Shown here: positions 1-64,000 of the stretch, in pieces
Position numbering within the stretch: the first letter of the stretch is position 1
Layout: the number at the start of each line of letters is the position of its first letter
Source of the DNA: a bacterium
GTDB taxonomy: Bacteria > Patescibacteriota > Andersenbacteria > UBA10190 > CAIZMI01
Length of the DNA stretch: 64,000 bases
Assembly (NCBI GenBank): GCA_030647555.1
Contig: JAUSJG010000007.1
Location: 106,181 to 170,180 of the forward strand
Direction of reading: 5' to 3'
Notes under the pieces: model-generated
The model's database searches: none
What the model was told of the DNA's origin: nothing
Seen by the model: only the letters and a program-made list of their open reading frames with translations
Made by a program: the position numbers and the translations under genes

Positions 1-2627
1 ACACGCCAATGCGCATCGAATTTTTGGGAAATGAAATTGACCACATTAAATCACTGGCGCCACGCAATCAAAACGGTACCGATACAAAAAAATTATTTGA
101 ACGCATCGCCCAAACGGATGGCCGAACAAGAAATATCTTTCCATTGGCACTGCCACCGTCACTACCGGTAAGTTTCCAAAAAATAATCGAGACTGCCTAC
201 ATTATTGCCGAAGAAGGGGCCCTAACGGGAACAACACCAAAACCGGATATGTTGTTGCAACCATTTTCCGCCATCTCCGCAATTCGTGAACCATCGGCGT
301 GCGGTGGCGATATGGAAAAATTCAAACTGCTTGTTTCCGAAACACTCAATAAAAATAAAGTAATCGTTTTGACGGCGCGCCCCGAAGCCACAAAAACAGC
401 ATTACCGCAAGACGAAAAACTGCAAATTATTCCCGCCGAAACAGCGGCGGACGCCAGAGGGTTTATTGCCACAGAAGACGCAATCGCCGTCTTCACCGAT
501 GCCGATATCGGCGAATCGGCGGAAGAAGATCCCCTTTCTTGGGATAGCGGGATGGCCTACTCAAGACGCTTTTCCGCGGGCAGTTATGTTGTACATCGCG
601 ATCACGGCATCGCGCGTTTCCGCGGAATTGAAAGAAAAGAATTACGCGACTCGGCCCGCGATTACTTGGTTTTGGAATATGCCGCCTCCGACAAACTTTT
701 TGTTCCTGTGGAAATGTCCTACAAAGTCACCGCTTACATCGGTGCCGCCAATCCCGTCATTCATCGCCTTGGCGGAAGCGAATGGGAATCAACCACCAAA
801 GAAATCCGCCAAGAAACGGCGGAATTGGCCAAAGAATTGCTTCAGCTTTATGCCGCGCGCGAAACACAATCCGGCACTGCTTTTCCCCCGGAAACTACCG
901 CAGAACGCGCCCTGGCCGATTCTTTCCCCTACGACGAAACACACGACCAAGAAACCGCCATTCGCGAAGTAACCAAAGATATGGAACGCGCCCAACCAAT
1001 GGATCGGCTGGTTTGTGGCGACGTGGGATTTGGAAAAACGGAAGTGGCCATTCGCGCCGCTTTCAAGGCGGTAAACTTCGGTCGCCAAGTGGCCGTACTT
1101 TCCCCCACAACGCTTTTAGCGCAACAACATTTCGACACCTTCCAAGAACGTCTCAAACCGTTCAATTCTCGCTGTGCCATTATTTCTCGCTTTCAAACTA
1201 CGGCCGAACAAGACGAAGTGGTTCGCAAATTGGCCACGGGAGAAGTGGATATCGTCATCGGTACCCACCGTCTATTATCGGAGGATGTAAAATTCAAAGC
1301 CCTGGGCTTAATGATTATCGACGAAGAACAAAAATTCGGCGTCGAACAAAAAGAAAGTTTGCGCAGAATGCGGGCCAGTGTGGATGTACTTTCGCTTTCC
1401 GCTACTCCCATTCCACGCACACTGAACATGGCGCTTTCGGGCCTGCGTTCTTTATCGGTAATTGCCACGCCTCCGGGAGGACGTCAACCGGTGATTACAA
1501 AAGTAACGCGAGAAAACGATGAGCTGGTAAAAAAGGCGCTACAAACCGAACTTGAGCGCGGTGGTCAAGCTTACGTTTTATGGAATCGCGTCGAAACCAT
1601 TGAAGCGGCGGCGGAACGAATTAGAAAAATTATGCCGAAGGCGCGCGTGGTGGTCGGCCACGGTCAAATGCATGAACAAAAACTGATGCAAGTGATGGAA
1701 TTATTCGATACCAAAAAAGCGGACATTTTGGTTTGCTCCACAATTATTCAAAATGGGATCGATTTGCCGAACGTCAACACCTTGGTTGTTTTTGATTCCC
1801 CGTCTTTTGGCTTATCTGATTTATATCAATTACGCGGACGCGTTGGTCGAGGTAACAAACAAGCCTTCGCCTATTTCTTATACCACCAGGGCCGTTTACC
1901 GTTTGAAGCCCGCAAGCGTTTAACCGCATTGCTTGAAGCCGTAGAATTAGGAAGCGGGTGGACGCTCGCGTTGCGTGACTTGGAAATTCGCGGCGCGGGA
2001 AATCTTCTCGGAAAAGAACAGCACGGCACAATTCGCGCCGTCGGTGTGCATCTTTTTGGTGAACTGTTAAATGAAGAAGTGGAACGCCTGCGCAAGGGCG
2101 CTGCTGAACAAATTATTACCGATGTACAAATCGACTTGCCAATCAAAGCCTATTTACCGGAAGAATACATTCCCAACACGGCGGAAAGACTACAAGCTTA
2201 TACCCGAACCGGATCAATCCGTTCTATGAAAGACCTTGTCGCCACACGACATGCGATAGAGGAACAATTCGGTCCACTTCCGGAATCGGGCGTTAATTTT
2301 TTCCAAATTCTTAAACTGAAACTACTGGCTGCTGTGGCGAACGTAAACGGAATCGTCGCCTCAACCAATCCGATGGCGAGCAAACGCGATATGACCGCGA
2401 AAAAAGATTTACGCGTTACGTTAACTTTACAAGACGGCCTCACGCCAACTATCGCCTACACCGCGATTGCCGACAATCCACGTTGGACTTTCACCGGCGC
2501 ATCAATGTCCATTCCCGTCACCGAACTAGGCGCGGATTACATGACAAAAATCGAACACACATTGCATCTAATAACTGAAGCGCGCGAAAAAGAACGCCTG
2601 ACGGGGAAGGCGAAGAAGAGGGTGTAG
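1..2627 (+). CDS. mfd: Transcription-repair coupling factor Mfd, 5'-truncated by window edge
   Basis: ORF open to window start; superfamily-2 helicase motifs GDVGFGKTEVA (Walker A) and DEEQKFG (DExx), TRCF-like C-terminal region; size/order typical of Mfd. Confidence 0.85.
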   Translation, partial: TPMRIEFLGNEIDHIKSLAPRNQNGTDTKKLFERIAQTDGRTRNIFPLALPPSLPVSFQKIIETAYIIAEEGALTGTTPKPDMLLQPFSAISAIREPSACGGDMEKFKLLVSETLNKNKVIVLTARPEATKTALPQDEKLQIIPAETAADARGFIATEDAIAVFTDADIGESAEEDPLSWDSGMAYSRRFSAGSYVVHRDHGIARFRGIERKELRDSARDYLVLEYAASDKLFVPVEMSYKVTAYIGAANPVIHRLGGSEWESTTKEIRQETAELAKELLQLYAARETQSGTAFPPETTAERALADSFPYDETHDQETAIREVTKDMERAQPMDRLVCGDVGFGKTEVAIRAAFKAVNFGRQVAVLSPTTLLAQQHFDTFQERLKPFNSRCAIISRFQTTAEQDEVVRKLATGEVDIVIGTHRLLSEDVKFKALGLMIIDEEQKFGVEQKESLRRMRASVDVLSLSATPIPRTLNMALSGLRSLSVIATPPGGRQPVITKVTRENDELVKKALQTELERGGQAYVLWNRVETIEAAAERIRKIMPKARVVVGHGQMHEQKLMQVMELFDTKKADILVCSTIIQNGIDLPNVNTLVVFDSPSFGLSDLYQLRGRVGRGNKQAFAYFLYHQGRLPFEARKRLTALLEAVELGSGWTLALRDLEIRGAGNLLGKEQHGTIRAVGVHLFGELLNEEVERLRKGAAEQIITDVQIDLPIKAYLPEEYIPNTAERLQAYTRTGSIRSMKDLVATRHAIEEQFGPLPESGVNFFQILKLKLLAAVANVNGIVASTNPMASKRDMTAKKDLRVTLTLQDGLTPTIAYTAIADNPRWTFTGASMSIPVTELGADYMTKIEHTLHLITEAREKERLTGKAKKRV

Positions 2628-2638
2628 AGTGTAGGGGG

Positions 2639-2719
2639 TAGATTCCTATAATTGTCCTCTAATTTCCTTTCTATTTCGGTATTTAGATTTGTATACAGTA
2701 TTTGGTATATAGTATATGG
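2639..2719 (+). repeat. Post-stop conserved element, copy A (sense to mfd)
   Basis: TAGaTTCCTATAA...CCTCTAATTTCC...TATTTAGATTTGTATACAGTATTTGGTATATAGTATATGG. Confidence 0.7.
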
Positions 2720-2903
2720 ATTTATTGAGCACATACTATATTTTGGCATTTTTATATATATTATATTTTGTCGAGCACGAAATCATCCCCCGTCGCCCTG
2801 ATGAGCTATGGGGGATTATTGTTTTTTACGAAAAACAATAAAAAAACCGTACGACTACCTGGTCGTACGGCTACTAAAGAGCTTGAAACTGGTAACGTCG
2901 CCG

Positions 2904-3908
2904 CTACTTGATCTGGCGGATTTCGCGGGGGCTTTTGCGCACCCCTTGAAGTTGCTTGTGGCAGCGCTGTTTCAGCATCGCCACCTGCTCCGGCCCGCCG
3001 AACACTTTTGTGATTGCTCGCGCATCAAGACTCTCGAGCGCACTGATGTACTGTGTCGCGCCAGTGAAATCTTTCCATCCAACAGACTCATCGACGAGGC
3101 CTTTCAGTCTTATCGCTTCGACGATAAACAGCTCGATCAGCCGCTCGTCCAAAACGGCCAGCTCGGGATCATCCGGAATGAAAGTGTAACCATATCCGAC
3201 CGATTTCCGGACCATTTTTCTTTTGATGGGCTCAATACCCTCAAGCAGAAGTTTGGCCCCAGCAAGATCACCAGCTTCCATTCGTACCCGACACACCGCG
3301 AGAGACTCCTCTCGAAACCGTCGTGCATCCTCCTTAGCACGAACCTCGGCTTCCACGATTTCCCTCTCGACGGCTTCTTTGGCTGTTCTCTCGGCTTGAG
3401 CCTTGCTGTTAACCGCAGAAATGACCTGCACACGAAGTTCGTCATGTTTCCGTGTCAGTTCCGCGAGCCGCTCTTTCAAAGCCACAAGTTCATCATTTCG
3501 CGGCTTAACAAACGGAATGAGATACTTTTTCGTCTGAAGCAATCCTAAGCCTCGACTTGTCCAAAGCAACCTTTCTCCCGCTCGATCGAACGCATTTCGT
3601 GCGCCCGGATTGGCAATAACACTGGCATGTCCATCTTCAGCCTCGGCCAGGTATTTACCGCAATCGACGAAAATGAGATCGGCCCATTCCTTGTTCCGCT
3701 TATCAAGTTCGCGAAACAACCTGCTTCGCGCAGCCCCATATTGCCTCCTTAGGTCTTGGCTGCTCGTTTCAAGGATCGCATCCGTAAGCCAACTTGTGCA
3801 AGAGGCCAGTTCCGCTGGTTTAGAGGACTGGCTCGCCAACAATTGGGCGGCGTGACCGAGAAGCCACGTATTGTCGCGATCACGATCAATTTCAAACCCA
3901 TCATACAT
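2904..3908 (-). CDS. Hypothetical protein with long central coiled-coil/charged segment; GC-richer than surroundings
   Basis: 334-aa ORF; AGGAG Shine-Dalgarno 8 nt upstream of ATG; consensus-like promoter TTGACA-17-TACGAT on minus strand (rev-comp of ~3940-3975); no family recognised. Confidence 0.55.
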   Translation of the reverse strand: MYDGFEIDRDRDNTWLLGHAAQLLASQSSKPAELASCTSWLTDAILETSSQDLRRQYGAARSRLFRELDKRNKEWADLIFVDCGKYLAEAEDGHASVIANPGARNAFDRAGERLLWTSRGLGLLQTKKYLIPFVKPRNDELVALKERLAELTRKHDELRVQVISAVNSKAQAERTAKEAVEREIVEAEVRAKEDARRFREESLAVCRVRMEAGDLAGAKLLLEGIEPIKRKMVRKSVGYGYTFIPDDPELAVLDERLIELFIVEAIRLKGLVDESVGWKDFTGATQYISALESLDARAITKVFGGPEQVAMLKQRCHKQLQGVRKSPREIRQIK

Positions 3909-4018
3909 TGGATTTTCTCCTGTTATATTTATTCAGTTTTCCCACAGAACAACGGAAAATCGTACCCCCAAATTGGAGATTTGTCAATAGTACCGTTTGC
4001 GAGAATAATATGTAGGTA

Positions 4019-5287
4019 ATGGCAGAAATAAACACAGAAACGGAAACAACAATTCAATCGCCTGTCATTCCTACTGAAGCAGGAATCAGCAACGACCAGA
4101 AAACGGATTCCTGCTTCGGCAGGAATGACGATGTTGCCAACGAACTCTCTATCCTCCAAGCCCTCGCAGCCTTCCGACCAAATATCAACGCGTCAAAATT
4201 ACACGCCCTCATTAAATACGCTGGCAGTATTGAACAGGCTTGGGCAGTACCCGACGAAGCGTTGGAACAATACGGCTGGACTGCGGAACAACGACAATTA
4301 TTTAATGCTCACCGAAAAAATTATCAACCGGAAAAAGCACTGGAGCGCCTTTACCATTTAGGCATAGAGTTTATTCCCGACACTTCCCCTAAATTTCCAA
4401 AATCACTTCTTGATATATTCGATCCACCGCTTGGTCTTTATGTTCGCGGTAAACTTCACCAAAACAGTTTGAACATTGCTTTTGTGGGCAGTCGCAAAGC
4501 CACACCCTACGGAAAAACCGTTACAAACATGTTGGTGCGTCCGCTTGCCGCCAAAGGCGTCGTCATTATTTCCGGGTTAGCTTATGGCATCGATGCCGAA
4601 GCCCACCAGGCCACACTACAAAGCAATGGCACCACTTGGGCCGTCATGGGCAACGGTTGCGACGAAATGACTCTTTATCCACGCGCCCACCGCCAGTTAG
4701 CAAAAGACATTATTAATAATGATGGCGCGGTAATCAGTGAATATCCACCCGGCACACCGGGGCAACCCTATTTTTTCCCACAACGTAACCGCATTGTCTC
4801 CGGTCTTTCTCGCGCGATTGTTGTCGTGGAAGCAGGGCTACAAAGCGGTGCCCTAATCACCGCCCGCTTGGGCCTTGAACAAAATCGTGAAGTTTTCGCC
4901 GTTCCCGGCCCCATTACTTCGGAAATGTCCCAAGGAACCAACGAACTGATCCGCGATGGTGCGACACCTGTGAGTAGTGCCGAACAAATTATGGACGCGT
5001 TGGAACTGTTCTCTTTATTTGGCGGAATATCTCCCTCAAAAGCCGCGAGACAAATCTCCCACAAAGACATCGATGCCGTTTCAAATATTGTCGCAAGAAC
5101 CACTTCCAATCAACCGCAAAATGACCAAGAAAAAGTCTTAACTGTCCTTTCTACAAATCCGCTCGCTATTGACGAGATCGTAAAAGCCAGTACACTCCCG
5201 TCTCAAGTGGTAGGTTCTATTTTAACTCTTTTGGAAATTGAAGGTTTAGTCAAAGATATCGGCAATAAAAACTACACCAGAATTTGA
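4019..5287 (+). CDS. dprA: DNA processing protein DprA/Smf
   Basis: Rossmann-like DprA core (VVIISGLAYGIDAEAHQATL, FAVPGPI), SAM-like N-region; exact start uncertain (imperfect inverted repeat 4070-4130 lies inside the 5' end of the ORF). Confidence 0.8.
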   Translation: MAEINTETETTIQSPVIPTEAGISNDQKTDSCFGRNDDVANELSILQALAAFRPNINASKLHALIKYAGSIEQAWAVPDEALEQYGWTAEQRQLFNAHRKNYQPEKALERLYHLGIEFIPDTSPKFPKSLLDIFDPPLGLYVRGKLHQNSLNIAFVGSRKATPYGKTVTNMLVRPLAAKGVVIISGLAYGIDAEAHQATLQSNGTTWAVMGNGCDEMTLYPRAHRQLAKDIINNDGAVISEYPPGTPGQPYFFPQRNRIVSGLSRAIVVVEAGLQSGALITARLGLEQNREVFAVPGPITSEMSQGTNELIRDGATPVSSAEQIMDALELFSLFGGISPSKAARQISHKDIDAVSNIVARTTSNQPQNDQEKVLTVLSTNPLAIDEIVKASTLPSQVVGSILTLLEIEGLVKDIGNKNYTRI

Positions 5288-5322
5288 ATAATGATTGATG
5301 AATGATGATTTATGAATAATGA
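5288..5322. repeat. ATG/TCA-rich palindromic gene-boundary linker (family: GAATGATGATTTATGAATAATG / rev-comp)
   Basis: Copies at 5288-5322, 5690-5722, 10786-10812, 26182-26254, 43377-43452, 51641-51678, each abutting or overlapping a start or stop codon. Confidence 0.6.
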
Positions 5323-5701
5323 AAAAAATACCAAAATTACAGTTTTTACAGACCTTAACGCATGGAAAGAATCCCACAAACTTGTCTTGCTCACATACCA
5401 ATTAACAAAAACATTTCCTAAAGATGAAATGTATGGCTTAATTAGCCAAATGAGACGAGCGGCAATTTCGATAACATCAAATATCGCGGAAGGATTTGGC
5501 AGGCAAACTTATCCTGAAAAAATCCAATTTTACTCGATTGCCAAAGGTTCATTATCGGAATTGCAAAATCAACTAATAGCTTCCAGGGACACAAATTTGT
5601 TAAATGAAGATTCTTTTCAGAACGCGTTTAAACAAAGCATTACCGCCCATAAACTCATCACGGGATTAATAAGAAGGTCGCGCGAAATTCATCAATCATA
5701 A
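5312..5701 (+). CDS. Four-helix-bundle protein (23S rRNA intervening-sequence protein family)
   Basis: Signature ITSNIAEGFGRQ...FYSIAKGSLSELQNQL typical of TIGR02436-type proteins; bounded on both sides by ATGATGATTTATGAAT-type palindromic linkers. Confidence 0.8.
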   Translation: MNNEKNTKITVFTDLNAWKESHKLVLLTYQLTKTFPKDEMYGLISQMRRAAISITSNIAEGFGRQTYPEKIQFYSIAKGSLSELQNQLIASRDTNLLNEDSFQNAFKQSITAHKLITGLIRRSREIHQS

Positions 5702-5725
5702 ATCATCATTCATAATTCACGTATC

Positions 5726-7957
5726 ATGAAACTAGTTATCGTCGAGTCCCCCGCTAAAGCAAAAACGATCGCCAAATACCTTGGTAAGGGTTATGTGGTA
5801 AAAGCATCCTTTGGTCATGTGCGTGATTTGCCAAAAAGTAAAATCGGCGTGGACGTGGAAAATAATTTTGAGCCGGTTTATGTAGTACCGCCAAAAGCCA
5901 AAAAAACCGTCGCCGAACTGACACAAAGCGTTGCCAAAGCCGAGAAAGTCTACTTCGCCACTGATGAAGACCGCGAAGGAGAAGCCATTGCCTGGCATTT
6001 GGCAAAGATATTAAAGGTAAATGAAAAAACGGCGGAACGCATTACGTTCGACGAAATTACCAAGTCGGCCATTCAGCACGCCATTGAAAATCCGCGCAAA
6101 CTCAATTTACAACTGGTAGACGCCCAACAAGCGCGCCGTATTTTAGACCGTTTAGTCGGTTATGAATTATCACCGCTTCTTTGGAATAAAATTCGACGCG
6201 GGCTTTCGGCTGGGCGCGTGCAATCGGTGGCGGTGCGCTTAATTGTCGAACGCGAACGGGAAATTGAAGCATTCAAGGCTGATGAATTTTGGTCGGTGGA
6301 AGCAAACCTAAAAGCAAAAAATGGCGAATTTTTGGCAAAACTGCGCGCGGTTGATGAGCAAGTGCTGGACAAACTAGCGATTAAATCCGGCGCGGAAGCG
6401 GAACAAATTAAGAAAACCCTGGAAGGCGCCGTTTGGTTGATAGACAACATTGAAGAAAAACAAGTCAATCGCAGTCCCCTTCCTCCTTTTACCACCAGCA
6501 CACTGCAACAAGCCGCGTCCAACCGTCTTGGTTTTTCCACCAAAAAAACAATGATGCTCGCCCAACGTCTTTACGAAGGTATTGAACTAGGCGAAGAAGG
6601 TGCCACCGGTTTAATCACCTATATGCGTACCGACTCCTTAAATTTAGCGAATGAAGCATTAACCAAAATTCGTGAACTAATTCAAAAAGATTTTGGCACG
6701 GATTATTTACCGGCCGAACCGCGCTTCTACAAAAATAAATCGCGCGGTGCCCAAGAAGCCCACGAAGCCATTCGTCCCACCGATGTTAATTTGAAACCGG
6801 AATTTGTCGCGCAACACGTGGAACGCGACATGGCGCGCCTTTATGAATTAATTTGGCGCCGAACAGTCGCCTGCCAGACCGCCAATGCCAAATTTAAAGC
6901 CATGACCGTCGACATCAAAGCAAGCAAATATTATTTTCGCGCCACCGGTTCATCGGTTGCTTTCGCGGGTTTTCTGCAAATTTGGGGGATCGATAAAACC
7001 AAAGAAGTAATTCTTCCTTCGCTCGCAAAAAATGAGACGTTGGAATTATTAGTACTGAATACTTTACAACATTTTACCCAACCGCCCGCTAGGTATTCGG
7101 AAGCCAGTCTGGTTAAAGCATTGGAAGAAGCCGGTATTGGTCGTCCTTCCACATATGCGCCAACCATCGACACGGTTCAAAAACGCGGTTACGTGGAAAA
7201 AAGTTTAGAAGACAAAAGGTTCCGTCCAACGGATATTGGAAAAGTAGTAAACGATGTTTTAGTAGAACATTTCCCCGAAATCGTTGATATTCAGTTTACG
7301 GCCCGCATGGAAGAAGACCTCGACCAAATCGCGGATGGCAAAAAAGAGATGGTGCCGATCTTAAAAGCTTTCTACACTCCTTTCAAGAAAAACCTCAAAG
7401 AAAAAGCCAAAACGCTCAATAAAGACGACATCACCACCGAAAAAACCGATCTAAAGTGCCCCGATTGCGGAAAACCGGTAATCTTACGGCTTGGGCGCAA
7501 TGGTAAATTTTACGGTTGCTCCGGTTACCCCGATTGCAAATATACCGCGCCAAGCAGTGAACAAGAAAAATCAGAGATGGAAACGGCGCCGACTGGAAAA
7601 ATCTGCCCCGATTGTAACAAGGATTTAGTGCTCAAACGCGGACGCTTTGGCGCGTTCTTGGGTTGCGCCGGTTATCCTGAATGCAAACACACCGAACGGA
7701 TCGAAAAGAAAGTCGGCGGAATTTGTCCGAAGTGCAACGTCGGGGAAATTGTGGAACGAAAATCCAAACGCGGAAAATATTTCTATGGTTGCAATAAATA
7801 TCCGGAATGCGATTTTGTTTTGTGGAGCAAACCAACCGGTGAAAAATGCCCGACCTGCCAAAGTCTCCTCATCTTCGGAAAAAACAATACCGCGGTTTGT
7901 TCCGGTAAAGAGTGCGGTTTTTCCAAGGATTACGAAGCGAAGAGCGAAGAGGAATAA
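5726..7957 (+). CDS. topA: DNA topoisomerase I with four C-terminal C4 zinc-ribbon repeats
   Basis: TOPRIM N-terminus (KLVIVESPAKAKTI), active-site region GLITYMRTDS, repeated CPxCG...C zinc ribbons at C-terminus. Confidence 0.92.
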   Translation: MKLVIVESPAKAKTIAKYLGKGYVVKASFGHVRDLPKSKIGVDVENNFEPVYVVPPKAKKTVAELTQSVAKAEKVYFATDEDREGEAIAWHLAKILKVNEKTAERITFDEITKSAIQHAIENPRKLNLQLVDAQQARRILDRLVGYELSPLLWNKIRRGLSAGRVQSVAVRLIVEREREIEAFKADEFWSVEANLKAKNGEFLAKLRAVDEQVLDKLAIKSGAEAEQIKKTLEGAVWLIDNIEEKQVNRSPLPPFTTSTLQQAASNRLGFSTKKTMMLAQRLYEGIELGEEGATGLITYMRTDSLNLANEALTKIRELIQKDFGTDYLPAEPRFYKNKSRGAQEAHEAIRPTDVNLKPEFVAQHVERDMARLYELIWRRTVACQTANAKFKAMTVDIKASKYYFRATGSSVAFAGFLQIWGIDKTKEVILPSLAKNETLELLVLNTLQHFTQPPARYSEASLVKALEEAGIGRPSTYAPTIDTVQKRGYVEKSLEDKRFRPTDIGKVVNDVLVEHFPEIVDIQFTARMEEDLDQIADGKKEMVPILKAFYTPFKKNLKEKAKTLNKDDITTEKTDLKCPDCGKPVILRLGRNGKFYGCSGYPDCKYTAPSSEQEKSEMETAPTGKICPDCNKDLVLKRGRFGAFLGCAGYPECKHTERIEKKVGGICPKCNVGEIVERKSKRGKYFYGCNKYPECDFVLWSKPTGEKCPTCQSLLIFGKNNTAVCSGKECGFSKDYEAKSEEE

Positions 7958-8107
7958 ATATTGAAAACATCCCGCCTTCAGGCGAGGCTCGCCCCGATGG
8001 GCGGCCCCCTTCGCTCCGCCAGCGGGCGGAGCTACGGGGGATTGTTTTTCTCTGATGAGAAAAACAAAAAAACCTCCGACTCCCTGGGAAGTGAAGGTTG
8101 CTACTTT

Positions 8108-8908
8108 CTATTGATAATGGAAACGTCTGTGATCATTAAACCAGGAACGAATCGCGCGCCACTCCCTTGCACCATAAAACATCAGTAGCGGATCTTGCGC
8201 GTTCCCTTCCACTTCCAGAGCATATGATTCCGAAACATCATCTTCATCCCTCAACGGATACTCACCCCGTCGATCATCATCATCGTCAAGGACATCTGTG
8301 TTGATATGCATCAGCGCTAATGCAGCATTTTCCTCACTTAAGCCCCCGATTAGCCGAAGGACAACACGCCAAAACTCCTTCGGCGATAATCCCTCACGAA
8401 AGGAAACCTTTTCCACCTGACGAAGAACTGTAGGAAGATGGTCGGACAAACACGGATCCTTCTTCGCTTTTCCAGATTCACCGAACAAATATACTTCTTC
8501 AGGAACATATTCATAAGGAGTAATCCAGACCAGCAAATTACCCAGCAACACTGTGCGTTTTTCAATTTCCAAGTCTTTAAGTCGAAAAAGGAGATAATCG
8601 GCAACAATATCCTTCGGAATACTTCCGCACATCAGCAGACCCACAAGGTCTCGATAAAGAGGTAACGAATTTTGCATGTGAGATTCCCAAACTTCGCGCG
8701 ACATCTTGTCGTATTTTTTGGGTTTTAATTTTCTTGGATACTTCCGATACTCCGCCATGATGTGCCCAAGAACCAAAGACTGTTCACCTCTTTCTCCTTT
8801 AGACAAAAGACGCATCACCGCATAACCAATGTCGGTTTCATTCCGAAAACGCGTACGACACAAGCGGTCAGCCCACTTAAAGCACCCACTATCGTTTAAA
8901 TAACTCAT
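8108..8908 (-). CDS. Hypothetical protein
   Basis: 266-aa ORF with AGGAGG SD 6 nt upstream; acidic C-terminus (DDDDDRRGEYPLRDEDD); no family recognised. Confidence 0.5.
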   Translation of the reverse strand: MSYLNDSGCFKWADRLCRTRFRNETDIGYAVMRLLSKGERGEQSLVLGHIMAEYRKYPRKLKPKKYDKMSREVWESHMQNSLPLYRDLVGLLMCGSIPKDIVADYLLFRLKDLEIEKRTVLLGNLLVWITPYEYVPEEVYLFGESGKAKKDPCLSDHLPTVLRQVEKVSFREGLSPKEFWRVVLRLIGGLSEENAALALMHINTDVLDDDDDRRGEYPLRDEDDVSESYALEVEGNAQDPLLMFYGAREWRAIRSWFNDHRRFHYQ

Positions 8909-9026
8909 ATTGTTTCCTCCTATTTCTAGAATGGAAGAGAACTATCAAAAACAACCCTATTGTCAGCCTATTCTTAATTAGTACACCCAGTCAATTCGCG
9001 ATATATTTTTCAAACACTAATCAACC

Positions 9027-9926
9027 TTATCCTTCTCGGTTTATTTTTTCGATAATCCCCGACAATTCTTCATCACTGTAAAATTCAATGATCACGTTTC
9101 CACCAGACTCGCCGATTTTTTTAATGCGCACGCGTGTACCCAACACACGCCCCATTTCTTCTTCATGCACAGCCAATTGGGGATCTTTTTGCGTCACGCG
9201 CTGATGCGATTGCACGTTTGTTTTTTGTTGAAAACGTTCAAAAGCTTTAGTGCTAAGTTTGCCTTCTAATATTTTTTGAAACGCCTCTTTTTGTTTTTCC
9301 GGTTCCGTAACGGCTAAAAGCGTTCGTGCTTGTCCAAAATTCATTTTGCCTTCCTTTAATGCTTTCTGCATTTCATCCGGTAAATCCAAAATACGAATAA
9401 TATTTGTAATCGAAGGACGCTCTTTTCCAACAGCTTGAGCGATTTCTCCGTGCGTCATATTAAATTCTTCGTGCAATTTTTTGTAGGCAATGGCTTGTTC
9501 CAAAACACTCAAATCTTCGCGCTGAACATTTTCAATGATCGCCAATTCCAATTGTTCCCGATCAGTAACGGGAACATGCACCAAACACGGCACTTCTTTA
9601 AGATCCGCTCGTTTCGCCGCTCTTAATCTTCGTTCACCGGCAATTAGCGTGAATCGATCGCCCGTCTTGGTAACAAGCAATGGTTGCAAAATACCGTGTT
9701 CACGAATCGATTGCGCCAGATCCTGCAAATCCGCCTCGGCAAAATCCTGACGAGGTTGCTCCGGATTGCGATCAATTTTTTCTACCCCAACCATCATCAC
9801 GCGATTGCCTGTCGCTTCTTCCGTTTTTGTAAACGGCATATAAGCGGTCTGCGTTTGCGTGACACCCTCTTCGCGCCGACTTGGAATTAACGCGGATAAT
9901 CCTCTCCCTAATCCTCCTGGTTTCAT
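9027..9926 (-). CDS. parB: Chromosome partitioning protein ParB/Spo0J
   Basis: N-terminal GLGRGLSALI, ParB box IAGERRLRAAK, HTH region; 4-nt overlap with upstream parA. Confidence 0.9.
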   Translation of the reverse strand: MKPGGLGRGLSALIPSRREEGVTQTQTAYMPFTKTEEATGNRVMMVGVEKIDRNPEQPRQDFAEADLQDLAQSIREHGILQPLLVTKTGDRFTLIAGERRLRAAKRADLKEVPCLVHVPVTDREQLELAIIENVQREDLSVLEQAIAYKKLHEEFNMTHGEIAQAVGKERPSITNIIRILDLPDEMQKALKEGKMNFGQARTLLAVTEPEKQKEAFQKILEGKLSTKAFERFQQKTNVQSHQRVTQKDPQLAVHEEEMGRVLGTRVRIKKIGESGGNVIIEFYSDEELSGIIEKINREG

Positions 9927-10711
9927 GTTTGTGGTGTTTGTTGATTAATTAAAACGTTTATAGTGTTATGTACTTCTTCCGCAAAAGCTTGATAGGTTTG
10001 CGCGCCTTGTGAAGCATCATCATACTCAAATATATTTTTACCATAAGATGGCGCTTCTGCTAAGCGGATATTTCGAGGAATGACGGTATCAAAAACTTTC
10101 CCGGGAAAATGTTCACGCACTTCTTTAATTACATCGTGCGCCACTTTTACGCGCCGATCAAAAAGTGTTAACACCGCCCCAAGCACTTCCAAATCCGGAT
10201 GCAAATGTTCTTTTACCAATCCGATTGTTTGCAACAACTGCCCCAATCCTTCCAAGGCGTAATATTCGCACTGGACGGGGATCAAAACTTTCTCGGCGGC
10301 ACAGAGTGCGTTCATTGTTAAAACTCCCAAAGACGGCGGTGCGTCGACAATGATATATGAATAATGTTCTTTAAGCGGTGCCAAAATTTCTTTAAGACGA
10401 AACTCGCGATTGTCGACATTCATCAATTCTACGGAAGCACCGGCCAGATCAGCCGTGGCTGGCATAACGTGATAATTTTCTTGCGCCGTTTGTCTGATCG
10501 CGGATTCGTGCGACACTTCTCCACGTAATAATTCATATGTACCCGGCAAACGTTGCTCGTCCGCAATTCCCACCCCCGATGAAGCATTCCCTTGTGGATC
10601 AAGATCAACAAGCAAAGTAGGATGCCCCGCCCTAGCCAAACCTGCCCCAAGATTAACAGCCGTGGTCGTTTTCCCCACTCCACCCTTTTGATTGACGATT
10701 GAGATGATCAT
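9923..10711 (-). CDS. parA: Chromosome partitioning ATPase ParA/Soj
   Basis: Deviant Walker A KGGVGKTTTAVNLGAGLA, ParA/MinD fold length. Confidence 0.9.
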   Translation of the reverse strand: MIISIVNQKGGVGKTTTAVNLGAGLARAGHPTLLVDLDPQGNASSGVGIADEQRLPGTYELLRGEVSHESAIRQTAQENYHVMPATADLAGASVELMNVDNREFRLKEILAPLKEHYSYIIVDAPPSLGVLTMNALCAAEKVLIPVQCEYYALEGLGQLLQTIGLVKEHLHPDLEVLGAVLTLFDRRVKVAHDVIKEVREHFPGKVFDTVIPRNIRLAEAPSYGKNIFEYDDASQGAQTYQAFAEEVHNTINVLINQQTPQT

Positions 10712-11072
10712 GTGATGCTCTCATTGTATATCTACGAGAAAGAATAGGAAACATGCGGTTATTTTTCATTCAATGAACCCAGATTTTGAATGATGAATGA
10801 TGATTTATGAATACTGAACCGCGATATCGTAGGGGCGGACGTCCCCGTCCGCCCGCGTCAACAATATCCAGTTTCTAGTTTCCAAATTTGTACCGGAGGA
10901 GGGAGTCCTTTTTCACCCAAAATTTCCGCTCGCTTTGCTCGAAGGAAATTTTCGGCGAAAAAGCCGGGGTTACATAAACAACTAAAGCAGTTTAGTTGTT
11001 TATGTAACCCTTCGACTCCCACACAAGTTGATTATATATAAAAGTCCCCAAATGGGGACTTTTATATATAAG

Positions 11073-11155
11073 TACCGGAGGAGGGAGTCGAACCCACATG
11101 ACCGTAAGGTCACACGATTTTGAGTCGTGCGCGTAAACCATTCCGCCACTCCGGC
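11073..11155 (-). tRNA. tRNA-Leu (anticodon CAA), type II with long variable arm
   Basis: Rev-comp folds as acceptor GCCGGAG/CTCCGGT + discriminator A, D-arm with GG, anticodon stem CACGA/TCGTG with loop CTCAAAA, variable arm GACC-TTAC-GGTC, T-loop TTCGACT; CCA not encoded. Confidence 0.75.
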
Positions 11156-11236
11156 CCTTGAAATAGGTTAGCTTATATCACTATTAATTTCAACGCTGTA
11201 GGGGCAATTCACGAATTGCCCTCGCGTTGCGTTGCT

Positions 11237-12436
11237 TTACTCCGTTTCGAAAAATAAAATGTTCAAACTTCTTTTGGTCGGAACCAAAGCTAGCTCCGCA
11301 TGGCACCAGCGAAGAGGCTTGATATCGGGATGCCGTATAAGGGGAATTTTGGGTTCAAGATTTTTTATTAATGGAGTCCCTTCCCTTAATAATCGCAGAG
11401 TCTTTGTGCCACCTGCCAAATAAGTTTTAGGGATTAATACATTGTTTTCTTTAAGGTTTTGTTCATAGTTTGCATCGGGGTTAATTCCAAGCAAATAAGG
11501 CTTCAGTATTTGTAATTTTTTTTCATACTCATCAGTTCCTGGTCTAAGCAAATCTATTTCATTTTTTTCTTCATAGGGATCTTCAGCCATCTTTCTTGTG
11601 TCAGGATTACTCATTACGGAATCAATATATTCGTTCAAATTTTCACTTCTATTGCTGAATACAAACACAGGTGTTCTGAACCCGCTCCCCATCCACAGAT
11701 TTCGAGTTGTACACCAAATTTCAGATCGTGCAATTAAATCCCCAGGAAACTCTCCTGATAAATCGGCGGCCCGAGACCGTTCGCCACCAGTTTTATAAAT
11801 TTCTTCAACACCATCATCAGAGTTTTTATAAAAACGCAAAACACTATCATTAACATCCTCTGTTCGCCTGGGAAAAATTTCTTGAAAATACATTCCTTCA
11901 TCAATAAATTTCCTTACTCTTCTAGCGGGACCATCCCCCTTAGATGCTCGCGTGGTAATTAAGCCAATTTCCAAAGCATGAATCCAAGCACTGTCGTTTG
12001 GATATTCACCATCGGTTAGAAATGAATATACATCATCAAATTTTGAAACTGCTGAAAAGAAAGGAACTTTTTCTTGAAGCGCTTCTCCCTCTTTATTAAT
12101 TTGATAGATCTCTTCTTTTGTTTCGCCTGCTGGAACAAGAAACCCCTCCGGAAACGGCGGTAACATCTCTCTTCTGCGAATTCTCTTTACTCCCGTTTCT
12201 TCTTGGCGATGTTTTGGCAATTCAATCACTTTTTCGCGGTACCTGATGCCAAGATCTTTATTTTCAACTATTTCGCCCCATTTACCTGGTTTCCCTTCCG
12301 GTTCGACAAAATCAGCGGGCATTTCAACTTTTTCGATTGATTCCGATTTTGCCTGTCCTGATTCAGCTTCTGGCAATTGTTCCGGTTCCGGATTAAACCG
12401 CGGTGCTTGTTCGTTCATGTTTGAATTGTATATCAT
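11237..12436 (-). CDS. Hypothetical acidic protein (~400 aa)
   Basis: Long ORF without SD (like other native genes); 5' end of the longest ORF overlaps a 42-nt REP-like palindrome, so an internal ATG (12436 or 12418) is more plausible. Confidence 0.5.
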   Translation of the reverse strand: MIYNSNMNEQAPRFNPEPEQLPEAESGQAKSESIEKVEMPADFVEPEGKPGKWGEIVENKDLGIRYREKVIELPKHRQEETGVKRIRRREMLPPFPEGFLVPAGETKEEIYQINKEGEALQEKVPFFSAVSKFDDVYSFLTDGEYPNDSAWIHALEIGLITTRASKGDGPARRVRKFIDEGMYFQEIFPRRTEDVNDSVLRFYKNSDDGVEEIYKTGGERSRAADLSGEFPGDLIARSEIWCTTRNLWMGSGFRTPVFVFSNRSENLNEYIDSVMSNPDTRKMAEDPYEEKNEIDLLRPGTDEYEKKLQILKPYLLGINPDANYEQNLKENNVLIPKTYLAGGTKTLRLLREGTPLIKNLEPKIPLIRHPDIKPLRWCHAELALVPTKRSLNILFFETE

Positions 12437-12467
12437 GACTCTCAAATCGAGAACGACGAACCTTTGT

Positions 12468-12509
12468 CCGATCACGGAGCGGAGCAACCTTGCTCCGCTC
12501 CGTGATCGG
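12468..12509. repeat. Solo REP-like palindrome (20-bp arms) CCGATCACGGAGCGGAGCAA-CC-TTGCTCCGCTCCGTGATCGG
   Basis: Perfect inverted repeat read directly; same GGAGCAA/TTGCTCC core as palindromes flanking the RAYT gene. Confidence 0.8.
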
Positions 12510-12550
12510 TACTGGTTGTCACGCCCGCCTTTTTTCCCTACACTTCCCGT

Positions 12551-12697
12551 ATGCCCAGTAATACAACTTCCAATTACTGGATTAATTCCTAACTCTTGAA
12601 TGAATAAATATGCACAAATTGAACTTCTTAACCTTATCTTCCGCCAGTTTTGAACGAACCGCGTTCGTTCAAATTGGAAGTTGATATACTGGGTATG
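12551..12697 (+). promoter_or_regulatory. Conserved leader element copy 1 (upstream of ugd)
   Basis: Distal GCCCAGTAATACAACTTCCAATT, internal hairpin TTGAACGAA-CCGCG-TTCGTTCAA, proximal AATTGGAAGTTGATATACTGGGT-ATG. Confidence 0.6.
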
Positions 12698-14047
12698 CCT
12701 AAAAATTCTACAAAACGCGTCGCAAAAGAACCTAAGACAAAGAAAAAGCGCATCTCCATCATCGGGACGGGTTATGTTGGATTAGTGTCCGGTGCTTGTT
12801 TGGCCGAAATCGGCCATCACGTTATTTGCGTTGACCGGCACGAGGATAAAGTGGCAAAACTTAAAAAAGGAATCAGTCCGATTTTTGAACCGGGAATTGA
12901 AGAATTAATCGCCAAAAATATCAAAGCGAAACGTTTGGAATTTACAACCGATTTGCAGAGCGCGATAAAAAACACCGACGTAATTTTCATTGCCGTTAAT
13001 ACCCCGCCACGACCGGACGGAAAAGCGGACTTGTCTTTCGTTGCATATGCCGCACGCCAAATTGCCGAAGTTTCCACAGAGTACAAAGTTGTTGTCGACA
13101 AAAGCACCGTGCCCGTCCAAACCGGCGAAAAAGTTTTAGAAACGCTTCGTTCCTACAACCCGCACGGCATTGAATTCGATGTGGTAAGTAACCCGGAGTT
13201 CTTACGTGAAGGGACGGCCATTTATGATTTCTTAAACCCGGATCGTATCGTTATCGGTACCGAGAATGAACGCGCGGAAAAAATTATGCGTGAAATTTAT
13301 GCGCCAATCAAAGCGCCGTTTATCGCCACCGATATTAATTCAGCGGAATTAATTAAACATGCGTCGAACTCTTTCTTGGCCACAAAAATTTCTTTTGCCA
13401 ACGCTTTGGCCGCCATTTGCGAATTAACTAATGCCAATGTCGAAGAAGTCACTTACGGAATGGGTTTGGATAAACGCATTGGGCCCGCCTTCTTAAAGGC
13501 CGGCGTCGGTTATGGTGGCAGTTGTTTTCCCAAGGACGTTTCTGCGTTTGTGAAAATTGCCGAAGAAATCAACTATGATTTTGGCATTCTCAAGGCTGTT
13601 GAAAAAATAAACGAAGAAGCCAAACAGAGCTTTATCAAAAAAATCGAATCCGCGCTTTGGATTGTTAAAGGAAAGACAATCGCTATTTGGGGTCTCTCCT
13701 TCAAACCCAACACCGACGATATGCGTAGCGCGCCGGCTGTAACTGTCATTAATCACTTGCGTAGTGAAGGTGCAATTATCAAAGCTTATGATCCACAAGC
13801 AATGGAAAAAGCACATAATGTGCTCGGTGACGAAAACATCACGTATGTAAAATCCGCGATGGACGCAACAATCAACGCCGACGCGCTTGTCATTATTACC
13901 GATTGGGACGAGTTCAAAAAAGCCGATTTGGAAAAAGTTCGTGCTTCCCTGCACCAGCCATTAATCATCGATGGTCGCAACATGTTCGATCCGAAAGTAA
14001 TGGAAGAAAAAGGCTTCTTGTATCATTCGGTCGGACGAGGTAAATAA
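12695..14047 (+). CDS. ugd: UDP-glucose 6-dehydrogenase
   Basis: N-terminal NAD fold ISIIGTGYVGLVSGACLA, catalytic GGSCFPKD; start placed at ATG that terminates the conserved leader element (…GATATACTGGGTATG). Confidence 0.88.
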   Translation: MPKNSTKRVAKEPKTKKKRISIIGTGYVGLVSGACLAEIGHHVICVDRHEDKVAKLKKGISPIFEPGIEELIAKNIKAKRLEFTTDLQSAIKNTDVIFIAVNTPPRPDGKADLSFVAYAARQIAEVSTEYKVVVDKSTVPVQTGEKVLETLRSYNPHGIEFDVVSNPEFLREGTAIYDFLNPDRIVIGTENERAEKIMREIYAPIKAPFIATDINSAELIKHASNSFLATKISFANALAAICELTNANVEEVTYGMGLDKRIGPAFLKAGVGYGGSCFPKDVSAFVKIAEEINYDFGILKAVEKINEEAKQSFIKKIESALWIVKGKTIAIWGLSFKPNTDDMRSAPAVTVINHLRSEGAIIKAYDPQAMEKAHNVLGDENITYVKSAMDATINADALVIITDWDEFKKADLEKVRASLHQPLIIDGRNMFDPKVMEEKGFLYHSVGRGK

Positions 14048-14063
14048 TTACTAACCAGCTTAC

Positions 14064-14829
14064 CACCTACGAGGTGGAGCAACCTTGCTCCACCTCGTAG
14101 GTGGTGCAAGGCAATAAATTTATTCCAAACAAAGAGCCTTAATTTGTGCAAGCTCTTTTTGATAATTCGCTTGATCATTTGTAAATTTTTCGTATTGTTT
14201 TCCCGAAAACGGCATCAGCCCTGAATAATCGCAAACTGGAAATTTCACACTATCGCTTTTTACATACTCTAAAAATGAAGAATATGGCCAATCGGATGCT
14301 TTCTTGACTAATCCCGCGCTAACCGGATTCAAGTGGATATAGCGCGTTAAATGCAAAAAATGATTATCGTTGCTTACATTAACACTCTGAAAACGCCCTA
14401 CCCAAAGAGGCCCCTTTCGTTCAATTTTTGTATTAAAGTAACGAGCATAAGCATTAGAAACATCAGACAGATATTTTTCAATCCCGTGCTCTTTCAATTG
14501 TTTTACGACAAGATGAAAATGTGTCGGCATTAAGCCATAACAAATGACTTGAATGGATTTATCCTTATCCGCTAACACTCGGCTTATTTCTTCTTCAATA
14601 TTTTCTTTGTGAATTTTTACATCACGTAAAAATTGAGAGTATTTCTGTCGAACACCGGCATATGTGTAATACCTGATTAAATTTTTCATATGAAAAAAAT
14701 CGCCCTCCTTTTGAAATATTCTAAACCCCGCTATGCTTTTATTCATCACATGATAAATTTCACCATTTGCTAAAATATCTTTTCGCATAAAGTTATTATA
14801 ATCCCAAAATCATCTTTGCTCCACCTACG
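14064..14829. mobile_element. REPtron-like unit: RAYT gene bracketed by REP-like palindromes sharing the core GGAGCAA-NN-TTGCTCC
   Basis: Left 40-nt palindrome CACCTACGAGGTGGAGCAACCTTGCTCCACCTCGTAGGTG (14064-14103), right hairpin TTGCTCCACCTACGAGGTGGAGCA (14806-14829). Confidence 0.6.
14120..14788 (-). CDS. IS200/RAYT-type Y1 (HUH) transposase, COG1943-like
   Basis: HUH motif PTHFHLVV and C-terminal catalytic tyrosine context RYIHLNPVSAGLV...DWPYSSF typical of REP-associated tyrosine transposases; flanked by palindromes at 14064-14103 and 14806-14829. Confidence 0.75.
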   Translation of the reverse strand: MRKDILANGEIYHVMNKSIAGFRIFQKEGDFFHMKNLIRYYTYAGVRQKYSQFLRDVKIHKENIEEEISRVLADKDKSIQVICYGLMPTHFHLVVKQLKEHGIEKYLSDVSNAYARYFNTKIERKGPLWVGRFQSVNVSNDNHFLHLTRYIHLNPVSAGLVKKASDWPYSSFLEYVKSDSVKFPVCDYSGLMPFSGKQYEKFTNDQANYQKELAQIKALCLE

Positions 14830-14949
14830 AGGTGGAGCAGGTTGACAAAACCACCCCAAAACGCAACACTGCCCTGTTGCGTCAATGTTGACGTGACGGC
14901 TGTGCGCATACCACAGTCATGCACATTTCTACTTCAGGGAGACATCGCC

Positions 14950-15414
14950 ATGTCTACGTCCGCGCAAACCGGAAAAAAGCCTAACAATCTCACTATCCAG
15001 TGGTGGATAGCAACGCTCGCCGACTTCTTCTCGCAAGCAGTCGACTTCATCAAAAAGGGATCACGATCCCAAGAGATGATTAATGCTTTGCTTAAAGCAT
15101 TTCGACTCTTCAAAGAAGACAAACTCCAGTGTGTCCTAAGCAAGGATGAATGTTCGACCGACATTGATTTCTATTTGAAGGTTTTGCGTCCAGGAACTAT
15201 TTTCCAGCTGGAAAAAGCAGGAAATGAAATTCGAATTTGCGACGCAAACTATAAAACAATCTACTGGCCTGGTCACCGCGCATGGATATCGATTCCGAAC
15301 ATCGACAGCATGGATCGCCTCTGGGACCTCATCTTCGGAATAAATCAAATGACTGGTTCAGGTTTAAAACTGGCTGAACACCAGGGCAATGAAATTCAAT
15401 TACTGAAACGTTAG
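14950..15414 (+). CDS. Hypothetical protein
   Basis: ORF with GGGAGA SD 8 nt upstream of ATG at 14950; followed by strong rho-independent terminator. Confidence 0.5.
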   Translation: MSTSAQTGKKPNNLTIQWWIATLADFFSQAVDFIKKGSRSQEMINALLKAFRLFKEDKLQCVLSKDECSTDIDFYLKVLRPGTIFQLEKAGNEIRICDANYKTIYWPGHRAWISIPNIDSMDRLWDLIFGINQMTGSGLKLAEHQGNEIQLLKR

Positions 15415-15424
15415 CCCCCCCCCT

Positions 15425-15452
15425 CACCACCGCACCACGGTGGTTTTTTTAT
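15425..15452 (+). terminator. Rho-independent terminator
   Basis: CACCACCG-CACCA-CGGTGGT hairpin followed by TTTTTTT. Confidence 0.75.
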
Positions 15453-15463
15453 TCGTTTACGCT

Positions 15464-15580
15464 GTAGGGGCAATTCCAGCCGTCGCTACCCACTTCGCTC
15501 ACCCTCCGCATAAAGCTACGGAGTGACGCAGTAAAGCTTCGAGGGTTAAGAAAGCTATGGCCGGCAGGCATGAATTGCCC
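15464..15580. repeat. GTAGGGGCAATTC-bounded inverted-repeat element (long variant with internal insertion)
   Basis: GTAGGGGCAATTCCAGCCGTCGCT...AAAGCTATGGCCGGCAGGCATGAATTGCCC; short variants at 32368-32423, 11198-11223, 22535-22560, core only at 19381-19410. Confidence 0.65.
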
Positions 15581-15636
15581 ACATTTATTTTTTACACAAA
15601 TATATAAATCGAAAATATTCAACAAAAAAACAATGG

Positions 15637-15726
15637 TCAATAATTCCATATACTATATACCAAATACCATATACAAATCTAAATATAAGAATAGTTAGTA
15701 ATTTAGAGGAGTATTATAGGAAACTA
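15637..15726 (-). repeat. Post-stop conserved element, copy B (sense to nucleotidyltransferase gene; stop codon embedded)
   Basis: Same ~90-nt consensus, >85% identity to copy A/C. Confidence 0.7.
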
Positions 15727-16404
15727 CCGCCCTGACAAATATCTCTCTGCTTCCGCCACTTCTTCCAGTGTATTCGCCGGCAACCACAAATCCGTCAATT
15801 CCGGATAAAACTTTTTTCCTTGTTTTATTAAAACATTCACCATATCTGTTGCTTCATATTCACCGCGCGACGAACGAGGTGTTTCAATTTGCATAAATTC
15901 CGGCTGCAGTTTTGCCGCACCCACCCAGGATAAATCGGAAATAAATTCTTTGGGTTTTTCCACCATATCGCTGACCGTTCCGTCCTCATTTAATTTCAAC
16001 ACGCCAAATCTTTCCGGATGTTCCACACGTCGCGCCAAAAGTGCCCACTCGCGTTGCACCAGTTTTTGTAAACCGGTTGCGCCATAAATATCATCACCAT
16101 ACAAAAGCAGAAATGGTCGGTTAATTACAGATGCCGCACATTTCACCGCGTGTCCGGTTCCGAGTTGTTGCTCTTGCACAACATAGGAAATTTTCTTACC
16201 AAAAGCATTATCTCCGTACAATTGTTTAATCATCTCGCCTTTGTAACCAATCACAAAAACAACCTCGGTTACTTCCGGCGGAAGATTTTTTAATGTGTAT
16301 TCAACAACCGGTTTTCCACAAACCGGCACCAACGGTTTCGGCACTTCTTCCGTAATGGGACGCAAACGCTTTCCTAAGCCCCCCGCGAGAATAACAGCTT
16401 GCAT
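15724..16404 (-). CDS. Sugar-phosphate nucleotidyltransferase (glucose-1-phosphate thymidylyl/uridylyltransferase-like)
   Basis: N-terminal MQAVILAGGLGKRLRPIT...KPLVPVCGKP signature of NTP_transferase family. Confidence 0.75.
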   Translation of the reverse strand: MQAVILAGGLGKRLRPITEEVPKPLVPVCGKPVVEYTLKNLPPEVTEVVFVIGYKGEMIKQLYGDNAFGKKISYVVQEQQLGTGHAVKCAASVINRPFLLLYGDDIYGATGLQKLVQREWALLARRVEHPERFGVLKLNEDGTVSDMVEKPKEFISDLSWVGAAKLQPEFMQIETPRSSRGEYEATDMVNVLIKQGKKFYPELTDLWLPANTLEEVAEAERYLSGR

Positions 16405-16407
16405 GAA

Positions 16408-17118
16408 TTAAATTGTCGCCTGATTAGCGGTGCGTGCTTTCATAATATCGTTCGCCAAATCCAGTTGATCAGGATCGTTAACGGCCACCCAAAAACTTGT
16501 TTCAATCGCCTTACACTTGCGTCCGCGTTCGTTAATCAAAGCATTAACGATATCAGGCAATTCAATTTCTCCGCGCGTCGATGGTGGAACGGTCACATCA
16601 AAGAATTCTTGATCAAGCATATAACAGGCGCCAGCGGAAACATACGGCGAAACAAACTCTTTTGGTTTTTCCACCATTTTTTTGATGTAACCCTGCTCAT
16701 CTAAAACAAAAACACCAAAGTTTTGCCAGTCATCTCGCTTCATTGTAAGCGCAGCCATATCGGGCTCGGCAATCATTTTTTCCAGATCCGCTTTATTATA
16801 GATATCGTCTGGCGCGGTAATAATAAAACGACCCTTCACCAAATCCTTCGCCTGCTGGATCGCGTGACCCAAACCAAGTGGCGCCTCTTGGCGCACATAG
16901 GAAATTTTACGACCATCATGTTCACTGCCAAAATAGGCACGAATGTCATTTTCATAAGGCCCACCCACCACCAACACTAATTCGTCAATTGCTTCCGGCA
17001 AAGACTCAAGCATGTGCTCTACTAACGGTTTACCCAAAATTGGCAATAATTGTTTTGGACCCTGATATCTTTTGGCCATCCGACTACTTTTTCCAGCTAT
17101 AGGAAGAACAGCTTGCAT
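16408..17118 (-). CDS. Sugar-phosphate nucleotidyltransferase, tandem paralog
   Basis: MQAVLPIAGKSSRM...KQLLPILGKP; same fold as downstream neighbour. Confidence 0.7.
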   Translation of the reverse strand: MQAVLPIAGKSSRMAKRYQGPKQLLPILGKPLVEHMLESLPEAIDELVLVVGGPYENDIRAYFGSEHDGRKISYVRQEAPLGLGHAIQQAKDLVKGRFIITAPDDIYNKADLEKMIAEPDMAALTMKRDDWQNFGVFVLDEQGYIKKMVEKPKEFVSPYVSAGACYMLDQEFFDVTVPPSTRGEIELPDIVNALINERGRKCKAIETSFWVAVNDPDQLDLANDIMKARTANQATI

Positions 17119-17293
17119 AGTAACTACGTAAGGTTATTAGTAAAGATTGTCTCTATCAACATAATAGTGTTAAATTCAGTTTTTGTGAAATGTTTCAAAC
17201 CTTCAATTTTTAATTTGAAATTTCTAATTTTTAATCAATTTGTAATATATAAATTTGAAAATCGCGTAACTTATTAATTTCAAATTCGTAACA

Positions 17294-19270
17294 CTATTCA
17301 CAAAACTGCCCTGTCTCCAAAACTGTTACCTGATCAGTGACACCAACAAGTCCAAAAGCCTTTACCACGAACTCCGAACTGATTGGTTGCCAGTAGGCAA
17401 CTGTCGGTTGATCAACAACAATGTGAGTCACTTTTAAACGAAGAAGGTTCTGACAAAGACTTATTGAATCGCTCGACTGCAACACTTGTTTAATCTGTGC
17501 TTGTCTGCCCACCAAATCCATCCCCCTCGTCCAAATCCAACCGCCATAACCCAAAACCAAATCGCGCCCCGTTAATGTTACAGGGTCTTTGTGGTAATTA
17601 TCAGTCGCCACTAACACAACGGCGTTTTTCGGCAAAACATCATCTAAATTTTTAGCAACAAGACGATCCTCCGATGTAAACAACGGATAATTGTTTCTAA
17701 AATTAAAGTATGTTGCTGTTTCGGAAATTGTTGTTATGACCATGGATATAAAAATACCGGCCACCGCAACAATAACTACTATTTTAGAGACCTTGTGTCT
17801 TGCCTGTATTATCCAGGCAAAAAGTTGTGCTACAAAGAATGGCAAAAATAAGAACCAAGCAAATAGAAATATTTTATAGTTGTCCCACAAATACGGCTGA
17901 AACTGAATAATATTTCCTAACGTAAAAAGAACAATTACCGGGACAGCAATCAACCAGCGATTCCTACCCCACTTTTTATTACTAATTAAATAAATTGTGA
18001 TCGGAAGAAATAACCCCAGATTAACTATCCAAGACAAGATCCATTGTCCAATACCGGTATCAACTAAATAACCAAGATGAAACGTTGTGAATCCCAAGCG
18101 CGATACCGCGGCACCGAACGATAAAAAAATTGGTAAAGCAATTAGCGCCACAATTACTCCAAGGATAAATATTTTACGATTCGGCTTTAAGGCCCAAAAA
18201 ACAAACCACAAAAGCGCCACCGCAATAAAGGCATGGGCATGAAAAAAAGGCAACAAACCGGAAGCCAAGACTAACGTCACTATAATTATTCTTTTTTTAA
18301 TATGTTCCGTTTGCGTAAGAAGCCAATAAAAAATAAAACTTAATACAGCCAAAAACGCTGCAGCTAATAATAAATGCTTTTGTGATACTAATGTATTCAA
18401 ATGATTTGCCCAGGCAATACCAAGTGCCTCCCGCTTATCCCACACCGGATCATGCACACCAAAGAACCCCGACCAAGACCAAATTCGCTCAACCAATGGC
18501 ATGACAATCCACTGTAGACCGCTCCCCAACATAACCAACAGCATAGCCATTACGCCAGCAAGACGCTTTGGCCAATAACTTATTTCTGCACCAAAACGAT
18601 TACTCAATATATACGATGTAAATCGGGCACTTATTGCCATAAATGCACCCAAAAGCGCAGCTGCCGGCAATGTAAACGCCCCACCGATCGTGAAACCTAA
18701 CCTCAACAATATCCCCGCAACAAAATCATAACCGAACGGTTCATGAAAATTTTCTCCGGCAAAGGCTGGCATTACAAAATTTCCTCCTTGTCTAATCTTA
18801 AATGCCTCGGCGTTTAATGTATGCAAAACACCGTCACCCCAAGAGCCAGAAATTGACCGAATGGTGCCATCACTCATCTCACTCCACCCAAAAAACATTA
18901 ATAAATAACTCACCAAAAATAATCCCAATAAGAGAATTATTTCGTGCCATTTTAATATATCCCTTATTCGACCCGTAATAATTGCTGAAACAAATAAACC
19001 AATCGCAATTATCACAAGAATATTTCCCGAAACAAAAACCCCAATGCCAAGATAATAAAGTGCGCCAGCCAACGCGCCACCAATAATAAAGAATAGAGGC
19101 ACGCCGGCGAGCGCACGGACGGCCCCGCGTGCGATGTTGCGTGGCATGACCAGCAACCCAAGACTTAATGCACCCAACAAAAGCACAAAACCCTCAAACC
19201 ATGCGACAGGCGTTTGAAAATTTGAAGCAGAAAGAAGATCGGAGATGAAAAGCTGAAGCGCAGTAAACAT
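17294..19270 (-). CDS. Large polytopic membrane protein, putative GT-C-type glycosyltransferase / oligosaccharyl-transferase-like
   Basis: About 12 predicted TM helices in first 500 aa followed by soluble C-terminal domain; adjacent to nucleotidyl-sugar genes; family not confirmed. Confidence 0.4.
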   Translation of the reverse strand: MFTALQLFISDLLSASNFQTPVAWFEGFVLLLGALSLGLLVMPRNIARGAVRALAGVPLFFIIGGALAGALYYLGIGVFVSGNILVIIAIGLFVSAIITGRIRDILKWHEIILLLGLFLVSYLLMFFGWSEMSDGTIRSISGSWGDGVLHTLNAEAFKIRQGGNFVMPAFAGENFHEPFGYDFVAGILLRLGFTIGGAFTLPAAALLGAFMAISARFTSYILSNRFGAEISYWPKRLAGVMAMLLVMLGSGLQWIVMPLVERIWSWSGFFGVHDPVWDKREALGIAWANHLNTLVSQKHLLLAAAFLAVLSFIFYWLLTQTEHIKKRIIIVTLVLASGLLPFFHAHAFIAVALLWFVFWALKPNRKIFILGVIVALIALPIFLSFGAAVSRLGFTTFHLGYLVDTGIGQWILSWIVNLGLFLPITIYLISNKKWGRNRWLIAVPVIVLFTLGNIIQFQPYLWDNYKIFLFAWFLFLPFFVAQLFAWIIQARHKVSKIVVIVAVAGIFISMVITTISETATYFNFRNNYPLFTSEDRLVAKNLDDVLPKNAVVLVATDNYHKDPVTLTGRDLVLGYGGWIWTRGMDLVGRQAQIKQVLQSSDSISLCQNLLRLKVTHIVVDQPTVAYWQPISSEFVVKAFGLVGVTDQVTVLETGQFCE

Positions 19271-19456
19271 GATCAGTCGTCTTTGCGAGGTGCTTCAGCA
19301 CCGAAGCAATCTCCGTAAAAATAATCATCGCGTTGAGATTGTCGCGCCTCGCCCATTGCAAACAATGGTCGATGGCTCCGGCCGTCGCTAAAGCTATGGC
19401 CGGCAGGCGCAATGACTACACCCATATTATTTTTACAAAATTGATCCATGCCGTTT

Positions 19457-21967
19457 CTAGTCCCTAACTACAAAATTTACCAATCGCCCCTTAATTACAA
19501 TCACCTTCCCAATTTCCTTCCCCTCCAACCATTTTTTTATCACTTCTTGTTCGACGGCAATTTTTTGAACCTCATCATCAGACAAACTTTTTTCCACTTC
19601 AACCGCCCCACGAACCTTGCCGTTCACCTGAATTACAATATTCATAGTTTCGTCTTGCAAGAGTGACACGTCAAACTCGGGCCAAACTTGTACCGTTGCA
19701 GACTGATTATTTTCATACGGTTTGGTCTGCATGTTTTGCCACAAATCTTCCGCCAAGTGGGGCGCAAACGGTGCCAAGACAAAAATAAATTTTTCAAAAT
19801 CTTCTTTTGCAATTCCCTCTTTTTCAATCAGATTTATAAACTCCATCATAGATGAAATCGCCGTGTTAAACTTTAAGTTTTCAATATCGTCGCCGACTTT
19901 TTTTATCAATCTGTAAAGTGCTTTTTTAACAGTAGCGTCAGAATCCTGTCCCCTGTCCCCTGTCCCCTGCAAACCCTCTCCAATGCGCCATATTCGATAC
20001 AAAAACCTTGATACACCATTAATTGCGTGATCATCCCACGGTTTATTTTGTTCAAACGGCCCCAAGAACATTTCGAACAATCGCAACGCATCCGCGCCAT
20101 ACTGATCAACCACCTCGTCGGGATTAATTACATTGCCCCGCGATTTGCTCATTTTTTGACCGTCCGGCCCCTGGATCATCCCTTGGTTCCTTAGAGCCTT
20201 GAATGGTTCTTCAAAGGGCAAATAACCGCCGTCGTATAACGCTTTTATCCAAAATCGAGAATACAGTAGATGCAACACAGCGTGTTCCGCCCCACCAACA
20301 TACAAATCTACCGGTAACCAACGCTCAATCTTTTGCCAATCCCAACCAAGTGTTTGATCTTTTGGATCCGCAAAACGCAGGAAATACCAACAAGACCCCG
20401 CCCACTGTGGCATCGTGTTTGTCTCGCGCTTGGCAGACGCGCCACATTTTGGACAAGAAGTATTTACCCAACTTTCAATTCCGGCTAATGGCGACTCACC
20501 CGTGCCAGTCGGTTCGTAATTCTCTACTTCCGGAAGCATAACCGGTAGTTGATCCTCGGGCACCGGTTGCACGCCACATTTTTCACAATGAATAATTGGA
20601 ATCGGTTCGCCCCAGTATCTTTGTCGAGAAAAAACCCAGTCGCGTAATTTGTAGTTTGTTTCCGATTTCGCCAATCCTTTTTCCATCAGCCAAGCAATAA
20701 TTTTCGGTCGCGCCTCGACAGAAGTTAGTCCATCAAAATATTCCGAATTAATTAAGACGCCTTCTCCCTCAAAACATTCTTTCAGTTTTTCAATTTTGGA
20801 AAAGTCCGCCACACCTTCGGGTCGAATTGAAACTTTTAATGGAATACTATATTTTTTGGCTAAATCAAAATCGCGTTGATCGTGAGCATCGGCAAAAACC
20901 GCGCCGGTACCGTAATGTGCCAAAACAAAGTCTGCGATCCAAACAGGCATCGTTTCATTAGTTGCCGGGTTGATTACCGTAATCCCCTTCAAAGGAACGC
21001 CGGTGGCGATGCGTTCCTTTGCGGTACGTTCAATTTCCGCCACACTTTTTGTCGCCGTACGGTATTTTTCCACTTCCTCCCAGTTTTCGACTCGCGTTTT
21101 ATTTTGTTCCACAAAAGGATGCTCGGGCGCCAAAATAGCGTAAGTACCGGAAAATATAGTATCGATACGTGTCGTGTAAACTTCTATATCATCATTGCCC
21201 TGCCCCTTGAACGTAATACGTGCGCCAAAGCTTTTTCCAATCCAATTTCTCTGCAATTCTTTAATTCCAACCGGCCAATCTAAACCATCCAACCCTTCTA
21301 GTAATCGTTCGGAATATTTGGTAATTTTCAGCATCCACTGACGCATATCTTTTTTGATGACTTCCGTATGACAGCGCTCGCAACGACCGCCAACCACTTC
21401 TTCATTGGCCAAACCCGTCTTGCAACTGGGACACCAGTTAATCGGCACCACCGCTTCGTAGGCCAAACCAAGATGGAAAAGCTTAAGAAAAATCCATTGC
21501 GTCCATTTGTAGTAATCGGGATCGGTGGTGTTGATTTCACGCGACCAATCGTACGAAAAACCCATCCGCTTTAACTGCGACTTAAAACGCGCCACATTTT
21601 TTTCAACCAACTTTCGCGGATGTGTTTTTAATTTGATCGCGGTATTTTCGGCCGGTAGACCAAAAGCGTCCCAACCCATCGGGTGCAAAACATTAAAACC
21701 TTTCATGCGCTTGTAGCGCGAATAAATATCCGTTGCCGTGTAACCTTCAACATGGCCGACATGCAGTCCTTCGCCGGAAGGATATGGAAACATGTCCAGA
21801 ACATACAAATCCTTTTCAGGATCGGTTTTCTTTGGATCCCCGATCCCGGTCGGGGATGACTCTGATGAGTCAGTTTTTTCATCGATCGCCTGATAAAGTC
21901 CCAATTTTTCCCAGAGAGCCTGGGCGCGTGGTTCGATCTCTCGGGGAAGGTATTTTTGTTCGTTCAT
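19457..21967 (-). CDS. leuS: Leucyl-tRNA synthetase
   Basis: HIGH-region [13 protein letters not shown] (QKMSKSRGN), editing domain; in-frame 7-nt x3 tandem repeat at 19945-19969. Confidence 0.92.
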
Positions 21968-22093
21968 AAATAGGATTTTAATCCCAAAGTGCCACTATTG
22001 ACAAGAATATATTTATTAGATATAATTCTCCGTTACTGCAGTTGGGTTCTGGATGGCTCAGAGTGTTATTTCTAAACTAAATAGGAGGTAGTC

Positions 22094-22417
22094 ATGTCTA
22101 ATAATTCGATGGGTGAAAACTGCCATGTAATTACCCAGGGCAATCACTCATTCGCGTGGTTTCAACGCCCATTGCCGCTGGTTTCGTATGATGAGGGATC
22201 AGAGAGAACGCTTCTCGTTGCCATGCACATGTTCGAAAATACTCACCCTGATCTGGAAATCACTGGGTGGCAAATTCAAATGGCCAACAACACGACCAAT
22301 AGTGACCGACAAAGTTACCGTGGTGTCTGGTTCCATCACAAACCCAAGACCCAGGAAACGCCCCGCTCGCGACCGGATGTGAGCTCCCCGCACGACGTCG
22401 GCAGCGACGCCGGTTGA
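22094..22417 (+). CDS. Hypothetical small protein (107 aa)
   Basis: Strong SD AGGAGG 6 nt upstream; GC-richer than neighbours. Confidence 0.45.
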   Translation: MSNNSMGENCHVITQGNHSFAWFQRPLPLVSYDEGSERTLLVAMHMFENTHPDLEITGWQIQMANNTTNSDRQSYRGVWFHHKPKTQETPRSRPDVSSPHDVGSDAG

Positions 22418-22622
22418 CCAAGTGTCAAACAACAGCCCCGCCCCGACCAACCGGTCCCGGCGGTATTTTTTTGATTTTTTCGCAAAAAAATCAATCCCCC
22501 ATAGCTTTAGCGACGGGGGATACTTCTCATCCACGTAGGGGCGATTCATGAATTGCCCCAGATTGTTACCGAAACACCCAATAAATCTGATTGATTATCT
22601 CAAACAAACATACCCAATAAAT

Positions 22623-22655
22623 CCATATACTATATACCAAATACAATATACAGAT
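22623..22655 (+). repeat. Partial copy (5' 33 nt) of the post-stop element
   Basis: CCATATACTATATACCAAATACAATATACAGAT. Confidence 0.6.
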
Positions 22656-22744
22656 TACGCGGGAGATTGCCCGCCCCTTCAGGGGCGAGGTTCGCCCAGA
22701 TGGGCGACTTCGACACTGAAGTGCCTCGCAAAGACTCATGTATA

Positions 22745-24106
22745 CTATCTCTTCTTCATCACTCTCCGCGCACTATCCACCCGTTTCTTTACTTCCCGCT
22801 CAAAACCCTGCTCCGTTGGTTCGTAATAAATATGATCTTTAATTCGATCCGGTAAATATTGCTGTTCCACGACGTGCCCCTCTCCGCCGTGCGGATCTTT
22901 ATAGCCGACACTGGCGCCTTGTTTAGTCATGTCCGGTACGGGTGCATTTTTAAGGTGGTTCGGCACACGTAATTGCCCATAATGTTCCAAGTCACCTCTA
23001 ACCCCACGCATCGCTTTTTTCACCGCGTCGCTTTTTGGCGATGCCGATAAATAAATACAAGCTTGCGAAAGCGCGTATGATGCCTCCGGTAAACCAACCC
23101 ACTCCAGTGCGTGCCCCGCCGAAACCGCCACCATTAAGGCGTGAGGATCAGCGTTTCCAATATCTTCTGACGCAAAAATAATCATCCGACGCGCGATAAA
23201 TTCCGGATCTTCACCGGCCGATAACATTTTGTGCAACCAAAAAAGTGCAGCGTCCGGTTCACTTCCCCGCATACTTTTAATAAAGGCGGAAATTGTATCG
23301 AAATGCTCATCGCCTTTTGCGTCATATTTAAACGCCCGTGTTTGGATGGCATCTTCAATTTCTTTTAGCTGAATAATTGCGCCAACTTTTTTTGTAATTG
23401 CAGAAAGCTCTAAAGCATTGAGCGCCATCCGTGCGTCACCGCCGGCCATTTGCGCCAAATGTTCCAATGCCTTCGGTTGAATTTTTAGTTTCTGTTTTCC
23501 CAAACCCCGTTCCACATCCTGCAACGCGCTTTCGATAATCTGTTTAATATTTTCATCGGCCAGTGGCGCCAACTGATAAACCTGCGACCGCGACACCAAG
23601 GCCTTAATCACTTCAAAATACGGATTTTCCGTTGTCACCCCAACCAAAGTAATCGTTCCGTCTTCAACATGTGGCAGAAGAATATCCTGTTGCGCTTTAT
23701 TGAAACGATGAATTTCATCAACAACAACAACTGTTCTTTTACCCTGCATCTTGCGTCGCTCGCGCGCCGCCTCGATTACTTTGCGCAAGTCGGCACTGCC
23801 GGCCGTGACCGCGCTAACCGGTTCAAAATAGGCCTCCATTTTGCTGGCAATAATTTCGGCAATCGTCGTTTTGCCCGAGCCCGGCGGGCCATACAAAATA
23901 AGCGAACCGACCTTACCCGATTCAACCGCTTTTCGAAGCAACGCATTCTTACCCAAAATAACTTCTTGCCCCACAAAATCCTCCATTTTCTTTGGCCGCA
24001 TCCGTGCCGCCAAAGGCGCCTCGCTTTGAAGGGCTTTTTTGAGCTGATTATCGAATAAATCTTGATTTTGAGCATCGGTTGACATGTGGAATGTATTGTA
24101 ATACAA
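22745..24106 (-). CDS. rarA: Replication-associated recombination protein A (RarA/MgsA AAA+ ATPase)
   Basis: Walker [14 protein letters not shown], Walker [11 protein letters not shown], MgsA C-terminal helical domain. Confidence 0.9.
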
Positions 24107-24262
24107 AAAGTACCCTATGAAAGTGACAGATCCAACGTAAGGTCGGACTGCCGAGCGGTCCGACCTTGATTGGTTGCGTCACGTTGTCGGCCAATGAGGG
24201 GCGGACCCCTCGAGGAGTCCGCCCCTCGTCTACATCCAATGCGAAATCTTTTTTGTAAATTT

Positions 24263-24529
24263 TTAGAAGCACTCGCCGAGGTGCAACATTTCGCGCCCCT
24301 TACACGTGCCCTCGCAAACACTCGTATAGGTATGACCATCCGTCGAACAAACTAGCGCATGGCCAGCACCGCAATCACATGAACCCGAATTTACAACCTG
24401 CGTTCTTAGATATGATGCCGGTGACATTGCCACCATCAGAAGAACCACAAATACCAAAGCCAAGCAAACTCCCAAAAGAATTTTCCCGTTATCCAAAAAT
24501 CGTTTTTTCTTTTTTATTTTTTTAGGCAT
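24263..24529 (-). CDS. Membrane-anchored Kazal-type serine-protease-inhibitor domain protein
   Basis: N-terminal basic stretch + TM helix, then six-Cys pattern C-x-C-x7-C-x6-Y-x3-C-x3-C-x10-C with VCSTDGHTYTSVCE matching Kazal core VCG[ST]DGxTY. Confidence 0.6.
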   Translation of the reverse strand: MPKKIKKKKRFLDNGKILLGVCLALVFVVLLMVAMSPASYLRTQVVNSGSCDCGAGHALVCSTDGHTYTSVCEGTCKGREMLHLGECF

Positions 24530-24530
24530 C

Positions 24531-24743
24531 CTATTGTTTTCGCCATGTTGAAATTATTACTTTCTTCGCCCCATCACGCTTGTAAACTACAACATATTTG
24601 ATACCACGCCGTTCAATTTCAGACTTATAAATACCATGCCCTTGATATCGAGAAGTACCACGCGAAGCCGAAGTGGTCGCACTATTTCCCACTCCACGCT
24701 GTTTCATGCGCTTCTTGGCGTGTTTGGTGAAGAAAAGACCCAT
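24531..24743 (-). CDS. Small basic protein, DUF4258-like
   Basis: FTKHAKKRMKQRGV motif reminiscent of DUF4258; short, low confidence. Confidence 0.35.
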   Translation of the reverse strand: MGLFFTKHAKKRMKQRGVGNSATTSASRGTSRYQGHGIYKSEIERRGIKYVVVYKRDGAKKVIISTWRKQ

Positions 24744-24814
24744 AGTTTGATACTACCATGAATTTCTAAAACTTTCCGTCGTCTTCTTTTTTTATCACTT
24801 GAGTAATTATTATC

Positions 24815-25141
24815 TTGTGCTATCCTTTTTTCATGTTTGGAATCAATAAATCAACAGAACAAATCAAGTGGAGTGCGGAAGCGGAAGGGGCACTGGAACA
24901 AGCCATCACCCAATTTCCGGGGCCAAAGATGATGATTGGTATGGTAAAAGGCAAACTACGATCGGCCGCAGAAAAGAAAGCTGTCGAACTCGGTCATTCA
25001 GAGGTTCATCCGGAGGATCTTATGCAGGGACTTATGGAAATGTTGCCACAATCAGCACGCAACATGATTGAAAAACGGATGCAAGAAGGCCCGGATGGAA
25101 TTGCAAAACTCCAAGACGATCTTAAGGATTTTAAGGGATAA
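24815..25141 (+). CDS. PCP_red-like (protochlorophyllide-reductase C-terminal-like) domain protein
   Basis: W-S-A-E-A-E...AEKKAVELGHSEVHPED resembles PF08369 pattern; start may be internal ATG at 24833. Confidence 0.4.
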   Translation: MCYPFFMFGINKSTEQIKWSAEAEGALEQAITQFPGPKMMIGMVKGKLRSAAEKKAVELGHSEVHPEDLMQGLMEMLPQSARNMIEKRMQEGPDGIAKLQDDLKDFKG

Positions 25142-25179
25142 AACAAAATACCCAAAATAATCCCTCCCCGCCTCCCTTT

Positions 25180-25350
25180 GCATTGCTGTCGCGTTAAGAA
25201 AAAAGTAAAAAAATAATACGCTATAGTAAGCCATTTGTTTTGCAAAATATGTTCAAATTCAATTCAAGTCGAAAAATAAATTTCTCTAAAAATTTAGCTT
25301 GCAAAAGGGATTATTTCGGCTTTGTAAAATTATTAACGCGACAGCAATGC
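25180..25350. mobile_element. MITE-like element: 18-bp perfect terminal inverted repeats GCATTGCTGTCGCGTTAA, AT-rich non-coding interior, flanked by 9-bp direct repeat CCTCCCTTT
   Basis: TIRs at 25180-25197 and 25333-25350; direct repeats at 25171-25179 and 25350-25358 read directly. Confidence 0.6.
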
Positions 25351-25417
25351 CTCCCTTTGAGTAAGGGGAGGAGTTGCACCGTTCCCTCCCTTTTTCAAGG
25401 GAGGGCGAGGGTGGGTT

Positions 25418-26179
25418 TTATTCAATTCCAAACAATTTTCGGGTATTTGCCTCCGTGACTTGAGCAACCTCTTCCACCGATATCCCCTTAATCTCCGCGA
25501 TTTTCTTGGCAATTTCCACGACGTACGCCGGTTCGTTGCGTTGACCACGTACAACCTGTGGCGCCAAAAATGGCGCGTCGGTTTCGATCAATAAACGCTC
25601 AAGCGGCAAATCCTTTACGACAGCGCGTATTTCATCGGCTTTTGGAAATGTCACCATTCCGGCGATGCCTAAATAATACCCTTGATCCAAATAAAATTTT
25701 GCCTCTCCAGGCGTGCCTGTAAAACTATGAATGACCGCATTGAGTTTAAAATTATTTTCACGAATTATTTGTTGAAACTCTTTATGCACGTAACGGACGT
25801 GAAAAATTATCGGCTTATTGTGCGCAACAGCCAAAGTAATAAAACGTAACATCGCTGGGATTTGTTCTTCAAGTGACGGCAGGCGTTCGTTTTTTTCCAA
25901 ACCAATTTCGCCAACTGCTACAACCTTGGGATGCTTCAATAATTCCGCAAAACGCAACCAAAACGCTTCCGTAATATTTTTTATTCCCTCCGGATGTACG
26001 CCAATCGACGCATAAACATTTTCGAATTGTTCGGCGATTTTTACCGGCTTTTCAAAACCAAAACAATCGGCACCGGGGTTAATAATTGTGTTTACGCCCG
26101 CTTGTTTCGCACGACCAATAACCTCCGACCGATCGGCATTAAACTGTTCAACGTCTAAATGACAATGAGAGTCAATCAT
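25418..26179 (-). CDS. tatD: TatD-family metal-dependent DNase/hydrolase
   Basis: MIDSHCHLD start and conserved His/Glu/Asp pattern. Confidence 0.88.
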   Translation of the reverse strand: MIDSHCHLDVEQFNADRSEVIGRAKQAGVNTIINPGADCFGFEKPVKIAEQFENVYASIGVHPEGIKNITEAFWLRFAELLKHPKVVAVGEIGLEKNERLPSLEEQIPAMLRFITLAVAHNKPIIFHVRYVHKEFQQIIRENNFKLNAVIHSFTGTPGEAKFYLDQGYYLGIAGMVTFPKADEIRAVVKDLPLERLLIETDAPFLAPQVVRGQRNEPAYVVEIAKKIAEIKGISVEEVAQVTEANTRKLFGIE

Positions 26180-26254
26180 CGCTTGAATAATGATTTACGA
26201 TTTATGATTAAAGAATACGTCGCCGAATTTCGTCGATTCATAAATCATCAATCG

Positions 26255-27685
26255 TCATTCATTCTTCGGAAACAATACCGGCGGGTTTGTGATTTTTCCG
26301 TCACTGTCTATAGAGTCCGAAATTGTCTTCGCTGTTTTTGGCATTACCTCTTTTATCGCCCTCGCAATTAAATCAATTGCGTTTAATACCTGTTGGATTG
26401 TTTGAGCACGTTGTACTTCATCCGCATTTTTCCACGGTGCTTTTGCATCAAGATACACATTCGCCTTACGCGCCCAATTCAAAATACGCTCAAAGATTTT
26501 TTCTAATGATTCATCATTATACATATCTTTTATATCTTGCGCGTCATAAATCTCGCTTGTTTCACTGTCAACGTGTTTGACACTAAATTTTTCCGCCAAA
26601 TTAAAAGTTCTTCTTACAAGATTACCAAGCACATTAGCCAGTTCATTATATTTTTCGTCAAACCGATCAACAGCAATGTCGCCTGAATTTCCAAACGGAA
26701 GCGCTGTAATAATTAAGTAGCGCGCAACGTCTGAACCGTATTTATCAACAATATCAATCGGGTCGATAACATTTCCCAAGCTCTTACTCATCTTTTGACC
26801 ATTGATTGTAAAAAATCCGTGAATGGAAAGCGATTTGGGTAATTCTAACCCCAGCGCCAATAAAATCGCTGGCCAATAAACGGCATGAAATTTTAGAATC
26901 TCTTGCGCCATTACCTGTACATCCGCCGGCCAGAATTTTTTCAGTTGCTCATCATTTTCCGAACCATAGCCCAAGGCGGTAACATAATTTAACAACGCAT
27001 CCAGCCAGACATAAGCCACTTGAGTGGAATCAAACGGAAGTTCAATTCCCCACTTGAGGCGTTCTTTTGATCTGGAGATAGAGAAATCTTCCAGTCCTTG
27101 CTGAAATAGCCCCAAAACTTCATTTTTCCGCTCTGTGGGTAAAATTAATATCCGATCGGCCTCAATCGCACTCTTAATTTCCGGCAAAAATTTAGCGAGG
27201 TTGAAGAACCAATTTTTTTCTTCCACTACCACCGGTTTCTTTTGGTGTAGCGGTTCCAAACCGTTCTCGTCCAAATCTTTTTCGGTTACAAAGGCTTCAC
27301 ACCCAGTGCAATAAAGACCTGTATAGGTTTTTTCGTAAATAACGCCTGTTTCTTTGAGTTTGTTTAACGCGTAAATAACGCCTTGTTCATGCCGCTTGTC
27401 AGTAGTACGAATAAAATCTGAATAACCAATATCAAGTTTTTGCCAACAATCTTTAAAGCTCTGGGCAATTTCATCAACAAATTGTTGAGGTTCTTTTCCA
27501 GCAACAGTAGCAGTGTCGGCCACTTTCGCGCCATGTTCATCGGTACCGGTGAGAAAAAAAATATCCTCGCCGCGCCCTTTATGCAAACGCGCCAAAACAT
27601 CCGCCGCAATGGTCGTATAAGCATGACCAATGTGAGGCTTGCCATTGGCGTAGTAGATGGGCGTAGTTATTGAATAGCGATCCAT
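26255..27685 (-). CDS. metG: Methionyl-tRNA synthetase (short form)
   Basis: HIGH region PHIGHAYTT, KMSKS (QKMSKSLGN), CxxC zinc knuckle CTGC. Confidence 0.92.
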   Translation of the reverse strand: MDRYSITTPIYYANGKPHIGHAYTTIAADVLARLHKGRGEDIFFLTGTDEHGAKVADTATVAGKEPQQFVDEIAQSFKDCWQKLDIGYSDFIRTTDKRHEQGVIYALNKLKETGVIYEKTYTGLYCTGCEAFVTEKDLDENGLEPLHQKKPVVVEEKNWFFNLAKFLPEIKSAIEADRILILPTERKNEVLGLFQQGLEDFSISRSKERLKWGIELPFDSTQVAYVWLDALLNYVTALGYGSENDEQLKKFWPADVQVMAQEILKFHAVYWPAILLALGLELPKSLSIHGFFTINGQKMSKSLGNVIDPIDIVDKYGSDVARYLIITALPFGNSGDIAVDRFDEKYNELANVLGNLVRRTFNLAEKFSVKHVDSETSEIYDAQDIKDMYNDESLEKIFERILNWARKANVYLDAKAPWKNADEVQRAQTIQQVLNAIDLIARAIKEVMPKTAKTISDSIDSDGKITNPPVLFPKNE

Positions 27686-27894
27686 GAGAGGAGTGTAGGG
27701 ATAATTTAATGTTTAGACAAGAAAGAAATCCATTAAATCCCAAACCCCAATGACCAATGTCCAACAAAATCCCAATTTTCAAAATACCAAAAACGTTTTG
27801 GCCATTTGAGATTTAGAATATTGTTGGGATTTGGGGTTTGGTCATTGGGATTTAAAAACATGAGTATTTCTAAATATTCAAGTATAATTTCCCC

Positions 27895-28314
27895 ATGATG
27901 GCTCTCTCCCACACAATAGTCAGTGCCGCTATCGGCGATAAAATTTCCAATCCCGCGCTTTCTTTCATTCTCGCTTTTGGCATGCATTTTGTCTGTGATT
28001 CCTTTTTGCATTGGAATTTTTATCCGCACAAACATAAACCCATCGTTTTACTGGCGCTGGGCGATATGTTTTCGGGGATTATTCTTTCTTATTTCCTGCT
28101 CGGCGCAAATTTTTGGCACTGGTCGGTTTTGTTTGCCATCGTGGGTGGCTTACTGCCGGACATCATTTCCTTTGGTGCTTATCTGCTTAAAATCCGCATT
28201 CCTTATTTCACAAAATTTCACGACGGCTTGCAACATGAAACAGAAATTGTTTGGAAAGGATTAATCAGCCAGGTGATAGTTATCGCAATCGCATTTTTAA
28301 TCATCGGTTCCTAA
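27895..28314 (+). CDS. Small integral membrane protein (possible DUF457-type metal-dependent hydrolase)
   Basis: 4 TM segments, conserved His/Asp positions; weak. Confidence 0.4.
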   Translation: MMALSHTIVSAAIGDKISNPALSFILAFGMHFVCDSFLHWNFYPHKHKPIVLLALGDMFSGIILSYFLLGANFWHWSVLFAIVGGLLPDIISFGAYLLKIRIPYFTKFHDGLQHETEIVWKGLISQVIVIAIAFLIIGS

Positions 28315-28357
28315 TAAATTGAATCAAGGTCGAATTATACGAGAAAACTACTATTAT

Positions 28358-28453
28358 CCATATACAATATACCAAATACTATATACAAATCTAAATAATG
28401 AAACAGAAAGGAATTTAGAGGTTGTTATAGGAAACTACTCCCTGCCCCCCCTA
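28358..28453 (-). repeat. Post-stop conserved element, copy C (sense to AI-2E transporter gene; stop codon embedded)
   Basis: Same consensus. Confidence 0.7.
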
Positions 28454-29497
28454 CGCCGAAAGCTCTTCTTCTTTTTCGCTTGGCAACAGATCTGTAATGA
28501 ACAACGAAATAATTGTTGCGATTGGTACGGCAAGCACCACGCCGACAATCCCGGCTAATTTGGCACCAACCAAGACGGCCAAAATTGTCGTGAGTGGATT
28601 CAAACCAACCGCGCGACGCATAATGTTTGGCACCAGCACATTTGATTCAATTTGCTGAATAATTAAAAACATCACAATCACAATTAAACCTACGAGCCAC
28701 GAATTTGTAAACCCGAGCAAAACCGCGGGTATCGCCGATATTGTAGGACCAATTACCGGAACAAACTCCGCGAAAAACGTTAATAAAGCGATAGCCAGCG
28801 CGTATGGAACACCCAGGGCCCACAAACTAATAAACACCATTATTCCCATAATCAAGCCTAAAACCATTTGCGCCAAAAGCCAGTGGCCGATTTTTTGTTG
28901 TGCTTTTTTAATTATTCTTACGGTATACGGACGATGCTCCAGTGGAACGACAGAACACACAAACGCGTATAAACTGTCCCGCGAAATCACCAGATAAAAA
29001 GAAATTACAAACGTCAGCAAGATCGAGAAAATACTGCCAAAAACAGTTTTCGTAGTTACAATAATTCCATTCGACGTTTGTCCGAGAAACTGACCGACAT
29101 CCAATAACCCTTTTTGGAGAGACGGAACAAAATCTGTCGCCCCAAACGCAACACCCGCCCGCCCAAGCATCGACATTAATTGTTCATAAATGGCCGGAAG
29201 ATTTTCGGTTAATGCCTGAATTTCAGCGATCAGCGGTGGGACAAGAATAGTAATCGTGATAACTATCAACGATACAAAAAAAGCATAGGCTGTCAATACC
29301 GAAATAGCCCGCGGAATTCGAAACCGCTGAAGTCGCGTGGCAAGAGGTTCCAGTGCCGACGCAATCAAAACCGCCACCAACAAAATAAGCAAAAGATCTC
29401 GAATAAACCACAAGAACCAAATCGTCAGTACAAAAAACAATAATCGAAAAAGCGTCTTTGCGGAAATATCGATTGTCATAAAATTTTGTGTGCTCAT
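28451..29497 (-). CDS. AI-2E family transporter (UPF0118)
   Basis: 8 TM topology and length typical; 4-nt overlap with upstream peptidase gene. Confidence 0.65.
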   Translation of the reverse strand: MSTQNFMTIDISAKTLFRLLFFVLTIWFLWFIRDLLLILLVAVLIASALEPLATRLQRFRIPRAISVLTAYAFFVSLIVITITILVPPLIAEIQALTENLPAIYEQLMSMLGRAGVAFGATDFVPSLQKGLLDVGQFLGQTSNGIIVTTKTVFGSIFSILLTFVISFYLVISRDSLYAFVCSVVPLEHRPYTVRIIKKAQQKIGHWLLAQMVLGLIMGIMVFISLWALGVPYALAIALLTFFAEFVPVIGPTISAIPAVLLGFTNSWLVGLIVIVMFLIIQQIESNVLVPNIMRRAVGLNPLTTILAVLVGAKLAGIVGVVLAVPIATIISLFITDLLPSEKEEELSA

Positions 29498-30783
29498 ACT
29501 TCTTTGGTTAGTAATTTATTTAACTCATTTTTTGTGTCGTTTGGCATAATGGCGGCAATACGCAGATATTCCGACGCGAGATATTTTTTAGCGACACGCT
29601 GAATATCGGCCGGTGTTACCGCGTCAAAACTCTTAAACACGTCTTCTAATGACAAAATACGTCCGGTCAGTGTCTCTTGTCCACCAACAAACTGCGCTAC
29701 CGCATTCGTCGACTCAAGACGAATTAAGAGGTGCCCCTTGATATTTTCTTTGGCTTTTTTAAGTTCAATGACACCAACCGGCACTTCGCGAATTTTTTTG
29801 TATTCTTTCAAAATAACCGACAGGGCTTTTTCAACATTGCTCGGATCAACACCAATTTGCGTCGCAACATAACCGGTATCGATAAAGTGTTCAGCCGCGG
29901 TATGCACGGAATACGCTAATCCACGCCTTTCTCGTACCTCAATAAAAAGACGGCTGGACATACTGCCCCCAAGAATTGTACCCAGCAAATCGACAGCACA
30001 ACGATCATTATCCGTTAAGGAGGTTCCACGTCCACCGACAATCACGTGTGCTTGATCCGTTTTCTTTACTTTCAAAGAAACCAAGTCTGTTCCCCAGACA
30101 CCATCAAACTCCCTGGTTTTTACCGGTGTTTGTTTTGGTAGCCCACTAAATTGCTTTTTCAGCATTGCCAAGGCTTTCCCTGGTTCAATATTTCCCGCGA
30201 TACAAACGACCATGTTCGGTGCGCCGTATTGTTGATTGCGATATTTCACAATGCGTTTTTTGGTAATCGTACTGATAATTTCTTTTGTTCCGATAATTTT
30301 CCTGGCCAAATCATGTTCTCCAAATAATTGCTGCTCAAATTGCTCCCCGATGGAATCCTGCGGTGAATCTTCATACATATTCATTTCTTCGATAACAACA
30401 CCCCGTTCGCGATCAATTTCTTTTTGCTGAAACAACGGATTGATCAACATATCACCAATAACATCCAATAATAATTTTGTATGCTTGGCGGATGCCTTGG
30501 CGTAAAATGCTGTCATCTCTTTCGAGGTAAAAGCATTAAACTCCCCACCCACTTCATCTAACGCTTCGGAAATAATCAGTGTTGTTGGTCTTTTTTTCGA
30601 ACCCTTAAAAAACAAGTGCTCAAGAAAATGTGAGACACCCGATTCCTCTGCGTCTTCATAACGCGAACCGGTAGCCACAAATGCCATCACCGTCACTGTT
30701 CCCGTCCCCTTCATTGGGAGAGCTAATAATCTTAATCCTGATGGTGCTACGGCACGATGAATGTCAAATAATGAATGGTTCAT
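29494..30783 (-). CDS. M16-family zinc peptidase (insulinase-like)
   Basis: Inverted zinc motif HFLEHLFFKGS (HxxEH) near N-terminus. Confidence 0.85.
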   Translation of the reverse strand: MNHSLFDIHRAVAPSGLRLLALPMKGTGTVTVMAFVATGSRYEDAEESGVSHFLEHLFFKGSKKRPTTLIISEALDEVGGEFNAFTSKEMTAFYAKASAKHTKLLLDVIGDMLINPLFQQKEIDRERGVVIEEMNMYEDSPQDSIGEQFEQQLFGEHDLARKIIGTKEIISTITKKRIVKYRNQQYGAPNMVVCIAGNIEPGKALAMLKKQFSGLPKQTPVKTREFDGVWGTDLVSLKVKKTDQAHVIVGGRGTSLTDNDRCAVDLLGTILGGSMSSRLFIEVRERRGLAYSVHTAAEHFIDTGYVATQIGVDPSNVEKALSVILKEYKKIREVPVGVIELKKAKENIKGHLLIRLESTNAVAQFVGGQETLTGRILSLEDVFKSFDAVTPADIQRVAKKYLASEYLRIAAIMPNDTKNELNKLLTKEV

Positions 30784-32156
30784 AGAGTTTCTGAAAATTG
30801 ATCAGTAAAAAAGGAGTTAAGCTCCGTAATCGATACGCGTTTTTGTTCCATCGAATCACGCTCTCTAACTGTGACAGATTGATCATTCAAGGAATCATGA
30901 TCGACGGTGATACAGAATGGAGTACCGATTTCGTCTTGGCGACGATAGCGTCTGCCAATGGATCCACTCTCATCAAACTGTACACGGAATGACCCCCGCA
31001 ACGCTGTGGCAATCTCCCTTGCTTTTTTTACAAGGTCATCATTGTTAGAAAGTAGTGGGAAAATGGCCACCTGAACCGGTGCCAATACTTTAGGCAAACG
31101 CAATACCAATCGTTGTTCTCCATCCTTATTTTCTTCACAGAGCGCGTTACTTAAAATCGCCAGTGTCACACGATCGGCACCAACCGACGTCTCAATAATC
31201 CATGGCAGATATTTTTCTTTGGTTTCTTCATCAAAGAAAGACAAGTCTTTGCCGGAAAATTCACTGTGGCGTTTCAAATCCCAATCACCACGATTATGAA
31301 TCCCTTCGATTTCTTTCCAGCCAAAGGGCATTTTATATTCGATATCAAAAGCAGCTTTAGCATAGTGCGCCAGTTCACCCTTGCCGTGTTCGTGAAAACG
31401 CAACATCTTTTCGTCAAACCCCAAACTCGCGTACCATTTCGACCGTTCAGTTTTCCAAAATTCAAACACTTTATCGGCGTCTGCCGGCTTAACAAAATAT
31501 TGCATTTCCATTTGTTCAAATTCCACCGTGCGGAAGGTGAAATTACCAGGCGTCACTTCATTGCGAAAAGCCTTACCAATTTGCGCAATACCAAATGGCA
31601 CCTTCAAGCGCATCGCATTGGCAACCAATTGCGCGTTAACGTAAATTCCTTGCGCCGTTTCCGGACGCAGATAAACAGTGCTTCCTTCGTTTTCAACAGC
31701 ACCCAAATTAGTAGTGAACATTAAATTGAACTGCCTTGGAGTGGTAAATTTGTTTTTTGCACCGCAACCGGGGCAACCTTTTGTGTTTACCGCCACCAAT
31801 ACGGCATCTGCATCATCTTTAATCGGCAAATATTTATCATCTCCTAAAAGATGATCTACACGAAAACGTTTGTGACACTGCTGGCATTCCACCAGCGGAT
31901 CCGTAAAATTACTCACGTGCCCGGAAGCTTCCCAAACTTTTGGATGCATCATGATGGCCGCGTCGAGCCCAACAATGTTATCAAAACCCTGCGTCATCGT
32001 CTTCCACCAATGGGCTTTTATATTATTCTTTAAGGCGACACCTAGAGGTCCATAATCGTAGGATGCCGCGGCGCCACCATAAATTTCGGAGGATTGAAAG
32101 ATGAAACCACGCCGTTTCGCGAGGGAAATAATTTGATCTAATGAAGTAGCGGGCAT
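30780..32156 (-). CDS. glyQS: Glycyl-tRNA synthetase, alpha2 dimeric type
   Basis: N-terminal LDQIISLAKRRGFIFQSSEIYGG and class II motifs; start ATG is the terminal triplet of the conserved leader element. Confidence 0.9.
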   Translation of the reverse strand: MPATSLDQIISLAKRRGFIFQSSEIYGGAAASYDYGPLGVALKNNIKAHWWKTMTQGFDNIVGLDAAIMMHPKVWEASGHVSNFTDPLVECQQCHKRFRVDHLLGDDKYLPIKDDADAVLVAVNTKGCPGCGAKNKFTTPRQFNLMFTTNLGAVENEGSTVYLRPETAQGIYVNAQLVANAMRLKVPFGIAQIGKAFRNEVTPGNFTFRTVEFEQMEMQYFVKPADADKVFEFWKTERSKWYASLGFDEKMLRFHEHGKGELAHYAKAAFDIEYKMPFGWKEIEGIHNRGDWDLKRHSEFSGKDLSFFDEETKEKYLPWIIETSVGADRVTLAILSNALCEENKDGEQRLVLRLPKVLAPVQVAIFPLLSNNDDLVKKAREIATALRGSFRVQFDESGSIGRRYRRQDEIGTPFCITVDHDSLNDQSVTVRERDSMEQKRVSITELNSFFTDQFSETL

Positions 32157-32297
32157 CCCAGTATATCAACTTTCAATTTGAACGAATTCGATTCGTTCAA
32201 AAATTACTCTTATCAAAGCTAAATTTTTTTCATTTTTCATGATGTTTATCGGCATAAAAGTGAGATCTAAAAATTGAAAGTTGTATTACTGGGCATG
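32154..32297 (-). promoter_or_regulatory. Conserved leader element copy 2 (upstream of glyQS)
   Basis: Same architecture; hairpin TTGAACGAATCGAATTCGTTCAA; C-G to T-A compensatory change between distal/proximal arms. Confidence 0.6.
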
Positions 32298-32367
32298 TAA
32301 CGTATAGTATGGATTTTTCTCTCTTTGGTCAAAGCGGAGTATTCAACATGTTTCACCAAAACAATTT

Positions 32368-32423
32368 GGGGCAATTCCAGCCGTCGCTAAAGCTATGGCC
32401 GGCAGGCATGAATTGCCCCTACA
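32368..32423. repeat. GTAGGGGCAATTC-bounded element, short variant
   Basis: GGGGCAATTCCAGCCGTCGCTAAAGCTATGGCCGGCAGGCATGAATTGCCCCTAC. Confidence 0.65.
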
Positions 32424-32491
32424 CGAACGGGGGATTGATGCCCCTAGCGAGGGGCATCAAAAAAACCGCTTGTCTTTTGGAGACTAAGCGG

Positions 32492-33166
32492 TTATACCTT
32501 CTCGGAAACGATCTCGCGCCGGTGGGCACCCAAAACAATTCTCGGACCAGCAGGTTCGACACCGTGCAGACCAAGTCCGGCTTCGACCAAGGCGGGAATG
32601 ATAATCTGTTCCGTAAGCGGACGCTGGATGCAACGAAACGGCTTTCCTGTAAGTGCGCTTTGCACCTCCGCCGCCTCATGATATGCGTAAAAATGCGCTG
32701 TGCTCGCTCCTGCCATTATCCAATGGGAAGCGCTATCCGAAGATTGTCTAGCCAGCCAGGCGGGTTCCAGGTGCAGTGCGGCAGAAACGATATGTTCGAC
32801 CATTCTGCTCAACACAGCCTCGGGGCTATTGTCAGCCACTTTTCTTCCACAGTGGAAAAGTGCGTCATCCAAATTTTCCCCAACTGCCACAAAGGCTTCG
32901 CAACTTTCACTTACACGAGACCATTCTACGACGCCATCCAGAACAACCAGTAAACCTTGCTCGTTCGTGGGTTTTACCTCCCTGATCACGCTTTGGACAA
33001 CCAAACAAGCAATCCGAACAAGCAGATTAGCAGCGACACCTGAATTACACTCGGTCGCTTTGTGCATTAGTGGTTCCAAAAGCGCTCGTGCTTCCGTACG
33101 CACTCGTTGGTCTAATTGACTGTCCCAATTGCGTCGCGACCTGGACAAAACTGGTGTTGAACTCAA
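32492..33166 (-). CDS. Hypothetical protein in GC-rich island
   Basis: TTG start preceded by GGGGGAAGGA SD; overlapping plus-strand ORF 32309-32953 lacks SD; local GC clearly elevated. Confidence 0.4.
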   Translation of the reverse strand: MSSTPVLSRSRRNWDSQLDQRVRTEARALLEPLMHKATECNSGVAANLLVRIACLVVQSVIREVKPTNEQGLLVVLDGVVEWSRVSESCEAFVAVGENLDDALFHCGRKVADNSPEAVLSRMVEHIVSAALHLEPAWLARQSSDSASHWIMAGASTAHFYAYHEAAEVQSALTGKPFRCIQRPLTEQIIIPALVEAGLGLHGVEPAGPRIVLGAHRREIVSEKV

Positions 33167-33285
33167 TTTCCTTCCCCCGTAAAAAAGAGCATCCGTTCAA
33201 ACAACAAGAAAATTCAGTAACTGAATAGTATACACATATTTAAGTTTGTGTCAAGCGACTTTATTAAATTTCTAATAATTTAAAT

Positions 33286-33798
33286 TTACTTCAGCCTGCC
33301 CGAACCACCGGCACGACGATACATTTCACTCATACCTCTCCTGGTATTCTCCAACTTTCTCCGCGCTTCCTTTACCTGTCTCTCGGAAGCCCCATTATTC
33401 TGCATTTTATCTATATGATCTTCCTGCTCTTTCGCAATTTTTGAGTAACTACTTCGCATCTGATGACGCAATTTGGCACCCCGTTGATGTTCAATATTAG
33501 AACTTCCTGCATTTCTGATACTTTCAATCGTTCCCCTCAATTTATCATCAATTTTCCTCATATGTTCGCTATCTAGTCGCATATCTCTTGTGCGACGGGC
33601 TACCTCATCCAACCCAGTATCTAACCGCTCCGCCTTTTTTATCGCACGCGGATTACTAGTTTCACTTTCTTGATCGTGACCAACGTTCTCTTTTCTACCA
33701 ACAAAAAGATCACCATCAGCCTTATTACGGTTAATTTCCTCCTCGGGATCATCCCCTTTCCCTTTATTACCACCAAAAATTAAATCAAATAATCCCAT
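33286..33798 (-). CDS. Hypothetical highly charged protein
   Basis: 170-aa ORF rich in R/K/E/D; no family recognised. Confidence 0.4.
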   Translation of the reverse strand: MGLFDLIFGGNKGKGDDPEEEINRNKADGDLFVGRKENVGHDQESETSNPRAIKKAERLDTGLDEVARRTRDMRLDSEHMRKIDDKLRGTIESIRNAGSSNIEHQRGAKLRHQMRSSYSKIAKEQEDHIDKMQNNGASERQVKEARRKLENTRRGMSEMYRRAGGSGRLK

Positions 33799-33839
33799 GC
33801 GTCTATTTTATACCCACTGATTATTAATGTGAAGTGGTG

Positions 33840-34982
33840 TTAAGCACTTACAATTATTTCCCGAATTTTCCGCATCATTTCAAGAAAAAACCAAAGATTA
33901 TTAATTGTCGCCAATTGCAACGCCATTGGCTCCGACGCCTGAAACAAATGACGCAAGTAAGAATGATTTACCCCTTCCAACTGCGAACAATAGGGATTTA
34001 TCGGACGAGTGTCGACAATAAATTGACTATTGCGAATATGAATCTTTCGATAAAGTTTTTCAGCATCAACCGGTTCATTTAGCGGTCGCAAAAGAATCTC
34101 GCGCAGATAATCGATATTCAAGTCCTGATAAAGCGTGCCATGCCTGGCATTGCGCGTCGGCAGAACACAATCAAACATATCCACCCCACGACGCACCGCT
34201 TCCACAATATTTTCCGGTTCGCCGACACCCATTAAGTACCGCGGTTTTTCCATATCCAAAAATGGCAACGTCACATCCAGTGTTTGGTACATTTCAACAG
34301 CTTCTTCACCAACAGAAAGCCCACCAATGGCATAACCGTCAAAACCGATACCCATTAAATCCTCCGCCGATTTTTTTCGCAGTGTTGCATCCGTTCCACC
34401 TTGAACAATCCCAAAAAGTAACGGCTGAACACCATCATTTTTCTTAAGACCGACAAAGCGATCCTTGGCCCGCTTTGCCCAGTCGGTTGTTCTGCGCATC
34501 GCCTGTTCAATCACCGCCTTCTCTCCCGGCAGAGCGCACACCTCATCCAGCACCATTGAGATATCGGATCCAAACTCAAATTGCGCGTCAACCACCGATT
34601 CCGGTGTTAACTTAATTTCCGCACCATCAACTATAGAACGGAATATAACACCTTCATCCGAAATAACTCTCTTGGCGGCCAAACTAAAGACCTGAAAACC
34701 GCCACTGTCGGTTAAAAAAGGTTTCTTCCAGCCAGTAAACTTATTTAGTCCGCCGTTTTTTTCAATCACATCCACACCGGGTCGCACCACCAAATGATAC
34801 GTATTCGACAACGCAATCTGGGCTCCCAATTGTTCTAAAGCCAAAAAAGACGCTACCCGCACAGCACCGCGAGTGGCAATAGGCATAAAAGCGGGTGTTT
34901 CAACCTTTCCGTGCGGTAGGTTTATCAAACCGGCGCGCAACAACGCACGTTTATTTTGGATGAGAAAACTTCTTTCCGTCAC
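33840..34982 (-). CDS. tgt: Queuine tRNA-ribosyltransferase (tRNA-guanine transglycosylase)
   Basis: Characteristic N-terminus (…VETPAFMPIATRGAV), zinc site CxCxxC...H near C-terminus. Confidence 0.88.
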   Translation of the reverse strand: MTERSFLIQNKRALLRAGLINLPHGKVETPAFMPIATRGAVRVASFLALEQLGAQIALSNTYHLVVRPGVDVIEKNGGLNKFTGWKKPFLTDSGGFQVFSLAAKRVISDEGVIFRSIVDGAEIKLTPESVVDAQFEFGSDISMVLDEVCALPGEKAVIEQAMRRTTDWAKRAKDRFVGLKKNDGVQPLLFGIVQGGTDATLRKKSAEDLMGIGFDGYAIGGLSVGEEAVEMYQTLDVTLPFLDMEKPRYLMGVGEPENIVEAVRRGVDMFDCVLPTRNARHGTLYQDLNIDYLREILLRPLNEPVDAEKLYRKIHIRNSQFIVDTRPINPYCSQLEGVNHSYLRHLFQASEPMALQLATINNLWFFLEMMRKIREIIVSA

Positions 34983-35079
34983 GGTATAACACTTTACCTC
35001 AATCGAATTCCACTTGTCGAATCAACACATTTGGGGTTGAAAAATAATCCATCATAAATCGAAACCATTGCCTACGAAG

Positions 35080-35245
35080 GGCTTGGTAATTAATAAACGC
35101 TCCATATTATGTCCAATCCATCTCCAAATACAACTGCTTCTCAATCAAAAACCTTTCAACGTACGTACAGTACGTTTCAAGTTTTTTTCAATCAAAGACA
35201 GCTGTCTTTGAAGCGCATTGAACATAATATTGGAGCGTTTATTAA
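35080..35245. repeat. MITE-like element with 33-bp near-perfect terminal inverted repeats GGCTTGGTAATTAATAAACGCTCCA(A)TATTATGT
   Basis: Arms at 35080-35112 and 35212-35245 differ by a single base; interior contains two short palindromes; no target-site duplication seen. Confidence 0.6.
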
Positions 35246-35255
35246 TTACCAAGCC

Positions 35256-35477
35256 CTATCGTGTAATAATCTTGTCACGAATATCCCAGAGTAAGAGAGT
35301 AACCGAAAAAATCATCGTGATTACGAAGAACTCTGTCAATCCACCAAAACCAACACCGAGCACCTCTGTCTGGTTGGTAAGACCTAATACAATACGAATC
35401 ATATAGCCCAAAACACCCAAACCCAACAGTAATTTAATTAATTGGTTTCTACGCAGATCTGTTGAAAATACTTTCAT
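35256..35477 (-). CDS. Possible small membrane protein (73 aa)
   Basis: Two hydrophobic helices; short, no SD. Confidence 0.3.
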   Translation of the reverse strand: MKVFSTDLRRNQLIKLLLGLGVLGYMIRIVLGLTNQTEVLGVGFGGLTEFFVITMIFSVTLLLWDIRDKIITR

Positions 35478-35513
35478 TTTTATATTTCACCTTCCTTTCT
35501 TTTTATGTTGATA

Positions 35514-37436
35514 TTATCTTACCACATCCGAAAGTGCTTCGTTGACTAGCTCCGTCGTCACTACTTCATTCACGGCATGCAAACGAGACGTGGAGAAGGA
35601 GTCCGTACCATCCAATGAACCACCCAAACACAACACCGGCTTTGATCCAACCTGATTTAAGGACGGTGTAACACCAACCTGAAAATCAAATTCGGGACCG
35701 GGCAACCCTGAACCGGAGCGCGCGGGAATGATGCCAATTAGCCACTTTATTTCTCGCGTTCTTTCATCATACGTAACATTGCCCGTTGTGGTGTATTTAT
35801 TATTTATCCAGCGAATACCTTCCGGCAAAGTAGTTCGATACACTCCGTCCGTAACATCCGATGATGTATTGGCAAGACGCACGCGAATTGTATAAATTGT
35901 TTCCGCACCAACCCGGGGTGGTTGCGGACCAACACCCGCGGGAAGACCCGTACGACCATCGTCATAATATCCCGCTAAATTAATTTTTAGCACACTATTA
36001 AGCATTATTTGGAAAACTCCGGATGAAATAATTTTTTCCCCGCCAATCGGAGTAGGGATATCGGGACTATCCGCGCTTGTTTGTGCCGTCACCGCAAAAT
36101 TCTTATCTGTTTCTTTGGTAAATGGCAAACTACTTATCGAAAGCACTCTAAAACGATAACTCATCTCCGCCGTTTCTCCGGCACGCAAGGTCTTTAAGGC
36201 AGGAACCGACGCGGCCGTCCAAGTAATACTATTCAAGCGACTATCATAAAAACCGCCTACCGATTCTACCGCCGTCGGATCCAATCCCACGCCGGAAAAA
36301 CTGGTTTTTACGATTAAATCTCGCAACCCGATATCGCCGGTGTTTTTCACTTGCACTTTCGCCTCTACGGTATCCGATGGATTCACTTTTAACGCGTCCA
36401 GTTGTTTGTTAAAAATTTGCGCCACGGTTAAAGCACGACGCGCGATGGCGGTTGTAGCCTGCACATCGTTTTGATACAGAAACGTGCCATCGGTTCCCAC
36501 AAAACCCAAAGTTGCCTTAAATGTTCGCACTACATCCGGATCACCTTGAATAGTGCCGTTAAACACAATCTCTCCCTGACTTTGTTGCGCAAGTTGCGGA
36601 AAATTCCACTCCAGATTACTGCCGGTAACCGGCGGGTTGGATTCCAATAATGTAAACCCGCTTGGCTCGGCCAAACTGATACGCACACCCAAAGCATCGG
36701 CTGTTTTTTTGTTCTGATAAATAATCTTAACTTTCATCCGTTCTCCGCTCGCTGCTTGAGGTGGCGCGATTAAACTGATTTGTACCAAACTTTCATCCAC
36801 CCCAACCGTCGCGAATTGTTTTTTTGTTTGTTTTATTTGCGGAGCATTTTCCGGCGTAAGCGTAATGTTGGCAATAAAATTCGCGGTAGTATTGGCTTTT
36901 CCAACAAGCCGTCCATCCAATAAAAACGAAGCCGACTCGCGTGGTGCCAGTCTTCCCACCCCCCATTTCAATGTTCCATCGGTTGTTTGAACTTTTGGAT
37001 CAGCTTTGTCCACAGCAAAACCTGCCGGTGCTTGAATTTCCAAAATCACGTTTTGCCAAATTACACCGCTATTATTTGTCACCTTGGCGGTCACTTTGGC
37101 ACTCTCGCCGGATGGAACGGATTCCGGACCCCCAATTACCAAACCGATAGAATTCTGATCCACAATATGGGCCTTGCGATAGGCCATTATCCCCCAAAAA
37201 GTTACACCCGCAACCAAAACTACTCCAATCACGATTCCAAGCACCAGATAGATCTTTTTTCGACGTTTACGTGCTTCCTCCTCTATGTTTGTAAGAATCG
37301 GCGGGACGGCATCCGAAAGCTGCGTGGTCGTTTCCTGCTCAACAATTTTTGGCAAAGCCTGTGAGAAACGTTCCTCACTATATCGATCCGCCCCAGGGGT
37401 CGACATCTTTGTTTTTAGGTCATCAAGAAAGGCCAT
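35514..37436 (-). CDS. Large membrane-anchored extracellular beta-rich protein (CARDB/DUF11-like repeats?)
   Basis: N-terminal charged region, single TM helix (IYLVLGIVIGVVLVAGVTFWGIMAY), long Thr/Val/Gly-rich ectodomain. Confidence 0.55.
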   Translation of the reverse strand: MAFLDDLKTKMSTPGADRYSEERFSQALPKIVEQETTTQLSDAVPPILTNIEEEARKRRKKIYLVLGIVIGVVLVAGVTFWGIMAYRKAHIVDQNSIGLVIGGPESVPSGESAKVTAKVTNNSGVIWQNVILEIQAPAGFAVDKADPKVQTTDGTLKWGVGRLAPRESASFLLDGRLVGKANTTANFIANITLTPENAPQIKQTKKQFATVGVDESLVQISLIAPPQAASGERMKVKIIYQNKKTADALGVRISLAEPSGFTLLESNPPVTGSNLEWNFPQLAQQSQGEIVFNGTIQGDPDVVRTFKATLGFVGTDGTFLYQNDVQATTAIARRALTVAQIFNKQLDALKVNPSDTVEAKVQVKNTGDIGLRDLIVKTSFSGVGLDPTAVESVGGFYDSRLNSITWTAASVPALKTLRAGETAEMSYRFRVLSISSLPFTKETDKNFAVTAQTSADSPDIPTPIGGEKIISSGVFQIMLNSVLKINLAGYYDDGRTGLPAGVGPQPPRVGAETIYTIRVRLANTSSDVTDGVYRTTLPEGIRWINNKYTTTGNVTYDERTREIKWLIGIIPARSGSGLPGPEFDFQVGVTPSLNQVGSKPVLCLGGSLDGTDSFSTSRLHAVNEVVTTELVNEALSDVVR

Positions 37437-37468
37437 GTGTTTGTTTGTTTTTATTCTAGCACAACCAA

Positions 37469-37500
37469 TAAAAAACAGCCCAAGCGTTGCGCTTGGGCTG
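37469..37500 (-). terminator. Rho-independent terminator of the 4-gene island operon
   Basis: On plus strand AAAAAA then CAGCCCAAGCG-TTGC-GCTTGGGCTG; on minus-strand RNA hairpin is followed by UUUUUU. Confidence 0.75.
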
Positions 37501-37619
37501 TAAGGTGCGACGATTCTTTCTTATGCGTTTGGCCCAAAATCGAGTTCGTCGCGTTCGTCCCACCATGGACCTGCTCTCAACTCGCGGTTTTTAAATAAGT
37601 GGTTTTCTCCGCTCTTTTT

Positions 37620-37955
37620 TCACTCTGGAAACTTAACACCAAAGGTCTGTTCAAGAAGTACTTTTGCTGTCTCCCTGAAAGCTGCCAAGTCGGAACCGTG
37701 AAAGTTGACCTTGTGATGACTTATTTGCGTTGGCCCTCTGGAGTGAGTTACCCAACCTTCCGAGTAGTAATCTCTTTCAGGGCCCTGAACCTCGATTCTC
37801 CACAACAATTCGTCGTGGTATTCAAGATTGCCTTGCCCATTAAGCGCTTCTTCCAGCTTCTCTGCTTCTGGAAAAATGGCTCCGATCAACGCTTGCAGAG
37901 TTTTTGCACTTACTTCATTACCAATGCTCTTAATCTGGATGATTGTGTTGTTCAT
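37620..37955 (-). CDS. Island gene D, hypothetical (111 aa)
   Basis: AAAGGAGA SD 7 nt upstream of ATG at 37955; GC-rich. Confidence 0.55.
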   Translation of the reverse strand: MNNTIIQIKSIGNEVSAKTLQALIGAIFPEAEKLEEALNGQGNLEYHDELLWRIEVQGPERDYYSEGWVTHSRGPTQISHHKVNFHGSDLAAFRETAKVLLEQTFGVKFPE

Positions 37956-38114
37956 GGTTATTCTCCTTTGTGTAGGTTTGAAAGAACACCTGTTTCGCTC
38001 TTTCGACTTGCCGGCCGTAGCCTTGGCAGAGGCTGGACTCATCAGCGAGGACACACATCCTCGAACAAGAAGGGAGTTTTTAGAGAACTCCCGAAACTCT
38101 TTCGACTTTTCGTT

Positions 38115-38606
38115 CTAGGCCTTGCGGGTCATTACGAACAACCACGTCGAGTATCTTTCGCAAAAGACCTGCCCTTCGCAACAGCACCTGTGCTCCAGTC
38201 TTCTGTAGGGTCGGTTCACGTAGAAGGTGGAGACACAGGACGTGCTTCCTCTCCTGATGAAGATTGGCCTCATTCCAACAAGGAATGTTTCCCCGTAGGC
38301 CACTTTATCTTTTATCAGGAGATACGGCGCCAATTCCCTTGGACACGATTCCAGCCCTGCCTGCACGGCTGCGGTAAGAATTTGGTCAATACTGGAATTG
38401 CTTTCAATTCCAAACTGACCAGGACGAAGCAGGAAGAGGTCTAGGGTGAGGTTTTCCGTGACGCCCCTCAACTTTGACACCATTTCATCTGCCTCTGGGG
38501 TGAGATCAACTCGATCTGAATAACTCCTCGAGTTCTCCATAAAGAAGCTGTCTCCGCACCACCCCACTCCCATGGTAATCGTTTGCCACACCTTGAACTC
38601 TGCCAT
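38115..38606 (-). CDS. Island gene C, hypothetical Cys-rich protein (163 aa)
   Basis: AAGGAGAG SD upstream of ATG at 38606; C-terminal HRCCCEGQVFCE cluster. Confidence 0.55.
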   Translation of the reverse strand: MAEFKVWQTITMGVGWCGDSFFMENSRSYSDRVDLTPEADEMVSKLRGVTENLTLDLFLLRPGQFGIESNSSIDQILTAAVQAGLESCPRELAPYLLIKDKVAYGETFLVGMRPIFIRRGSTSCVSTFYVNRPYRRLEHRCCCEGQVFCERYSTWLFVMTRKA

Positions 38607-38705
38607 CTGTACTCTCCTTTTTTCCACCATTCTTCGTTCCGGCTTACGACCTGTTCGTAAGCCGGAAGAAAAAGGGGAAGCTTTTACTTCCCCGATTGTC
38701 CGATG

Positions 38706-39179
38706 TCACACCTTGATGTTGTCGATAGTGATTTCGGCGAGGACCACTTCGCGAAGATCGTCGAGTGGTGGCCACTTGATGATTTCCACCTCCGGTTTGC
38801 CGGAGTGTTGGCGGATTGTGGCCGGCGGATTACTGCCCGTGTGGTCCATGCGCACAAAATTCACTTTGGTGCATCCTCGGGCAATCAGTTTGTAGATCAT
38901 CTCCGCCGCCTTATCTTCTGCCTGTAACTGCGCTTTTTGCGGATCGCAGTCATCTGCCCCGAAGAGGAAAAACTTTCTCACCCGCACTTTTGTGCAGCCA
39001 ACCACGGTCCGCTCCGAGTCGGAGGGATCCGGAAGTGATCCGTAACGGTGTGTTCCCGTCACCTCAAGTAACACCACCCAGAATGACCGCGATTTTAACT
39101 GAGGCGTGTTGGTTCGATCAGCGAGACTCGCGATCCGCCCTCTCGTTGCGCACTCGATCAGACTGATTTTTGCACTCAT
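38706..39179 (-). CDS. Island gene B, hypothetical (157 aa)
   Basis: AAAGGAG SD 6 nt upstream of ATG at 39179. Confidence 0.55.
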   Translation of the reverse strand: MSAKISLIECATRGRIASLADRTNTPQLKSRSFWVVLLEVTGTHRYGSLPDPSDSERTVVGCTKVRVRKFFLFGADDCDPQKAQLQAEDKAAEMIYKLIARGCTKVNFVRMDHTGSNPPATIRQHSGKPEVEIIKWPPLDDLREVVLAEITIDNIKV

Positions 39180-39796
39180 GTTCATCTCCTTTTGTTGATG
39201 TTGACCTGCTCGCGCCACAAAAAAACCTCAAATACGCTATTGAGGTTGTTTGTGTTTCTTCCACCCGCTTTTGGGCCTTCATGAGGCACAAAAGTGAGAG
39301 AAGAACGGGATCACGGGGACGTGCTCCCCTACAGCGATTATCGCCGCCAGAGTCCGAGTTTAACCCCACTTCGCTTCCGCCAGCCGGCGAAGCTACGCGG
39401 GGCAAAGAAAAACGATTGGGAGATATCTTCAGACGCTTACGGCGAGAAGAGATCTCCCAATCGTTTATAGGGTGGGATAATCAATCGGGAGGTCGAAGGA
39501 GCGATGCCTTCGTTTCCGCATAAAACCAGCCAAATCAGCCTTTGATTCGCTTACAATACAGTTGTTTCATATGCGGTCTCTACCTCGCTTGTCCCCGTGA
39601 TGTGGGGCTCGTTAGGTTTTGAAGGCACCATCCGTTTCCTTCTTAAACCGCTTCAGCCTGGATAAGTATAATGATCCTAGAAATCTTGTCAAGGGCATGT
39701 TTTTCCGCTTGCTATTATGTCTTATCGAATATTAAATTAAAAAAAGCACCAGTTTTTTAGACTGGTGCTGTTGGATATCTTCGAATATCCGTTACG

Positions 39797-41074
39797 TTAA
39801 ACGATCCACGCCCGATAGTACTTCCCTTCATCGCCGAGAAGGCAAACCAAGTACGGCCCGGAGCGACAGATATCCCGCGATGGCAAAACGATCTTACCGC
39901 GATGCTTTGCCACGAAGGATCCCGACTTGGTGCGACTCGGCTCCGTGAAATCAAGCTCAAGCAACACTTCGCTCGACTCAAGTTGCTCAACGAGCATGAC
40001 CAAACAGGAGTGCTTGCCGTGCAGAACCACGGCCTTGTAGACGCCCGTCACCGACTTAACCCATCTCTCAACATAACATTCGAGTTGAGTGATACGGTGC
40101 CATCGGCCATCCTTTTTTACGAGAATGTACCGGCCACGTTCCGACCTAACGGACAAAACCGTTTCGGGATTGACCAGGTTCCACCGATGTATGCTTTCGG
40201 TAGTGTTCGCCATTTCCTCCACGTTGCACGCCACGTCGTGAAAGGCATCGTTCGTTTTTTGCACCAAGCGACTGATTGCAACTGCCTTCTTTTCGACTGC
40301 TTCGGCCGAGGCAAGTGCCTTCTCCACCCCATTGCCGGACGCGACGCGTAGCTTGTCGGCCAAATCCTTCAGCCTCGCAAGCACATTCGTGACGCGCTCA
40401 TGAAACAGTTGCATTTCTGCCGACTTCCGTCTGATCGCTTCCAGCTTCTCGCGAATGACTTTGTCTTTCGCAAGCAACTCTCTGATCCGCTCGATTTGAT
40501 CAATCGTGATCATTTTTGGAAGCAATCGCGAATGGCGAAAGCCGAACAACTCACCACACCGGAGCAAGTTCACAAGTGGAAATCGTCGAGTGGCTTTGTA
40601 GAAAGCAATTACCATGTCGGCGTCGTCTGTCGTCGGGGCAAACCCCAATTGAGTAATCGTGTAAACGATGTCGGCAACCTCTTCTGTCAGCCGACCCGCA
40701 CACAATTCCTCTTTCAACCAACCAACGACCGTTCGATCCGCAAGTTTTCTCCAATATCGACGAAGGTTGCCCTTCATGGCGTGAATCGGGGAAACACTCT
40801 CCACTTTCCCATGGCTGACCAAATGGACAAGCTTCTCGTGGCACTCCTCGCCCACGATGAGATAACTTCCATTTTGGGAATTGGAAAGAGTAACGCAGAC
40901 CTTGATCCGCTTGTTGCAGAGATGACAGTTATGCCAGCTTTTGGAGGCGTGGATCCTTACCAGATCCCACTCCATTGCCGCACTATCGAGTTCCCTCGCG
41001 TGCGACGCGTTGACTAGGTTCCGTGCCAGCTTTTGATGGGACCAATGACGTCCCACGGTTGGGGCAGTTTTCAT
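39797..41074 (-). CDS. Island gene A, hypothetical 425-aa protein with putative N-terminal zinc-binding Cys/His cluster and central coiled coil
   Basis: AGGAAGGA SD upstream; CHLCNKRIKVC...GEECHEKL cluster; heptad-like region ~aa 190-280; TTGACA box ~50 nt upstream. Confidence 0.6.
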   Translation of the reverse strand: MKTAPTVGRHWSHQKLARNLVNASHARELDSAAMEWDLVRIHASKSWHNCHLCNKRIKVCVTLSNSQNGSYLIVGEECHEKLVHLVSHGKVESVSPIHAMKGNLRRYWRKLADRTVVGWLKEELCAGRLTEEVADIVYTITQLGFAPTTDDADMVIAFYKATRRFPLVNLLRCGELFGFRHSRLLPKMITIDQIERIRELLAKDKVIREKLEAIRRKSAEMQLFHERVTNVLARLKDLADKLRVASGNGVEKALASAEAVEKKAVAISRLVQKTNDAFHDVACNVEEMANTTESIHRWNLVNPETVLSVRSERGRYILVKKDGRWHRITQLECYVERWVKSVTGVYKAVVLHGKHSCLVMLVEQLESSEVLLELDFTEPSRTKSGSFVAKHRGKIVLPSRDICRSGPYLVCLLGDEGKYYRAWIV

Positions 41075-41244
41075 GGATCCAAATCCTTCCTATGTCCGGC
41101 ATTTCAGCCGGAGCGGTATGTAGTTGTCAATAGTACAAAACGGCTAATTGTACTACAATTTAAAACAATTGTCAAGGGAGTTGTGGGTAACCGCTCACAG
41201 GTCGAAGTAATCTGAACATTAAGGTTCGGCATTTACCAACGTAC

Positions 41245-41284
41245 CGATCACGGAACGGAGCAAGGTTGCTCCGTTCCGTGATCG
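41245..41284. repeat. Solo REP-like palindrome CGATCACGGAACGGAGCAA-GG-TTGCTCCGTTCCGTGATCG
   Basis: Near-identical to 12468-12509 copy with compensatory changes in both arms (GAGCGG to GAACGG, CCGCTC to CCGTTC). Confidence 0.8.
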
Positions 41285-41439
41285 AACGGAGCGGTTGCGC
41301 GGATTACAATTCACTCCACTTCGCCCACTTTTCCTGATAAGGGGTATATTCTATTTATGATTATCCTTAACCTGTAAGCAGTTAATCCCCGTTTTCCACA
41401 CAAAAAATTTACTGAAAAACGTTCTCAATATTCTTTCCT

Positions 41440-42036
41440 TTATTTCCCCCGAAAAACTGCCAATGGCGACACTTTTTCGGATTGTTTTGCCAACAGGTGC
41501 CGAAGCTCTTCTTGCAAATCAATACCGTTTTTTTCCGCCAAGATTATTGCCAACAAAAAGAGGAGGCCCGACGATTGTTTTGCCACATCCTTATTTTCAG
41601 AAAGATACTGAACTGTTTCCAGAACTAATTTGTTTCCAGGAAGCCCACGATAATGACTTTTTACCGCTTTGATACAATCAGCCAGAGTAGGACTCTGTAA
41701 AGCAAATAATGGTTGTTGATCAATATTATTTTTACTGTTGCAAACAACCCACGATCTTCGATCGCGTTTAATAACAGAAAATGGCATCTTAAATACGCGC
41801 GGTTTTGAAATGCCGAGCGACACCACGTATCTTCCGCCCCGCAAAAAATCTTTAACCTTCAACACACGCGCCAAACCCACCACCCCGCCGCCGGAACCCT
41901 TGAAATATAGTAGATCACCCTTGTTCACCACCCCCACGGGTGGCTCACGTCTTTTTCGCACCCAAACAATGCGCGCACGACGCTTTTTACAAAGCTTGTT
42001 TAGTTCTCGTTCAGGGTAGACAACAAGATGATCCAT
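41440..42036 (-). CDS. Hypothetical protein with possible PUA-like (EVE/ASCH) fold
   Basis: GDLLYFKGSGGGVVGLARVLKV resembles EVE core; weak. Confidence 0.35.
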   Translation of the reverse strand: MDHLVVYPERELNKLCKKRRARIVWVRKRREPPVGVVNKGDLLYFKGSGGGVVGLARVLKVKDFLRGGRYVVSLGISKPRVFKMPFSVIKRDRRSWVVCNSKNNIDQQPLFALQSPTLADCIKAVKSHYRGLPGNKLVLETVQYLSENKDVAKQSSGLLFLLAIILAEKNGIDLQEELRHLLAKQSEKVSPLAVFRGK

Positions 42037-42057
42037 AAACTTTACTTTATCGTTTAT

Positions 42058-42771
42058 TCATCCCTTTGCAACACCGCCCTGCGCGCGTAAAAGCTCTAAT
42101 GTAATTTGCCGTAACCGTCGCAAACTTGCATCGGAAATTTGTAATTTAAATATATTTTCCTTGCCCGTAAAAAATATTCTAATAATTTTAACGACATCAG
42201 TCATAATTTCATCTTTTTCTTCACCACATTCACAACACCAAAAACCACGTTCATGACTTTTAAAGGAAAAATCATTTTCTTTTAAACGCTTGCGACAATG
42301 TGTACAGGAATATAAATCGGGAAGCGCTCCTAAAAATCTTAGCAACTGCACCGCCACAATCTCACGCAAAAAACGGGGCGTTTCCTTGCTTTCATTCGCC
42401 CACGTCAAGCAATTAATAACCACATCATATAATTTTGTATCCCCCTGTCCTTCGCCAGTGTAGTGTCTTAATGTTTTGACGATATCATAAGCAATTTCCA
42501 ATCGATCATAATCGGTTCTTAGCGTTGGGAAAGTTTTTAACACACGCGCCTCACTCAATGAATTGCCACGTTTGGTGTTTACCAAAATAAGATTAGTCTC
42601 CATTAGAGTTTCCAAATGCCCCGCCCGCCGTGACGAAACATGCCGAATCCCGGGTGCGAAAAAACTTACTCGCCCCTCCTCGCGCGTATAAGCCTCAATA
42701 ATCATATCTTTCTCCCGCACCATCGAGCGGTGAATTATCAACCCCCTTAAACGTCTTAATCCTGTCTTCAT
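42058..42771 (-). CDS. recO: DNA repair protein RecO
   Basis: N-terminal OB-fold region and C-terminal C4 zinc motif CTHCRKRL...CCECGEEK. Confidence 0.7.
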   Translation of the reverse strand: MKTGLRRLRGLIIHRSMVREKDMIIEAYTREEGRVSFFAPGIRHVSSRRAGHLETLMETNLILVNTKRGNSLSEARVLKTFPTLRTDYDRLEIAYDIVKTLRHYTGEGQGDTKLYDVVINCLTWANESKETPRFLREIVAVQLLRFLGALPDLYSCTHCRKRLKENDFSFKSHERGFWCCECGEEKDEIMTDVVKIIRIFFTGKENIFKLQISDASLRRLRQITLELLRAQGGVAKG

Positions 42772-42795
42772 AGGTCAACAATACAAGTGATTCTC

Positions 42796-42829
42796 AAAAA
42801 AGAAAAAGCCGTAACCTGATGTTACGGCT
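42796..42829 (-). terminator. Rho-independent terminator (minus strand) ~620 nt downstream of ileS
   Basis: A-run then AGCCGTAACCTGATGTTACGGCT on plus strand = hairpin + U-run on minus RNA. Confidence 0.65.
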
Positions 42830-43449
42830 GTATGCGAAAAAGAGCGAGCAAGAACAATAAGGTGGGACTGGATGTGGTCTCATTTGGAGTGAAACCATAC
42901 TGGAGCAGACTTGTTTCCCTGCGGAAGATGGGCTGTCTACTCTGTAACACTTGCGGGCTACTTTCAAACCCGAAAGCACATCCGGCGTTCTTGCCCGCTC
43001 TCGAAATATGCTAAAAGAACTACGCTCAACCATTGTAAACCCTGCTTTTGCAATGTCAAACAAACAAGAAAACACCCATGAGCGATGTCATGGGTGGGTA
43101 TAAGGTGCGGGCGCGGAGAGAAGAACTAGCAACTGGAGAAAGAGAAATGGTACACAGCTTTGTGTCCGACCGACCAGAATGACATCAAGCTGTCTGGCGT
43201 GCCAACACTGAGCGAACTCTGCATAGCTGGCAAACCCACACTGAAACTTCCAATCGACGCAAACCCAGTGTTGGCACCCATTTCTTGTCCCACTGTGGAC
43301 AACCCCTCCGCGACCCGCATACTTGCCAAAGAACCTATTTACAAAATACTCCCACCACAATGATTGTCAAGCGAACGAATATGATTAATGATTTACGAAT
43401 GATGATTTATGAAAAACGATTCGGTTTAAGACTCATAAATCCTAAATCA

Positions 43450-46329
43450 TCATTCCTGTCGAATTCCTGTTTCCATACCAAATAAAATTTCTTTTGCGCC
43501 CACACGATTTTTAAACTCGTCCGCGAATGTAGTGAAAACTTTTTTGTTAACCTCCGTATCTTCCAGCGTCAAAACAATCCGATCGCCCACATTCAAACCT
43601 GCTTCTTGACGCATACGTTGAACCTGACGCACCAAATTGCGCAAATCGCCTTCAAGTTTAAGCTCTTCCGAGAGTTTCGTAGCAAGACCGATAAAATATT
43701 CTTGTTCGTTAAAGCGCAAAGATTTTTTTACATCGTCCGGAGGAGTGGCAAGTTTAACTTCTTTTACATTCAACTCATCTTGTAAAACCTCCAGCAAACC
43801 AGCCGATAGGCCAACATTTTCCGAAACCCACATCACAGAAAGTGGCTGTTTGATGGCGAGATTATTTTCCTTGCGAATCGCGTGCGCAAATGAAGCAACG
43901 GCACGCAGTTTTTCCATATCACTCAACAAATCCGCATTGTTCTTTATAAATTCTTTATCGACAACCGGATAATCTTCCAAATGCACCGATTCTTTAAATT
44001 CTCCCTTGCCTCCTCTTTTCAATTCCTGATAAATGTTTTCGGAAATAAATGGCACAATGGGCGCAATCGCTTTTGCGGTTTTTAACAAGACAACATACAA
44101 AGTAGCCAACGCCTGCTTATCGCCACTGAAAATCCGTTCACGACTGCGACGAATATACCAAGTGGATAAATCATTAATAAATTCTTCGACCGTTCTTACC
44201 GCCGGAGGAATGTTGTATGTTTCAATCCCGGTAGCAACCGCTTGAACTGTCTGCTCCAAACGCGCATTTATCCAACGGTCCAAAATGTTGTCTGATTTTG
44301 CATCCGACAATTCGAAATCGTGTTCCACGGCATAAGTCAAGAAATAGACCACCGAATTCCAAAGAATATTTAGAACGCCACGTACTTTATTAGTCATCTC
44401 GGTCTCACTCAAATTTGCGCTTTCACCCAACATTAACGGTGAGGCCATGAAATAAAGTCTCAACGCATCACCACCCAAAGTATTTAGAACACCCTTGGTG
44501 TCGGGATAATTATTATAACTTTTACTCATCTTACGCCCATCCGTCCCGGCCAACACACCGGTCACCACGACATTCTTAAATGGCGCGCGATCAAACAACG
44601 CCGTACTGATCCGAAAAAGGATTTGGAACCAGGCGCGAATCTGTCCCGTATATTCAATAATGAAATCAGCGGGGAAACCTTTTTCAAAAACTTCCTTGTT
44701 TTCAAACGGATAATGATACTCGGCAAAAGGAACGGACCCGGAATCCAGCCAAACATCCAAAATATCGACGATACGGTGAAATTCTTTACCGTCTTTTTTC
44801 AGAATAATTTTATCCATAATATCGCGATGGAAAGAAAGTGGCCGATCGCCAAAGAAATAGGATTTTTTATCCCCTTCAACTTTTTCCGTCACCTGCTCCG
44901 TATACTGGCGTAACTCCGCGATACTGCCGATGACAATTTCCTCGCCATCTTCACTACGCCAAATCGGCATCACTGTGCCCCAATAGCGTTTGCGACTGAT
45001 ACACCAATCCGGCGCCCCTTGTACAACTTCACGGAAACGTCCGTCTTTAAAGACTTCGGGAACCCACTGCACATCTTGGTTAAGCTCCAAAATTCTCTTG
45101 TTGATTTCTTTTAGATTCACAAAATAGGCTTCTTGCGCCACATAAATAAGCGGACTTTTACTGCGATAGAAAGGCAAACGATGCTTATAAAGTTCCTTGC
45201 GATAAAGTTGCCCCGTTTTTTCCATTTCTTCCGCGATTAACACAGAAGCCTTGCGAATATACACCCCACGCCAAGGATCGATCAACATCTTCCCTTCTTC
45301 ATCAATATCTGAAAGATCAGATAACCCAAATTGCAATCCCAAGTTATAATCCATTTCGCCAAACGCGGGGGCGACATGCAGAACACCCGTACCTTCCGTA
45401 TTTGTTACGCCATCAGAAGAATAAACTTTATAATCGGCCGATTTGCATTTGTCGACAAAATTATTAAACAGCGGTTCATACGCGATTCCTAGTAACGATT
45501 CCCCACTGAACCTTTGCAAAACATTTACCAATTTTTCTTGAAAGGAGTTTTTGACTAAATCTTCCGCAAGAATAAATAAGGTATTTTCTGATTCCGCCAA
45601 GACGTAAGTAAAAGCCGGGTTAACCGCGAGTGCAAAATTTGAGGGCAACGTCCAAGGCGTTGTCGTCCAAGATAAGAAATAGACAGGGAGTCCGTTCGCC
45701 ACATCTTCAAAACGTTCGTCTTTCACTTTAAACTTTACAAACACGCTTAAATCTTCCACTTCCTGGTAATTGTCCGGATCCATCGCTACTTCAAATTCCG
45801 AGACCGGCGTTGAAGTCTCCGTGGAATAAAGCGACGTTCTTTTACCGCGATAAATCAAGCCTTTTTCGTACATTTGCTTGAAAGCCCAAATAACTGATTC
45901 CCCAAATTGTCCGTCCATTGTTTTATAGGCATGATCCAAATCCACCCAACGACCCACTTTGTTGATATACCAACGCCAATCGCTAATTTGCTCTTCCACA
46001 AACTCGCGACACAATGCCACATATTTATCCACACCAAAATCTTCCACTTGCTTACGATTGCGAATCCCGTGTTTTTCATTAACCTTCGCCTCAATCGGCA
46101 AGCCGTGACAATCCCAACCCCAAACACGGCGCACCCTTTTTCCTTTCATTGTCCAATATCTAGGCACTAAATCTTTGGCGATCGAAACCAGCAAGTGCGC
46201 GTAGTGCGGACTGCCACTCACAAACGGCGGACCATCTACAAAAACAAACCGATTATCCTCCGGTCGACTTTCAACCGACTTTTCAAAAATTTTATTTTCT
46301 TGCCAAAATTTCAAAGTCGCATCTTCCAT
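43450..46329 (-). CDS. ileS: Isoleucyl-tRNA synthetase
   Basis: HIGH-like SPHYAHLL, KMSKS (RKMSKSYNN), CP1 editing domain; start set at MEDATLKFW ATG because longer ORF runs into REP-type repeats. Confidence 0.9.
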   Translation of the reverse strand: MEDATLKFWQENKIFEKSVESRPEDNRFVFVDGPPFVSGSPHYAHLLVSIAKDLVPRYWTMKGKRVRRVWGWDCHGLPIEAKVNEKHGIRNRKQVEDFGVDKYVALCREFVEEQISDWRWYINKVGRWVDLDHAYKTMDGQFGESVIWAFKQMYEKGLIYRGKRTSLYSTETSTPVSEFEVAMDPDNYQEVEDLSVFVKFKVKDERFEDVANGLPVYFLSWTTTPWTLPSNFALAVNPAFTYVLAESENTLFILAEDLVKNSFQEKLVNVLQRFSGESLLGIAYEPLFNNFVDKCKSADYKVYSSDGVTNTEGTGVLHVAPAFGEMDYNLGLQFGLSDLSDIDEEGKMLIDPWRGVYIRKASVLIAEEMEKTGQLYRKELYKHRLPFYRSKSPLIYVAQEAYFVNLKEINKRILELNQDVQWVPEVFKDGRFREVVQGAPDWCISRKRYWGTVMPIWRSEDGEEIVIGSIAELRQYTEQVTEKVEGDKKSYFFGDRPLSFHRDIMDKIILKKDGKEFHRIVDILDVWLDSGSVPFAEYHYPFENKEVFEKGFPADFIIEYTGQIRAWFQILFRISTALFDRAPFKNVVVTGVLAGTDGRKMSKSYNNYPDTKGVLNTLGGDALRLYFMASPLMLGESANLSETEMTNKVRGVLNILWNSVVYFLTYAVEHDFELSDAKSDNILDRWINARLEQTVQAVATGIETYNIPPAVRTVEEFINDLSTWYIRRSRERIFSGDKQALATLYVVLLKTAKAIAPIVPFISENIYQELKRGGKGEFKESVHLEDYPVVDKEFIKNNADLLSDMEKLRAVASFAHAIRKENNLAIKQPLSVMWVSENVGLSAGLLEVLQDELNVKEVKLATPPDDVKKSLRFNEQEYFIGLATKLSEELKLEGDLRNLVRQVQRMRQEAGLNVGDRIVLTLEDTEVNKKVFTTFADEFKNRVGAKEILFGMETGIRQE

Positions 46330-46502
46330 CGCCGGGAAAGATTGCTTGGAGGGTAAATGAAACCCACACTTCGCCCACCCTTCGCATAAAGCTACGGCGT
46401 GGCGCGGTAAAGCTTCGCGGGGCAAGTTTTCTTTTCCGTCAGTCATACGCAATGAGCATAGGAAAATAAACGCGTCTAGGCAAGCCGTGAACACCAGCAC
46501 CC

Positions 46503-46568
46503 ATCCCCCGTCGCTAAAGCTATGGGGGATTGTTTTTCTTTTGCGAAAGAAAAACAAAAAAACCGCGT
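46503..46568. repeat. Composite hairpin module: ATCCCCCGTCGCTAAAGCTATGGGGGAT + TTGTTTTTCTTTTGCGAAAGAAAAACAA + A7 + ACC + third hairpin
   Basis: Other copies 2781-2871, 8030-8073, 22469-22525 (inverted). Confidence 0.65.
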
Positions 46569-46586
46569 GGTTAGCTGCGGTTGTGT

Positions 46587-47018
46587 TTACTCCGGCAAGG
46601 GCGTCGCTTCAATCGCCGTGAGATCAAACGGGATTTCAACCTCATCATAATTCACCCCACTTGCGGAAATTCGTAAGGTGTTTCCTCCACTGTGTTCATC
46701 GTAGTCACCCTTGACGAAACGATTGTTGCAAGAAAACGTAACAAAACCATTGCCAATCCGATCCATCATCGGCTGAATTGAACTGGTAGCTGATCCACTA
46801 CGAAGGTCATGAAAACCAAGGGCAATCCCAATGCTTTCGTCGTATTGCTCCTCCGGCGCGAACGTCGCAACCGACTGCGTCAAACCCTGAGTGTGGTCGA
46901 TAAGCCAGCAAAATGCCTTCACAATGATCAGTTCATTCGGAAATCGCTCGGCTACTGCCCGTTTTAGGCGCAATAAATTCTCGTCCGACACGCGCGGAAA
47001 AACTTTTGGTTCCGACAT
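46587..47018 (-). CDS. Hypothetical protein (143 aa), GC-rich
   Basis: AGGAG SD upstream. Confidence 0.5.
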   Translation of the reverse strand: MSEPKVFPRVSDENLLRLKRAVAERFPNELIIVKAFCWLIDHTQGLTQSVATFAPEEQYDESIGIALGFHDLRSGSATSSIQPMMDRIGNGFVTFSCNNRFVKGDYDEHSGGNTLRISASGVNYDEVEIPFDLTAIEATPLPE

Positions 47019-47123
47019 GGCAAAATACTCCTATTCGACCATTTGGAAAATACACAAGGAACGACCCTCGTACTGTATTTTATTATGTTTGAGACGTCAA
47101 CTGAATCAGTGACCGACCCAGTG

Positions 47124-47849
47124 CTACTGGGACGGATCTTGATTTATTCTGTTTTTTTTCTTCGATGCCTTGAAGCGTAGAACGCGTTGCACCAACGACG
47201 GCTTGGTGTTTTCGTTTTTCACCACCACCTTGATTGGTTTTTCTTTTTTGGTGGATTTGTAGATATCCAACACTTCTCGCGCGTGTTCTTTCCAGTCCAC
47301 CGTTTTACAATCAACACATTGAATCACGTGCGCGCGCGCTTCCGGAAAATGATGAATGCCACAGAGAATATCGCGATCTTTGCCGTTACGCAGTAAAATA
47401 TGACTGGCTTTCCAGCACAACGCGGAAAAACCAACCCGCGCGCCCAACATCCACGTGTTCACAAAAATATTCGAATCACGTTCCCCTGTTGGCACCCAAT
47501 GAAACGTGGTAATCACTTTGCCCGGATACAAATACGGAATCAACCCTTCCGGCGAATGAAAAACATCCAAACGCGCGGCGGTCAACAAAGACGAAACCAG
47601 CATATGCGAATAAAAGAATGGCAAATACGCACGGTACTGCGCGAACGGAAAATGCCGAATCTCGGTGTTGTCTTTTTTTAACAAATCCAATTCCGCCTTA
47701 GGCAACCTAGCATCAACAAAAATTACATAAAAGTTTTCCTTGTCTTGTTCAAGCAATGAATGCAAAAGACTGCGCGTATAATCCGCAATATCAGGATGAT
47801 GCTTGTGATGCTCCGGCGAAAGGATGTGGGCGTCGATACCTATTCTCAT
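47124..47849 (-). CDS. Glycosyltransferase-like protein (GT4 N-terminal-domain-like)
   Basis: MRIGIDAHIL start typical of GT4 N-domain; C-terminal catalytic motif absent. Confidence 0.45.
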   Translation of the reverse strand: MRIGIDAHILSPEHHKHHPDIADYTRSLLHSLLEQDKENFYVIFVDARLPKAELDLLKKDNTEIRHFPFAQYRAYLPFFYSHMLVSSLLTAARLDVFHSPEGLIPYLYPGKVITTFHWVPTGERDSNIFVNTWMLGARVGFSALCWKASHILLRNGKDRDILCGIHHFPEARAHVIQCVDCKTVDWKEHAREVLDIYKSTKKEKPIKVVVKNENTKPSLVQRVLRFKASKKKNRINQDPSQ

Positions 47850-47963
47850 GGTTTTTTGTTAAAGGATTAGGCTTGATGCTCTTGGACTATCATTATCTCT
47901 CCCAATCTTCGTTTTGTCTATGTTTTTATTCTACACGGTCCTTATTCTACACCCCAAAACGAA

Positions 47964-49031
47964 TTACAGCTGTTCAAAAATCTTCACGTAAGATTGTGCC
48001 ACAAAAGTGTTATTGAACTTCCGCGCTTGTCCGAGATTGTGTTGCAACATATTAACATAACCGCCGCCATCAACGGCGGAAATAATTTTTTGCGCGCCCG
48101 CCGCGAAATCAACCGAATTAATATCGGCCAACGATTGATAAGGCACGCGAATAATATTCAGATCTTCAATCACCTCCGAACCGTTCATTTCCAAAATAAC
48201 GGGAACGCCGACACTCATGTGCAAAGAACCGGAACTTTCTCCCGTCCTGATCGCGTTGCCCAAATAATACATTTGTACATTGAACGTCATCCCAAAATCC
48301 GCCGGCTCGATATTTTCCGAATCTACCAAAATCGTGTGCTCCCCGTTAGCCGCCCCTTGAAGAGTTTCACGCGCCGAATTTTTGTTAATATCGACGAAAT
48401 TTACGGCCAAGGCACCGAAATTATCGGCGGTAATTTTTTTCAGACCGTCAATTTGCAACTGCTCTTTCGGTTTTCCGCCCAAATAGCCCCAAATATTCCT
48501 CGCATTGTTCGGATCCAATTTAAAAACTTCCGCTAATAATTTAATCATGTGCTCGACGGAACGCATTTCACCCCAAGTAGTATGGGTTCCGATGATAATC
48601 GGTTCCGTTTGAATGGTGTCTTTCATATCAAAGAACCCGTGTGGCACGACAAATCTATTTTTGATTCCGCAATAAAACGAATCATTTTGATGAAGATTAC
48701 CAAGAAACGCCAGCGCCTTATTGGGAGACAGACCGGACAATAGCTCCACCACTCCGGGCAAGCGAGTTTGCACCTCATCGGGACGATGCACCAAAACAAT
48801 CGCTTTCTGTTCCGCCGGCGCCGCTTTTATCATCGCCATAATCGCCTCGTCTTCCGCCGCTTGCGGCGCACCATGTATTTGGTATAGCACAATATCCAGA
48901 CCCAAGTTTTTTCCATCCCCCACCGCACCTTCCTCTGTTTGCCAACCGTAATTAATAAAACCATTCTTTAAAATATTTTTTGTATAACGTTCCAAACTCT
49001 TCGCACCGTAGATAATTATTTTTCCTTGCAT
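47964..49031 (-). CDS. Glycosyltransferase (GT4/GT1-like C-terminal domain)
   Basis: ESSGSLHMSVGVPVILE resembles E-x7-E / EGFGLxxLEAMAxGxPVI motif. Confidence 0.55.
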   Translation of the reverse strand: MQGKIIIYGAKSLERYTKNILKNGFINYGWQTEEGAVGDGKNLGLDIVLYQIHGAPQAAEDEAIMAMIKAAPAEQKAIVLVHRPDEVQTRLPGVVELLSGLSPNKALAFLGNLHQNDSFYCGIKNRFVVPHGFFDMKDTIQTEPIIIGTHTTWGEMRSVEHMIKLLAEVFKLDPNNARNIWGYLGGKPKEQLQIDGLKKITADNFGALAVNFVDINKNSARETLQGAANGEHTILVDSENIEPADFGMTFNVQMYYLGNAIRTGESSGSLHMSVGVPVILEMNGSEVIEDLNIIRVPYQSLADINSVDFAAGAQKIISAVDGGGYVNMLQHNLGQARKFNNTFVAQSYVKIFEQL

Positions 49032-49064
49032 AAAATGTTTAAAATTATTAACAAATAAAAATTT

Positions 49065-50771
49065 TTACATTACCTGAATTTTTTCTACGCCGAGCAAATC
49101 CAACACGTTTCCAAGAGTCTGTCGCGCCGCCAAGATCAAAAGAATCAACGTAATTTGTTCATTGCGATTTTCATTATTCAAAACATGCACCGTGTCATAA
49201 AAATAATGAATGGATTTGGCCAACTCAATTGCATAATGTGGCAACCGATGCACTTCCCAGGAAGTCGCCACATCATCCACTATTTCCGGGAAACGATATA
49301 CCTGACGCATTAATTCATGTTCGGCCACCTGCCGAAGCGGCACGATATCACGCACCGGTGGTGGGATAACACCGTCCAAAACATTAGTTTCCTTTGCCTT
49401 GCGAATAATCGAAGCCAGTCGCACATACGCGTATTGCACATAATAAACCGGATTACGATCAGTTTGCTCCTTGGCCAAATCGACATCAAAATCCATATGC
49501 GAAGACAGAGAATTCATACACAAGATAAACCGCGCCGCGGAAAGACCCGCCTCTTCCACCATTTTATCAAGCGGAATTGCCGTACCCGCCCGCTTCGACA
49601 TTTTCTTTCTTTCCCCACCTTCAATCACGGCCACCATCTGCGTCAAAATAATTTGGATCTTTTCCACATCGCCACCGACTGCCTTCACGCCACCCAACAA
49701 TCTTTTTACGTCGCCGTGGTGATCCGCGCCCCAAAAATTAACGATTTTTGAAAAACCGCGACCCAACTTATCCAAATGATAAGCAATGTCCGGCGCAAAA
49801 TACGTCGTGTGGCCATCACCTTTCACCAATACACGATCTTTATCATCACCAAATTCCGTTGCCTTAAACCAAACAGCATCGTCTTTTTCATAACTCAATC
49901 CAGCTTTTTTCAGCTTTTCCAACACATCCGCCACTTCGCCTTTTTCATGCAACGTTCTTTCTGAAAACCAAACATCAAAATGCACTTTGCATTTTTCTTC
50001 AATCATCTTTCTGATTTCTTCAATGACCGTATCCACCGATTTTCGCGCCAGTGAATTAATAAATGCCTCATCAGCTAAATCTTTTTCCGAAAATTCGTGC
50101 GCAACATCTTCAACATAAAGCTCCTCCACTTTCTGCGCGATTATTTTCACATCGTCACCTTGGTACATGTTTTCCGGATATTCCACATCAATTCCCCTTC
50201 GGCGCAAAATAGATCGTAAAATAGATTCACCAAAAATTCTTACCTGGTTACCGACGTCATTAATGTAGTATTCGCGGGTTACCGCCCAACCGGATTTCTC
50301 CAAAACGCGTCCTAATGAGTCGGCCCAAAAAAGCGCGCGACCATTTCCAAAGGTTGGCATACCGGTCGGATTAGCAGAAACGAATTCCAGATTAATTGTT
50401 TGACCTGATCCCTGATTGTTGCTACCAAAACGATCACCTTCCTCTGTAACGTCATCAAGTTTTTTTGTGAGCCACTGCGGATTAAGAAAAAAATTAATGA
50501 ATCCCGGTTCAATAATCTCGGTTTTTATAAAAAACTCACTTGGTTCTATATTTTTCACAATTATTGTCGCAACCTCCATTGGATTCTTACCACTCTTCTT
50601 TCCAATCGCCAATGCAATAGGTGTTGCATAATCACCCAAAATTGCTTGATTAGCCGGCGGATACTGCACAATAATTTTCCCTAATTCAATGTTCGGCAAT
50701 TCGCCAGCAGCGACTGCCTTTTCAATGGCGACCCTCAAGATTGATTGGAGTTCGTTTCGGAGATTTTGCAT
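49065..50771 (-). CDS. argS: Arginyl-tRNA synthetase
   Basis: Arg-tRNA-synthetase N-domain, HIGH-variant region, DALR-type anticodon-binding C-terminus; start ATG terminates conserved leader element. Confidence 0.88.
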   Translation of the reverse strand: MQNLRNELQSILRVAIEKAVAAGELPNIELGKIIVQYPPANQAILGDYATPIALAIGKKSGKNPMEVATIIVKNIEPSEFFIKTEIIEPGFINFFLNPQWLTKKLDDVTEEGDRFGSNNQGSGQTINLEFVSANPTGMPTFGNGRALFWADSLGRVLEKSGWAVTREYYINDVGNQVRIFGESILRSILRRRGIDVEYPENMYQGDDVKIIAQKVEELYVEDVAHEFSEKDLADEAFINSLARKSVDTVIEEIRKMIEEKCKVHFDVWFSERTLHEKGEVADVLEKLKKAGLSYEKDDAVWFKATEFGDDKDRVLVKGDGHTTYFAPDIAYHLDKLGRGFSKIVNFWGADHHGDVKRLLGGVKAVGGDVEKIQIILTQMVAVIEGGERKKMSKRAGTAIPLDKMVEEAGLSAARFILCMNSLSSHMDFDVDLAKEQTDRNPVYYVQYAYVRLASIIRKAKETNVLDGVIPPPVRDIVPLRQVAEHELMRQVYRFPEIVDDVATSWEVHRLPHYAIELAKSIHYFYDTVHVLNNENRNEQITLILLILAARQTLGNVLDLLGVEKIQVM

Positions 50772-50916
50772 ACCCAGTATATCAACTTCCAATTTGAGCG
50801 ATTTCGAATCGCTCAAAAGAAGAACCGGTTAATGTTAAAACATTCCTCGGGCCCATACACAAAACCAATAGTTCTCGCTGAAATTTGAAATTGGAAGTTG
50901 TATTACTACTGGGCAT
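50769..50916 (-). promoter_or_regulatory. Conserved leader element copy 3 (upstream of argS)
   Basis: Hairpin TTGAGCGATTCGAAATCGCTCAA (covarying), proximal arm ends in start ATG. Confidence 0.6.
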
Positions 50917-51078
50917 TGCTTTAGTATAGCATTTATAGCACTAAATACCGAAAAATGACCAGAATAATTACGCGACGCTGGCGATGCCTGTCTTTTTGCC
51001 GTTTACAAATAAAGTATTTAGTTTTAAATTGATCGCGCGTCTCAACACACAATGTACATTCGTCAAAGGATACGGCAA

Positions 51079-51591
51079 ATGAACAGGTTACAAGAAGTTC
51101 TTGCCCTTACAGACATGATTGTGCGTATTCTGCCCAGGCTGGTCGCCGAAGTCAGGAAACAAAACATCAAGACACTTCTCGATATGGTTGATCTCGGTTC
51201 ATTCACCTCCAGATCACAGCTCGAATCTGTTCTTGATGAGGTACTCAGAAACAAGTGCGCCACGAGATCATACACGGACAGCGAAAGTGAGATTCGTCTC
51301 TTCGCTGGTTTCCTGGGAAGACTGAAGAAGGCTTGGGAACAAGAAATTGTGGTCACCTTCACAGAAAGCGGCAACCGCCTGTACGTTACCTACGCACTGC
51401 CACCGGAAAAAAAGCGAGCAACAGTCCCCTCCCAGCTCATCGTGGCGCATGGAGACGGTGCTTCAATGACGGGTCTGACGGACCATGATCTCCTGCGAGA
51501 CATTGACATTGCGATCCAAGCCGGACAGACCCCCGCTGAGCAAGTCCTCTCCTTGGCAAAACTTGGTCACGCAGCCAGTGAACCGGGGTGA
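51079..51591 (+). CDS. Hypothetical protein, GC-rich
   Basis: AAAGGA SD 8 nt upstream of ATG 51079. Confidence 0.45.
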   Translation: MNRLQEVLALTDMIVRILPRLVAEVRKQNIKTLLDMVDLGSFTSRSQLESVLDEVLRNKCATRSYTDSESEIRLFAGFLGRLKKAWEQEIVVTFTESGNRLYVTYALPPEKKRATVPSQLIVAHGDGASMTGLTDHDLLRDIDIAIQAGQTPAEQVLSLAKLGHAASEPG

Positions 51592-51681
51592 CAAATACAT
51601 CCAACCCACCGACCCTGTCAAAGAGCCGGTTTTTATTACCTTTCCAAAATCATCAATCATCATTCATAATTCATTACAGTT

Positions 51682-52131
51682 ATGTCCACCATCGCCGAAA
51701 ACAAGGAAGCGCACCATAAATACCTCATCGAGGAAACTCTTGAGGCGGGTGTTGTTTTGACCGGCCACGAAGTCAAATCGGCCCGCAAGGGCACGGTTTC
51801 CCTTAAGGGGGCCTACGCAACATTGAAGGGCGAAGAAGTTATTTTGGTCAACGCTCACATCGGCAGTTTTCAGCCGGGCAACGCCCCAGACGGTTATGAC
51901 CCGACTCGTTCCCGCAAATTGCTTCTACACACCGCCGAAATAAAAAAGATTATCGGAAAAAATAAAGCCCAAGGATTAACAATGGTGCCACTAAAATTCT
52001 ATGCCTCGCGTGGCAAGATTAAAGTTCAACTCGGCATCGCCCGCACCAAATCAAAAGCCGATAAACGCGAATCACTAAAGAAACAAGAAGCCAACCGCGA
52101 AATCGCGCGCGCGATGCGGGTAAAGAAATGA
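51682..52131 (+). CDS. smpB: SsrA-binding protein SmpB
   Basis: Conserved HHKYLIEETLEAGVVLTGHEVKS..., basic C-terminal tail. Confidence 0.9.
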   Translation: MSTIAENKEAHHKYLIEETLEAGVVLTGHEVKSARKGTVSLKGAYATLKGEEVILVNAHIGSFQPGNAPDGYDPTRSRKLLLHTAEIKKIIGKNKAQGLTMVPLKFYASRGKIKVQLGIARTKSKADKRESLKKQEANREIARAMRVKK

Positions 52132-52925
52132 ACAATTACAAACGCGCTTATTTTAATACAACTATTTTTTTTAAAACTTTTATTCATCGAATAGTTAATC
52201 ACTACGGCTACGAAATTAACAAAACGACAACTATAAAAAGATTCGGTGATGAATATCAAGCGCTAATAAGCCTTTATTGTAAAGAACTGAATTTTGAACT
52301 CCGCACCGAAACCAATGATGCCTTTATTTTTAAGGAAGTCTTTATTGATAATTGCTATAATCTTCCCCCTTCCATCGCGGGTCAAACGGTGGTTGATCTG
52401 GGTGCTCATATTGGCACCTTCTCACTGCTTGCCCTGCGTCACGGTGCAGAAAAAGTAATCGCTGTAGAACCGGATATGGTAGGTTTTCAAATACTAAAAC
52501 AACACCTTTCCAAATTTCCCAACATAGTTTTCTACAATAACGCAATCTGGAAAAACAATACTGACGATATAATGCTCTGTGGCCCGAGCAAGAAACTACC
52601 CACACATTATCGGGCGCTTGAAACCACTTCTGCGAACTTGCCTCCTGTTTGCCAAAAAGCAAAACCGATAACACTGGCAGAAATATTCTTAGAACAAAGG
52701 CTTGAAAAAATAGATATTCTAAAAATAGATATTGAAGGAGGAGAAATAGAAGTATTTTCTTCGCTACCCCAAGAATACTTTGCAAAAATCAATAACATCG
52801 TTGGCGAATGGCACGGACAAGAAGCATTGTGTGTTCTCCGGCAATATCTATCACCTTTCTATGATTTAGAATTCCGTGAAGATAACCCCAATGTCGACTA
52901 CTTTTTCGCGCATAAAAAACAATAA
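52128..52925 (+). CDS. FkbM-family SAM-dependent methyltransferase
   Basis: VVDLGAHIGTFSLLALRHGAEKVIAVEPD motif I; 4-nt overlap with smpB stop. Confidence 0.7.
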   Translation: MNNYKRAYFNTTIFFKTFIHRIVNHYGYEINKTTTIKRFGDEYQALISLYCKELNFELRTETNDAFIFKEVFIDNCYNLPPSIAGQTVVDLGAHIGTFSLLALRHGAEKVIAVEPDMVGFQILKQHLSKFPNIVFYNNAIWKNNTDDIMLCGPSKKLPTHYRALETTSANLPPVCQKAKPITLAEIFLEQRLEKIDILKIDIEGGEIEVFSSLPQEYFAKINNIVGEWHGQEALCVLRQYLSPFYDLEFREDNPNVDYFFAHKKQ

Positions 52926-52943
52926 ATACCGCACTGCCGAAAT

Positions 52944-52979
52944 TAAAAAACCGCCACTGTCTCTAAGAAACATTGGCGG
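52944..52979 (-). terminator. Rho-independent terminator for minus-strand gene 52998-54035
   Basis: AAAAAA + CCGCCACTG-loop-CATTGGCGG (one mismatch) on plus strand. Confidence 0.6.
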
Positions 52980-52997
52980 GTCTTTGCGACTCAATCG

Positions 52998-54035
52998 CTA
53001 CGCGCTTCTCATGATCACCTCCGGTGCTTCACTTACCAGGCAACGAATTCCGGCGTTCATCCACACTGGATAGTAACGAATCGGGACGGCAGTAGTGAAG
53101 ACATTTTCGCGACCAACAATGTCCGCGACCAACGCCTCCACATCGGGATCACCGGAAGTCATGAGCACACGCCCACCATCCACCTGCAATAGATTAAGGG
53201 CGTATGGAACACATAATGTCTGGGCTGGCACATGCACTGTGATGTCGAGCGGTTTACAGACCCGCTGAAGCAACGCAACTGTTTCTCCCGGTTCACGTGC
53301 TGTCCAGTTCTGTCCCTGAAGCCACTCCGTGGAAAAGTTCAAACGATCCATTACGAAATGGAGCGACTTGTCTTGAGCCGAGAGCAGTGTGCCAATCCGA
53401 TCCAGGTGGTCGTTGTATGAAACCTTTTCCGTTACACCACCCCAGCCATAACGAAGGGCCACAAGAAAAGGTATTTCTCCAAACTGCATACCCATCTCGC
53501 GCAAAATCTGCACATCGTCTTCCCAAAGCGACCGTGACGGTCCAACATCTTCGGTTCGCAAACGATCACCGATAAGTGCTGTTCTTCCGGAGTAGAGCAT
53601 GCGTCCGCCCTCACCCCACACAGACTTCGCAATCCGCCACCCATCCTTAGATGAGACGACGCTCTCAATCCCACAAGGATTGAGGAGCAGCGTTTTCAAA
53701 TCCTGATGGACAGTACAGAAGTCTCGCGGATACAGGACGGTTGAAGGGGCGTGACCCGGAAACGCCGCCAGCCTACAACCCAACGCTTGATTGAGAGTAA
53801 ACACATAGGCTTGGTCGACCTTGGTTATGTCGCGACACACGATTCGAAAATCGACACTCATCTGTTTCAGAGCATAAGCGATCGCCGCGTGCTCCCTTCT
53901 CAGATTTTCTGCCACGATAGCCATCGTCCTGGACTCATCCAAGACATCTTGGCACAACCGCGCTTGGCCAGCGGGGGCGAAGAAATCGTTTCGACGCGCG
54001 ATATTAAACTTCGGTTCTCCCAGTAGGTACATCAT
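52998..54035 (-). CDS. Hypothetical protein, possibly pentein/amidinotransferase-like fold
   Basis: GGAGG SD, start likely at second ATG pair; C-terminal GIRCL could be a catalytic-Cys motif; assignment speculative. Confidence 0.45.
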   Translation of the reverse strand: MMYLLGEPKFNIARRNDFFAPAGQARLCQDVLDESRTMAIVAENLRREHAAIAYALKQMSVDFRIVCRDITKVDQAYVFTLNQALGCRLAAFPGHAPSTVLYPRDFCTVHQDLKTLLLNPCGIESVVSSKDGWRIAKSVWGEGGRMLYSGRTALIGDRLRTEDVGPSRSLWEDDVQILREMGMQFGEIPFLVALRYGWGGVTEKVSYNDHLDRIGTLLSAQDKSLHFVMDRLNFSTEWLQGQNWTAREPGETVALLQRVCKPLDITVHVPAQTLCVPYALNLLQVDGGRVLMTSGDPDVEALVADIVGRENVFTTAVPIRYYPVWMNAGIRCLVSEAPEVIMRSA

Positions 54036-54113
54036 TCGACCCATCCTCCAAAAAGAGATTAAATTTTCAAAAAAGGACGACCCTCTACTATACTTATATT
54101 TTCACGATTGTCA

Positions 54114-54147
54114 ACGCATCGTAATGTAACACGCATCGTAATGTAAC
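54114..54147 (+). repeat. Tandem direct repeat 2 x ACGCATCGTAATGTAAC in divergent promoter region
   Basis: Read directly; partial inverted copy GCATTACATTAG at 54306-54318. Confidence 0.7.
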
Positions 54148-54412
54148 CACTCACTGGTCGAGATTTATCTGGGACCGTCCCTGCACGCCAGGGTCGGTCA
54201 CAGATAAACAAAATTACTTACAAATCAAACTAATTACTCACACTTCCTCAACCTGTGAGCGGTTACATTCATAATGCCTCAGTGGATTGGGACACCAACT
54301 ATTGAAGCATTACATTAGTATGGACCCCCGACTTCTCGGGGGTGGTGGATTTTTCTGATACTTACTGTAATATCGACTTTCAGGCGGGTGAGGAGCTACT
54401 TACGCGTTATAT

Positions 54413-54441
54413 TTGACAAATTCAAATAAATCTTATAATAT
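54413..54441 (+). promoter_or_regulatory. Consensus sigma70-type promoter TTGACA-17nt-TAATAT
   Basis: Read directly; lies upstream of ATG 54503, so the upstream TTG of the longest ORF is the -35 box. Confidence 0.6.
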
Positions 54442-54502
54442 ACTACGTTCAGTTACGGAACGATTTTTTGACAATTTTCCTCCTTCTTCAGGGAACCCTG
54501 CC

Positions 54503-56317
54503 ATGTCCATGTCAATGGGATGTTACGTCGGTGCGTATCTCACTCAAGCGGTCGTTCAGGTTGCATCACTATCCCCAATCCAATGGAGCCTGCTCAGTGC
54601 GTACGCCAAATACGGCTACGGCCCACCTCCTTACGTCGAGCCGACGTATGAGGATGAAACTTTCCACCCCCGGCTCAAGCTCAAACTCCAACAGATCGTC
54701 GGCTTTGAGGAGATGGAACACTCCCTCCGCATGCAGTATGTCGACGCGGCCAACGAAGTATTTCGTTTCGCCTACACACGCGGACGAGATGAGGACGATG
54801 AACAGAAAGGATTCTACAAAATCCCCCTCCTGCGCAATCGCCGGATCATGGATGATCCAGAAGGCATCGACCGCATCAAGATTCGCATTAGTCGCGCGGA
54901 ATACGAACGTGCCAACGCGATCCTGGAAGCCGTCGGCGAACTGGAAAGGATCGCACGCGCCATTCCATACTACGAGCTGTACTGCACGGTCAAGAAAAAC
55001 CTGCGGCGTCAGTTCAAAGTTGGGCTCGATGATGTGGTCTTAGTATCGATTGACCGCGGTGGTCGACTCCCCTGCATCATCCTTCAACGAGCATTGAACA
55101 TGCCCTGCATGTTCTCGCTCAAAGTAGACCAGGGCGGACGAGGCCTGGACGAAGACCGTCTCCTCGAATTCGTTTCGGACGGCACTCTGCGAGACAAGCA
55201 TGTCCTCTTTGTGGACTCGACCGTGGATTCGGGACGTCAGATCCGAGTGTTAGAGCGTTACTTCGATGATTCCAACTGGCGAGCCAGACTGGGACACCGA
55301 AGTTGGTCCATCGTCGGATCAAACGACTACGCCGAAAATCTCGGTCACCACTTGAACGTCAATTGGGGTGTCGATCCCGACCGAACGTTTGAGGACAACC
55401 CCCAACTAATGGGGATCGACTACGCTCCGGGAAGTCACACGAAGGTCGTTGATTTTCCGTCGCAAGCCGCGACCGACATTCGCAGATGTTTGTTGGCAGT
55501 GCCGGATGGCTACATCTACACTACCTCAGACATCGACGAACAACTCGCCACCCAACGCGAAAAATGGCAGCAACGCCAAAAGGAGCGTCGGGCGGAACAC
55601 AGACGGCAAGTGGCGACAGAAAAAGCGACTCATCGAAGCGAAACAGCGCAACATCGACAGCGAGTGAAGGCTGCCGACAAGGCCGATCGTCTCGATCGTG
55701 AATTGCGACGAATCACCTCTTCCAAGCGTTGGCAAGCACTCAAGCGTGCAAGCCAAAGTCTGCCGGAAGAGACATTGCCTCAAGCGGTTCAAAACGGGCA
55801 AGCCCACGAAATGCACAACGTGCTAATCGTGGGCGCGCGCCAGCAGAACCTGCCACAGGCAACGGTAGATTTCGTCGCCGACAACCTTGGCCCTCACTGC
55901 TCACTGTTTGCCGGAACGCCCAAAGGCAACCCCGGCGCCGTCCTCAAGGCGGTGCTGGCAAGCCAGAAGGTTCCGCAACCGGAGGTGCGTCTGTATCAAA
56001 CAGAGCACATGCGGGGACAAGTCGATCCAGCATTCGGCAACTCGCCGGTCGTGTTCGTCGGTCCAGACAAGCACGACGTGCGCTACAGGATGATCGATGA
56101 CTCGCACGCAGTCCTCGCTCTGGGTGGAGAAGATGGGACGCTGGAAGAAGTGCTCCAAGCACTTCTCTCGGATAAGCCCACCTTCATTATCTCGGGTTAC
56201 GGACCAGTCGCCGCCTACGTCGCCGGTAGCAAGCAGCTTCGAAAGAAGAAGAGCTTGCACATCTGTTCCAGTGTGGCCGAGGCGGTACAGCTGATCCTAG
56301 ACGCGTCCAAAGCCTAG
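54503..56317 (+). CDS. Multidomain protein: unknown N-domain + type-I phosphoribosyltransferase (PRTase) domain + highly charged helical linker + LOG/SLOG (Lonely-Guy-like) domain
   Basis: PRPP motif HVLFVDSTVDSGRQI and upstream VVLVSIDRGGRLPCIIL; linker QREKWQQRQKERRAEHRRQ...; LOG motif AVLALGGEDGTLEEVLQAL...KPTFIISGYGP. Confidence 0.6.
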   Translation: MSMSMGCYVGAYLTQAVVQVASLSPIQWSLLSAYAKYGYGPPPYVEPTYEDETFHPRLKLKLQQIVGFEEMEHSLRMQYVDAANEVFRFAYTRGRDEDDEQKGFYKIPLLRNRRIMDDPEGIDRIKIRISRAEYERANAILEAVGELERIARAIPYYELYCTVKKNLRRQFKVGLDDVVLVSIDRGGRLPCIILQRALNMPCMFSLKVDQGGRGLDEDRLLEFVSDGTLRDKHVLFVDSTVDSGRQIRVLERYFDDSNWRARLGHRSWSIVGSNDYAENLGHHLNVNWGVDPDRTFEDNPQLMGIDYAPGSHTKVVDFPSQAATDIRRCLLAVPDGYIYTTSDIDEQLATQREKWQQRQKERRAEHRRQVATEKATHRSETAQHRQRVKAADKADRLDRELRRITSSKRWQALKRASQSLPEETLPQAVQNGQAHEMHNVLIVGARQQNLPQATVDFVADNLGPHCSLFAGTPKGNPGAVLKAVLASQKVPQPEVRLYQTEHMRGQVDPAFGNSPVVFVGPDKHDVRYRMIDDSHAVLALGGEDGTLEEVLQALLSDKPTFIISGYGPVAAYVAGSKQLRKKKSLHICSSVAEAVQLILDASKA

Positions 56318-56375
56318 TCGCTCTTTCCTCGTTCAATTCCCCGTTGATTCACATTCGTGAATCGCGGGGATTTTT

Positions 56376-58160
56376 TTATTCCTGCTTGTTAACCGTCTGA
56401 TATTTTTCCCAAAGCTCAACGAATTCGGGAGAGTCTTTCAGTAATTGCTCAAGTGTCCCCGACGCAATAATTTTTCCGTCTTTAAAGAAATAAATTTCCT
56501 CGAATAGACGTAACAAGTGCAACCGATGAATGGACGCTAAAATCGATTTCTTTTTAAACTTCGCGAAAATGTTTTGGAAAATAATCAGTTCGTTTTGCGT
56601 ATCAATCGAGCTTGTCGGTTCATCCAGTAAAACAATCGATTTATCGTCGCAGGCCATTAGTCCGCGCGCGAGAGCAAGCCGTTGTTTTTCCCCACCGCTC
56701 AAATTGACGCCCTTCTCAACAATATTGGAATCCAGTTTCTTGGGCAGACTCTCAATGACGTCGGAAATACAAGCCATATCGGTAAACTTTTTTATATAGG
56801 CCGGTTTATAGTTGATACCCATCGTAATATTTTCTCTAATCGTAGTGGAAAAAATTTCCGGATCTTGCGGAATCAACGCGATATCTTCGCTAATCGATTT
56901 AAATCCTTCTTTTAGCAACTTACCGTCAAGATAAAGCTGAATATCTTGCGGACTATATAATTCCCGAATAATTTTTAAGAAAGTTGTTTTTCCGCTCCCG
57001 CTTTCACCGATCAAAGCAATCCGCGCGCCGTTTTTTATCGTCATTGAAACATTATCCAAATGCAATTCCGCGCCGTGGTAAGGGTGATAAGAAAAACTCA
57101 ATCCGGAAATTTTCAACTCGCGCCAATTCGCTTTCAACTCGATTTGTTTCACGCGCTTTATGTCGCTGAAATCTTTGGCCAGTTCTTCCGCGTTCATCAC
57201 CGCCGATTTACGTTGCACAATAATGCCATACATAGAAGCAAAACGGAAAAAGATATCGCTGATGCGATCCACATAACCATACAACGCGTAAACCGTTCCC
57301 ACCAAAATCACCGTTCCCGCGTTGATGTTGGCAAGAAAATACGACCCCAAAACAAGGACCGTCATTAAACTACTGCACACCGACACAAAAAACCATTTTG
57401 TTTCATTAATCCTGTTGTTTCTCACCACCAGTTTAAACGGTGCCATAATTTTTTCGTAAATGGCGGACGACACTAATTTTTCAATCCGCAAAATTATTAC
57501 CGTTGTGATATTGCTGATTGAATCAAAAACTTTCTCGGAAATTTTGTTTTCCGCGGAATAAATTTCTTTGTATTGTTTCACCAGTACTTTATCAAATTGC
57601 GTGATGAGCGTGATGGTAAAAATAACAACAGCGAGCACAATAAAACCGGCATAGTAATTAAAATAGGATAATATAATACATGATGTGATTAAACGCACCG
57701 ACGCCTCAATTATTTCAAACGAATCCTCCGAAAAACGGAATAGCGAAGTCGTGCCTTTTTCCACCTTATCAATTGTGTCACCGGAATGATGATCAACGTG
57801 CCACTCAATCGGCAAAGCCATCACGCCGTCCAATAAATATTTTTTGTAATTGGCGCGCACCCAAAACGCGTTTTTTTGCTCGATTAAACGAGATGGACCG
57901 TGAAACGTCCAAAACACTAAACTGATTAGAAAGAAAATCCCTAAATATATCAACAACAAAGGCAAACTTTCATTTGTAACACCTCTGGCCTGAACCACGT
58001 TCAGTAATTTTGCCATTACTAACGGCCAAAGAGAACTAACACCATTGGCAACAATAGACAACAAAACATACAAGATGACTTTTTTTCGATTGCCTTCGGC
58101 ATATTTCCAAAGCCGAACGGCTAAAAACAAAATGGGGTTATTACTTAACTTCATTTTCAT
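56376..58160 (-). CDS. ABC exporter, fused permease-ATPase
   Basis: 6 TM N-domain; Walker A GESGSGKTT, signature LSGGEKQRLALARGL, Walker B VLLDEPTSSID. Confidence 0.9.
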   Translation of the reverse strand: MKMKLSNNPILFLAVRLWKYAEGNRKKVILYVLLSIVANGVSSLWPLVMAKLLNVVQARGVTNESLPLLLIYLGIFFLISLVFWTFHGPSRLIEQKNAFWVRANYKKYLLDGVMALPIEWHVDHHSGDTIDKVEKGTTSLFRFSEDSFEIIEASVRLITSCIILSYFNYYAGFIVLAVVIFTITLITQFDKVLVKQYKEIYSAENKISEKVFDSISNITTVIILRIEKLVSSAIYEKIMAPFKLVVRNNRINETKWFFVSVCSSLMTVLVLGSYFLANINAGTVILVGTVYALYGYVDRISDIFFRFASMYGIIVQRKSAVMNAEELAKDFSDIKRVKQIELKANWRELKISGLSFSYHPYHGAELHLDNVSMTIKNGARIALIGESGSGKTTFLKIIRELYSPQDIQLYLDGKLLKEGFKSISEDIALIPQDPEIFSTTIRENITMGINYKPAYIKKFTDMACISDVIESLPKKLDSNIVEKGVNLSGGEKQRLALARGLMACDDKSIVLLDEPTSSIDTQNELIIFQNIFAKFKKKSILASIHRLHLLRLFEEIYFFKDGKIIASGTLEQLLKDSPEFVELWEKYQTVNKQE

Positions 58161-58195
58161 ATTTTAGCACAACGCTATATTTTTGCTTTTTGTTT

Positions 58196-58417
58196 CTAAC
58201 TAAAGTAGTTGGAAATTTTAAATCCCGCCCAAATACCGACAAAAGCACCAACACCGCTTAGCAAAATCGGCGTAAAAGAAAACATATCCGCGCCCCAAAG
58301 CGAAGGAATCAACCCGCCAATCGTGGATCCCACAAACATTCCACCCCAAATCAAAATTTTTGAATTCACCTTGTTATTATACCCTATCGGCACAAGAAAA
58401 AACCGACACAATTTCAT
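58196..58417 (-). CDS. GlsB/YeaQ/YmgE-family small membrane protein
   Basis: Gly-rich two-helix pattern GGMFVGSTIGGLIPSLWG...GVGAFVGIWAGF. Confidence 0.55.
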   Translation of the reverse strand: MKLCRFFLVPIGYNNKVNSKILIWGGMFVGSTIGGLIPSLWGADMFSFTPILLSGVGAFVGIWAGFKISNYFS

Positions 58418-58854
58418 GTCGGCTCAACACCAGCCTGCGGAACCTCGACTTCATTTTCCAATTTCGCATCTTCAGTGACCACTCGAATGTCGATAATTGC
58501 CAGGGGGTCGGAATCACGGAAGAATTGCTGAATCGGGCCCGCGTAACCGAGAGTAACAGCAACTAAAGCACCAACCGGAAAATCCTTAAGCCGTTCGTCA
58601 TCCACTCCGACTGTGAGGATCGTTGCACCCCCCTGAAGATGACAGTTGTCTAAGGCCGACAGCTTCGATTGCGCACTTTGGTTAAAGACCTTAACATGCT
58701 CGGGATTAAGGCGGATTTCAATCATCCTCATTCGATTCTTAAATATCCACCAACTGGTCTCACGAACGGTGTGCGCCGTCACTGTCCCGCGCAGGACATA
58801 CAAACAACGCTGACCACCGCGAGGGTTGCAAGCTCGAAACATTGTGCCTGGCAT
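58414..58854 (-). CDS. Hypothetical protein (146 aa), GC-rich
   Basis: AAGGAG SD 7 nt upstream. Confidence 0.5.
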   Translation of the reverse strand: MPGTMFRACNPRGGQRCLYVLRGTVTAHTVRETSWWIFKNRMRMIEIRLNPEHVKVFNQSAQSKLSALDNCHLQGGATILTVGVDDERLKDFPVGALVAVTLGYAGPIQQFFRDSDPLAIIDIRVVTEDAKLENEVEVPQAGVEPT

Positions 58855-59072
58855 GTTTCACTCCTTATTTCCAGAAAAAAATGAACATCAATCAGAACAG
58901 GGTATTGTTGAGCAAACATGAAATATTGTCAATGTTTTGTATACCACAAAATACCGTTGGCTCGTGATTAATTGTTGCCATATCTATTTTATTATTGTAC
59001 AAACTAATTGTTCATTTCTATTTACGGACGAAGCCTTACTACACAATCACCATTTTTCGCTAGGAACCAAAA

Positions 59073-59432
59073 ATGCTTTACGCCATCGTCTGCACGCAAG
59101 GCCACATGAATTCAAGAGAAGTCGAAAATGAGTGCGTCGCTCAAAAATGGGTTCCACTTGTCGTGTTTCGCAAAGAAGGCAAAACATTTATGCCCTTTTT
59201 TAAGGTTACAAAGTTTGCCCGCCGTTTCGCCAAAAGAAATTTACCTAAAGAGTGGCTCACTGGGGCCGTCAACCTTGGCGATGAAGACAGAGCAATCATT
59301 ACCGGCAAGGGCATCATCTGCACTGTCCTCGATTTTCCCGATAAACTGAAAGACGTTGCGGAATTTGACATTGAGATTCACGAATACCATCCCAACACCG
59401 AGGTAGAAATGGCGATAATGAAGCCTCCTTGA
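59073..59432 (+). CDS. Hypothetical protein (119 aa)
   Basis: ORF only. Confidence 0.35.
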   Translation: MLYAIVCTQGHMNSREVENECVAQKWVPLVVFRKEGKTFMPFFKVTKFARRFAKRNLPKEWLTGAVNLGDEDRAIITGKGIICTVLDFPDKLKDVAEFDIEIHEYHPNTEVEMAIMKPP

Positions 59433-59562
59433 TTCATTCGTCCGAAATCAAGATCCCACCGCCAAATCAACAGGCGGTTTTTTTATCCAACAAGACCCTC
59501 TGTTAAGGACAAGGAACATTATCACATTTTGTCATTTTTAATACGGCGTATATACTGCAGGT

Positions 59563-60831
59563 ATGCATAAAAATATCTTTCGATCAAAAGTAAGTTTATT
59601 TGTCTTATTAGTCGTCGGTGCGATATTGGTATCGCAAGTATCAAAGAGCGTTAACGCACAAGGATCAGCATCCTCCAAAATTCCGGGACAATACATCGTT
59701 GTTTTAAGAGATAACACTCAAAATCCGCAAGACGTTGCGAATGAAATGGCTAAATCAAATAGCCTCACTGTTGGTAATGTTTACACTAGAGCGTTGAAAG
59801 GTTTTTCGGCCACTATACCGGCCGTACGGCTGGAAAACATTAAAAATGATTCTCGAGTGCAGTTTGTTTCAGAAGACCGAGAAGTTTCCGCTTTTGCTAA
59901 ACCAACACCGGTCGCAATCCCCCAAACTACGCCCACGGGTATCAGTCGTATCCAGGCGCCACTGACTGCCAACAAAGGTGCCGGTATCGGCATCGCCGTT
60001 TTGGATACAGGTATTGATCTAACGCATCCCGATCTTAAAGCAAATATTGTTGCCAATACAAGTTGCGTTCGAAGCAAACAAACTGGCAATGACGATAACG
60101 GACACGGGTCGCATGTGGCGGGCACTATCGCCGCGCTCGATAACGGAATCGGTGCAATTGGAGTAGCCCCGCAAGCGAAACTGGCGGCAGTTAAAGTGCT
60201 TAACTCGTCCGGTTCAGGAACTTGGTCTTCCGTTATTTGTGGAATCGATTGGGTTACAGCGAATGCCACGCAATACAATATAAAAGTAGCCAACATGAGT
60301 TTGGGGGGCGCTGGTACAAGCGATAATAATTGCGGAAATTCCAATAACGATGCTTTACATAAAGCGATCTGTAACTCTACTGCTGTGGGTGTAACATATG
60401 TTGTGGCCGCGGGTAATGATGGTGCGAATGCCAGTAATTCTGTACCAGCCTCTTATGATGATAGTGTTATCACTGTTTCCGCTTTAGCCGACTCTGATGG
60501 AAAATCAGGCGGACTTGGTTCAGCAACAAGCTATGGTGCCGATGATACATTTGCCAGCTTTAGTAATTTTGGCGACGTGGTTGATCTTGGCGCTCCCGGT
60601 GTCAATATCTTTTCCACTTGGAAAAGTGGCGGTTACAACACTATTAACGGCACAAGTATGGCTACACCGCATGTAGCGGGCGCGGCTGCGTTATACATAA
60701 ATTCTCATCCTGGATCAGTATGGTCGCAAGTACGCGATGGTTTGAAGGCGGTTGGCGAAAGCGTTGGCGCCGGGCACACCGATCCATCGGGATTACATCT
60801 TGAACAAGTAGTACAAGTAAACGCCCTCTAA
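59563..60831 (+). CDS. Secreted subtilisin-like serine protease (S8) with N-terminal I9 propeptide
   Basis: Signal peptide; catalytic triad contexts AVLDTGID, HGSHVAGTIAA, GTSMATPHVAGAAAL. Confidence 0.9.
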   Translation: MHKNIFRSKVSLFVLLVVGAILVSQVSKSVNAQGSASSKIPGQYIVVLRDNTQNPQDVANEMAKSNSLTVGNVYTRALKGFSATIPAVRLENIKNDSRVQFVSEDREVSAFAKPTPVAIPQTTPTGISRIQAPLTANKGAGIGIAVLDTGIDLTHPDLKANIVANTSCVRSKQTGNDDNGHGSHVAGTIAALDNGIGAIGVAPQAKLAAVKVLNSSGSGTWSSVICGIDWVTANATQYNIKVANMSLGGAGTSDNNCGNSNNDALHKAICNSTAVGVTYVVAAGNDGANASNSVPASYDDSVITVSALADSDGKSGGLGSATSYGADDTFASFSNFGDVVDLGAPGVNIFSTWKSGGYNTINGTSMATPHVAGAAALYINSHPGSVWSQVRDGLKAVGESVGAGHTDPSGLHLEQVVQVNAL

Positions 60832-60847
60832 TACAGGATTCTAGATA

Positions 60848-60907
60848 GGAAACGGACGTGTTTTGGGGGATAATTAACGCGAAAAAGACGGGTGAGCTGG
60901 TTTTGGG
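60848..60907 (+). repeat. Direct repeat DR1 (~80% identical to 63914-63975)
   Basis: GGAAACGGACGTGTTTTGGGGGATAATTAACGCGAAAAAGACGGGTGAGCTGGTTTTGGG. Confidence 0.6.
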
Positions 60908-60925
60908 ATAAAGATTTGTAACAAA

Positions 60926-60957
60926 GAAAAAACCCACGACCGTTTGTGGCGTGGGTT
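60926..60957 (-). terminator. Rho-independent terminator for gene 60981-61745
   Basis: AAAAAA + AACCCACG-loop-CGTGGGTT on plus strand. Confidence 0.65.
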
Positions 60958-60980
60958 CGGTAGCGTGATGATGGTTGCGA

Positions 60981-61745
60981 TCAGTCCCAACAACGAGTGG
61001 CAATCCTTGCCATCTCATTCTTGTCGACGTCGAGACGCTTGATCAAACAAAATAGCGCGTGTAAATGCAGTTGCCACTTTCTTGTTTTGGTCTCTGCGGG
61101 GTTGCTGTGACTGCCCCACACTTCGTCCAGTTGCGGCGGATAATGAAAACCAGAAAACTTTTGCACCTCCGCGATAGACCGACCGCCCAACTCTTGCTCA
61201 ATCTGACGCACGCGCTGATCCAGAACTGCCCGATAAAGCGAGCCACCAATCTCCGTCATGATCTCGAACTCAAAGTCGTGTGCCTCGAATTCGTGCAAAT
61301 CATAATCGGCGAAGGGTGCGTTTTGTTCCGCATGCTTGAGAGCGTGAAACCCTTCGTGTGCAGTAATCATGCCACTTAGAAAAGTGGAACAATTGTGCAA
61401 ATCCCGCATGACAAGAAAACGGTTCGGATGAAAGTAAGACGCCAGTCCCTTGTCGTCTCTTAGTCCCAACGAACTAATGCAATTATCGGGAAGAACACTT
61501 AAATCGTCTGGATCAAACACGTAAACCCAAACGATCTTATTCGTAGTGTGATCACCACGAAATTTTTTTCGAAACGGTTGTTCGCCAGAGAATTTTCCGT
61601 CTAGCTTCGGAACAATGAGACGACAGTGTGCCTGCAGAAAATCGACCACCGCCCTCAACTGCCGATTATCGATTCGCGCATCGAGCGCCTCTACACTCTG
61701 CAGGTGCTTCTGGGCGATTTCAAAGCGCTTTTGATTGGTAAACAC
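60981..61745 (-). CDS. Hypothetical HExxH zinc-metallopeptidase-like protein
   Basis: HEGFHALKH motif; no further family recognised. Confidence 0.5.
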   Translation of the reverse strand: MFTNQKRFEIAQKHLQSVEALDARIDNRQLRAVVDFLQAHCRLIVPKLDGKFSGEQPFRKKFRGDHTTNKIVWVYVFDPDDLSVLPDNCISSLGLRDDKGLASYFHPNRFLVMRDLHNCSTFLSGMITAHEGFHALKHAEQNAPFADYDLHEFEAHDFEFEIMTEIGGSLYRAVLDQRVRQIEQELGGRSIAEVQKFSGFHYPPQLDEVWGSHSNPAETKTRKWQLHLHALFCLIKRLDVDKNEMARIATRCWD

Positions 61746-61943
61746 GGCAACCCCTTTCTAAAAAGGACTATCTGTGATTGTACATTCAAAAAACACGAAC
61801 CAAGGATACTACCATATATTTTAGTTGTTGTCAAACACCATAAATTGACAACTTCTACTTTCGATGTTAAATATTTTAAACTGGATGGATAATCTAACGT
61901 CGTTTGCAATCAAGCCTGTTTTTTCAAAATCAACGCAAGGAGA

Positions 61944-62795
61944 ATGAATATGGATTTCAGACGCAGAGAACAAAAAGCTTTGTTAAGAAAATTAATCGAA
62001 CAAGGCGTGTCGATTGAAAGCATCGAAATTCCCGGCAGGCCACCAAGAGCCATCAGAAAACAAGCACTAAGAATGAAGCTAATTCTGCCACAACGGAATC
62101 CTCCATTAACAGAGGCACAAAAAGAACAGCTAACTCAACTTCGCGCGGAAGGAGTTCACCCTGAAGCAATTGCGAGCTGTGAGTTGCTGGGCCATTCAAA
62201 CCGCTCAACAAATTCCATACGAAAACACTGTGGTAAATTGGGCCTAGCGCACAAGAATCGTTCGCGCGCCGCAAAAAAAAGAAAGATCTGGCAACCCGGT
62301 GAAAAAAAATGCTTTGACAACTACCTTATTCGACATTCCGCGACCCTTTCTTCCGACGAACTTGCGAAGGAATTCGACGTAACAAGAATGACCGTCGATA
62401 ACCGACAGAAACAACTTGGCGTGAAACCGACACTTACAGAAACCTTGGCATTGCCAGCCATAAAAAAGAAAATTGAAGCAATTTGTCGGCAACGAAGTAA
62501 AATGATGCTCAAGGCGTTTGAGACACACATAGTAAAAAAAGAAAAGGAACTCACAAGATTGGCGCAAAAAATGCACGAAGAAAAACGAGAGGAGTCACTA
62601 ATAGTGAAGTTTTGTCCAAAATGTAAAAGGTGGTGGCCAAAACAGCAAAAGTTTTTCTTTCATTCCACCTATAAAGTAGCGCAGAGCAACGGAACAGGCA
62701 CCAGTTGGCATTTCGTCGCGCCATGCAAACTTTGCGTGGCAAAAGAACGCCACCAAAAAAACGTGAGGAAGCACAAAGAAAAATACGGCGTCTAG
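61944..62795 (+). CDS. Hypothetical basic protein with C-terminal Cys4 cluster
   Basis: CPKCKRWW...CKLC; Lys/Arg-rich. Confidence 0.4.
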   Translation: MNMDFRRREQKALLRKLIEQGVSIESIEIPGRPPRAIRKQALRMKLILPQRNPPLTEAQKEQLTQLRAEGVHPEAIASCELLGHSNRSTNSIRKHCGKLGLAHKNRSRAAKKRKIWQPGEKKCFDNYLIRHSATLSSDELAKEFDVTRMTVDNRQKQLGVKPTLTETLALPAIKKKIEAICRQRSKMMLKAFETHIVKKEKELTRLAQKMHEEKREESLIVKFCPKCKRWWPKQQKFFFHSTYKVAQSNGTGTSWHFVAPCKLCVAKERHQKNVRKHKEKYGV

Positions 62796-62880
62796 CGTTT
62801 TTCAAGAAACAGGAGGCAAGCGGTTCACCACGACCGCTTTTTTTATAAACCATTACCGTTATTTTAAGTGACTGATATTT

Positions 62881-63258
62881 TCAGACGACTACTTCTCGTC
62901 CATCTTTCTTAACTGCGTTTGCAACTGTACCAAAACGATCTTCCAAATCTTCAAGACGCATTGGAAATGGACTAATCGCAGGATTAATCGGCAAGGCGGC
63001 CATTCGCAAAGTAACCATTTCATCGATTCGGTCTTTGCCAAATTGTTTACTTACCACCGCCACATCGATATCGCTCCACTGATTTTGTTTTCCCCTTGCC
63101 CAAGAACCGTACAAAAACATTTTTTGTACTGGAATATTTTGTTGACGCAAAGACCGCGCATATTGCTCAAGTTGTTTTTTTATAATTTCGTCTATCATAA
63201 TATTTGTCACATCTTTTCTCGTAAACAACTTACTTTGTGGCCGAAAACTTTCGTTCAT
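62881..63258 (-). CDS. Minimal nucleotidyltransferase (MNT, Pol-beta superfamily)
   Basis: GSWARGKQNQWSDIDVAVV = GS-x9-DxD motif. Confidence 0.75.
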   Translation of the reverse strand: MNESFRPQSKLFTRKDVTNIMIDEIIKKQLEQYARSLRQQNIPVQKMFLYGSWARGKQNQWSDIDVAVVSKQFGKDRIDEMVTLRMAALPINPAISPFPMRLEDLEDRFGTVANAVKKDGREVVV

Positions 63259-63835
63259 ACTCCTTCAATATTTCCCGCTGATCACGATTTGATTCCTCGA
63301 CCGCCTGTCTTATTTTTTCACGCGAAACAATATTATTAAAATCGGTACCCCGATAGTACGCCAATTCATACGGTATTTCTTTTCTTAATTCCGTACCGAT
63401 ATATGGCGCTTCGGCGTGAGACAATTCTTCCAGCTGTTTACCGTTGAGATGACCGTATTTGATAACAATCCGATCAAGCATTTTCTTTTCTTCATCGTCA
63501 AAAACGGAGGAATCCGGTTCGACGAGACATTTATATACTTCGGTTGGATTGTATCCTTCTCGTTCTTCGATTTTTTCGACACCGAGCATTTTTTTCTTTA
63601 TCATTTCGTTGGTTATTTCTTCCAATGCCGAAGGCATCGGCCCCATGGGGAGAGCATGATAAACATCGCCCGTGATTGATTTCTGGGTTTTTTCATACAA
63701 ATCAAAATCCGCAAAATAAAACAATTTTGCTAATTTTTTCTTACCTCGTACCTCGCCTTTTAGCTTTCGGCATAAGTACAAAACGGCATTCTGATATTTT
63801 TTGCGGTGTATAGTCATTTCATTCACATAATACAA
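63230..63835 (-). CDS. Panacea-domain (DUF4065, SocA-like antitoxin) protein
   Basis: KKKLAKLFYFADFDLY matches Panacea core (KLQKLLYFAD); overlaps downstream MNT gene by 29 nt. Confidence 0.6.
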   Translation of the reverse strand: MYYVNEMTIHRKKYQNAVLYLCRKLKGEVRGKKKLAKLFYFADFDLYEKTQKSITGDVYHALPMGPMPSALEEITNEMIKKKMLGVEKIEEREGYNPTEVYKCLVEPDSSVFDDEEKKMLDRIVIKYGHLNGKQLEELSHAEAPYIGTELRKEIPYELAYYRGTDFNNIVSREKIRQAVEESNRDQREILKEYERKFSATK

Positions 63836-63913
63836 TAAATAACTATGGAAAACAAGCTAAAATGTTACATGTTCAACGGAAAAAACGTCTATATCATGGA
63901 ATCGGATTGTTAA

Positions 63914-63975
63914 GGAAACGGGGGCGTGTTTTGGAAGATATTTAATGGGAAAAAGACGGGTGGGCTGGTTTTTGG
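63914..63975 (+). repeat. Direct repeat DR2
   Basis: GGAAACGGGGGCGTGTTTTGGAAGATATTTAATGGGAAAAAGACGGGTGGGCTGGTTTTTGG. Confidence 0.6.
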
Positions 63976-64000
63976 CTAACTGATTTGGAACCAGGGATTT

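Follow-up and report, generated by a model that had tools for sequence, protein, structure and literature searches.

A lineage-restricted modular repeat at gene 3' ends in an uncultured bacterium, with a plausible RNA-level hairpin

Interspersed repeats of the REP/BIME type are well known in Proteobacteria, and mRNAs of E. coli are stabilised by REP stem-loops in their 3' UTRs. To our knowledge, such repeats have hardly been described in the very small genomes of the candidate phyla radiation. BIMEs are defined as REPs combined with non-palindromic linker motifs (PMC8266576); typically, a linker sets apart two inversely oriented REPs, and the unit often recurs in tandem. According to previous studies, REPs are mostly located between convergent or unidirectional ORFs, GTAG-REPs frequently provide, through their termini, the TAG stop codon of flanking ORFs, and the G-T pairs in REP stems argue for a role at the RNA level (PMC3733652, Di Nocera et al. 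2013). Moreover, IS608 and RAYT select the sites that they cleave through DNA-DNA pairing with a tetranucleotide that serves as guide, for instance GTAG (PMC8266576).

The 64-kb window, i.e., the whole stretch of DNA that was analysed, carries an element which we describe as working like a BIME-type mosaic repeat and do not assign to any named family. This modular repeat is restricted to one lineage; it was secondarily added to the 3' ends of genes, and its left junction falls at the stop codon. We consider it somewhat more probable than an even bet that the element is a modular repeat of the REP/BIME class, interspersed and specific to this lineage, which is carried in 3' UTRs and bears a hairpin acting at the RNA level. 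The repeat family is new and its architecture is a new variant, while its kind, bacterial interspersed intergenic repeats, is already familiar.

A 31-nt core (TATTTAGATTTGTATAYRGTATTTGGTATAT) has exact matches in the window at 2680-2710 on the forward strand (copy c1) and at 15655-15685 (c2) and 28367-28397 (c3) on the reverse strand, and a 22-nt 3' core has a fourth match at 22623-22644 on the reverse strand (c4). The three full copies and one partial copy listed in the initial annotation were thus all recovered where it had placed them, and dinucleotide-preserving shuffles gave no core match. A profile built from the full copies returned these with nhmmer E-values of 1e-31 to 1e-34 and found nothing beyond them in the window. 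The identity of more than 85% given earlier for the full copies is too high: their pairwise identity is 72-81% over ~97 nt, and a 3' module of 46 nt, termed H, alone reaches ~95-100%. As well, the stretch 22623-22655, previously taken as a partial copy, is in fact part of a complete module H joined to a different 5' repeat. Together with relatives, four full copies (c1, c2, c3, and L008) and three H-only copies (c4, L010, and L024) were gathered; since these seven are all that were gathered, the orientation and target statistics given below are thin.

Each full copy consists of a G-rich leader ending in (G/A)TAG, a module A, and a module H. Module A, which starts right after the (G/A)TAG, is ~40 nt long, G-poor and pyrimidine-rich, and reads TTTCCTATAA-N3-4-CCTCTAAATTCCTTTCTnTTTC. 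Module H (TTTAGATTT-GTATAyn-GTATTTG-GTATATw-GTATATG-GATTTATTG) is almost invariant and contains four contiguous GTATAnn heptads. It also occurs without module A, fused to other repeats. The partner of H in c4 is a G+C-rich repeat (GAGTCTTTGCGAGGC...GGCAATCTC, 'REP-3'), and a related species carries this REP-3+H composite at the matching locus (L024, L025, and L036), while the H of L010 is preceded by yet another G+C hairpin. The composite in L024 lies upstream of a divergent gene and has no stop codon in front of it. In c2, c4, and L010, H is followed by an A+T-rich spacer of ~60 nt and then by a GTAG-tagged REP (GTAGGGGCAATTC...) on the opposite strand; the block of H, spacer, and REP-1 in c2 is common to L010 (75% identity over 137 nt). 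This arrangement is absent in c1, c3, and L008, and no tandem repetition was seen in any copy.

Copy c1 follows the mfd gene on the forward strand, where the G-rich leader AGTGTAGGGGGTAG (2628-2641), containing GTAG, lies between the native mfd stop codon (2625-2627) and module A (ATTCCTATAAT..CCTCTAATTTCCTTTCT.., 2642-2681), which is again G-poor and pyrimidine-rich. The native stop precedes the GTAG of the element by 11 nt, and leader and stop together form three GTAGnnn heptads. Module H of c1, four GTATAnn heptads plus ATTTATTG, occupies 2682-2727. On the reverse strand, module A of c2 (15684-15726) begins directly after the native TAG (15724-15726) of a sugar-phosphate nucleotidyltransferase gene and is followed by module H at 15638-15683; a GTAG-tagged REP-1 complex (15445-15576, reverse strand), whose GTAG is read from the opposite strand (15464-15467), lies ~60 nt 3' of it. 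Copy c3, also on the reverse strand, comes after the native stop (28451-28453) of an AI-2E transporter gene and comprises the G-rich leader GGGGGGCAGGGAGTAG (28435-28450), module A (28396-28434), and module H (28350-28395); here, the stop precedes the GTAG by 13 nt. In both c1 and c3, the native stop is separated from the conserved part by 14-16 nt of G-rich sequence that ends in GTAG. In c4 (reverse strand), REP-3 (22661-22744) replaces module A, follows the RarA stop codon (22745-22747), and leads into module H at 22615-22660, which is the positional counterpart of the composite in L024.

In this architecture the element resembles the BIMEs of Enterobacteria, which are likewise modular mosaics of recurring motifs (here A+H, REP-3+H, and H plus spacer plus REP-1), are extragenic, sit at gene 3' ends between convergent genes and co-oriented with the upstream gene, and occur in host genomes that also encode a RAYT. 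Unlike BIMEs, the element has an A+T-rich heptad array as its core rather than a G+C-rich palindrome, its full copies need not contain two inverted REPs, its left end joins the stop codon with an exactness that has not been described for BIMEs, and its host belongs to a CPR-like lineage.

The genes flanking the copies are housekeeping genes, including mfd, the sugar-phosphate nucleotidyltransferase gene, the AI-2E transporter gene, and rarA, whose product is 68% identical to RarA of a Parcubacteria MAG. Judging by the names of homologues, the organism is probably a member of Parcubacteria (CPR). All four copies in the window are located between convergent genes, and the full copies are in sense orientation and start at, or at most ~32 nt from, the native stop codon. 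The initial annotation had noted this orientation, and all three full copies of the window indeed lie directly behind genes ending in TAG. It had further proposed that two of the copies supply the TAG stop themselves, which applies to c2 only (15724-15726), whereas c1 and c3 have native stops further 5'. The abutting gene ends in TAG in five of six cases, compared with 14 of the 49 genes of the window (binomial p ~0.01). GC skew is negative along the entire window, while c1 points in one orientation and c2-c4 in the other; because the skew stays constant while the copies point both ways, copy orientation follows the neighbouring gene and not the replication strand, and a replication-strand bias was rejected. 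The convergent ORFs downstream of the copies were also considered as a common cargo family, which was rejected on account of their lack of mutual similarity.

A graded series of orthologues of the flanking genes was assembled from public assemblies, in which the element sites are empty in relatives of 82-94% protein identity. At the nucleotidyltransferase site, L022 (94% amino acid identity) has a 62-nt spacer containing a canonical bidirectional terminator only, and the element is likewise missing from L023 (87%), L019 (85%), and L015 (81%). At the AI-2E site, the spacer measures 0 nt in L031 and 90 nt, with a terminator hairpin, in L035; L024 has an extra gene there and L038 has no element. 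Homology at both sites ends exactly after the native stop TAG. The compared sites differ in other gap content too, so that none of them forms a clean pair of filled and empty site. Among the three functions initially suggested for the element, a non-autonomous mobile element with 3'-end preference is the best supported, given the empty sites, the divergence right after the native TAG, the five of six TAG-ending upstream genes, the restriction to one lineage, and the assembly breaks described below, although neither a defined right end nor a target-site duplication was found. Gene content around each copy was also seen to differ from that of relatives (2628-4018, 14048-15723, and 22418-22744). 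For instance, a 334-aa coiled-coil ORF separates mfd from dprA, two genes that are direct neighbours in L015 and L019; an ORF and a RAYT gene lie between the nucleotidyltransferase and UDP-glucose dehydrogenase genes; and a 484-aa gene that follows rarA in L024 and L038 has been lost in the window.

Outside the window, copies were found only in relatives, namely L008 and L010 (both bin-405, CAIZMI01), L024, L025, and L036. A scan of a genome collection with one genome per species gave 13 loci, two of which are true and belong to one MAG (bin-405, CAIZMI01); the other 11 were rejected as unrelated chance tandem repeats of GTATATG. Two scans of metagenomes and one of viral sequences gave no match to the element, plasmids and phages gave none either, and no copy was present in 20-kb samples of more distant relatives or in a further 5.5 kb past the left edge of the window (L030). 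A search of 240 kb of related loci with a covariance model of H gave no copies beyond the known ones and a weak heptad array in L008. The Logan contig L014 starts inside module H of c4 and ends inside that of c2, L036 ends in H, and the P0202 contigs end at or before H; short-read contigs break in H, in keeping with a dispersed repeat. As a practical effect, the element breaks short-read assemblies of this lineage.

As sense RNA, H of all seven copies is predicted to fold into a G.U-rich hairpin of 15-20 bp with a UUUGG loop (-5.4 to -19.3 kcal/mol). Five of the seven have z-scores of -3.2 or below, with 0-2 of 200 shuffles folding as well; the values are -10.2 kcal/mol and z -3.2 for c1, -10.3 and -3.4 for c3, and -13.3 and -4.0 for c4. 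Folding is poor in L024 and in c2, whose hairpin is weaker than those of all other copies (-5.4 kcal/mol, z -0.7). By contrast, the antisense RNA reaches only 0 to -4.2 kcal/mol, as does single-stranded DNA of either strand, most copies of which fold no better than shuffles. This asymmetry arises because about one third of the H pairs are G.U. The proposed helix has 92% of its cells paired across the seven copies, while registers shifted from it reach 64% at most. The covariance analysis proposed in the initial annotation brought out two compensatory pairs, i.e., an A-U in c3 that is U-A in c4, L008, L010, and L024 (with a mismatch in two copies) and a basal U-A that becomes C-G in L008, and the other variable positions keep their pair through C/U opposite G. 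However, covariation showed no significant excess over column shuffles in these seven copies, which vary little, and the hairpin is for this reason plausible rather than proven.

Folding of the element as a whole was no better than that of shuffles in three of four copies. A weaker 5' hairpin was predicted to pair AGGG.GTAG with CTAT..CCUCU, and the CCUCU that had been described as anti-SD-like would serve as one of its arms. In the favoured reading, the element would be transcribed as part of the 3' UTR of its host gene, where H would form a long hairpin, rich in G.U pairs and confined to the sense RNA, that might act as a barrier to 3' exonucleases, as a processing site, or as an aid to termination. 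Such a role, which accords with the 3'-UTR element among the initial suggestions, is suggested by the near-invariance of H while module A decays, by the sense-only folding, and by the restriction of variable positions to sites that tolerate pairing; conversely, an RNA-level role at 3' ends would explain why H has stayed near-invariant beside a decaying module A.

The heptads themselves allow a different view of H, namely as a DNA-level site whose contiguous 7-bp units are bound cooperatively by a small DNA-binding protein, the repeat marking chromosomal sites and the RNA hairpin being incidental. Arrays of heptads are bound cooperatively in this way by the ribbon-helix-helix omega protein. The four heptads of H (five in c4) are strictly contiguous and vary only at heptad positions 6 and 7, a related pair of inverted GTATGTT heptad arrays is present in L008, and H is kept whatever module neighbours it and, in L024, whatever its position relative to a stop codon. 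A DNA site would, however, not need the common orientation that all full copies have with respect to their upstream genes. A candidate binding protein was not found, the positions that vary coincide exactly with those at which pairing in the RNA hairpin is kept or tolerated, and the strong folding asymmetry between sense and antisense would have to be a coincidence, which makes a protein-binding site a quite unlikely account of H. The heptad arrays of L008 (5485-5600) are located ~30 nt apart between two same-strand genes and score a weak 22.9 bits against the H covariance model; they suggest that the lineage may harbour a wider class of GTAT-heptad elements.

Module H is probably not the terminator itself, because a conventional hairpin plus T-run is present 60-100 nt downstream in c1 and c4. 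These small structures belong to another repeat family, and the one behind c1 (CCCCCGTCGC..GCTATGGGGG ATTATTGTTTTTT, 2787-2829, forward strand, ~60 nt 3' of H) is likely the real terminator of the mfd transcript. Like intrinsic terminators and the stem-loops that stabilise mRNAs from the 3' UTR, the element has a hairpin of the sense strand with a U-rich stretch behind it in the 3' UTR, and it occupies the place where relatives (L022 and L035) have ordinary terminator hairpins. Unlike them, its stem consists of A-U and G.U pairs with 0-2 G-C pairs, and a terminator scan found nothing inside any of the four copies, so that an intrinsic terminator was rejected. The earlier remark that an obvious hairpin-plus-U terminator is lacking thus holds for a G+C-rich terminator stem, while the predicted 15-20 bp G.U-rich stem of the sense RNA had been overlooked.

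The presence of a hairpin and a U-rich tail behind a single-stranded C/U-rich stretch also bears on the small RNA gene that the initial annotation had entertained. Such a self-contained cassette would be transcribed from the TATAAT in module A and would use H as a terminator-like 3' hairpin and CCUCU/CCUUUCU as an anti-Shine-Dalgarno seed; alternatively, H would be an outward-facing promoter. The TATAAT is found in module A of c1 and c2, without a properly spaced -35 box, and is lost in c3 and L008. A sigma-70 scan, for -35 and -10 hexamers spaced by 16-18 bp, was passed within H by c3 alone (TTTAGA-18-TATATT with TG), with no hit in c1 and c4 and hits elsewhere in c2, and an independent sRNA or sigma-70 promoter was rejected on these grounds. 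Moreover, every copy is directed at a convergent gene's 3' end, nothing is conserved 3' of H, where ORFs from an ATG inside H span 5-41 or more codons and are unconserved, and the element has no Rfam match. A scan of the window against Rfam 15 gave a tRNA as the only match. In a permissive scan at c1, the best match overlapping the element was the trpB motif (2704-2825, 19 bits against a gathering threshold of 59), and the top score (21 bits against 44) lay outside the element at 2831-2900. A small RNA gene therefore finds no consistent promoter, no conserved downstream transcript, and no known family, and we regard the cassette as highly improbable.

The genome also encodes a possible means of spread. 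A RAYT-like HUH/Y1 transposase gene (14120-14788, reverse strand) matches NCBIfam REP_Tyr_transpos (E = 2.5e-17) and Pfam Y1_Tnp, and its best PDB match is E. coli TnpA-REP (4er8, E = 1.6e-8). The protein keeps the HUH motif (HFH) and the catalytic tyrosine motif (RYIHLNPV), and inverted G+C palindromes (CCACCTACGAGGTGGAGCAA...) lie on either side of the gene, at 14053-14108 and 14816-14844, which makes the locus a REPtron. The RAYT is a candidate enzyme for the spread of repeats in this genome. The REPtron locus (14053-14844) is kept in the relative L023 and absent in the closer relative L022.

The element could have spread through this REP/RAYT single-strand DNA machinery or, alternatively, through recombination among mosaic repeats, and we infer either route only weakly. 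GTAG/TAG would then be the junction, and positions immediately after TAG stop codons would accordingly be the neutral places to land; it is this GTAG junction that makes the RAYT/REP machinery the obvious candidate. Against the RAYT route, H forms no hairpin as single-stranded DNA, and the repeats that flank the RAYT gene belong to a different family from the element.

The same considerations apply to the more specific proposal that the element derives from a single-strand element of the IS200/IS605 type, or from one mobilised by a RAYT, and is similar to a PATE or REPIN whose module A (CTAT..CCTCT) pairs with the target AGGGnGTAG, and possibly with a purine-rich gene end, before landing 3' of GTAG. 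The junctions of c2 and c3 lie exactly after (G/A)TAG, and the first predicted hairpin, pairing AGGG.GTAG with CTAT..CCTCT, has a 5' half that is native coding sequence in c2. In line with PATEs and REPINs, which derive from IS200/IS605 and are mobilised by HUH Y1 enzymes, the element has no terminal inverted repeats and no target-site duplication, shows asymmetric structured ends, appears to be inserted 3' of a short specific sequence, and contains internal sequence that can pair with the flank; guide-tetranucleotide pairing is known for both IS608 and RAYT (PMC8266576), and a RAYT gene is at hand. Different from these elements, its left and right hairpins are unrelated in sequence, although the ends are usually similar in such elements, H is essentially unfolded as single-stranded DNA, unlike the substrates of RAYT and IS200 transposases, and a full-length parent was not seen. 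An orientation that is inconsistent with the replication strand in the window would also be unexpected for strictly lagging-strand transposition of single-stranded DNA, and the copies are too few for a target consensus. A single-strand element of this type is, accordingly to this balance, unlikely. The DNA hairpin expected for a Y1 transposase was rejected as such, since H does not fold as DNA. A MITE was also rejected, because the aligned ends show no end-to-end inverted similarity beyond A+T-rich chance and no flank is duplicated at c1-c3; no terminal inverted repeats, target-site duplication, or defined right end were found in the element.

Some further evidence on target choice comes from the gene ends. 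The 9-mer GAAGAAGAG occurs four times on both strands of the 64 kb (2612, 22757 on the reverse strand, 28471 on the reverse strand, and 56245), and three of the four occurrences fall into the final 25 nt of the genes that precede c1, c4, and c3. There it is native coding sequence and is also present in orthologues without the element. According to duplex prediction, the pyrimidine-rich tail of module A can pair with purine-rich gene ends, and by duplex energy the mfd end ranks 1st, the nucleotidyltransferase end 4th, and the rarA end 8th among the 49 gene ends of the window, while the AI-2E end falls outside the top 10. Both the enrichment of GAAGAAGAG at the target gene ends and the ranks of mfd and nucleotidyltransferase would suit the RAYT-mobilised element discussed above, and the AI-2E rank would not. 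The association of the 9-mer and the pairing ranks with element-bearing gene ends is suggestive but not conclusive. A bolder version, which we regard as very doubtful, is a mobile cassette targeting stop codons, in which module A (CTAT..CCUCU..CCUUUCU) would pair with a purine-rich CDS end plus TAG (GAAGAAGAG-N4-12-TAG, AGGGnGTAG) and would so equip selected genes of a reduced CPR genome with a finished 3'-UTR hairpin, in a guide-type mode of targeting. That the left junction arose at GAAGAAGAG through microhomology or ectopic recombination was rejected, for the native coding sequence runs past the 9-mer to its own stop, and so was the idea that module A is the end of the local gene copied in inverted form, for the A modules are more alike than they are to the reverse complement of their own flanks.

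Under the favoured reading, an RNA-level repeat of the REP/BIME class, we do not assign the element to a named family, because what defines a REP, a MITE, an intrinsic terminator, an Rfam family, or a sigma-70 sRNA gene was not found in the element. Like REPs, it has multiple extragenic copies between convergent ORFs (four in the 64-kb window, and others in relatives). A REP is a palindrome of 20-50 nt, usually G+C-rich, that is stable as a hairpin in single-stranded DNA, whereas H has almost no stability as such and module A is not palindromic. The REP carries a conserved tetranucleotide, mostly GTAG, at the foot of this palindrome; the element has GTAG/ATAG at the left end of all four full copies, but ~45 nt away from the H stem, the 5' flank of which is TATTTAGA. 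A cognate RAYT is flanked by the same repeats, whereas the RAYT of the window has other palindromes. With the GTAG-tagged REP superfamily in particular, the element shares the GTAG/ATAG tag at one end, which can provide the TAG of the flanking ORF (c2), the location between convergent ORFs, and G.T/G.U stem pairs implying a function of the transcribed strand; it differs in the distance of the tag from the hairpin and in the near absence of hairpin stability as single-stranded DNA.

The window is rich in repeats, six or more families being present besides the element. The genome has several families of GTAG-tagged REPs, and one of these (GTAGGGGCAATTC...GAATTGCCC, with the conserved inner loop CGTCGCTAAAGCTATGG) is present at 11198, 15464, 22535, and 32365-32422, and GTAG-REP flanking stems covary (CCCCC/GGGGG versus CCGGCC/GGCCGG) at 2787, 8030, 19377, 22495, 32376, and 46503. 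An A+T-rich family (TGAATGATGAATGATGATTTATGAAT) is located in very short spacers at gene starts or stops (5280-5322, 5688-5719, 10775-10817, 26179-26267, 43377-43455, and 51642-51676), and two inverted copies of it bracket a 129-aa ORF (5312-5701; Pfam 23S_rRNA_IVP, Avd-like). We also identified a motif of ~46 nt (TTTTGAACGAAnnnnnTTCGTTCAAATTGRAAGTTGWTATACTGGG), a palindrome followed by an A+T-rich stretch, directly 5' of three genes (12648-12698, 32157-32202, and 50768-50818), which may serve them as a common operator or leader. An inverted repeat of low complexity (AAACCCCAATGACCAAA..CCCAACAAAA..) lies at 27733-27855 and recurs in the genome (L030, at 6640-6720 and at the 3' end); one Logan contig ends in it. 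Finally, a 40-nt inverted repeat (11011-11092) overlaps the 3' part of the only tRNA gene of the window (11073-11155, reverse strand) and may be the remnant of an integration site.

The window thus unites several repeat families, a RAYT gene, and an unusual A+T-rich heptad element. If the placement behind TAG and the gene ends carrying GAAGAAGAG hold genome-wide, the element would represent a new case of sequence-guided target choice. If H is an RNA-level module of gene 3' ends, a streamlined genome can swap its ordinary terminator regions for a portable cassette.

Follow-up and report, generated by a model that had tools for sequence, protein, structure and literature searches.

Shine-Dalgarno-led accessory genes and leaderless-type core genes appear to coexist in one Patescibacteria genome

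Genomes in which leaderless and Shine-Dalgarno (SD)-led genes are mixed occur in Actinobacteria and Deinococcus, and make up 'group C' of GeneMarkS-2; their SD class consists mainly of operon-internal genes. In Bacteroidota initiation is SD-independent, with an anti-SD that exists but is sequestered, and the few genes that bear an SD, such as rpsU, are conserved ribosomal or regulatory genes. Horizontally acquired DNA, for its part, is usually AT-richer than its host. Parcubacteria have been reported without the 16S anti-SD motif (Tsurumaki et al. 2022, PMC9297842). Phage 'morons' are extra genes, set between a sigma-70-type promoter and a factor-independent terminator, that break a region contiguous in relatives, differ from their neighbours in G+C, and behave as exchangeable units (PMC3714127); the cassettes described below resemble them in all these respects. 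They were found in a stretch of 64,000 nucleotides (the window), in which two sets of expression signals appear to coexist in one genome, one on GC-richer accessory genes and the other on core genes.

SD-like pairing before the start (anti-SD duplex dG <= -6.5) was recognized in 13 of 24 genes with no Pfam match versus 1 of 26 genes with a match (Fisher p = 8e-5), a sharper separation than had been claimed by the original prediction of two gene populations distinguished by SD and GC content. Under a start-agnostic rule, which accepts starts up to 15 codons away from the first ATG, the SD was recovered in 13 of the 16 cohort genes and in 2 of 35 others (p = 1e-7); since the 16-gene cohort was built partly on the SD, this figure mainly expresses robustness to the choice of start, and the non-circular evidence is provided by the pairwise feature tests on 51 genes given below. 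Within these GC-rich genes, internal ATGs yield an SD-like background of 0.11 (range 0.10-0.11), against which 12 or more SDs in 16 cohort genes have P of about 6e-9. Boxes of the AGGAG/GGAGG type lie 4-9 nt 5' of the starts at 3908(-), 8908(-), 22094(+), 47018(-), 54035(-) and 58854(-), and, in the island, at 38606(-), 39179(-) and 37955(-). All genes listed earlier were inspected at their coordinates; the boxes are weaker at 41074(-) (AAGGA), 33166(-) (GGGGGAAGGAAA, before a TTG start) and 51079(+) (AAGGA, dG -6.0). The housekeeping starts named as SD-less have duplex energies of -4 to +3.6 kcal/mol, with the exception of Tgt (GAGGT 13 nt from GTG). No SD was found at alternative starts of native genes, the LeuS start is identical in an independent gene call, and the ATG positions are kept in the orthologues of two close relatives (L002 and L084), so that an error in the native starts, envisaged as a possible refutation, does not account for the difference. 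Avoidance of SD-like motifs within native genes was unremarkable. No 16S rRNA gene was found in the window or in any compared locus, and CCTCCT is reported to be missing from roughly half of the 16S genes of Parcubacteria (PMC9297842); for both reasons we can only infer that the SD boxes function here.

The SD is accompanied by a TTGACA-17-TAnnnT promoter, a hairpin plus T-run terminator, a higher GC3 and a common codon signature. All pairwise associations among the features in 51 genes have p of about 4e-4 or lower (SD and -35 promoter, p = 8e-6; SD and terminator, p = 3e-6; SD and high GC3, p = 1e-4; promoter and terminator, p = 2e-4; terminator and GC3, p = 1e-5). SD genes have a GC of 0.497 and a GC3 of 0.526, versus 0.441 and 0.432 for the rest (p about 3e-4). 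While within the window the SD goes with GC and GC3, as foreseen, in a further set of 23 related metagenome loci (213 kb, 166 ORFs; SD 7%, -10 boxes near starts 60%) the association of SD, promoter, terminator and GC3 is weak, only that of SD with terminator being recognizable (p = 0.018). Exact TTGACA occurs 29 times in the window; 12 copies sit 56-108 nt upstream of cohort genes, in the matching orientation and spaced 16-18 nt from a -10 box, and none is upstream of a Pfam-annotated gene, in agreement with the -35 boxes noted earlier for many SD genes. In an independent promoter scan of 44-64 kb (exact TTGACA, score at least 10/12) all 4 matches were cohort promoters. Terminators follow 14 of 16 cohort genes versus 4 of 34 native genes, and in a leave-one-out analysis of codon usage the model of their own class fits 13 of 16 cohort genes and 31 of 34 native genes. 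The difference between classes is small at four-fold degenerate sites (0.59 vs 0.52); the main shift, toward NNC/NNG in two-fold codons, could reflect selection instead of foreign origin.

The hyp2904 cassette (2835..3987, minus strand) consists of TTGACA at 3987, a 17-nt spacer and TACGAT, a leader of about 44 nt, AGGAG 8 nt before ATG 3908, the CDS (2904-3908, 334 aa, GC 0.53), and a hairpin with T-run about 58 nt past the stop; its family comprises about 3 clusters at 50% identity, and no Pfam, PADLOC or PHROG match was found. The hyp8108 cassette (8060..8994, minus; CDS 8108-8908, 266 aa) has the weakest promoter call, a TTGACT-type -35, with AGGAGG 7 nt before ATG 8908 and a terminator at +36; among 1.8 billion representatives the protein matched only itself. 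On the plus strand, hyp14950 (cassette 14842..15452, CDS 14950-15414) has TTGACA at 14842, GGAG 8 nt before ATG 14950 and a terminator at +29, and hyp22094 (21998..22472, CDS 22094-22417, 107 aa) a perfect TTGACA-17-TATAAT, a 61-nt leader, AGGAGGT and a terminator at +45; hyp22094 was called independently, adjoining LeuS, on Logan contig L001, and has 1 homologue, at 55%. The hyp32492 cassette (32455..33254, minus; CDS 32492-33166) has TTGACA-16-TATACT and a terminator at +27. A possible small cassette at 43126..43370 (minus), with TTGACA at 43370 and GGAGGGG before GTG 43293 of a 55-aa ORF (43126-43293), is tentative; no DNA-level conservation of it was seen in L002.

Further along, hyp46587 (cassette 46550..47100, minus; CDS 46587-47018, 143 aa) has a TTGACG-17-TACAGT promoter, AGGAG 9 nt before ATG 47018, and the hairpin AACCGCAGCTAACCACGCGGTT with a T-run directly 3' of the stop. 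For hyp51079 (cassette 51002..51591, plus; CDS 51079-51591, GC 0.52, two-fold NNC 0.76), with TTTACA-17-TAAATT and its weak SD 8 nt before ATG, no convincing terminator was found. The hyp52998 cassette (52940..54114, minus; CDS 52998-54035, 345 aa) has TTGACA-16-TATAGT, GGAGG 9 nt before ATG 54035 and a terminator at +46. In hyp54503 (54413..56382, plus; CDS 54503-56317, 604 aa, GC 0.56), which shares the promoter (TTGACA-17-TAATAT), a strong terminator (+52) and the GC of the cohort, no clear SD was found in the 55-nt leader; weak PRTase and SLOG similarities were noted. Two divergent pairs complete the set. In one, hyp58414 (58390..58932, minus; CDS 58414-58854; about 5 homologue clusters), with TTGACA-17-AACAAT, TAAGGAG 6 nt before ATG 58854 and a terminator overlapping the stop region, diverges from hyp59073 (58975..59487, plus; CDS 59073-59432), with a weak AGGA, a terminator at +45, and a TTGCCA-17-TACAAA assigned by eye that stricter -35/-10 criteria do not call. 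In the other, hyp60981 (60920..61834, minus; CDS 60981-61745), with TTGACA-17-TAGTAT, AAAGGGG before GTG 61745 and a terminator at +50, diverges from hyp61950 (61845..62848, plus; CDS 61950-62795), with TTGACA at 61845, AAGGAG 7 nt before ATG 61950 and a terminator at 62818-62848. A SocA/Panacea antitoxin-like gene is located at 63230-63817. Hyp14950, hyp59073, hyp60981 and hyp61950 are additions to the earlier list, as are the ORF at 37620-37955(-), inside an island already listed, and possibly that at 43126-43293(-).

Of the cohort proteins, 14 were scanned and none had a Pfam match at the curated cut-off, and thus no domain links them to other phyla; PADLOC and PHROG gave no confident match, PHROG giving three weak sub-threshold ones. 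No transposase, integrase or flanking repeat that would explain cassette insertion was found. The AF2 model of hyp52998 (pLDDT 94.8) matches DDAH, amidinotransferase and arginine deiminase in Foldseek (probability 1.0), and the protein is thus modelled as having the pentein fold of guanidino-group-modifying enzymes. Its invariant residues are C332, H210, D212 and GEGGR; most of the 267 representative-library matches map to the hyp52998 segment. The confident fold, the invariant Cys/His/Asp and a dN/dS of 0.18-0.25 in cohort ORFs establish these as real genes.

The island (37620..41180, minus) has a promoter with TTGACA at 41175, a 17-nt spacer, TACAAT and a conserved 5'UTR hairpin, followed by hyp39797 (39797-41074, 425 aa), a structured non-coding transcript of roughly 440 nt (39217-39661) with its own promoter at 39692, hyp38706 (38706-39179), hyp38115 (38115-38606) and a 111-aa ORF (37620-37955); the four ORFs have AAGGAG-type SDs, and the three named ones have terminators. 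The same locus in L084 carries hyp39797 at 84% and hyp38706 at 72%, with dS of only 0.49 and 0.70, respectively, against 1.9-3.7 for the flanking genes, which marks the island as mobile. The -35 box is exactly where similarity to L084 sets in, and L082 and L085 have a homologous module in different genomic surroundings. In L082 hammerhead-like cores lie beside the small genes of the module.

Native genes present a different picture. The 5' end of a -10 hexamer falls at -16..-9 in 17 of 24 promoter-proximal native genes, versus a background of 0.26 (P = 5e-6), so that the box ends about 6 nt before the ATG; this suggests that the mRNAs are leaderless, transcript starts and leader lengths being predictions from the sequence. 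In LeuS (21967..21980, minus) the order is TAAAAT, 7 nt, ATG; similar arrangements occur at RAYT (14788), a membrane protein (27895), subtilisin (59563), hyp33286 (33798), hyp11237 (12418) and DprA (4019), and the -10, 6 nt, ATG arrangement is kept in ArgS orthologues. Since genes within native operons likewise lack an SD, the proposed SD-independent native regime applies to both promoter-proximal and operon-internal genes. In the block GlyRS, M16 peptidase, AI-2E transporter, MetG, TatD (25418..32156, minus), whose stop/start junctions overlap, there is no SD at any start, no terminator, and no TTGACA upstream of the starts, exact copies there being all inside coding sequence. The order SmpB-ArgS-IleS-RecO-DUF11-GlyRS-M16-AI2E-MetG-TatD-LeuS is common to Paceibacteria loci L076-L081, and the cohort genes are insertions into it. 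An SD precedes 0-23% of starts in Patescibacteria loci (12% or less in most) versus 38-59% in Firmicutes loci, both from one crude pipeline, and the SD-independent regime is general in the former. Three MITE-like copies also adjoin native starts: one (12554..12693, plus, with 22-bp terminal inverted repeats) lies between an older promoter and ATG and the ATG of Ugd (12695), and the others abut the ATGs of GlyRS (32157..32293, minus; ATG 32156) and ArgS (50773..50910, minus; ATG 50771), the latter copy having no counterpart at the orthologous ArgS genes in L002 and L084.

Several cohort genes are missing or replaced in L002 and L084. Hyp51079, hyp52998 and hyp47964 are missing from relatives: in L084 SmpB and ArgS are 148 nt apart, without hyp51079, L002 has an unrelated ORF at that position, and at the hyp52998 locus it has a different SD-led GC-rich gene. 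Together with synteny, codon usage and the island dS, this bears out the view of the SD genes as a compositionally distinct, non-core and partly mobile cohort. Hyp46587, by comparison, has orthologues in L002 (52-54% identity; AGGAG-7-GTG) and L084 (40-41%; GAGGAGG-7-ATG), the SD being kept in 3/3; its dN/dS is 0.19 and its dS saturated, and its residence predates the split of the three relatives. The SD is kept in 4/4 homologues of hyp39797, and, at 37-51% identity, in 5/5 of hyp52998, with the -35 box in 4/5; in general the SD and usually the -35 box persist in homologues down to 35-54% protein identity. Homologues of the cassette families were recovered only from other CPR genomes, including Candidatus Doudnabacteria and Berkelbacteria, on CPR-type contigs whose housekeeping genes lack SDs, in unrelated neighbourhoods and with the same signals. 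In these contigs, of which L082 and L086-L089 were picked for carrying a cohort homologue and are thus subject to ascertainment bias, the SD occurs in 16/41 genes with no Pfam match vs 7/60 with one (p = 0.002), and is associated with TTGACW (p = 8e-4). EF-P, GroES and UppS of relatives also have an SD, so these lineages can probably make use of SD-led initiation.

We consider it moderately probable that these moron-like cassettes represent an accessory gene pool of the CPR, inserted among core genes whose expression is leaderless and SD-independent. The host, a small-genome, Parcubacteria/Paceibacteria-like Patescibacteria, has two kinds of expression unit. Old, syntenic core genes have promoters that consist of a -10 or extended -10 box alone, some 6-7 nt from the ATG, and their mRNAs would thus be leaderless or nearly so, really starting at the AUG; downstream genes of core operons begin at overlapping or closely spaced junctions without an SD, and no hairpin terminator closes these units. 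About 16 accessory genes form self-contained, mostly monocistronic cassettes, with a consensus sigma-70 promoter (TTGACA, 17 nt, TAnnnT), a predicted leader of 40-75 nt that ends with an (A)AGGAG(G) box at 6-9 nt from the start codon, an ORF enriched in GC and C3, and an intrinsic terminator. Lying between core operons, they would be insulated modules, moving from promoter to terminator, that are gained, lost and exchanged like phage morons in a bacterial chromosome, and the lineage's 16S rRNA would keep a working anti-SD that reads their SD boxes.

Other explanations have to be weighed against a CPR accessory pool. The original prediction held that the SD genes retain donor-type signals; in this reading they were recently acquired from SD-using non-CPR bacteria, and their promoters, SDs and terminators are unselected leftovers. 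Signals near the E. coli/Bacillus consensus, atypical GC and codon usage, interruption of conserved synteny and absence of several genes from close relatives agree with this, but it is an improbable account: there is no Pfam match at the curated cut-off and no confident PADLOC or PHROG match, all recovered homologue contexts are CPR-type, a single codon signature is unlikely with diverse donors, and the SD and -35 box persist at 35-54% identity and saturated dS, where unselected relics would have decayed. This part of the prediction is therefore not supported. It is rather unlikely, if less so, that the cohort consists of vertically inherited lineage-specific genes in need of strong or regulated expression, whose composition derives from selection and not transfer. 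In its favour are hyp46587, present in all three relatives with its signals, and the codon shift, which is chiefly toward NNC in two-fold families and hardly touches four-fold sites; moreover, in L088 and L089, which are GC-rich hosts, the GC of SD genes does not exceed that of other genes, and the housekeeping EF-P, GroES and UppS of relatives carry an SD. It is opposed by the variable presence and the replacement of genes at matching loci among relatives with 80-89% IleS identity, by an island dS 4-fold or more below its flanks with a similarity boundary at the promoter, by the same families in unrelated CPR neighbourhoods, and by the interruption of deeply conserved gene order.

That the cassettes are true phage morons, or scattered remnants of a degraded prophage or plasmid, seems very improbable to us. 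The promoter-gene-terminator structure and deviant GC do fit the definition of a moron (PMC3714127), and the antitoxin-like gene and the hammerhead-like cores of L082 point the same way; but there are no phage structural, integrase or replication genes, PHROG matches are absent or marginal, no relatives of the hyp39797 or hyp52998 families turned up among 2.9 million IMG/VR contigs, and housekeeping operons separate the cassettes across at least 60 kb. Least credible is an artefact of wrong starts or strands in one class, chance G-rich boxes or a chimeric assembly. GC-rich sequence does raise the frequency of chance G-rich motifs, and some cohort starts were picked among close alternatives; the start-agnostic result, the fixed positions of the signals (SD at 4-9 nt, -35 box at 56-108 nt), the co-occurrence of four independent features, reading frames backed by homologues, dN/dS <0.3 and a confident fold, and the same junctions in independent assemblies essentially exclude it.

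These results can be viewed in the light of the systems mentioned at the outset. As in classical genomic islands, GC and codon usage are atypical, close relatives lack the genes, and divergence is discordant; however, the units here are single genes at 13 or more scattered sites and not one block, they have no integrase, tRNA target or flanking direct repeats, and their GC is above that of the host. A mostly SD-less genome with strong SD boxes retained on a few genes recalls Bacteroidota, but here the SD genes are variable and belong to no known domain family, and native initiation looks leaderless instead of based on an A-rich leader. With mixed-initiation genomes the window shares a -10 box at a fixed short distance before the start and a second class that uses the SD; it departs from them in that internal native genes have no SD, and the SD class is accessory, with its own promoters and terminators. 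The study of Tsurumaki et al. 2022 (PMC9297842) concerns the same broad lineage and explains the SD-less core genes, but describes no SD-bearing class; if the lineage lacked an anti-SD, the conserved AGGAG boxes would be left without explanation. Unlike phage morons (PMC3714127), the cassettes lie between housekeeping operons of a bacterial chromosome and not in a prophage, with no phage genes nearby, and their families are CPR-restricted, with function unassigned in all except hyp52998; the contrast with the surrounding genes extends here to translation, with SD-led initiation on one side and leaderless or SD-less initiation on the other.

The 64 kb of the window (GC 44.8%) encode Mfd, DprA, TopA, ParAB, UDP-glucose dehydrogenase, a RAYT-type transposase, LeuS, RarA, TatD, MetG, GlyRS, Tgt, RecO, IleS, ArgS, SmpB, an ABC transporter and a subtilisin, and, besides these housekeeping genes, many genes without any Pfam hit; a single tRNA-Leu is the sole Rfam match, at the gathering threshold as well as at E≤1. 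The proteins are matched exactly on an NCBI MAG contig (locus tags Q7S57_) and in an independent Logan assembly. The nearest locus in the genome collection, L002, comes from a lake MAG (IleS 89%), and a second close relative, L084, from a JGI contig (IleS 80%). Since the order SmpB-ArgS-IleS-RecO-DUF11-GlyRS-M16-AI2E-MetG-TatD-LeuS is common to loci of Staskawicz-, Wildermuth- and Zambryskiibacteria and of other Paceibacteria, the organism is a Parcubacteria-type member of the Patescibacteria (CPR). A HIP1/cyanobacterial origin was ruled out, as GCGATCGC is present only once.

We fixed 50 gene models and scored anti-Shine-Dalgarno pairing of positions −20 to −3 against CACCUCCUUU, calling a Shine-Dalgarno (SD) box at ΔG≤−6.5 kcal/mol. 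In the window such a box precedes 13 of the 24 genes that lack a Pfam hit but only 1 of the 26 that have one (Fisher p = 8e-5). It had been proposed that SD usage goes together with base composition; computed over the window genes, SD genes are indeed GC-richer (GC 0.497 and GC3 0.526, versus 0.441 and 0.432 in the rest; p ~3e-4) and separable by codon usage. All the GC-richer genes named in the original prediction fall in the SD class, with weak boxes at 33166, 41074 and 51079, and the class further includes 14950–15414, 37620–37955, 59073–59432, 60981–61745, 61950–62795 and perhaps 43126–43293; the gene at 54503–56317 has all the traits of this cohort of about 16 accessory genes except a clear SD. 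The start codons chosen for the native (housekeeping) genes are backed by an independent gene call and by an identical ATG in orthologues. Moreover, with a start-agnostic rule that accepts any ATG, GTG or TTG within 15 codons of the first ATG, an SD is found in 13/16 versus 2/35 genes, and the contrast is thus independent of start choices. A purine-rich box complementary to CCUCC lies 5–10 nt ahead of the start in 12–13 of the 16 cohort genes (background 0.11); as internal ATGs of the same genes reach the SD score in 11% of cases (P ~6e-9 for at least 12/16), the excess is not explained by GC-rich sequence.

The original prediction also gave these genes frequent TTGACA −35 boxes, and this is borne out: 12 of the 29 exact copies in the window lie 56–108 nt upstream of cohort starts on the correct strand, each followed 16–18 nt later by a TAnnnT box, while none of the 29 is upstream of a Pfam-annotated gene. 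With a promoter defined by at least 5/6 matches to TTGACA, a 16–18 nt spacer and a TAnnnT-type −10, one is called for 13/16 cohort genes. An independent consensus scan of 44–64 kb gives no total excess of promoter-like sites (33 versus 31 expected), and only its top-scoring sites are informative: four combine an exact TTGACA with at least 10/12 matches, and all four are cohort promoters. Terminators, defined as a hairpin (ΔG≤−8) with a T-run no more than 60 nt past the stop, follow 14/16 cohort versus 4/34 native genes, and a fifteenth (hyp46587; genes without known function are named by their lower coordinate) was seen by reading the sequence. A leave-one-out likelihood test of codon usage places 13/16 cohort and 31/34 native genes correctly; the shift is mainly toward C- or G-ending two-fold codons (NNC 0.49 in the cohort versus 0.27 in native genes, p = 3e-6) and is far smaller at four-fold sites (0.59 versus 0.52). 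Any two of five traits (SD, −35 promoter, terminator, high GC3, no Pfam hit) are associated over 51 genes (p from 4e-4 to 3e-6), which delineates two gene classes without a circular definition. A CGTT, often YCGTT, also occurs 3–8 nt past the −10 box in 5 of the 13 cohort promoters of the window, as at 3950, 22035, 41140, 47065 and 54445, and in several relatives (L084–L086), with a chance expectation of about 0.5 by a rough, uncomputed hand estimate; these promoters may share it as a motif of the start site or initial transcript.

The native genes follow a different arrangement. A TAnnnT with its 5′ end at −16 to −9 is present in 17 of 24 promoter-proximal native genes, against a background of 0.26 further upstream (P = 5e-6), and in 3/16 cohort genes. 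The gap from this −10 hexamer to the ATG is about 6–7 nt (as an example, TATAAT-AACTTT-ATG at the RAYT gene), a distance that predicts leaderless or near-leaderless mRNAs. Operon-internal native genes (ParB, AI-2E, M16, the second nucleotidyltransferase, the FkbM methyltransferase and others) overlap or closely trail the preceding gene, and they lack an SD as well. Together with the solitary SD among the 26 Pfam-annotated genes, this agrees with the proposal that native initiation is SD-independent. With the same crude first-ATG pipeline, an SD is found at 0–23% of starts (mostly ≤12%) in Patescibacteria loci versus 38–59% in Firmicutes loci.

Two further features of the native genes were observed. 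Short repeats of the ATCATTCAT / TGATGAATGATGA type recur upstream of TopA, ParA, TatD/MetG and SmpB (5280–5322, 5689–5711, 10775–10817, 26179–26267, 43377–43455 and 51642–51672); they are kept upstream of SmpB in L002 and L084, and may be a native promoter-region motif. GGACC occurs twice in the native coding sequences of the whole window versus 20.7 expected from codon shuffles, which suggests restriction-site avoidance.

The window also contains three copies (12554–12693, 32157–32293 and 50773–50910) of a MITE-like element of about 138 bp, bounded by terminal inverted repeats of 22 bp (CCCAGTAATACAACTTYCAATT ... AATTGRAAGTTGATATACTGGG) and enclosing a 23-bp palindrome with compensatory changes. 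The copies precede Ugd, GlyRS and ArgS; in every case the element exactly fills the space from an older '−10, 6 nt, ATG' promoter/start to the ATG of the gene, the ATG being apparently duplicated, and the gene-proximal terminal repeat carries an extended −10 box right ahead of the start, so that the element resembles a portable leaderless promoter. The exact repeat occurs in 43 metagenome contigs: in 34 an ATG with a long ORF follows within 0–1 nt, and in another 7 the sequence would allow a GTG start. The element is absent from the ArgS orthologues of L002 and L084. Palindromic REP-like elements of the CCGATCACGGAGCGGAGCAACCTTGCTCCGCTCCGTGATCG and CCACCTACGAGGTGGAGCAA... types are found at 12468–12508, 41244–41284, 14063–14103 and around 14800–14860, the latter type flanking the RAYT-type transposase gene (14120–14788). 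A 60-nt repeat with 87% identical copies (46367–46426 and 15491–15550) is intergenic in one copy and in frame in the N-terminal coding part of IleS in the other, where it gives IleS 20 codons missing in L002.

The cohort genes interrupt a core gene order that is conserved and contiguous in Paceibacteria loci. Comparison with close relatives, which covers the cassettes within 33–56 kb, finds the SmpB-ArgS gap to be 148 nt in L084, occupied by hyp51079 in the window and by an unrelated ORF in L002; hyp52998 is missing in L002, where another gene, GC-richer and with its ATG preceded at 6 nt by AGGAG, takes its place. In the island, a block of cohort genes on the minus strand (37620–41180), hyp39797 and hyp38706 have counterparts at the corresponding position in L084, with dS of 0.49 and 0.70, while the neighbouring native genes give dS of 1.9–3.7 or saturation; this contrast supports recent exchange. 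Window and L084 can be aligned from exactly the island −35 box onward, the DNA between the box and the upstream gene being unrelated, and an island-like module (a 423-aa gene, then small GC-rich genes) is found in quite different neighbourhoods in contigs L082 and L085. The young dS of the island and the relocation of the module argue that at least part of the cohort is mobile. On the other hand hyp46587, carried by all three relatives at saturated dS and a dN/dS of 0.19, is an old resident whose descent looks vertical. Horizontal acquisition, as originally proposed, is favoured for part of the cohort by atypical composition and codon usage, by the synteny breaks, by absence in relatives and by the young island. 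No insertion mechanism for the cassettes is evident.

The island also encodes a candidate structured non-coding RNA of about 440 nt (39217–39692, minus strand; L084 counterpart 11153–11606), with its own TTGACA/TATACT promoter, an intrinsic terminator, no plausible ORF and a minimum free energy of −180 kcal/mol (z = −6.2). Its identity with the L084 counterpart is about 90% overall and about 96% over the 5′ 179 nt; conservation begins just past the −10 box, and one hairpin is exchanged for an unrelated one. There is no Rfam match, and a covariance model run on the fetched loci recovers just the two known copies. A 5′UTR hairpin, ACCGCTYCGGCTGAAATGCCGGACA (41101–41125, minus strand), lies 20–25 nt ahead of the hyp39797 start and is kept in 4/4 homologues (also in L084, L082 and L085) whose proteins are merely 40–47% identical; it may be a regulatory RNA element. 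In L082, which carries a distant island homologue, a hammerhead-like core (CUGAUGAG...CGAAAC) stands before each of three small GC-rich genes (about 11540–11600, 11905–11951 and 12539–12587); two of these cores score 29 bits against Rfam Hammerhead_3, under its threshold of 48.5, and the island of the window has none.

The cohort ORFs are genuine genes, with in-frame GC1 > GC3 > GC2 and dN/dS of 0.18–0.25. At curated cut-offs none of 14 scanned proteins matches Pfam, PADLOC gives no match and PHROGs no confident match or usable function; an all-against-all BLAST finds no paralogy among them. Counted in clusters at 50% identity, family size runs from zero for hyp8108 up to well over a hundred for hyp52998. 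The AF2 model of hyp52998 (pLDDT 94.8) has a pentein fold, with Foldseek probability 1.0 to DDAH, amidinotransferases, ArgZ and arginine deiminase (TM 0.4–0.6) and no Pfam hit to the curated families (Amidinotransf, PAD_porph, etc.) at E≤0.01; in 38 sequences C332, H210, D212 and E142, candidate catalytic residues, are invariant, as is a GEGGR motif. The model of hyp39797 is moderate (pLDDT 75), with a Cys-rich N-terminal part, a long coiled coil and C-terminal β-barrels, and its fold search gives no significant match, with weak OB-fold-like hits only. The 604-aa GC-rich protein of 54503–56317 has weak phosphoribosyltransferase and SLOG-like similarities and is possibly a conflict-system gene, and a SocA/Panacea antitoxin-domain protein at 63230–63817 has signals of the native type.

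The cohort signals had been regarded as donor-type relics. This part of the prediction finds no support, as the homologues found come only from CPR-type contigs, no donor lineage outside the recipient clade having been identified among them, and the signals are kept across deep divergence. All the recovered homologue contexts are small-genome contigs with SD-less housekeeping genes, one of them from Candidatus Doudnabacteria; another family member is from Berkelbacteria. A GGAGG, AGGAG or GAGGA box lies 5–9 nt before the ATG in 5/5 examined homologues of hyp52998 (37–51% identity), 4/5 of which have TTGACW at about −70 to −85, and the SD is likewise kept in 4/4 hyp39797 homologues and 3/3 hyp46587 orthologues. 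In the homologue-bearing contigs 16/41 genes without a Pfam hit have an SD versus 7/60 with one, and the SD again goes with a −35 box, although these loci were located through cohort homologues and carry that ascertainment bias; EF-P, GroES and UppS are also among their SD genes. In 23 other MITE-bearing related metagenome loci (213 kb) the SD-poor regime with a −10 near the start is found again (7% and 60%), but the cassette association is weak and does not convincingly replicate. Signals that outlive such divergence are under selection in CPR genomes, and we infer that the ribosomes of these bacteria can use an SD.

A competing explanation is that the 16S rRNA of this lineage has no anti-SD motif, as is reported for about half of the 16S genes of Parcubacteria (PMC9297842), and that the cassette boxes, promoters and terminators act by another mechanism, or in a host or recipient after DNA transfer. 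Pairing with 16S in the resident cell would then not be how the conserved AGGAG boxes are read, and, if their signals are used in other cells, the cassettes would be cross-organism expression modules. A 16S 3′ end was sought in the window and in 89 fetched loci and none was found; a test for depletion of SD words inside native genes, in which GGAG ranks 35th of 256, is uninformative as a proxy for the anti-SD. We regard this explanation as very improbable. One CPR contig with a hyp52998 homologue, L087, has SecE-NusG-L11 followed by a dCMP deaminase and not by L1 (17878–19684), which fits the uL1-lacking Parcubacteria; these reportedly overlap the group without an anti-SD. Yet three adjacent genes of this contig have strong AGGAG boxes and TTGACW promoters.

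If the pattern of the window is genome-wide, this would be a CPR bacterium with two expression grammars side by side: an inherited core that is leaderless, SD-free and terminator-free, and exchangeable accessory genes with canonical promoter, SD and terminator. In Patescibacteria the two classes would then have to be handled separately in gene finding and start-site calling, and genetic tools would need a promoter and a ribosome-binding site matched to the gene class. The accessory or mobile gene pool would be recognisable by signals alone, signal type offering a simple handle on which genes mediate the symbiotic lifestyle, and the result would bear on SD-anti-SD function in lineages reportedly losing the anti-SD.

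The closest known concept for the cassettes is the phage moron, an autonomous gene between a sigma-70 promoter and a factor-independent terminator, of deviant G+C and placed between genes that are adjacent in relatives (PMC3714127). The cohort is alike in having a sigma-70-like promoter directly upstream (13/16 genes) and a factor-independent terminator directly downstream (14/16), in consisting of extra genes that interrupt regions contiguous in close relatives, and in a G+C that differs from that of the neighbours. It is unlike in its residence: morons are found in phages and prophages, whereas the cohort neighbours are housekeeping operons, and no relative of the hyp39797 family, the hyp52998 family or the island RNA turned up in IMG/VR. 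As the cohort shares the features of morons except for phage residence, the window can be read as a leaderless, SD-independent core with moron-like accessory cassettes, probably drawn from a gene pool common to CPR bacteria.

Follow-up and report, generated by a model that had tools for sequence, protein, structure and literature searches.

Correia/NEMIS elements of Neisseria are bacterial MITEs that are co-transcribed with neighbouring genes. They are short (~100–150 bp), non-coding, and multi-copy, carry terminal inverted repeats and target duplications, lie just upstream of genes, and form a long hairpin in the transcript, which is a substrate of RNase III. The leader described here occurred three times in the window, the 64-kb stretch of DNA that was analysed, and shared with these elements the short length, the lack of coding capacity, the copy number, the terminal repeats, the target duplications, the position at genes, and the predicted hairpin. 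However, the sequences were unrelated, the duplicated target was (T)ATG instead of TA, and the insertion point was the start codon itself instead of a position loosely upstream of a gene. The parent element encoded a GIY-YIG nuclease, whereas that of Correia/NEMIS encodes a DDE transposase. The Rickettsia palindromic elements are also palindromic, selfish, and tolerated within gene boundaries, with the frame and function of the host gene preserved. They are read in-frame as part of host proteins, and no enzyme encoded by them is known, whereas the present leader lay between the two copies of a duplicated start codon and left the host protein unchanged. The leader was very probably a non-autonomous, ORF-less, MITE-like derivative of an undescribed GIY-YIG element, which takes the start codons of genes that lack a Shine-Dalgarno motif and are probably leaderless. 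No description of such an element was found in the literature searched, the coverage of which was incomplete.

The original prediction had placed one leader architecture before three unrelated genes (12695, 32156, and 50771), and all three copies, composed of two 22-nt arms and an adjacent hairpin, were confirmed at these positions. The downstream genes ugd, glyQS, and argS encode UDP-glucose 6-dehydrogenase, glycine-tRNA ligase, and arginine-tRNA ligase, respectively (NCBIfam). The proximal (right) arm, AATTGRAAGTTGATATACTGGG, had three exact occurrences in the window, and the distal (left) arm was its inverted partner with three mismatches. The arm patterns matched 5–6 times in the window, against 0.00–0.01 expected from shuffles, and no further copies were found in the 64 kb at up to five mismatches. 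The right arm ended 0–1 nt before the ATG of ugd (12695), glyQS (32156, minus strand), and argS (50771, minus strand), as had been proposed. The copies measured 137–141 nt from arm to arm and were ORF-less. The features were located as follows.

12516–12544, plus strand: putative host promoter of ugd, read from the sequence, with a −35 TTGTCA (12516–12521), a 17-nt spacer, and a −10 TACACT (12539–12544) 6 nt upstream of the left ATG.
12550–12553, plus strand: left target duplication TATG; its ATG (12551–12553) is the original ugd start and opens a 13-codon relic ORF, MPSNTTSNYWINS, with the stop at 12590–12592.
12554–12575, plus strand: left terminal inverted repeat, the 5′ strand of helix P1, CCCAGTAATACAACTTCCAATT; it corresponds to codons 2–8 (PSNTTSN) of the nuclease ORF in full-length elements.
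12576–12649, plus strand: unconserved interior of the ugd miniature, without the nuclease ORF.
12650–12672, plus strand: hairpin P2, TTGAACGAA, loop ccgcg, TTCGTTCAA; it abuts the right arm and is the counterpart of the long-range pairing GCCAAACGCC/GGCGTTTGGC in full-length copies.
12672–12693, plus strand: right terminal inverted repeat, the 3′ strand of P1, AATTGGAAGTTGATATACTGGG; it holds the relic nuclease stop TGA (12682–12684).
12694–12697, plus strand: right target duplication TATG; its ATG (12695–12697) is the start now used by ugd (12695–14047).
32154–32296, minus strand: copy 2, at glyQS, with the left ATG at 32296–32294, left arm at 32293–32272, P2 at 32200–32178, right arm at 32178–32157, and glyQS ATG at 32156–32154.
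32309–32304, minus strand: −10 TACTAT of the host gene of copy 2, 7 nt upstream of the left ATG.
50769–50916, minus strand: copy 3, at argS, with the left ATG at 50916–50914, left arm with a GTA insertion at 50913–50889, P2 at 50816–50794, right arm at 50794–50773, T at 50772, and argS ATG at 50771–50769.
50928–50923, minus strand: −10 TATACT of the host gene of copy 3, 6 nt upstream of the left ATG.

Read in the direction of the host gene, each copy consisted of (T)ATG, CCCAGTA(GTA)ATACAACTTYCAATT, ~70 unconserved nucleotides, a 9-bp hairpin, AATTGRAAGTTGATATACTGGG, an optional T, and the ATG of the gene, the bracketed GTA being the insertion in the distal arm of the argS copy. The two arms were incompletely complementary, and an invariant 3 × 3 mismatch (ATA opposite ATA) separated a 7-bp stem from a 12-bp stem. 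The distal arm was directly preceded by ATG in all three copies, and a −10-like hexamer was located 6–7 nt upstream of this ATG in each copy. These two details, which the original prediction had missed together with the mismatch and the GTA insertion, proved decisive for the reading of the locus. The identical arrangement of the glyQS copy was present on an independent Logan contig (L001). The relic ORFs that opened at the left ATG of the window copies spanned 9–44 codons, and those of the ugd and glyQS copies stopped after 13 and 9 codons, respectively. A tblastn search of the window with the nuclease consensus gave nothing significant.

An exact 20-mer from the right arm was searched for in one genome per species, whatever the sequence downstream of it. 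Twenty-nine loci were obtained, and 27 of them had a distal arm 90–370 nt upstream and represented complete elements. These 27 were found almost entirely in MAGs of Patescibacteria, including Saccharibacteria, Doudna-, Yanofsky-, Portnoy-, Magasanikbacteria, and others. The other two matches (Pelagibacteraceae and Pyrinomonadaceae) had no left arm and corresponded approximately to the number calculated for chance; viral contigs gave no match to the right arm. The elements fell into size classes of 111–149, 192–236, and 309–312 nt, with one element of 390 nt that contained a nested copy, and every right arm of this unbiased set was paired with a left arm within 390 nt. The copy number was three in the 64-kb window, and each MAG gave five matches or fewer. 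Some miniatures formed subfamilies that shared their interiors at several loci of one genome (L003/L021; L016/L024/L025). The same arms bounded ~310-bp elements in hundreds of Patescibacteria contigs, and in these searches the family was confined almost entirely to Patescibacteria (CPR) genomes. The metagenome loci were mostly fragments, and the evidence was computational throughout.

The ~310-nt class consisted of a single ORF, running from the ATG that precedes the distal arm (MPSNTT[S/F]N...) to a TGA within the proximal arm (...GI[G/E]S*). Its product of ~101 amino acids was a GIY-YIG nuclease (Pfam PF01541, E 1e-16). The full-length element was bounded by imperfect terminal inverted repeats of 22–25 nt, which formed helix P1, and it started at CCC with no start codon of its own at the left end. 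The arms coincided with the ORF termini (MPSNTTS.. and ..FGxGS*) in L018, L023, L029, and 80 metagenome loci; these 80 were kept from at least 549 loci obtained in a search seeded on internal peptide motifs only, with the arms unconstrained. Relatives in a protein search numbered at least 512 (clusters), most with ~101 residues. Among the 120 relatives listed, the sequences mostly started with MPSNTTS.. and ended with ..FGxGS, and the named ones were annotated as GIY-YIG nuclease or "excinuclease ABC subunit C" of Patescibacteria. Between the captured ATG and the canonical TGA, 59 of 68 full-length copies had an uninterrupted frame. In 62 of 68, codon 9, which directly precedes the domain, was ATG or GTG, so that an internal start of the nuclease is also possible. 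One identical nuclease protein (P0072) was present on at least 24 contigs, always at the same locus, dprA-GIY-murG-grpE; a recent multi-locus burst of full-length copies, sought through this identical protein at several loci, was not found.

Residues Y14, Y25, G27, R35, E38, and E71 of the nuclease were invariant among 35 sequences and would supply the conserved Tyr, Tyr, Arg, and Glu of the GIY-YIG superfamily. Residues 1–7 were disordered in the predicted structure. The closest structures, both by sequence and by predicted fold, were UPF0213 BH0048 (PDB code 1zg2), 1ywl, and Slx1–Slx4 structures, and the nuclease is predicted to belong to the minimal Slx1/UPF0213 branch rather than to the I-TevI branch. 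The titles of the matched Slx1 structures were consistent with the cutting of branched or stem-loop DNA. The minimal UPF0213/Slx1-like proteins (BH0048, 1zg2; EF2693, 1ywl) have the same domain, with no auxiliary domains and without the UvrC-type Asn, and this branch was described as made up of the domain alone and inherited mainly by vertical descent (Dunin-Horkawicz et al. 2006, PMC1564403). Unlike the UPF0213 family, the present gene was bracketed by inverted repeats, was polymorphic for presence or absence at one class of site, and had miniature derivatives. The core of the nuclease showed a pN/pS of 0.19 with a pS of 0.77, which indicates an enzyme under purifying selection. The pS value was only 0.07 in codons 2–9 and 0.165 in codons 93–101, which indicates that the arms were constrained as nucleic acid.

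Both helices were present in the minimum-free-energy RNA structure of all three window copies, at −41 to −50 kcal/mol with z-scores of −5.0 to −7.3. The compensatory difference in the internal hairpin that the original prediction had noted (TTGAACGAA/TTCGTTCAA versus TTGAGCGAT/ATCGCTCAA) was real, as was the covariation of the distal and proximal arms (C-G to T-A in the glyQS copy); this Y/R position matched in 30 of 30 elements. The interiors of the three copies differed as stated, and they did not align mutually. Covariation was then measured by direct counting of 28 proposed pairs of P1 and P2 in 69 distinct full-length copies, and the earlier claim of covarying helices held in this larger alignment. 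The 28 pairs were paired in 95.5% of cases, compared with 25–41% when the partner strand was slid. Changes on both sides occurred in 16 of the 28 pairs, and they amounted to 76 cells against 16.7 ± 3.4 in shuffles, none of 500 reaching the observed value. In P1, CCCAGTA/TACTGGG was switched to CCCCGTA/TACGGGG in 17 copies. In P2 of full-length copies, GCCAAACGCC (the DAKRR codons) paired with GGCGTTTGGC just before the right arm, and a switch of the kind GCGAGACGC/GCGTCTCGC was observed. In miniatures P2 was a local hairpin, and the helix abutting the right arm was kept in the predicted fold of most of them, including all three window copies, with quite different sequences. When the nuclease core was arranged in a neighbour-joining tree, the pair switches were scattered over it, with A-T/C-G changing at least 13 times at one pair; this argues, weakly because the sites were saturated, against a single subfamily event.

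The pairs included 29 cells of G·U and 24 cells of A·C. The part of the prediction that inferred pairing kept by compensatory change stood. The balance of G·U and A·C spoke neither for nor against pairing in the sense RNA. The pairing may matter in the sense RNA, in single-stranded DNA, or as a symmetric recognition of the ends by protein. The conservation of a helix in structure and not in sequence, as in P2, is a property of folded single strands in IS200/IS605-PATE, REP/RAYT, and integron attC, and the conserved unpaired bases of P1 may be compared with the extrahelical bases of attC. However, those systems use HUH or tyrosine enzymes, and IS200/IS605 has neither target duplications nor terminal inverted repeats, both of which were present here. 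A RAYT gene (14120–14788), the only Y1 transposase in the window, was flanked by different palindromes.

The ATG was located 0–1 nt past the right arm in 107 of 116 catalogued elements, which agrees with the prediction that copies adjoin start codons and not random places. The downstream ORFs were real (72 complete, median length ~220 residues), and their functions were unrelated, including ribosomal protein L1, GyrA, RecJ, GreA, a GTPase, a PfkB kinase, a response regulator, and glycogen synthase. Twenty-five of the 27 elements from the unbiased scan lay exactly at the ATG, one was offset by 2 nt, and one (L012) lay between an AGGA motif and the ATG. A Shine-Dalgarno-like motif was present upstream of the left ATG in only 3 of 92 sites. 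A −10-like hexamer was found within 3–12 nt of the left ATG in 54 of the 92, with a peak at 6–7 nt, compared with 26% and no peak for random ATGs; the same architecture of a −10 hexamer, 6–7 nt, and ATG was common at other genes in the window. Beyond (T)ATG, only a mild preference for C at +4/+5 and A/T richness upstream were observed. These sequence features suggest leaderless host genes, whose promoter and start codon are taken over by the element. Since neutral intergenic positions outnumber start codons by an estimated 100 to 1, insertion at random with later purifying selection does not seem enough to explain the start-codon bias. Three tiny copies sat away from start sites, and survivorship, as opposed to targeting, could have contributed to the bias.

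The copies at ugd and argS were insertions, because they were absent at the same junction in close orthologues. Five ArgS orthologue loci (L111–L115; 64–82% identity, including 82%, 76%, and 64%) had an element-free junction between promoter and gene. Locus L111 reads ..gctataaatgctaCACTaaagctATGCAAAAC.., and L112–L115 have a related TACACT-N6-ATG junction, while the window argS has the same upstream sequence, ATG, the 141-nt element and T, and then ATGCAAAAT. In ugd orthologues of 93% and 88% identity, the promoter TTGTCA-N17-TACACT-N6-ATG leads straight into codon 2, and the identical promoter is followed by the element in the window. This promoter was conserved in the element-free loci L116 and L117, and the empty site of L116 reads ..cccctATGACT... 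The 84%-identity orthologue of this set (L116–L118, 84–93%) had a more diverged junction, which was likewise element-free. From these comparisons, the ugd copy would be younger than the split from the 93%-identical relative, or would have been precisely lost there; on arrival it must already have been a miniature.

The flanks of canonical sites were TATG/TATG in 74 cases. The right T was mostly missing when the base at −1 on the left was not T, so the duplication seems to be of 3 or 4 bp. Clean 4-bp duplications were found for copies at other positions, namely CTTG for a 74-nt copy within the ORF of another element (L019), TTGA for a copy within the right arm of another element (L069), TTTT for an intergenic copy (L089), and ATGA in L006, L053, L063, and L104. 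The duplication was TGTA for a copy 2 nt past an ATG, where the final G of the element recreated a GTG start (L025). Tandem arrays (L067 and L070) and nested copies also occurred. The window copies were short and non-coding, with terminal inverted repeats, (T)ATG duplications, and insertion polymorphism in the form of empty orthologous sites; they were multi-copy and shared their ends with a longer protein-coding element (~310 bp, GIY-YIG). They fitted the description of a MITE in every respect that could be tested but were not members of the Correia/NEMIS, Rickettsia, IS200/IS605-PATE, or REP/RAYT families. The suggestion of MITE-type inverted-repeat termini, made in the original prediction as a fallback, was essentially correct.

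The following mechanism is proposed for the GIY-YIG element and its miniatures. The element is flanked by a 3–4-bp target duplication, nearly always of (T)ATG, and so lies on the start codon of a host gene without a Shine-Dalgarno motif. The left ATG, still served by the host promoter, would open the nuclease frame, and the right ATG would restore the host gene 9–10 nt after the nuclease stop, which is placed inside the right repeat. Transcription of the host genes probably starts at the A of the ATG. The nuclease may mobilise both full-length and miniature copies through the folded P1–P2 structure or through the repeats. No GIY-YIG enzyme is known to act as a transposase, and none was found in the literature searched. 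Slx1-type enzymes cut branched and stem-loop DNA, and a structure-specific enzyme of this type would explain why P2 was conserved in structure and not in sequence.

In full-length copies, the host gene may be translated by termination–reinitiation, which is made plausible by the stop located 9–10 nt before the host ATG. Overlaps of the ATGA type between adjacent genes were observed in the window genome at 29494–29497 and 30780–30783. Translational coupling was rejected as a rule for miniatures, since the relic ORF was open to the canonical stop in only 7 of 27 (in frame in 14 of 27), and with relic ORFs of 13 and 9 codons it cannot explain the expression of ugd and glyQS. Helix P1 in the mRNA may also loop the insert out and keep the flanking initiation signals adjacent. 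The effect on ugd, glyQS, and argS would be a side effect of insertion and not a dedicated control circuit. A stronger form of this proposal is held tentatively and at less than an even chance. It describes a transposable element of a new prokaryotic class, the smallest that is autonomous (~310 bp), in which a minimal Slx1-type GIY-YIG nuclease recognises the folded P1–P2, the starts of leaderless genes are actively targeted, and the terminal helix loops the insert out of the mRNA.

The maintenance of the helices may have a further cause that is compatible with the MITE-like reading, namely host selection on P1 and P2 as an RNA device that acts by looping out or by RNase III cutting, in analogy with the Correia elements. 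The device would return the host AUG to a setting like that of a leaderless mRNA or close to a Shine-Dalgarno motif. The essential genes glyQS and argS tolerated a 140-nt insert without a Shine-Dalgarno motif, and the arms of miniatures remained intact around unrelated interiors. Leaderless initiation is sensitive to the length of the leader and the accessibility of the start codon (PMC8459731), which makes an RNA role for P1, by looping out or processing, an attractive idea. The only direct hint was given by L012, where the element separated the AGGA motif from an ATG 9 nt downstream, an arrangement that works only with the insert looped out. However, G·U cells were not in excess over A·C cells, and tiny copies had retained these arms at non-genic sites, where no host gene depends on them. 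The ugd insertion was young, given the empty orthologue at 93% identity, so its intact arms need no long-term selection. Such a host-selected device is considered rather unlikely.

Alternatively, the nuclease gene could ride along as a passenger, or could be a homing endonuclease gene of the classical free-standing kind, with copies spread by double-strand-break repair or moved by an unlinked transposase. GIY-YIG enzymes are best known as homing endonucleases, and a group I intron endonuclease model gave a weak match, as did phage homing-endonuclease families. The free-standing homing endonuclease genes of the GIY-YIG type (phage T4 seg and the I-TevI family) are also small selfish ORFs wedged between expression signals and a host gene. 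However, these enzymes have DNA-binding modules and one cognate allele, and their genes have no terminal repeats or duplications. The present protein of 101 residues was a bare domain of the Slx1 branch without a DNA-binding module, closer to Slx1/UPF0213 than to I-TevI, and was found at many unrelated sites. Homing requires homologous flanks, while the copies fronted unrelated genes with 3–4-bp duplications and terminal inverted repeats. The pairing of all 27 unbiased right arms with a left arm within 390 nt left no larger element with these ends. This explanation is improbable.

An outward promoter in the right arm, which would give the host gene a new leaderless mRNA, was also considered. 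The sequence TGATATACTGGG resembles an extended −10 element with a discriminator (TGaTATACT followed by GGG), and native genes of the window use a −10 hexamer, 6–7 nt, and ATG. However, the hexamer ended 3–4 nt before the ATG, compared with 6–7 nt at native starts, and it was TATACG, with loss of the critical final T, in 17 of 69 full-length copies. This change occurred in step with the left arm, which indicates that the pairing and not the −10 identity was constrained, and a promoter would leave the conservation of the left arm unexplained. The promoter was rejected on the spacing and on the covarying change of TATACT to TATACG, and it is given little more than a marginal chance.

A dedicated cis-regulatory RNA leader (riboswitch, T-box-like, or protein-binding) sequestering the starts of ugd, glyQS, and argS, which the original prediction had favoured as a ligand- or protein-responsive element for aminoacyl-tRNA synthetase and sugar-nucleotide genes, would account for two covarying helices and for stable folds that partly draw the host AUG into P1, but it is hardly credible, because the leader was missing at the same promoter–gene junction in ugd and argS orthologues (64–93% identity), preceded unrelated genes (those of L1, GyrA, RecJ, GreA, the kinase, and the response regulator) without a tie to orthologues or to one pathway, had an unconserved and unalignable interior that offers no candidate ligand pocket or conserved unpaired core, matched no curated Rfam family at gathering or E-value thresholds (only hairpin-like sub-threshold miRNA matches were obtained), and used as its arms the coding termini of a nuclease ORF with target duplications.

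For the MITE-like reading, the parent was unexpected: a ~310-bp inverted-repeat unit whose sole gene is a minimal GIY-YIG nuclease, placed on start codons across a phylum. If the nuclease mobilises these elements, GIY-YIG would join the DDE, HUH, serine, tyrosine, and Cas1 enzymes as a catalyst of transposition, and the element would measure only a fraction of the smallest insertion sequences in length. In CPR genomes, hundreds of genes annotated as "GIY-YIG nuclease family protein" or "excinuclease ABC subunit C" probably belong to such elements. The miniatures can mislead gene callers, as in the ORF listing of the window, which extended ugd to an upstream TTG at 12650. They pose a puzzle of translation, in which an AUG 140–310 nt from the 5′ end and without a Shine-Dalgarno motif still serves essential genes, and the insertions mark putative leaderless promoters in an uncultivated phylum. 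The duplication of the start codon would give the element its expression and spare the host gene, with loss only through precise excision, and this would be a way for selfish DNA to persist in the very compact genomes of Patescibacteria.

The mechanical ORF of ugd covered window positions 12650–14047 (+), its upstream extension reaching a TTG codon at 12650 within P2, the hairpin abutting the right arm of the element. The 450-residue product read from ATG 12695 had no exact match in the protein search, and the best match showed 93% identity. This may reflect a ugd start that gene callers place elsewhere because of the element insertion.

A RAYT-like transposase gene was flanked on either side by REP-like palindromes of 41 nt (CCACCTACGAGGTGGAGCAACCTTGCTCCACCTCGTAGGTGG). 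Similar palindromes also occurred farther off in the window, one of them directly upstream of the ugd promoter.

14120–14788 (−), RAYT-like IS200-type Y1 transposase (PF01797)
14063–14103, 14821–14839, 12466–12512 and 41241–41287, palindromes of the transposase set

When the window was compared with the locus of a close ugd orthologue without the element at the promoter–gene junction (L116), the region upstream of the ugd promoter at L116 was unlike that of the window and lacked the REP-like palindrome.

Copies of the element on other contigs were inserted both adjoining and within one another, as tandem arrays (L067 and L070) and as nested copies (L019, 1646–1719; L069, 506–581). The L031 copy contained an unlike palindromic insert of ~45 nt (~368–411) in the 3′ tail, by which its nuclease ORF became 106 codons long.

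Inverted repeats of 32 nt (TGATTGATGAATGATGATTTATGAATAATGAA) enclosed an ORF for a 23S rRNA intervening-sequence protein, and the whole unit spanned 5292–5719. Elsewhere, the 32-nt repeat was found as arm-only pairs and lone arms adjoining the starts and ends of other genes. The ORF and its repeats may represent a second family of small cassettes from which miniatures derive.

5312–5701, 23S rRNA intervening-sequence protein ORF (PF05635, E 3.8e-36)
26184–26267, 43381–43455, 10787–10818 and 51641–51676, other sites of the 32-nt repeat

Further repeats were present in the window, as listed below. Copies of the CCATATACTATATACCAAATACCATATACAAAT-containing family shared 84–93% identity. The modular GC-rich repeats had a core containing GTCGCTAAAGCTATGG followed by CCGGCAGGC or GGGGATT, and the glyQS copy of the element was preceded by one of them at a distance of ~70 nt. 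The AGGGCTTGGTAATTAATAAACGCTCCA pair (35078–35257) may belong to a different MITE family.

2634–2731, 15604–15731, 22581–22655 and 28316–28421, intergenic repeats with CCATATACTATATACCAAATACCATATACAAAT, both orientations
2804–2849, 8030–8072, 15467–15569, 19377–19408, 22461–22521, 32368–32407 and 46367–46560, modular GC-rich repeats
35078–35104 and 35231–35257, perfect intergenic inverted repeat of 27 nt (AGGGCTTGGTAATTAATAAACGCTCCA), enclosing 126 nt

Two typical miniature copies (L003 and L021) were carried by the CAZUFD01 MAG, labelled 'uncultured Gammaproteobacteria', and their interiors were similar to that of the Magasanikbacteria copy L022. These copies reflect either a wrong taxonomic label or binning, or transfer outside Patescibacteria.

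Leaderless-type starts, with a −10-like hexamer 6–7 nt before the ATG and no Shine–Dalgarno motif, were numerous in the window, whereas other genes carried GGAGG. Judged from these start regions, both initiation modes appear to be mixed in the genome.

4019, 14788 (−), 21967 (−), 42036 (−) and 59563, leaderless-type gene starts
8908 (−), 54044 (−) and 61944, GGAGG-bearing gene starts

Follow-up and report, generated by a model that had tools for sequence, protein, structure and literature searches.

The window analysed here, a 64-kb stretch of DNA, contains a gene for a 222-aa protein with HUH and tyrosine motifs that lies between hairpin-forming repeats, and further palindromes of the same kind are present elsewhere in it. 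[quoted passage not shown] To our knowledge, nearly all characterised REP/RAYT systems are from the Proteobacteria, with some work in the Cyanobacteria and Bacteroidetes. A full-text literature search found no paper linking REP/RAYT to the CPR/Patescibacteria. The locus is likely to represent a system of the REPtron/REPIN type; its host is uncultured and probably CPR/Patescibacteria-like, judging by the names of moderately similar homologues. It is a lineage-specific example of the known REP/RAYT arrangement and not a new kind of system. The gene and its associated elements are listed in Table 1.

Table 1. The Y1 HUH gene and palindromic elements of the window.
Feature	Position	Strand	Basis or context
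222-aa Y1 HUH gene (RAYT-like, TnpA_Y1 class-2-type)	14120..14788	-	ORF call and Pfam Y1_Tnp
3' doublet, 44-nt perfect palindrome	14062..14105	.	fold -26.4 kcal/mol, z -9.8
5' singlet REP-like hairpin, TGCTCCACCT-ACG-AGGTGGAGCA	14817..14839	.	fold -11.2 kcal/mol, z -5.9
Solo doublet, CCGATCACGGAGCGGAGCAA-cc-TTGCTCCGCTCCGTGATCGG	12468..12509	.	divergent intergenic region, 5' of the UDP-glucose dehydrogenase gene
Solo doublet, CGATCACGGAACGGAGCAA-gg-TTGCTCCGTTCCGTGATCG	41245..41284	.	within a variable region, ~150 nt from its edge

The open reading frame carries the HUH and tyrosine motifs, as originally described. The HUH motif is H90-F-H92, within MPTHFHLVV, and the catalytic tyrosine is Y150, in RYIHLNP, which is followed by DWPYSS; the protein also carries TRYIHLNPVSAGLVKKASDWPYSS. 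A match to Y1 transposase profiles had been suggested as a check, and Pfam PF01797 (Y1_Tnp) does match residues 60–152 at 28.8 bits against a gathering cutoff of 23 (E = 1.5e-6). The NCBIfam equivalog model NF047646 (REP_Tyr_transpos) gives 63.1 bits (E = 2.5e-17), below its curated cutoff of 80. Judged by these profile scores, the protein is related to the E. coli-type RAYT and is not an equivalog. Its best relative in the PDB is E. coli TnpA_REP, 4ER8 (phmmer, 1.6e-8; Foldseek, 1.8e-8), to which both methods place it nearer than to the IS608 and ISDra2 transposases. The top 18 Foldseek matches in the PDB are all Y1 transposases, with 4ER8 first, then ISDra2, IS608 and DR_0177. The AlphaFold model has a pLDDT of 92.7, and the HUH and tyrosine region aligns to that of 4ER8. 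The HUH motif, Y150, H152, L153 and N154 are invariant in 120 homologues, and P155 is present in at least 90%.

A Y---NP tyrosine motif marks TnpA_Y1 class 2, the RAYT branch, and Y---Q marks IS200 (PMC6006769). The motif found here, YIHLNP, is of the Y---NP type and places the protein in class 2 on that definition. On its motifs and profile matches, the protein is a predicted Y1 HUH nuclease with a single-domain core, belonging to the RAYT branch. The C-terminal tail has no Pfam match to an HTH or DnaA_C-like domain, and no tnpB-like partner is present among the neighbours of the gene in the window and in L002, the orthologous locus.

Hairpins of the same family are found on both sides of the gene, as in a REPtron. 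Each repeat unit comprises a small hairpin, with a stem of 6–7 bp and a loop that is usually ACG or CGT, and a conserved 3' tail, AGCAA. Two inverted units with a 2-nt spacer generate perfect palindromes of 42–50 nt, one of which follows the gene, with others scattered. Every doublet arm holds the singlet hairpin and its tail, which is the organisation of a REPIN. The doublet 3' of the gene starts 15 nt past the stop codon, between convergent genes, and consists of two inverted REP-like units (CCACCT-ACG-AGGTGG plus AGCAA) with 2 nt between them, giving 21-nt arms of 100% complementarity around a 2-nt centre. The 40-nt palindrome noted earlier at 14064–14103 is real, but is the inner part of this 44-nt element. 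The hairpin 5' of the gene is also real, but had been placed ~10 nt away as a 24-nt structure at 14806–14829. It is 23 nt long (TGCTCCACCT-ACG-AGGTGGAGCA), with a 10-bp stem and a 3-nt loop, lies 29 nt upstream of the start codon, and has the 19-nt unit CCACCTACGAGGTGGAGCA in common with the 3' doublet. A -10-like TATAAT is located just downstream of this hairpin.

The repeats exceed what chance would give: the core sequence GGAGCAANNTTGCTCC occurs three times against an expectation of 0.21, and for the 18–19-nt arm sequences between 0 and 0.03 matches would be expected. Folding z-scores of the palindromes as ssDNA are between -9.7 and -10.3. The canonical 5' GT[AG]G foot is absent from these hairpins, the feet being (A)CC.../...GG with the 3' AGCAA tail. 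The only GTAG spans the loop and stem of one arm (CCACCTCGTAGGTGG), and the CCGATC-type copies have none.

The association between gene and hairpins is conserved among relatives. The orthologue in the sister genome, P0005, is 76% identical at the protein level and has the same synteny. Neighbouring proteins are 88–93% identical between the window and L002, and their order is conserved; the RAYT-like protein has therefore diverged faster than its neighbours. The 3' palindrome is identical at 44 of 44 positions in L002, where the surrounding DNA is ~80% identical, and the stem of the 5' singlet is also identical, with its loop inverted. The sister genome, bin-405, contains a second copy of the gene, P0007, which is 61% identical to P0005 and has different hairpins, CCGATC-type doublets being present on both of its sides. 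No identical copies were seen. The conserved position between species and the lack of near-identical duplicates, as judged from bin-405, are those of a domesticated, vertically inherited gene.

A further homologue, P0006, has an upstream doublet and a downstream singlet. Four homologues at 45–50% identity each lie between copies of a hairpin of their own, both copies being in direct orientation on the same strand, and two of the four have extra solo copies nearby. Cognate, lineage-specific hairpins bracket all 8 homologues that were examined, the most distant at 45% identity (the window, L002, L007, L028, L013, L015, L016 and L017). Together with the synteny in the sister species, this adds support to the REP/RAYT arrangement first proposed for the locus. 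Clustering at 50% identity divides the protein clade (~220 aa) into at least 145 clusters (E<=1e-30), and its members are common in uncultivated phyla, the CPR/Patescibacteria among them.

Members of the flanking hairpin family also lie elsewhere in the same genome. The two solo palindromes of the window are located exactly where they were first reported. The copy at 12468–12509 had been described as overlapping the 5' end of a gene, but it overlaps only a mechanical ORF with a TTG start. In the sister genome the orthologous gene is called from the conserved ATG, ~50 nt past the palindrome, which is therefore intergenic. Perfect palindromes create spurious ORF extensions. The orthologous copy in L002 differs by one compensated change and by inversion of its centre, and the arm of this palindrome also flanks P0007. 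The copy at 41245–41284 had been assigned to an island boundary; it is indeed close to the edge of the variable region (Table 1), which does not demonstrate a causal link to the island. The corresponding sites of L023 and L025 lack this copy. A form of the same palindrome that is 1 bp longer per arm flanks P0007 (L007, 755–796) and recurs in L018 and L021.

The palindromes are thus a dispersed family and not a peculiarity of the window. Another contig of the same genome (L026) carries three more, of which two lie in-frame within a gene for O-antigen ligase. With the 3 doublets of the 64-kb window, this makes 6 in ~71 kb, a count that covers the window plus two short Logan contigs of the same sample. 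The sister genome has at least 9 doublets on 5 contigs. Arm-identical CCACCT-type doublets are present at other loci in relatives (L010, L011, L012 and L027), with variation only in the 2-nt centre. Copies away from RAYT genes are all doublets, except for one match inside a coding sequence (L010, 4291) that is probably due to chance. In-frame palindromes in the O-antigen ligase gene are found only in this clade, where they add ~16 aa to a tolerant loop, sometimes twice in one ORF, and different palindrome types occupy the same loop in different genomes. Perfect palindromes also break or fold back metagenome assemblies: contigs end at these elements in L007, L026 and L006, and L012 contains a fold-back.

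A pattern scan of 185,579 species genomes matched one genome. The pattern demanded G where the 41245-type has A, and ACG where variants have CCG or CAG; the scan is therefore an undercount, having missed variants that were found by local scans. A metagenome scan gave two true copies, together with three GC-rich terminator-like hairpins that are unrelated. In these scans and the partial genomes covered, the palindrome family appears to be restricted to one lineage and present in few copies, where classical RAYT groups 2 and 3 have tens to hundreds of REPs per genome (PMC5581495). A target-site consensus was considered, many copies having GT or GC before them and AC or GC after them (GTACC...GGTAC in intragenic copies), and was rejected as it is not universal. 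A phage origin was rejected, as IMG/VR has no copy of the palindrome and only one relative of the protein, 27% identical, was found.

The arms of the palindromes differ in a fully compensated manner, as had been noted from the window. Across 13 distinct palindrome copies, 97.4% of cells are paired. Each of the 10 variable pairs has changed in both arms, one-sided or G-T intermediates being absent, and orthologous copies differ by inversion of their loops and centres. Covariation of an RNA structure was rejected as the main reading of these changes, because the pairs are all two-sided and no G-T states occur; this points to symmetry at the level of the DNA. Two-sided pair changes and inversions of the loop or centre are the expected signatures of template switching (quasipalindrome correction). 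Perfect arm symmetry and loop inversions can come from template switching during replication without a transposase.

The REPtron/REPIN-type reading suggests a mechanism modelled on TnpA_REP and IS608 TnpA. The Y1 enzyme would bind the folded hairpin and its tail on ssDNA, for example on the lagging-strand template. By the same analogy, cleavage would occur nearby through Tyr150, with the metal held by His90 and His92, and probably Asn154, and with formation of a 5'-phosphotyrosine link. Rejoining of the strand elsewhere would then move or copy the doublets, while the gene itself would be immobile and vertically inherited. As to which palindromes are paired with which enzyme, the CCACCT stem type is probably the cognate of the window enzyme. 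It is doubtful that this enzyme mobilises the copies at 12468 and 41245, as first suggested, because their arms are identical to those of the palindromes flanking P0007. These two solo CCGATC-type copies probably belong to a paralogous enzyme. Several points speak against the REPtron/REPIN-type reading as a whole: the NCBIfam score below the cutoff, the missing GT[AG]G foot, the apparently low copy number, the motif resemblance to a subclass reported to be without REPs, the direct orientation of the hairpins in the distant homologues, the faster divergence of the protein, and the symmetric arms and inverted loops that template switching alone can produce.

Other explanations must be weighed against this reading. 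An autonomous IS200-like insertion sequence would have a mobile hairpin-gene-hairpin unit with the hairpins as its ends, and the solo palindromes would be MITE-like (PATE-like) derivatives moved in trans. The IS200/IS605 family (IS608 and ISDra2 TnpA) has the same fold, and by analogy the same HUH and tyrosine chemistry and the same recognition of subterminal hairpins on ssDNA. The same-orientation hairpins of the four distant homologues are like IS200/IS605 ends, two copies of the gene are present in bin-405, and its divergence is faster than that of its neighbours. However, these two copies share only 61% identity and differ in their hairpins, and in two species with ~80% identical DNA the gene is at the same position with the same neighbours. 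Family features such as a Y---Q motif, obligate dimers, a frequent tnpB and multiple identical copies were not seen at the window locus, where the motif is YIHLNP, of the class 2 type (PMC6006769), and tnpB is missing from the neighbourhood, as it is in L002. Both flanks are one ~25–45-nt element and not distinct left and right ends. An IS200-like element is therefore considered unlikely.

The palindromes might instead be host elements unrelated to the Y1 protein, such as bidirectional terminators, mRNA stabilisers, or binding sites or cruciforms for another protein, spread and kept symmetric by replication template switching or recombination, their adjacency to the gene being incidental or regulatory. 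The 3' doublet has a terminator's place, between convergent genes, and the position of the 5' hairpin relative to the -10-like sequence would suit autoregulation. The purely two-sided pair changes and the inverted loops and centres are also compatible with such an origin. An intrinsic terminator at 14062–14105 was nevertheless rejected, as no T-run follows the stems, a terminator scan makes no call, and copies are found upstream of genes and in-frame within coding sequences. A known RNA family was likewise rejected, since an Rfam scan of the whole window at gathering thresholds gave only tRNA-Leu. The co-varying hairpins of all 8 homologues make it hard to hold that protein and hairpin are unrelated, and this explanation is rather improbable. 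Slightly less probable still is a domesticated relic, in which the enzyme would bind its flanking hairpins for autoregulation or another ssDNA role and move nothing, the palindromes being fossils. This would fit with the apparently low copy number, the restriction to one lineage, and the orthologous palindromes at 14062 and 12468 that have been in place since the species split. Against it, all of the catalytic residues are invariant across 120 homologues, and occupancy of sites varies between close relatives, as at 41245 and at the ligase loop. In addition, arms of the CCACCT type are identical across at least 3 genomes, which suggests recent spread or active homogenisation.

Among known systems, the E. 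coli REPtron (TnpA_REP, RayT/YafM, 4ER8; Quentin subclass 2.2, Bertels group 2; REP/BIME) shares with the locus the Y1 HUH fold, the Y---NP motif followed by DWP-[FY]-S, a gene present in few copies at a conserved position, and cognate flanking hairpins that are also dispersed and form inverted pairs. Identity to TnpA_REP in the structural alignment is 18%. The window protein, at 222 aa against 165 aa, is modelled with ~35 inserted residues preceding the HUH strand and with a C-terminal tail, ~50 aa long, that forms two helices. Its hairpins differ from E. coli REPs in lacking the 5' GTAG foot, in the conserved 3' AGCAA, in the 2-nt spacer, and in having few copies where E. coli has hundreds. 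The Pseudomonas REPIN-RAYT systems (Bertels & Rainey 2011, PMC3116915; group 3, subclass 2.5) have similar dispersed, inverted REP doublets forming one long hairpin, and diverged RAYT paralogues each with its own REP type, as P0005 and P0007 in bin-405. They belong to another taxon and protein subclass, whereas the window doublets are perfect palindromes with a 2-nt spacer, in far smaller populations, and are sometimes intragenic.

The closest motif signature is that of TnpA_Y1 subclass 2.1 (RAYT group 1, TIRYT; Quentin 2018, PMC6006769; Di Nocera 2013, PMC3733652), with Y[IV]HLNP, SS after DW, W..FQ and ~220–240 aa, a comparison made by motif alone (Table 1 of PMC6006769). This subclass, Bertels' group 1, is reported to be without REP-like hairpins, with TIRs in some cases (PMC6006769), whereas the window clade is hairpin-flanked in 8 of 8 cases. 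Subclass 2.1 has NH[VYF]H and a C-terminal HTH-like domain; the window protein has THFH, with Thr before the HuH, and no Pfam HTH match. The 'atypical secondary structures' of subclass 2.6 and class 3 TnpA_Y1 (PMC6006769) are also non-GTAG flanking hairpins with copies elsewhere, but their motifs (YIH[QN]NP and Y----Q, respectively) differ from that of the window protein, and their taxa are the Bacteroidetes and the Planctomycetes/Acidobacteria. Rickettsia palindromic elements and other intragenic REPs (PMC3733652) are likewise short palindromic repeats found in-frame in genes. The RPE and CGTC repeats have no associated transposase (PMC3733652), whereas the family described here flanks a Y1 gene.

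A broader reading that joins these observations is put forward tentatively, and is less likely to be right than wrong. The ~220-aa clade would be an unclassified TnpA_Y1 subclass that is universally bracketed by hairpins, its doublets would still be mobile, and copying would keep the arms symmetric. The clade may be nearest by motif to the 'REP-less' subclass 2.1 and yet apparently always bracketed by cognate hairpins. The REP doublets may still be mobile in a streamlined genome of ~1 Mb, inserting in-frame into genes, and one arm may template the other, with frequent inversion of the centre or loop, rather than selection acting on RNA structure.

The current understanding of REP/RAYT systems is unchanged by this locus. 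It illustrates REP/RAYT logic in an uncultured, small-genome lineage, with a stationary Y1 HUH gene, its own hairpins and scattered doublets. The foot/tail motif is AGCAA in place of GTAG, and some in-frame copies within genes are tolerated. Since the clade is large in metagenomes and cognate hairpins accompany 8 of 8 homologues, it offers many natural protein-hairpin pairs from which substrate recognition may be read.

The inverted repeats of the window (Table) are more than a chance occurrence. The palindrome core GGAGCAANNTTGCTCC is found three times where 0.21 is expected, the arm sequences have expected matches of 0–0.03, and the palindromes fold as single-stranded DNA at -24 to -27 kcal/mol (z about -10). 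A 19 nt string, CCACCTACGAGGTGGAGCA, is common to the hairpin upstream of the Y1 transposase-like gene and to both arms of the palindrome downstream of it. The basic repeat unit is therefore the small hairpin CCACCT-ACG-AGGTGG with an AGCAA tail after it; alone, this hairpin folds at -4.8 kcal/mol. The 44 nt palindrome is made of two such units, inverted and joined by 2 nt, which is the REPIN layout of two joined inverted REP units (PMC3116915). The arms of the other palindrome types share this plan, with an AGCAA tail behind CCGCTC-ACG-GAGCGG, CCGATCC-C-GGATCGG or CCGCTCC-A-GGAGCGG. The preliminary description had recognised the 44 nt palindrome only in part (14064–14103) and had placed a genuine hairpin about 10 nt too far to the left (14806–14829), while both of its solo palindromes were recovered by the inverted-repeat scan. 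The one at 12468 was said to overlap the 5' end of a gene. The only ORF that it overlaps is a mechanical one starting at TTG; in the orthologue, the gene call and the onset of coding conservation lie about 50 nt past the palindrome.

Coordinates of the Y1 gene, repeats and neighbouring features. Window palindromes are from the inverted-repeat scan; L026 is a second contig of the window's own genome, other L numbers are contigs of relatives.
Feature	Location	Description
Y1 ORF	14120–14788 (-)	222 aa
Palindrome after Y1 gene	14062–14105	21 nt arms, 2 nt centre, 100% complementary
Small hairpin upstream of Y1 gene	14817–14839	TGCTCCACCT-ACG-AGGTGGAGCA
Solo palindrome	12468–12509	20 nt arms
Solo palindrome	41245–41284	19 nt arms
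In-frame palindromes, O-antigen ligase gene (one copy at the 3' end of a murA gene)	L026 869–918, 1298–1341; L010 7002–7045, 7412–7455; L027 2408–2451; L011 3514–3557	two per gene, ~16 aa each
Second motif	window 11201, 15467/15571, 22538–22559, 32368–32419, 42559; L002 5696–5723	GGGGCAATTCA / TGAATTGCCCC
Third palindrome type	L027 1084–1174; L018 2607–2647; L025 5516 and 10319; L002 6702–6736	..AGGGTYCGACCCT..-like, arms 14–20 nt
Third type, loosely similar	window 54164–54208	single copy
tRNA-Leu(CAA) 3' end repeat	window 10891–10908, 11072–11090	GTACCGGAGGAGGGAGTC, 18 nt
Small ORF beside Y1 gene	window 14950–15414 (+)	
Intergenic block	window 14880–14920	40 nt, inverted repeat ACGTCAA-ca-TTGACGT
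Variable region	window 37500–41440	GC ~0.50, surroundings ~0.43
Block in variable region	window ~39405–39693 (-)	~275 nt, ~96% identical to L025 5785–6065
murA paralogues, sister genome	L011 993–2288, 3433–4881	56% identical, side by side

The protein passes the Pfam Y1_Tnp profile (28.8 bits, cutoff 23), as the Y1 transposase assignment had predicted, whereas its 63.1 bits against the NCBIfam equivalog for REP-associated tyrosine transposases fall short of the 80 required there. In a PDB sequence search only 4ER8, the E. coli TnpA_REP, matched clearly (E 1.6e-8). The aligned stretch takes in the HUH strand and pairs RYIHLNPVSAGLVKKASDWPYSS with DYIYINPVKHGWVKQVSDWPFST of 4ER8; the IS608 and ISDra2 transposases reached E ~0.15 at best. 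An AlphaFold model from 120 homologues is confident (pLDDT 92.7). In a Foldseek search of the PDB it, too, matches 4ER8 best (1.8e-8), with the TnpA structures of ISDra2 and IS608 next. Residues T89, H90, H92, Y150, H152, L153, N154, W167 and S171 are invariant in these homologues. The Y---NP signature places the protein in TnpA_Y1 class 2, the RAYT branch, and sets it apart from IS200 transposases with their Y---Q motif (PMC6006769). The family is large: clustering at 50% identity gives 145 clusters at E<=1e-30 and 5,113 at E<=1e-10, with named homologues from Andersenbacteria, Berkelbacteria, Yanofskybacteria and Omnitrophota.

All of the homologues examined (8 out of 8) are bracketed by hairpins. 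The orthologue P0005, from the uncultured bacterium bin-405 (CAIZMI01), is 76% identical to the window protein and shares its gene order: two NTP-transferases, a small ORF, the Y1 gene and a convergent UDP-glucose dehydrogenase. Neighbouring proteins are 88–93% identical and the DNA about 80%, yet the 44 nt palindrome is identical at 44 of 44 positions. The upstream hairpin has an identical stem with its 3 nt loop inverted (CGT vs ACG in gene orientation). A second bin-405 copy, P0007, is 61% identical to P0005 and has CCGATC-type palindromes on both sides, with the arms of the window's two solo palindromes bar one length difference: the downstream arms are each one base pair longer than those at 41245. 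P0006, 61% identical to the window protein and 77% to P0007, has an upstream doublet, ACCACTTCCGAAGCGGAGCAA-gg-TTACTCC..., and a downstream singlet, CCCACTTC-C-GAAGTGGG. Four homologues at 45–50% identity, in unrelated contexts, each have their own lineage-specific hairpin about 10–45 nt before the start and 10–15 nt past the stop, with a third, solo copy at two of these loci.

Against the 88–93% of its neighbours, the small ORF beside the Y1 gene shares just 37% identity with its positional counterpart in bin-405. The intergenic block between it, divergently oriented, and the 5' hairpin is near-invariant in the sister genome, the intergenic DNA flanking it having diverged; it may act as an operator or as part of a promoter.

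Intrastrand template switching in palindromes, through quasipalindrome correction and loop flip-flop, yields two-sided variation and inversion of loops or centres. Across 13 distinct palindrome copies no change is seen in the outer CC/GG, at one internal G/C or in the inner GGAGCAA/TTGCTCC. The variable pairs, 10 out of 21, change on both sides every time (37 cells), with no one-sided change or G-T state in this alignment. In bin-405 the palindrome orthologous to that at 12468 has an inverted centre and one change compensated on both arms. Two-sided variation with inverted loops and centres between orthologous copies is the pattern expected of template switching. The arm changes described as compensatory are therefore evidence of DNA-level copying between the two arms, and not, by themselves, evidence for selection on structure.

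The palindromes are a dispersed family, as had been proposed. Three further doublets lie within 6.8 kb on the second contig, assigned to the same genome by sequencing run and NCBI protein accessions (MDO8511841 vs MDO8511987), and at least nine are found on five contigs of bin-405. This genome was the sole match among 185,579 species, one genome each, to a pattern that is strict at variable positions and hence undercounts copies. Two more contigs with palindromes were found in JGI metagenomes, and none of the family in IMG/VR. Palindromes also disturb assembly: L012 begins (1–143) by repeating its own sequence folded back around one of them, and L007, L026 and L006 end inside them.

The copy at 41245 is missing at the orthologous position in two relatives. 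It had been placed at an island boundary, and window synteny does stop about 150 nt from it, on the border of a region whose gene content differs from genome to genome. This region lies between a conserved 640 aa gene and a 198 aa gene/RecO; L023 and L025 have entirely different genes there, a conserved non-coding block excepted. L025 proteins are only 75–85% identical to those of the window. The block has TTGACA-17-TATACT in front and a terminal hairpin (39410–39466) followed by a T-run, has no Rfam match, and is a candidate unannotated non-coding RNA gene.

Some copies are within genes, in-frame REPs being known in Rickettsia and other bacteria (PMC3733652, PMC6006769). The O-antigen ligase gene has palindrome-encoded segments of 15–17 aa in this clade only, these being absent from homologues at 40–47% identity, and its reading frame stays open despite them. 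At one ligase loop the palindrome is of the CCACCT type in bin-405 and a third genome, with opposite centres (SKV vs SNL), and of a CCGATCCAGG type instead in the window's genome. Another copy supplants the 3' end of murA, altering the C-terminal tail.

Other repeats are present. The second motif, a short palindromic one unrelated to the REP-like family, has 8 matches against 1.8 expected, frequently as inverted pairs, and the third palindrome type is recurrent in relatives. The tRNA-Leu(CAA) 3' end is directly repeated about 180 nt apart with several hairpins between, and looks like an att-type scar of integration or excision.

The Y1 gene and its hairpins work like a REPtron/REPIN system and match its definition in layout, so that the original REP/RAYT-like reading holds in kind. 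The system is not a canonical member, since the protein falls below the cutoff of the E. coli-type equivalog, the hairpins lack the GT[AG]G foot of canonical REPs, and copy number appears low. By motif comparison only, the nearest subclass appears to be 2.1 / group 1, reported as REP-less (PMC6006769). Nor is it an IS200/IS605 element, given the Y---NP motif, the conserved synteny and the lack of tnpB and of identical copies.

E. coli TnpA_REP binds the REP hairpin and conserved foot on single-stranded DNA and cuts at a nearby dinucleotide (PMC3479197). Patterned on this enzyme and IS608 TnpA, the 222 aa protein would recognise the small hairpin and AGCAA tail on single-stranded DNA, cleave through Tyr150 with the metal bound by its HUH motif, and join the cut strand to another site, so that doublets would be moved or copied without the gene itself changing position. 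Its cognate is probably the CCACCT stem type. The window's two solo palindromes, which the preliminary description suggested were mobilised by it, are of the CCGATC type and probably cognate to a P0007-like paralogue. The system is of value chiefly because it supplies natural protein-hairpin pairs from uncultivated phyla and illustrates how palindromes can insert in frame within a small genome.
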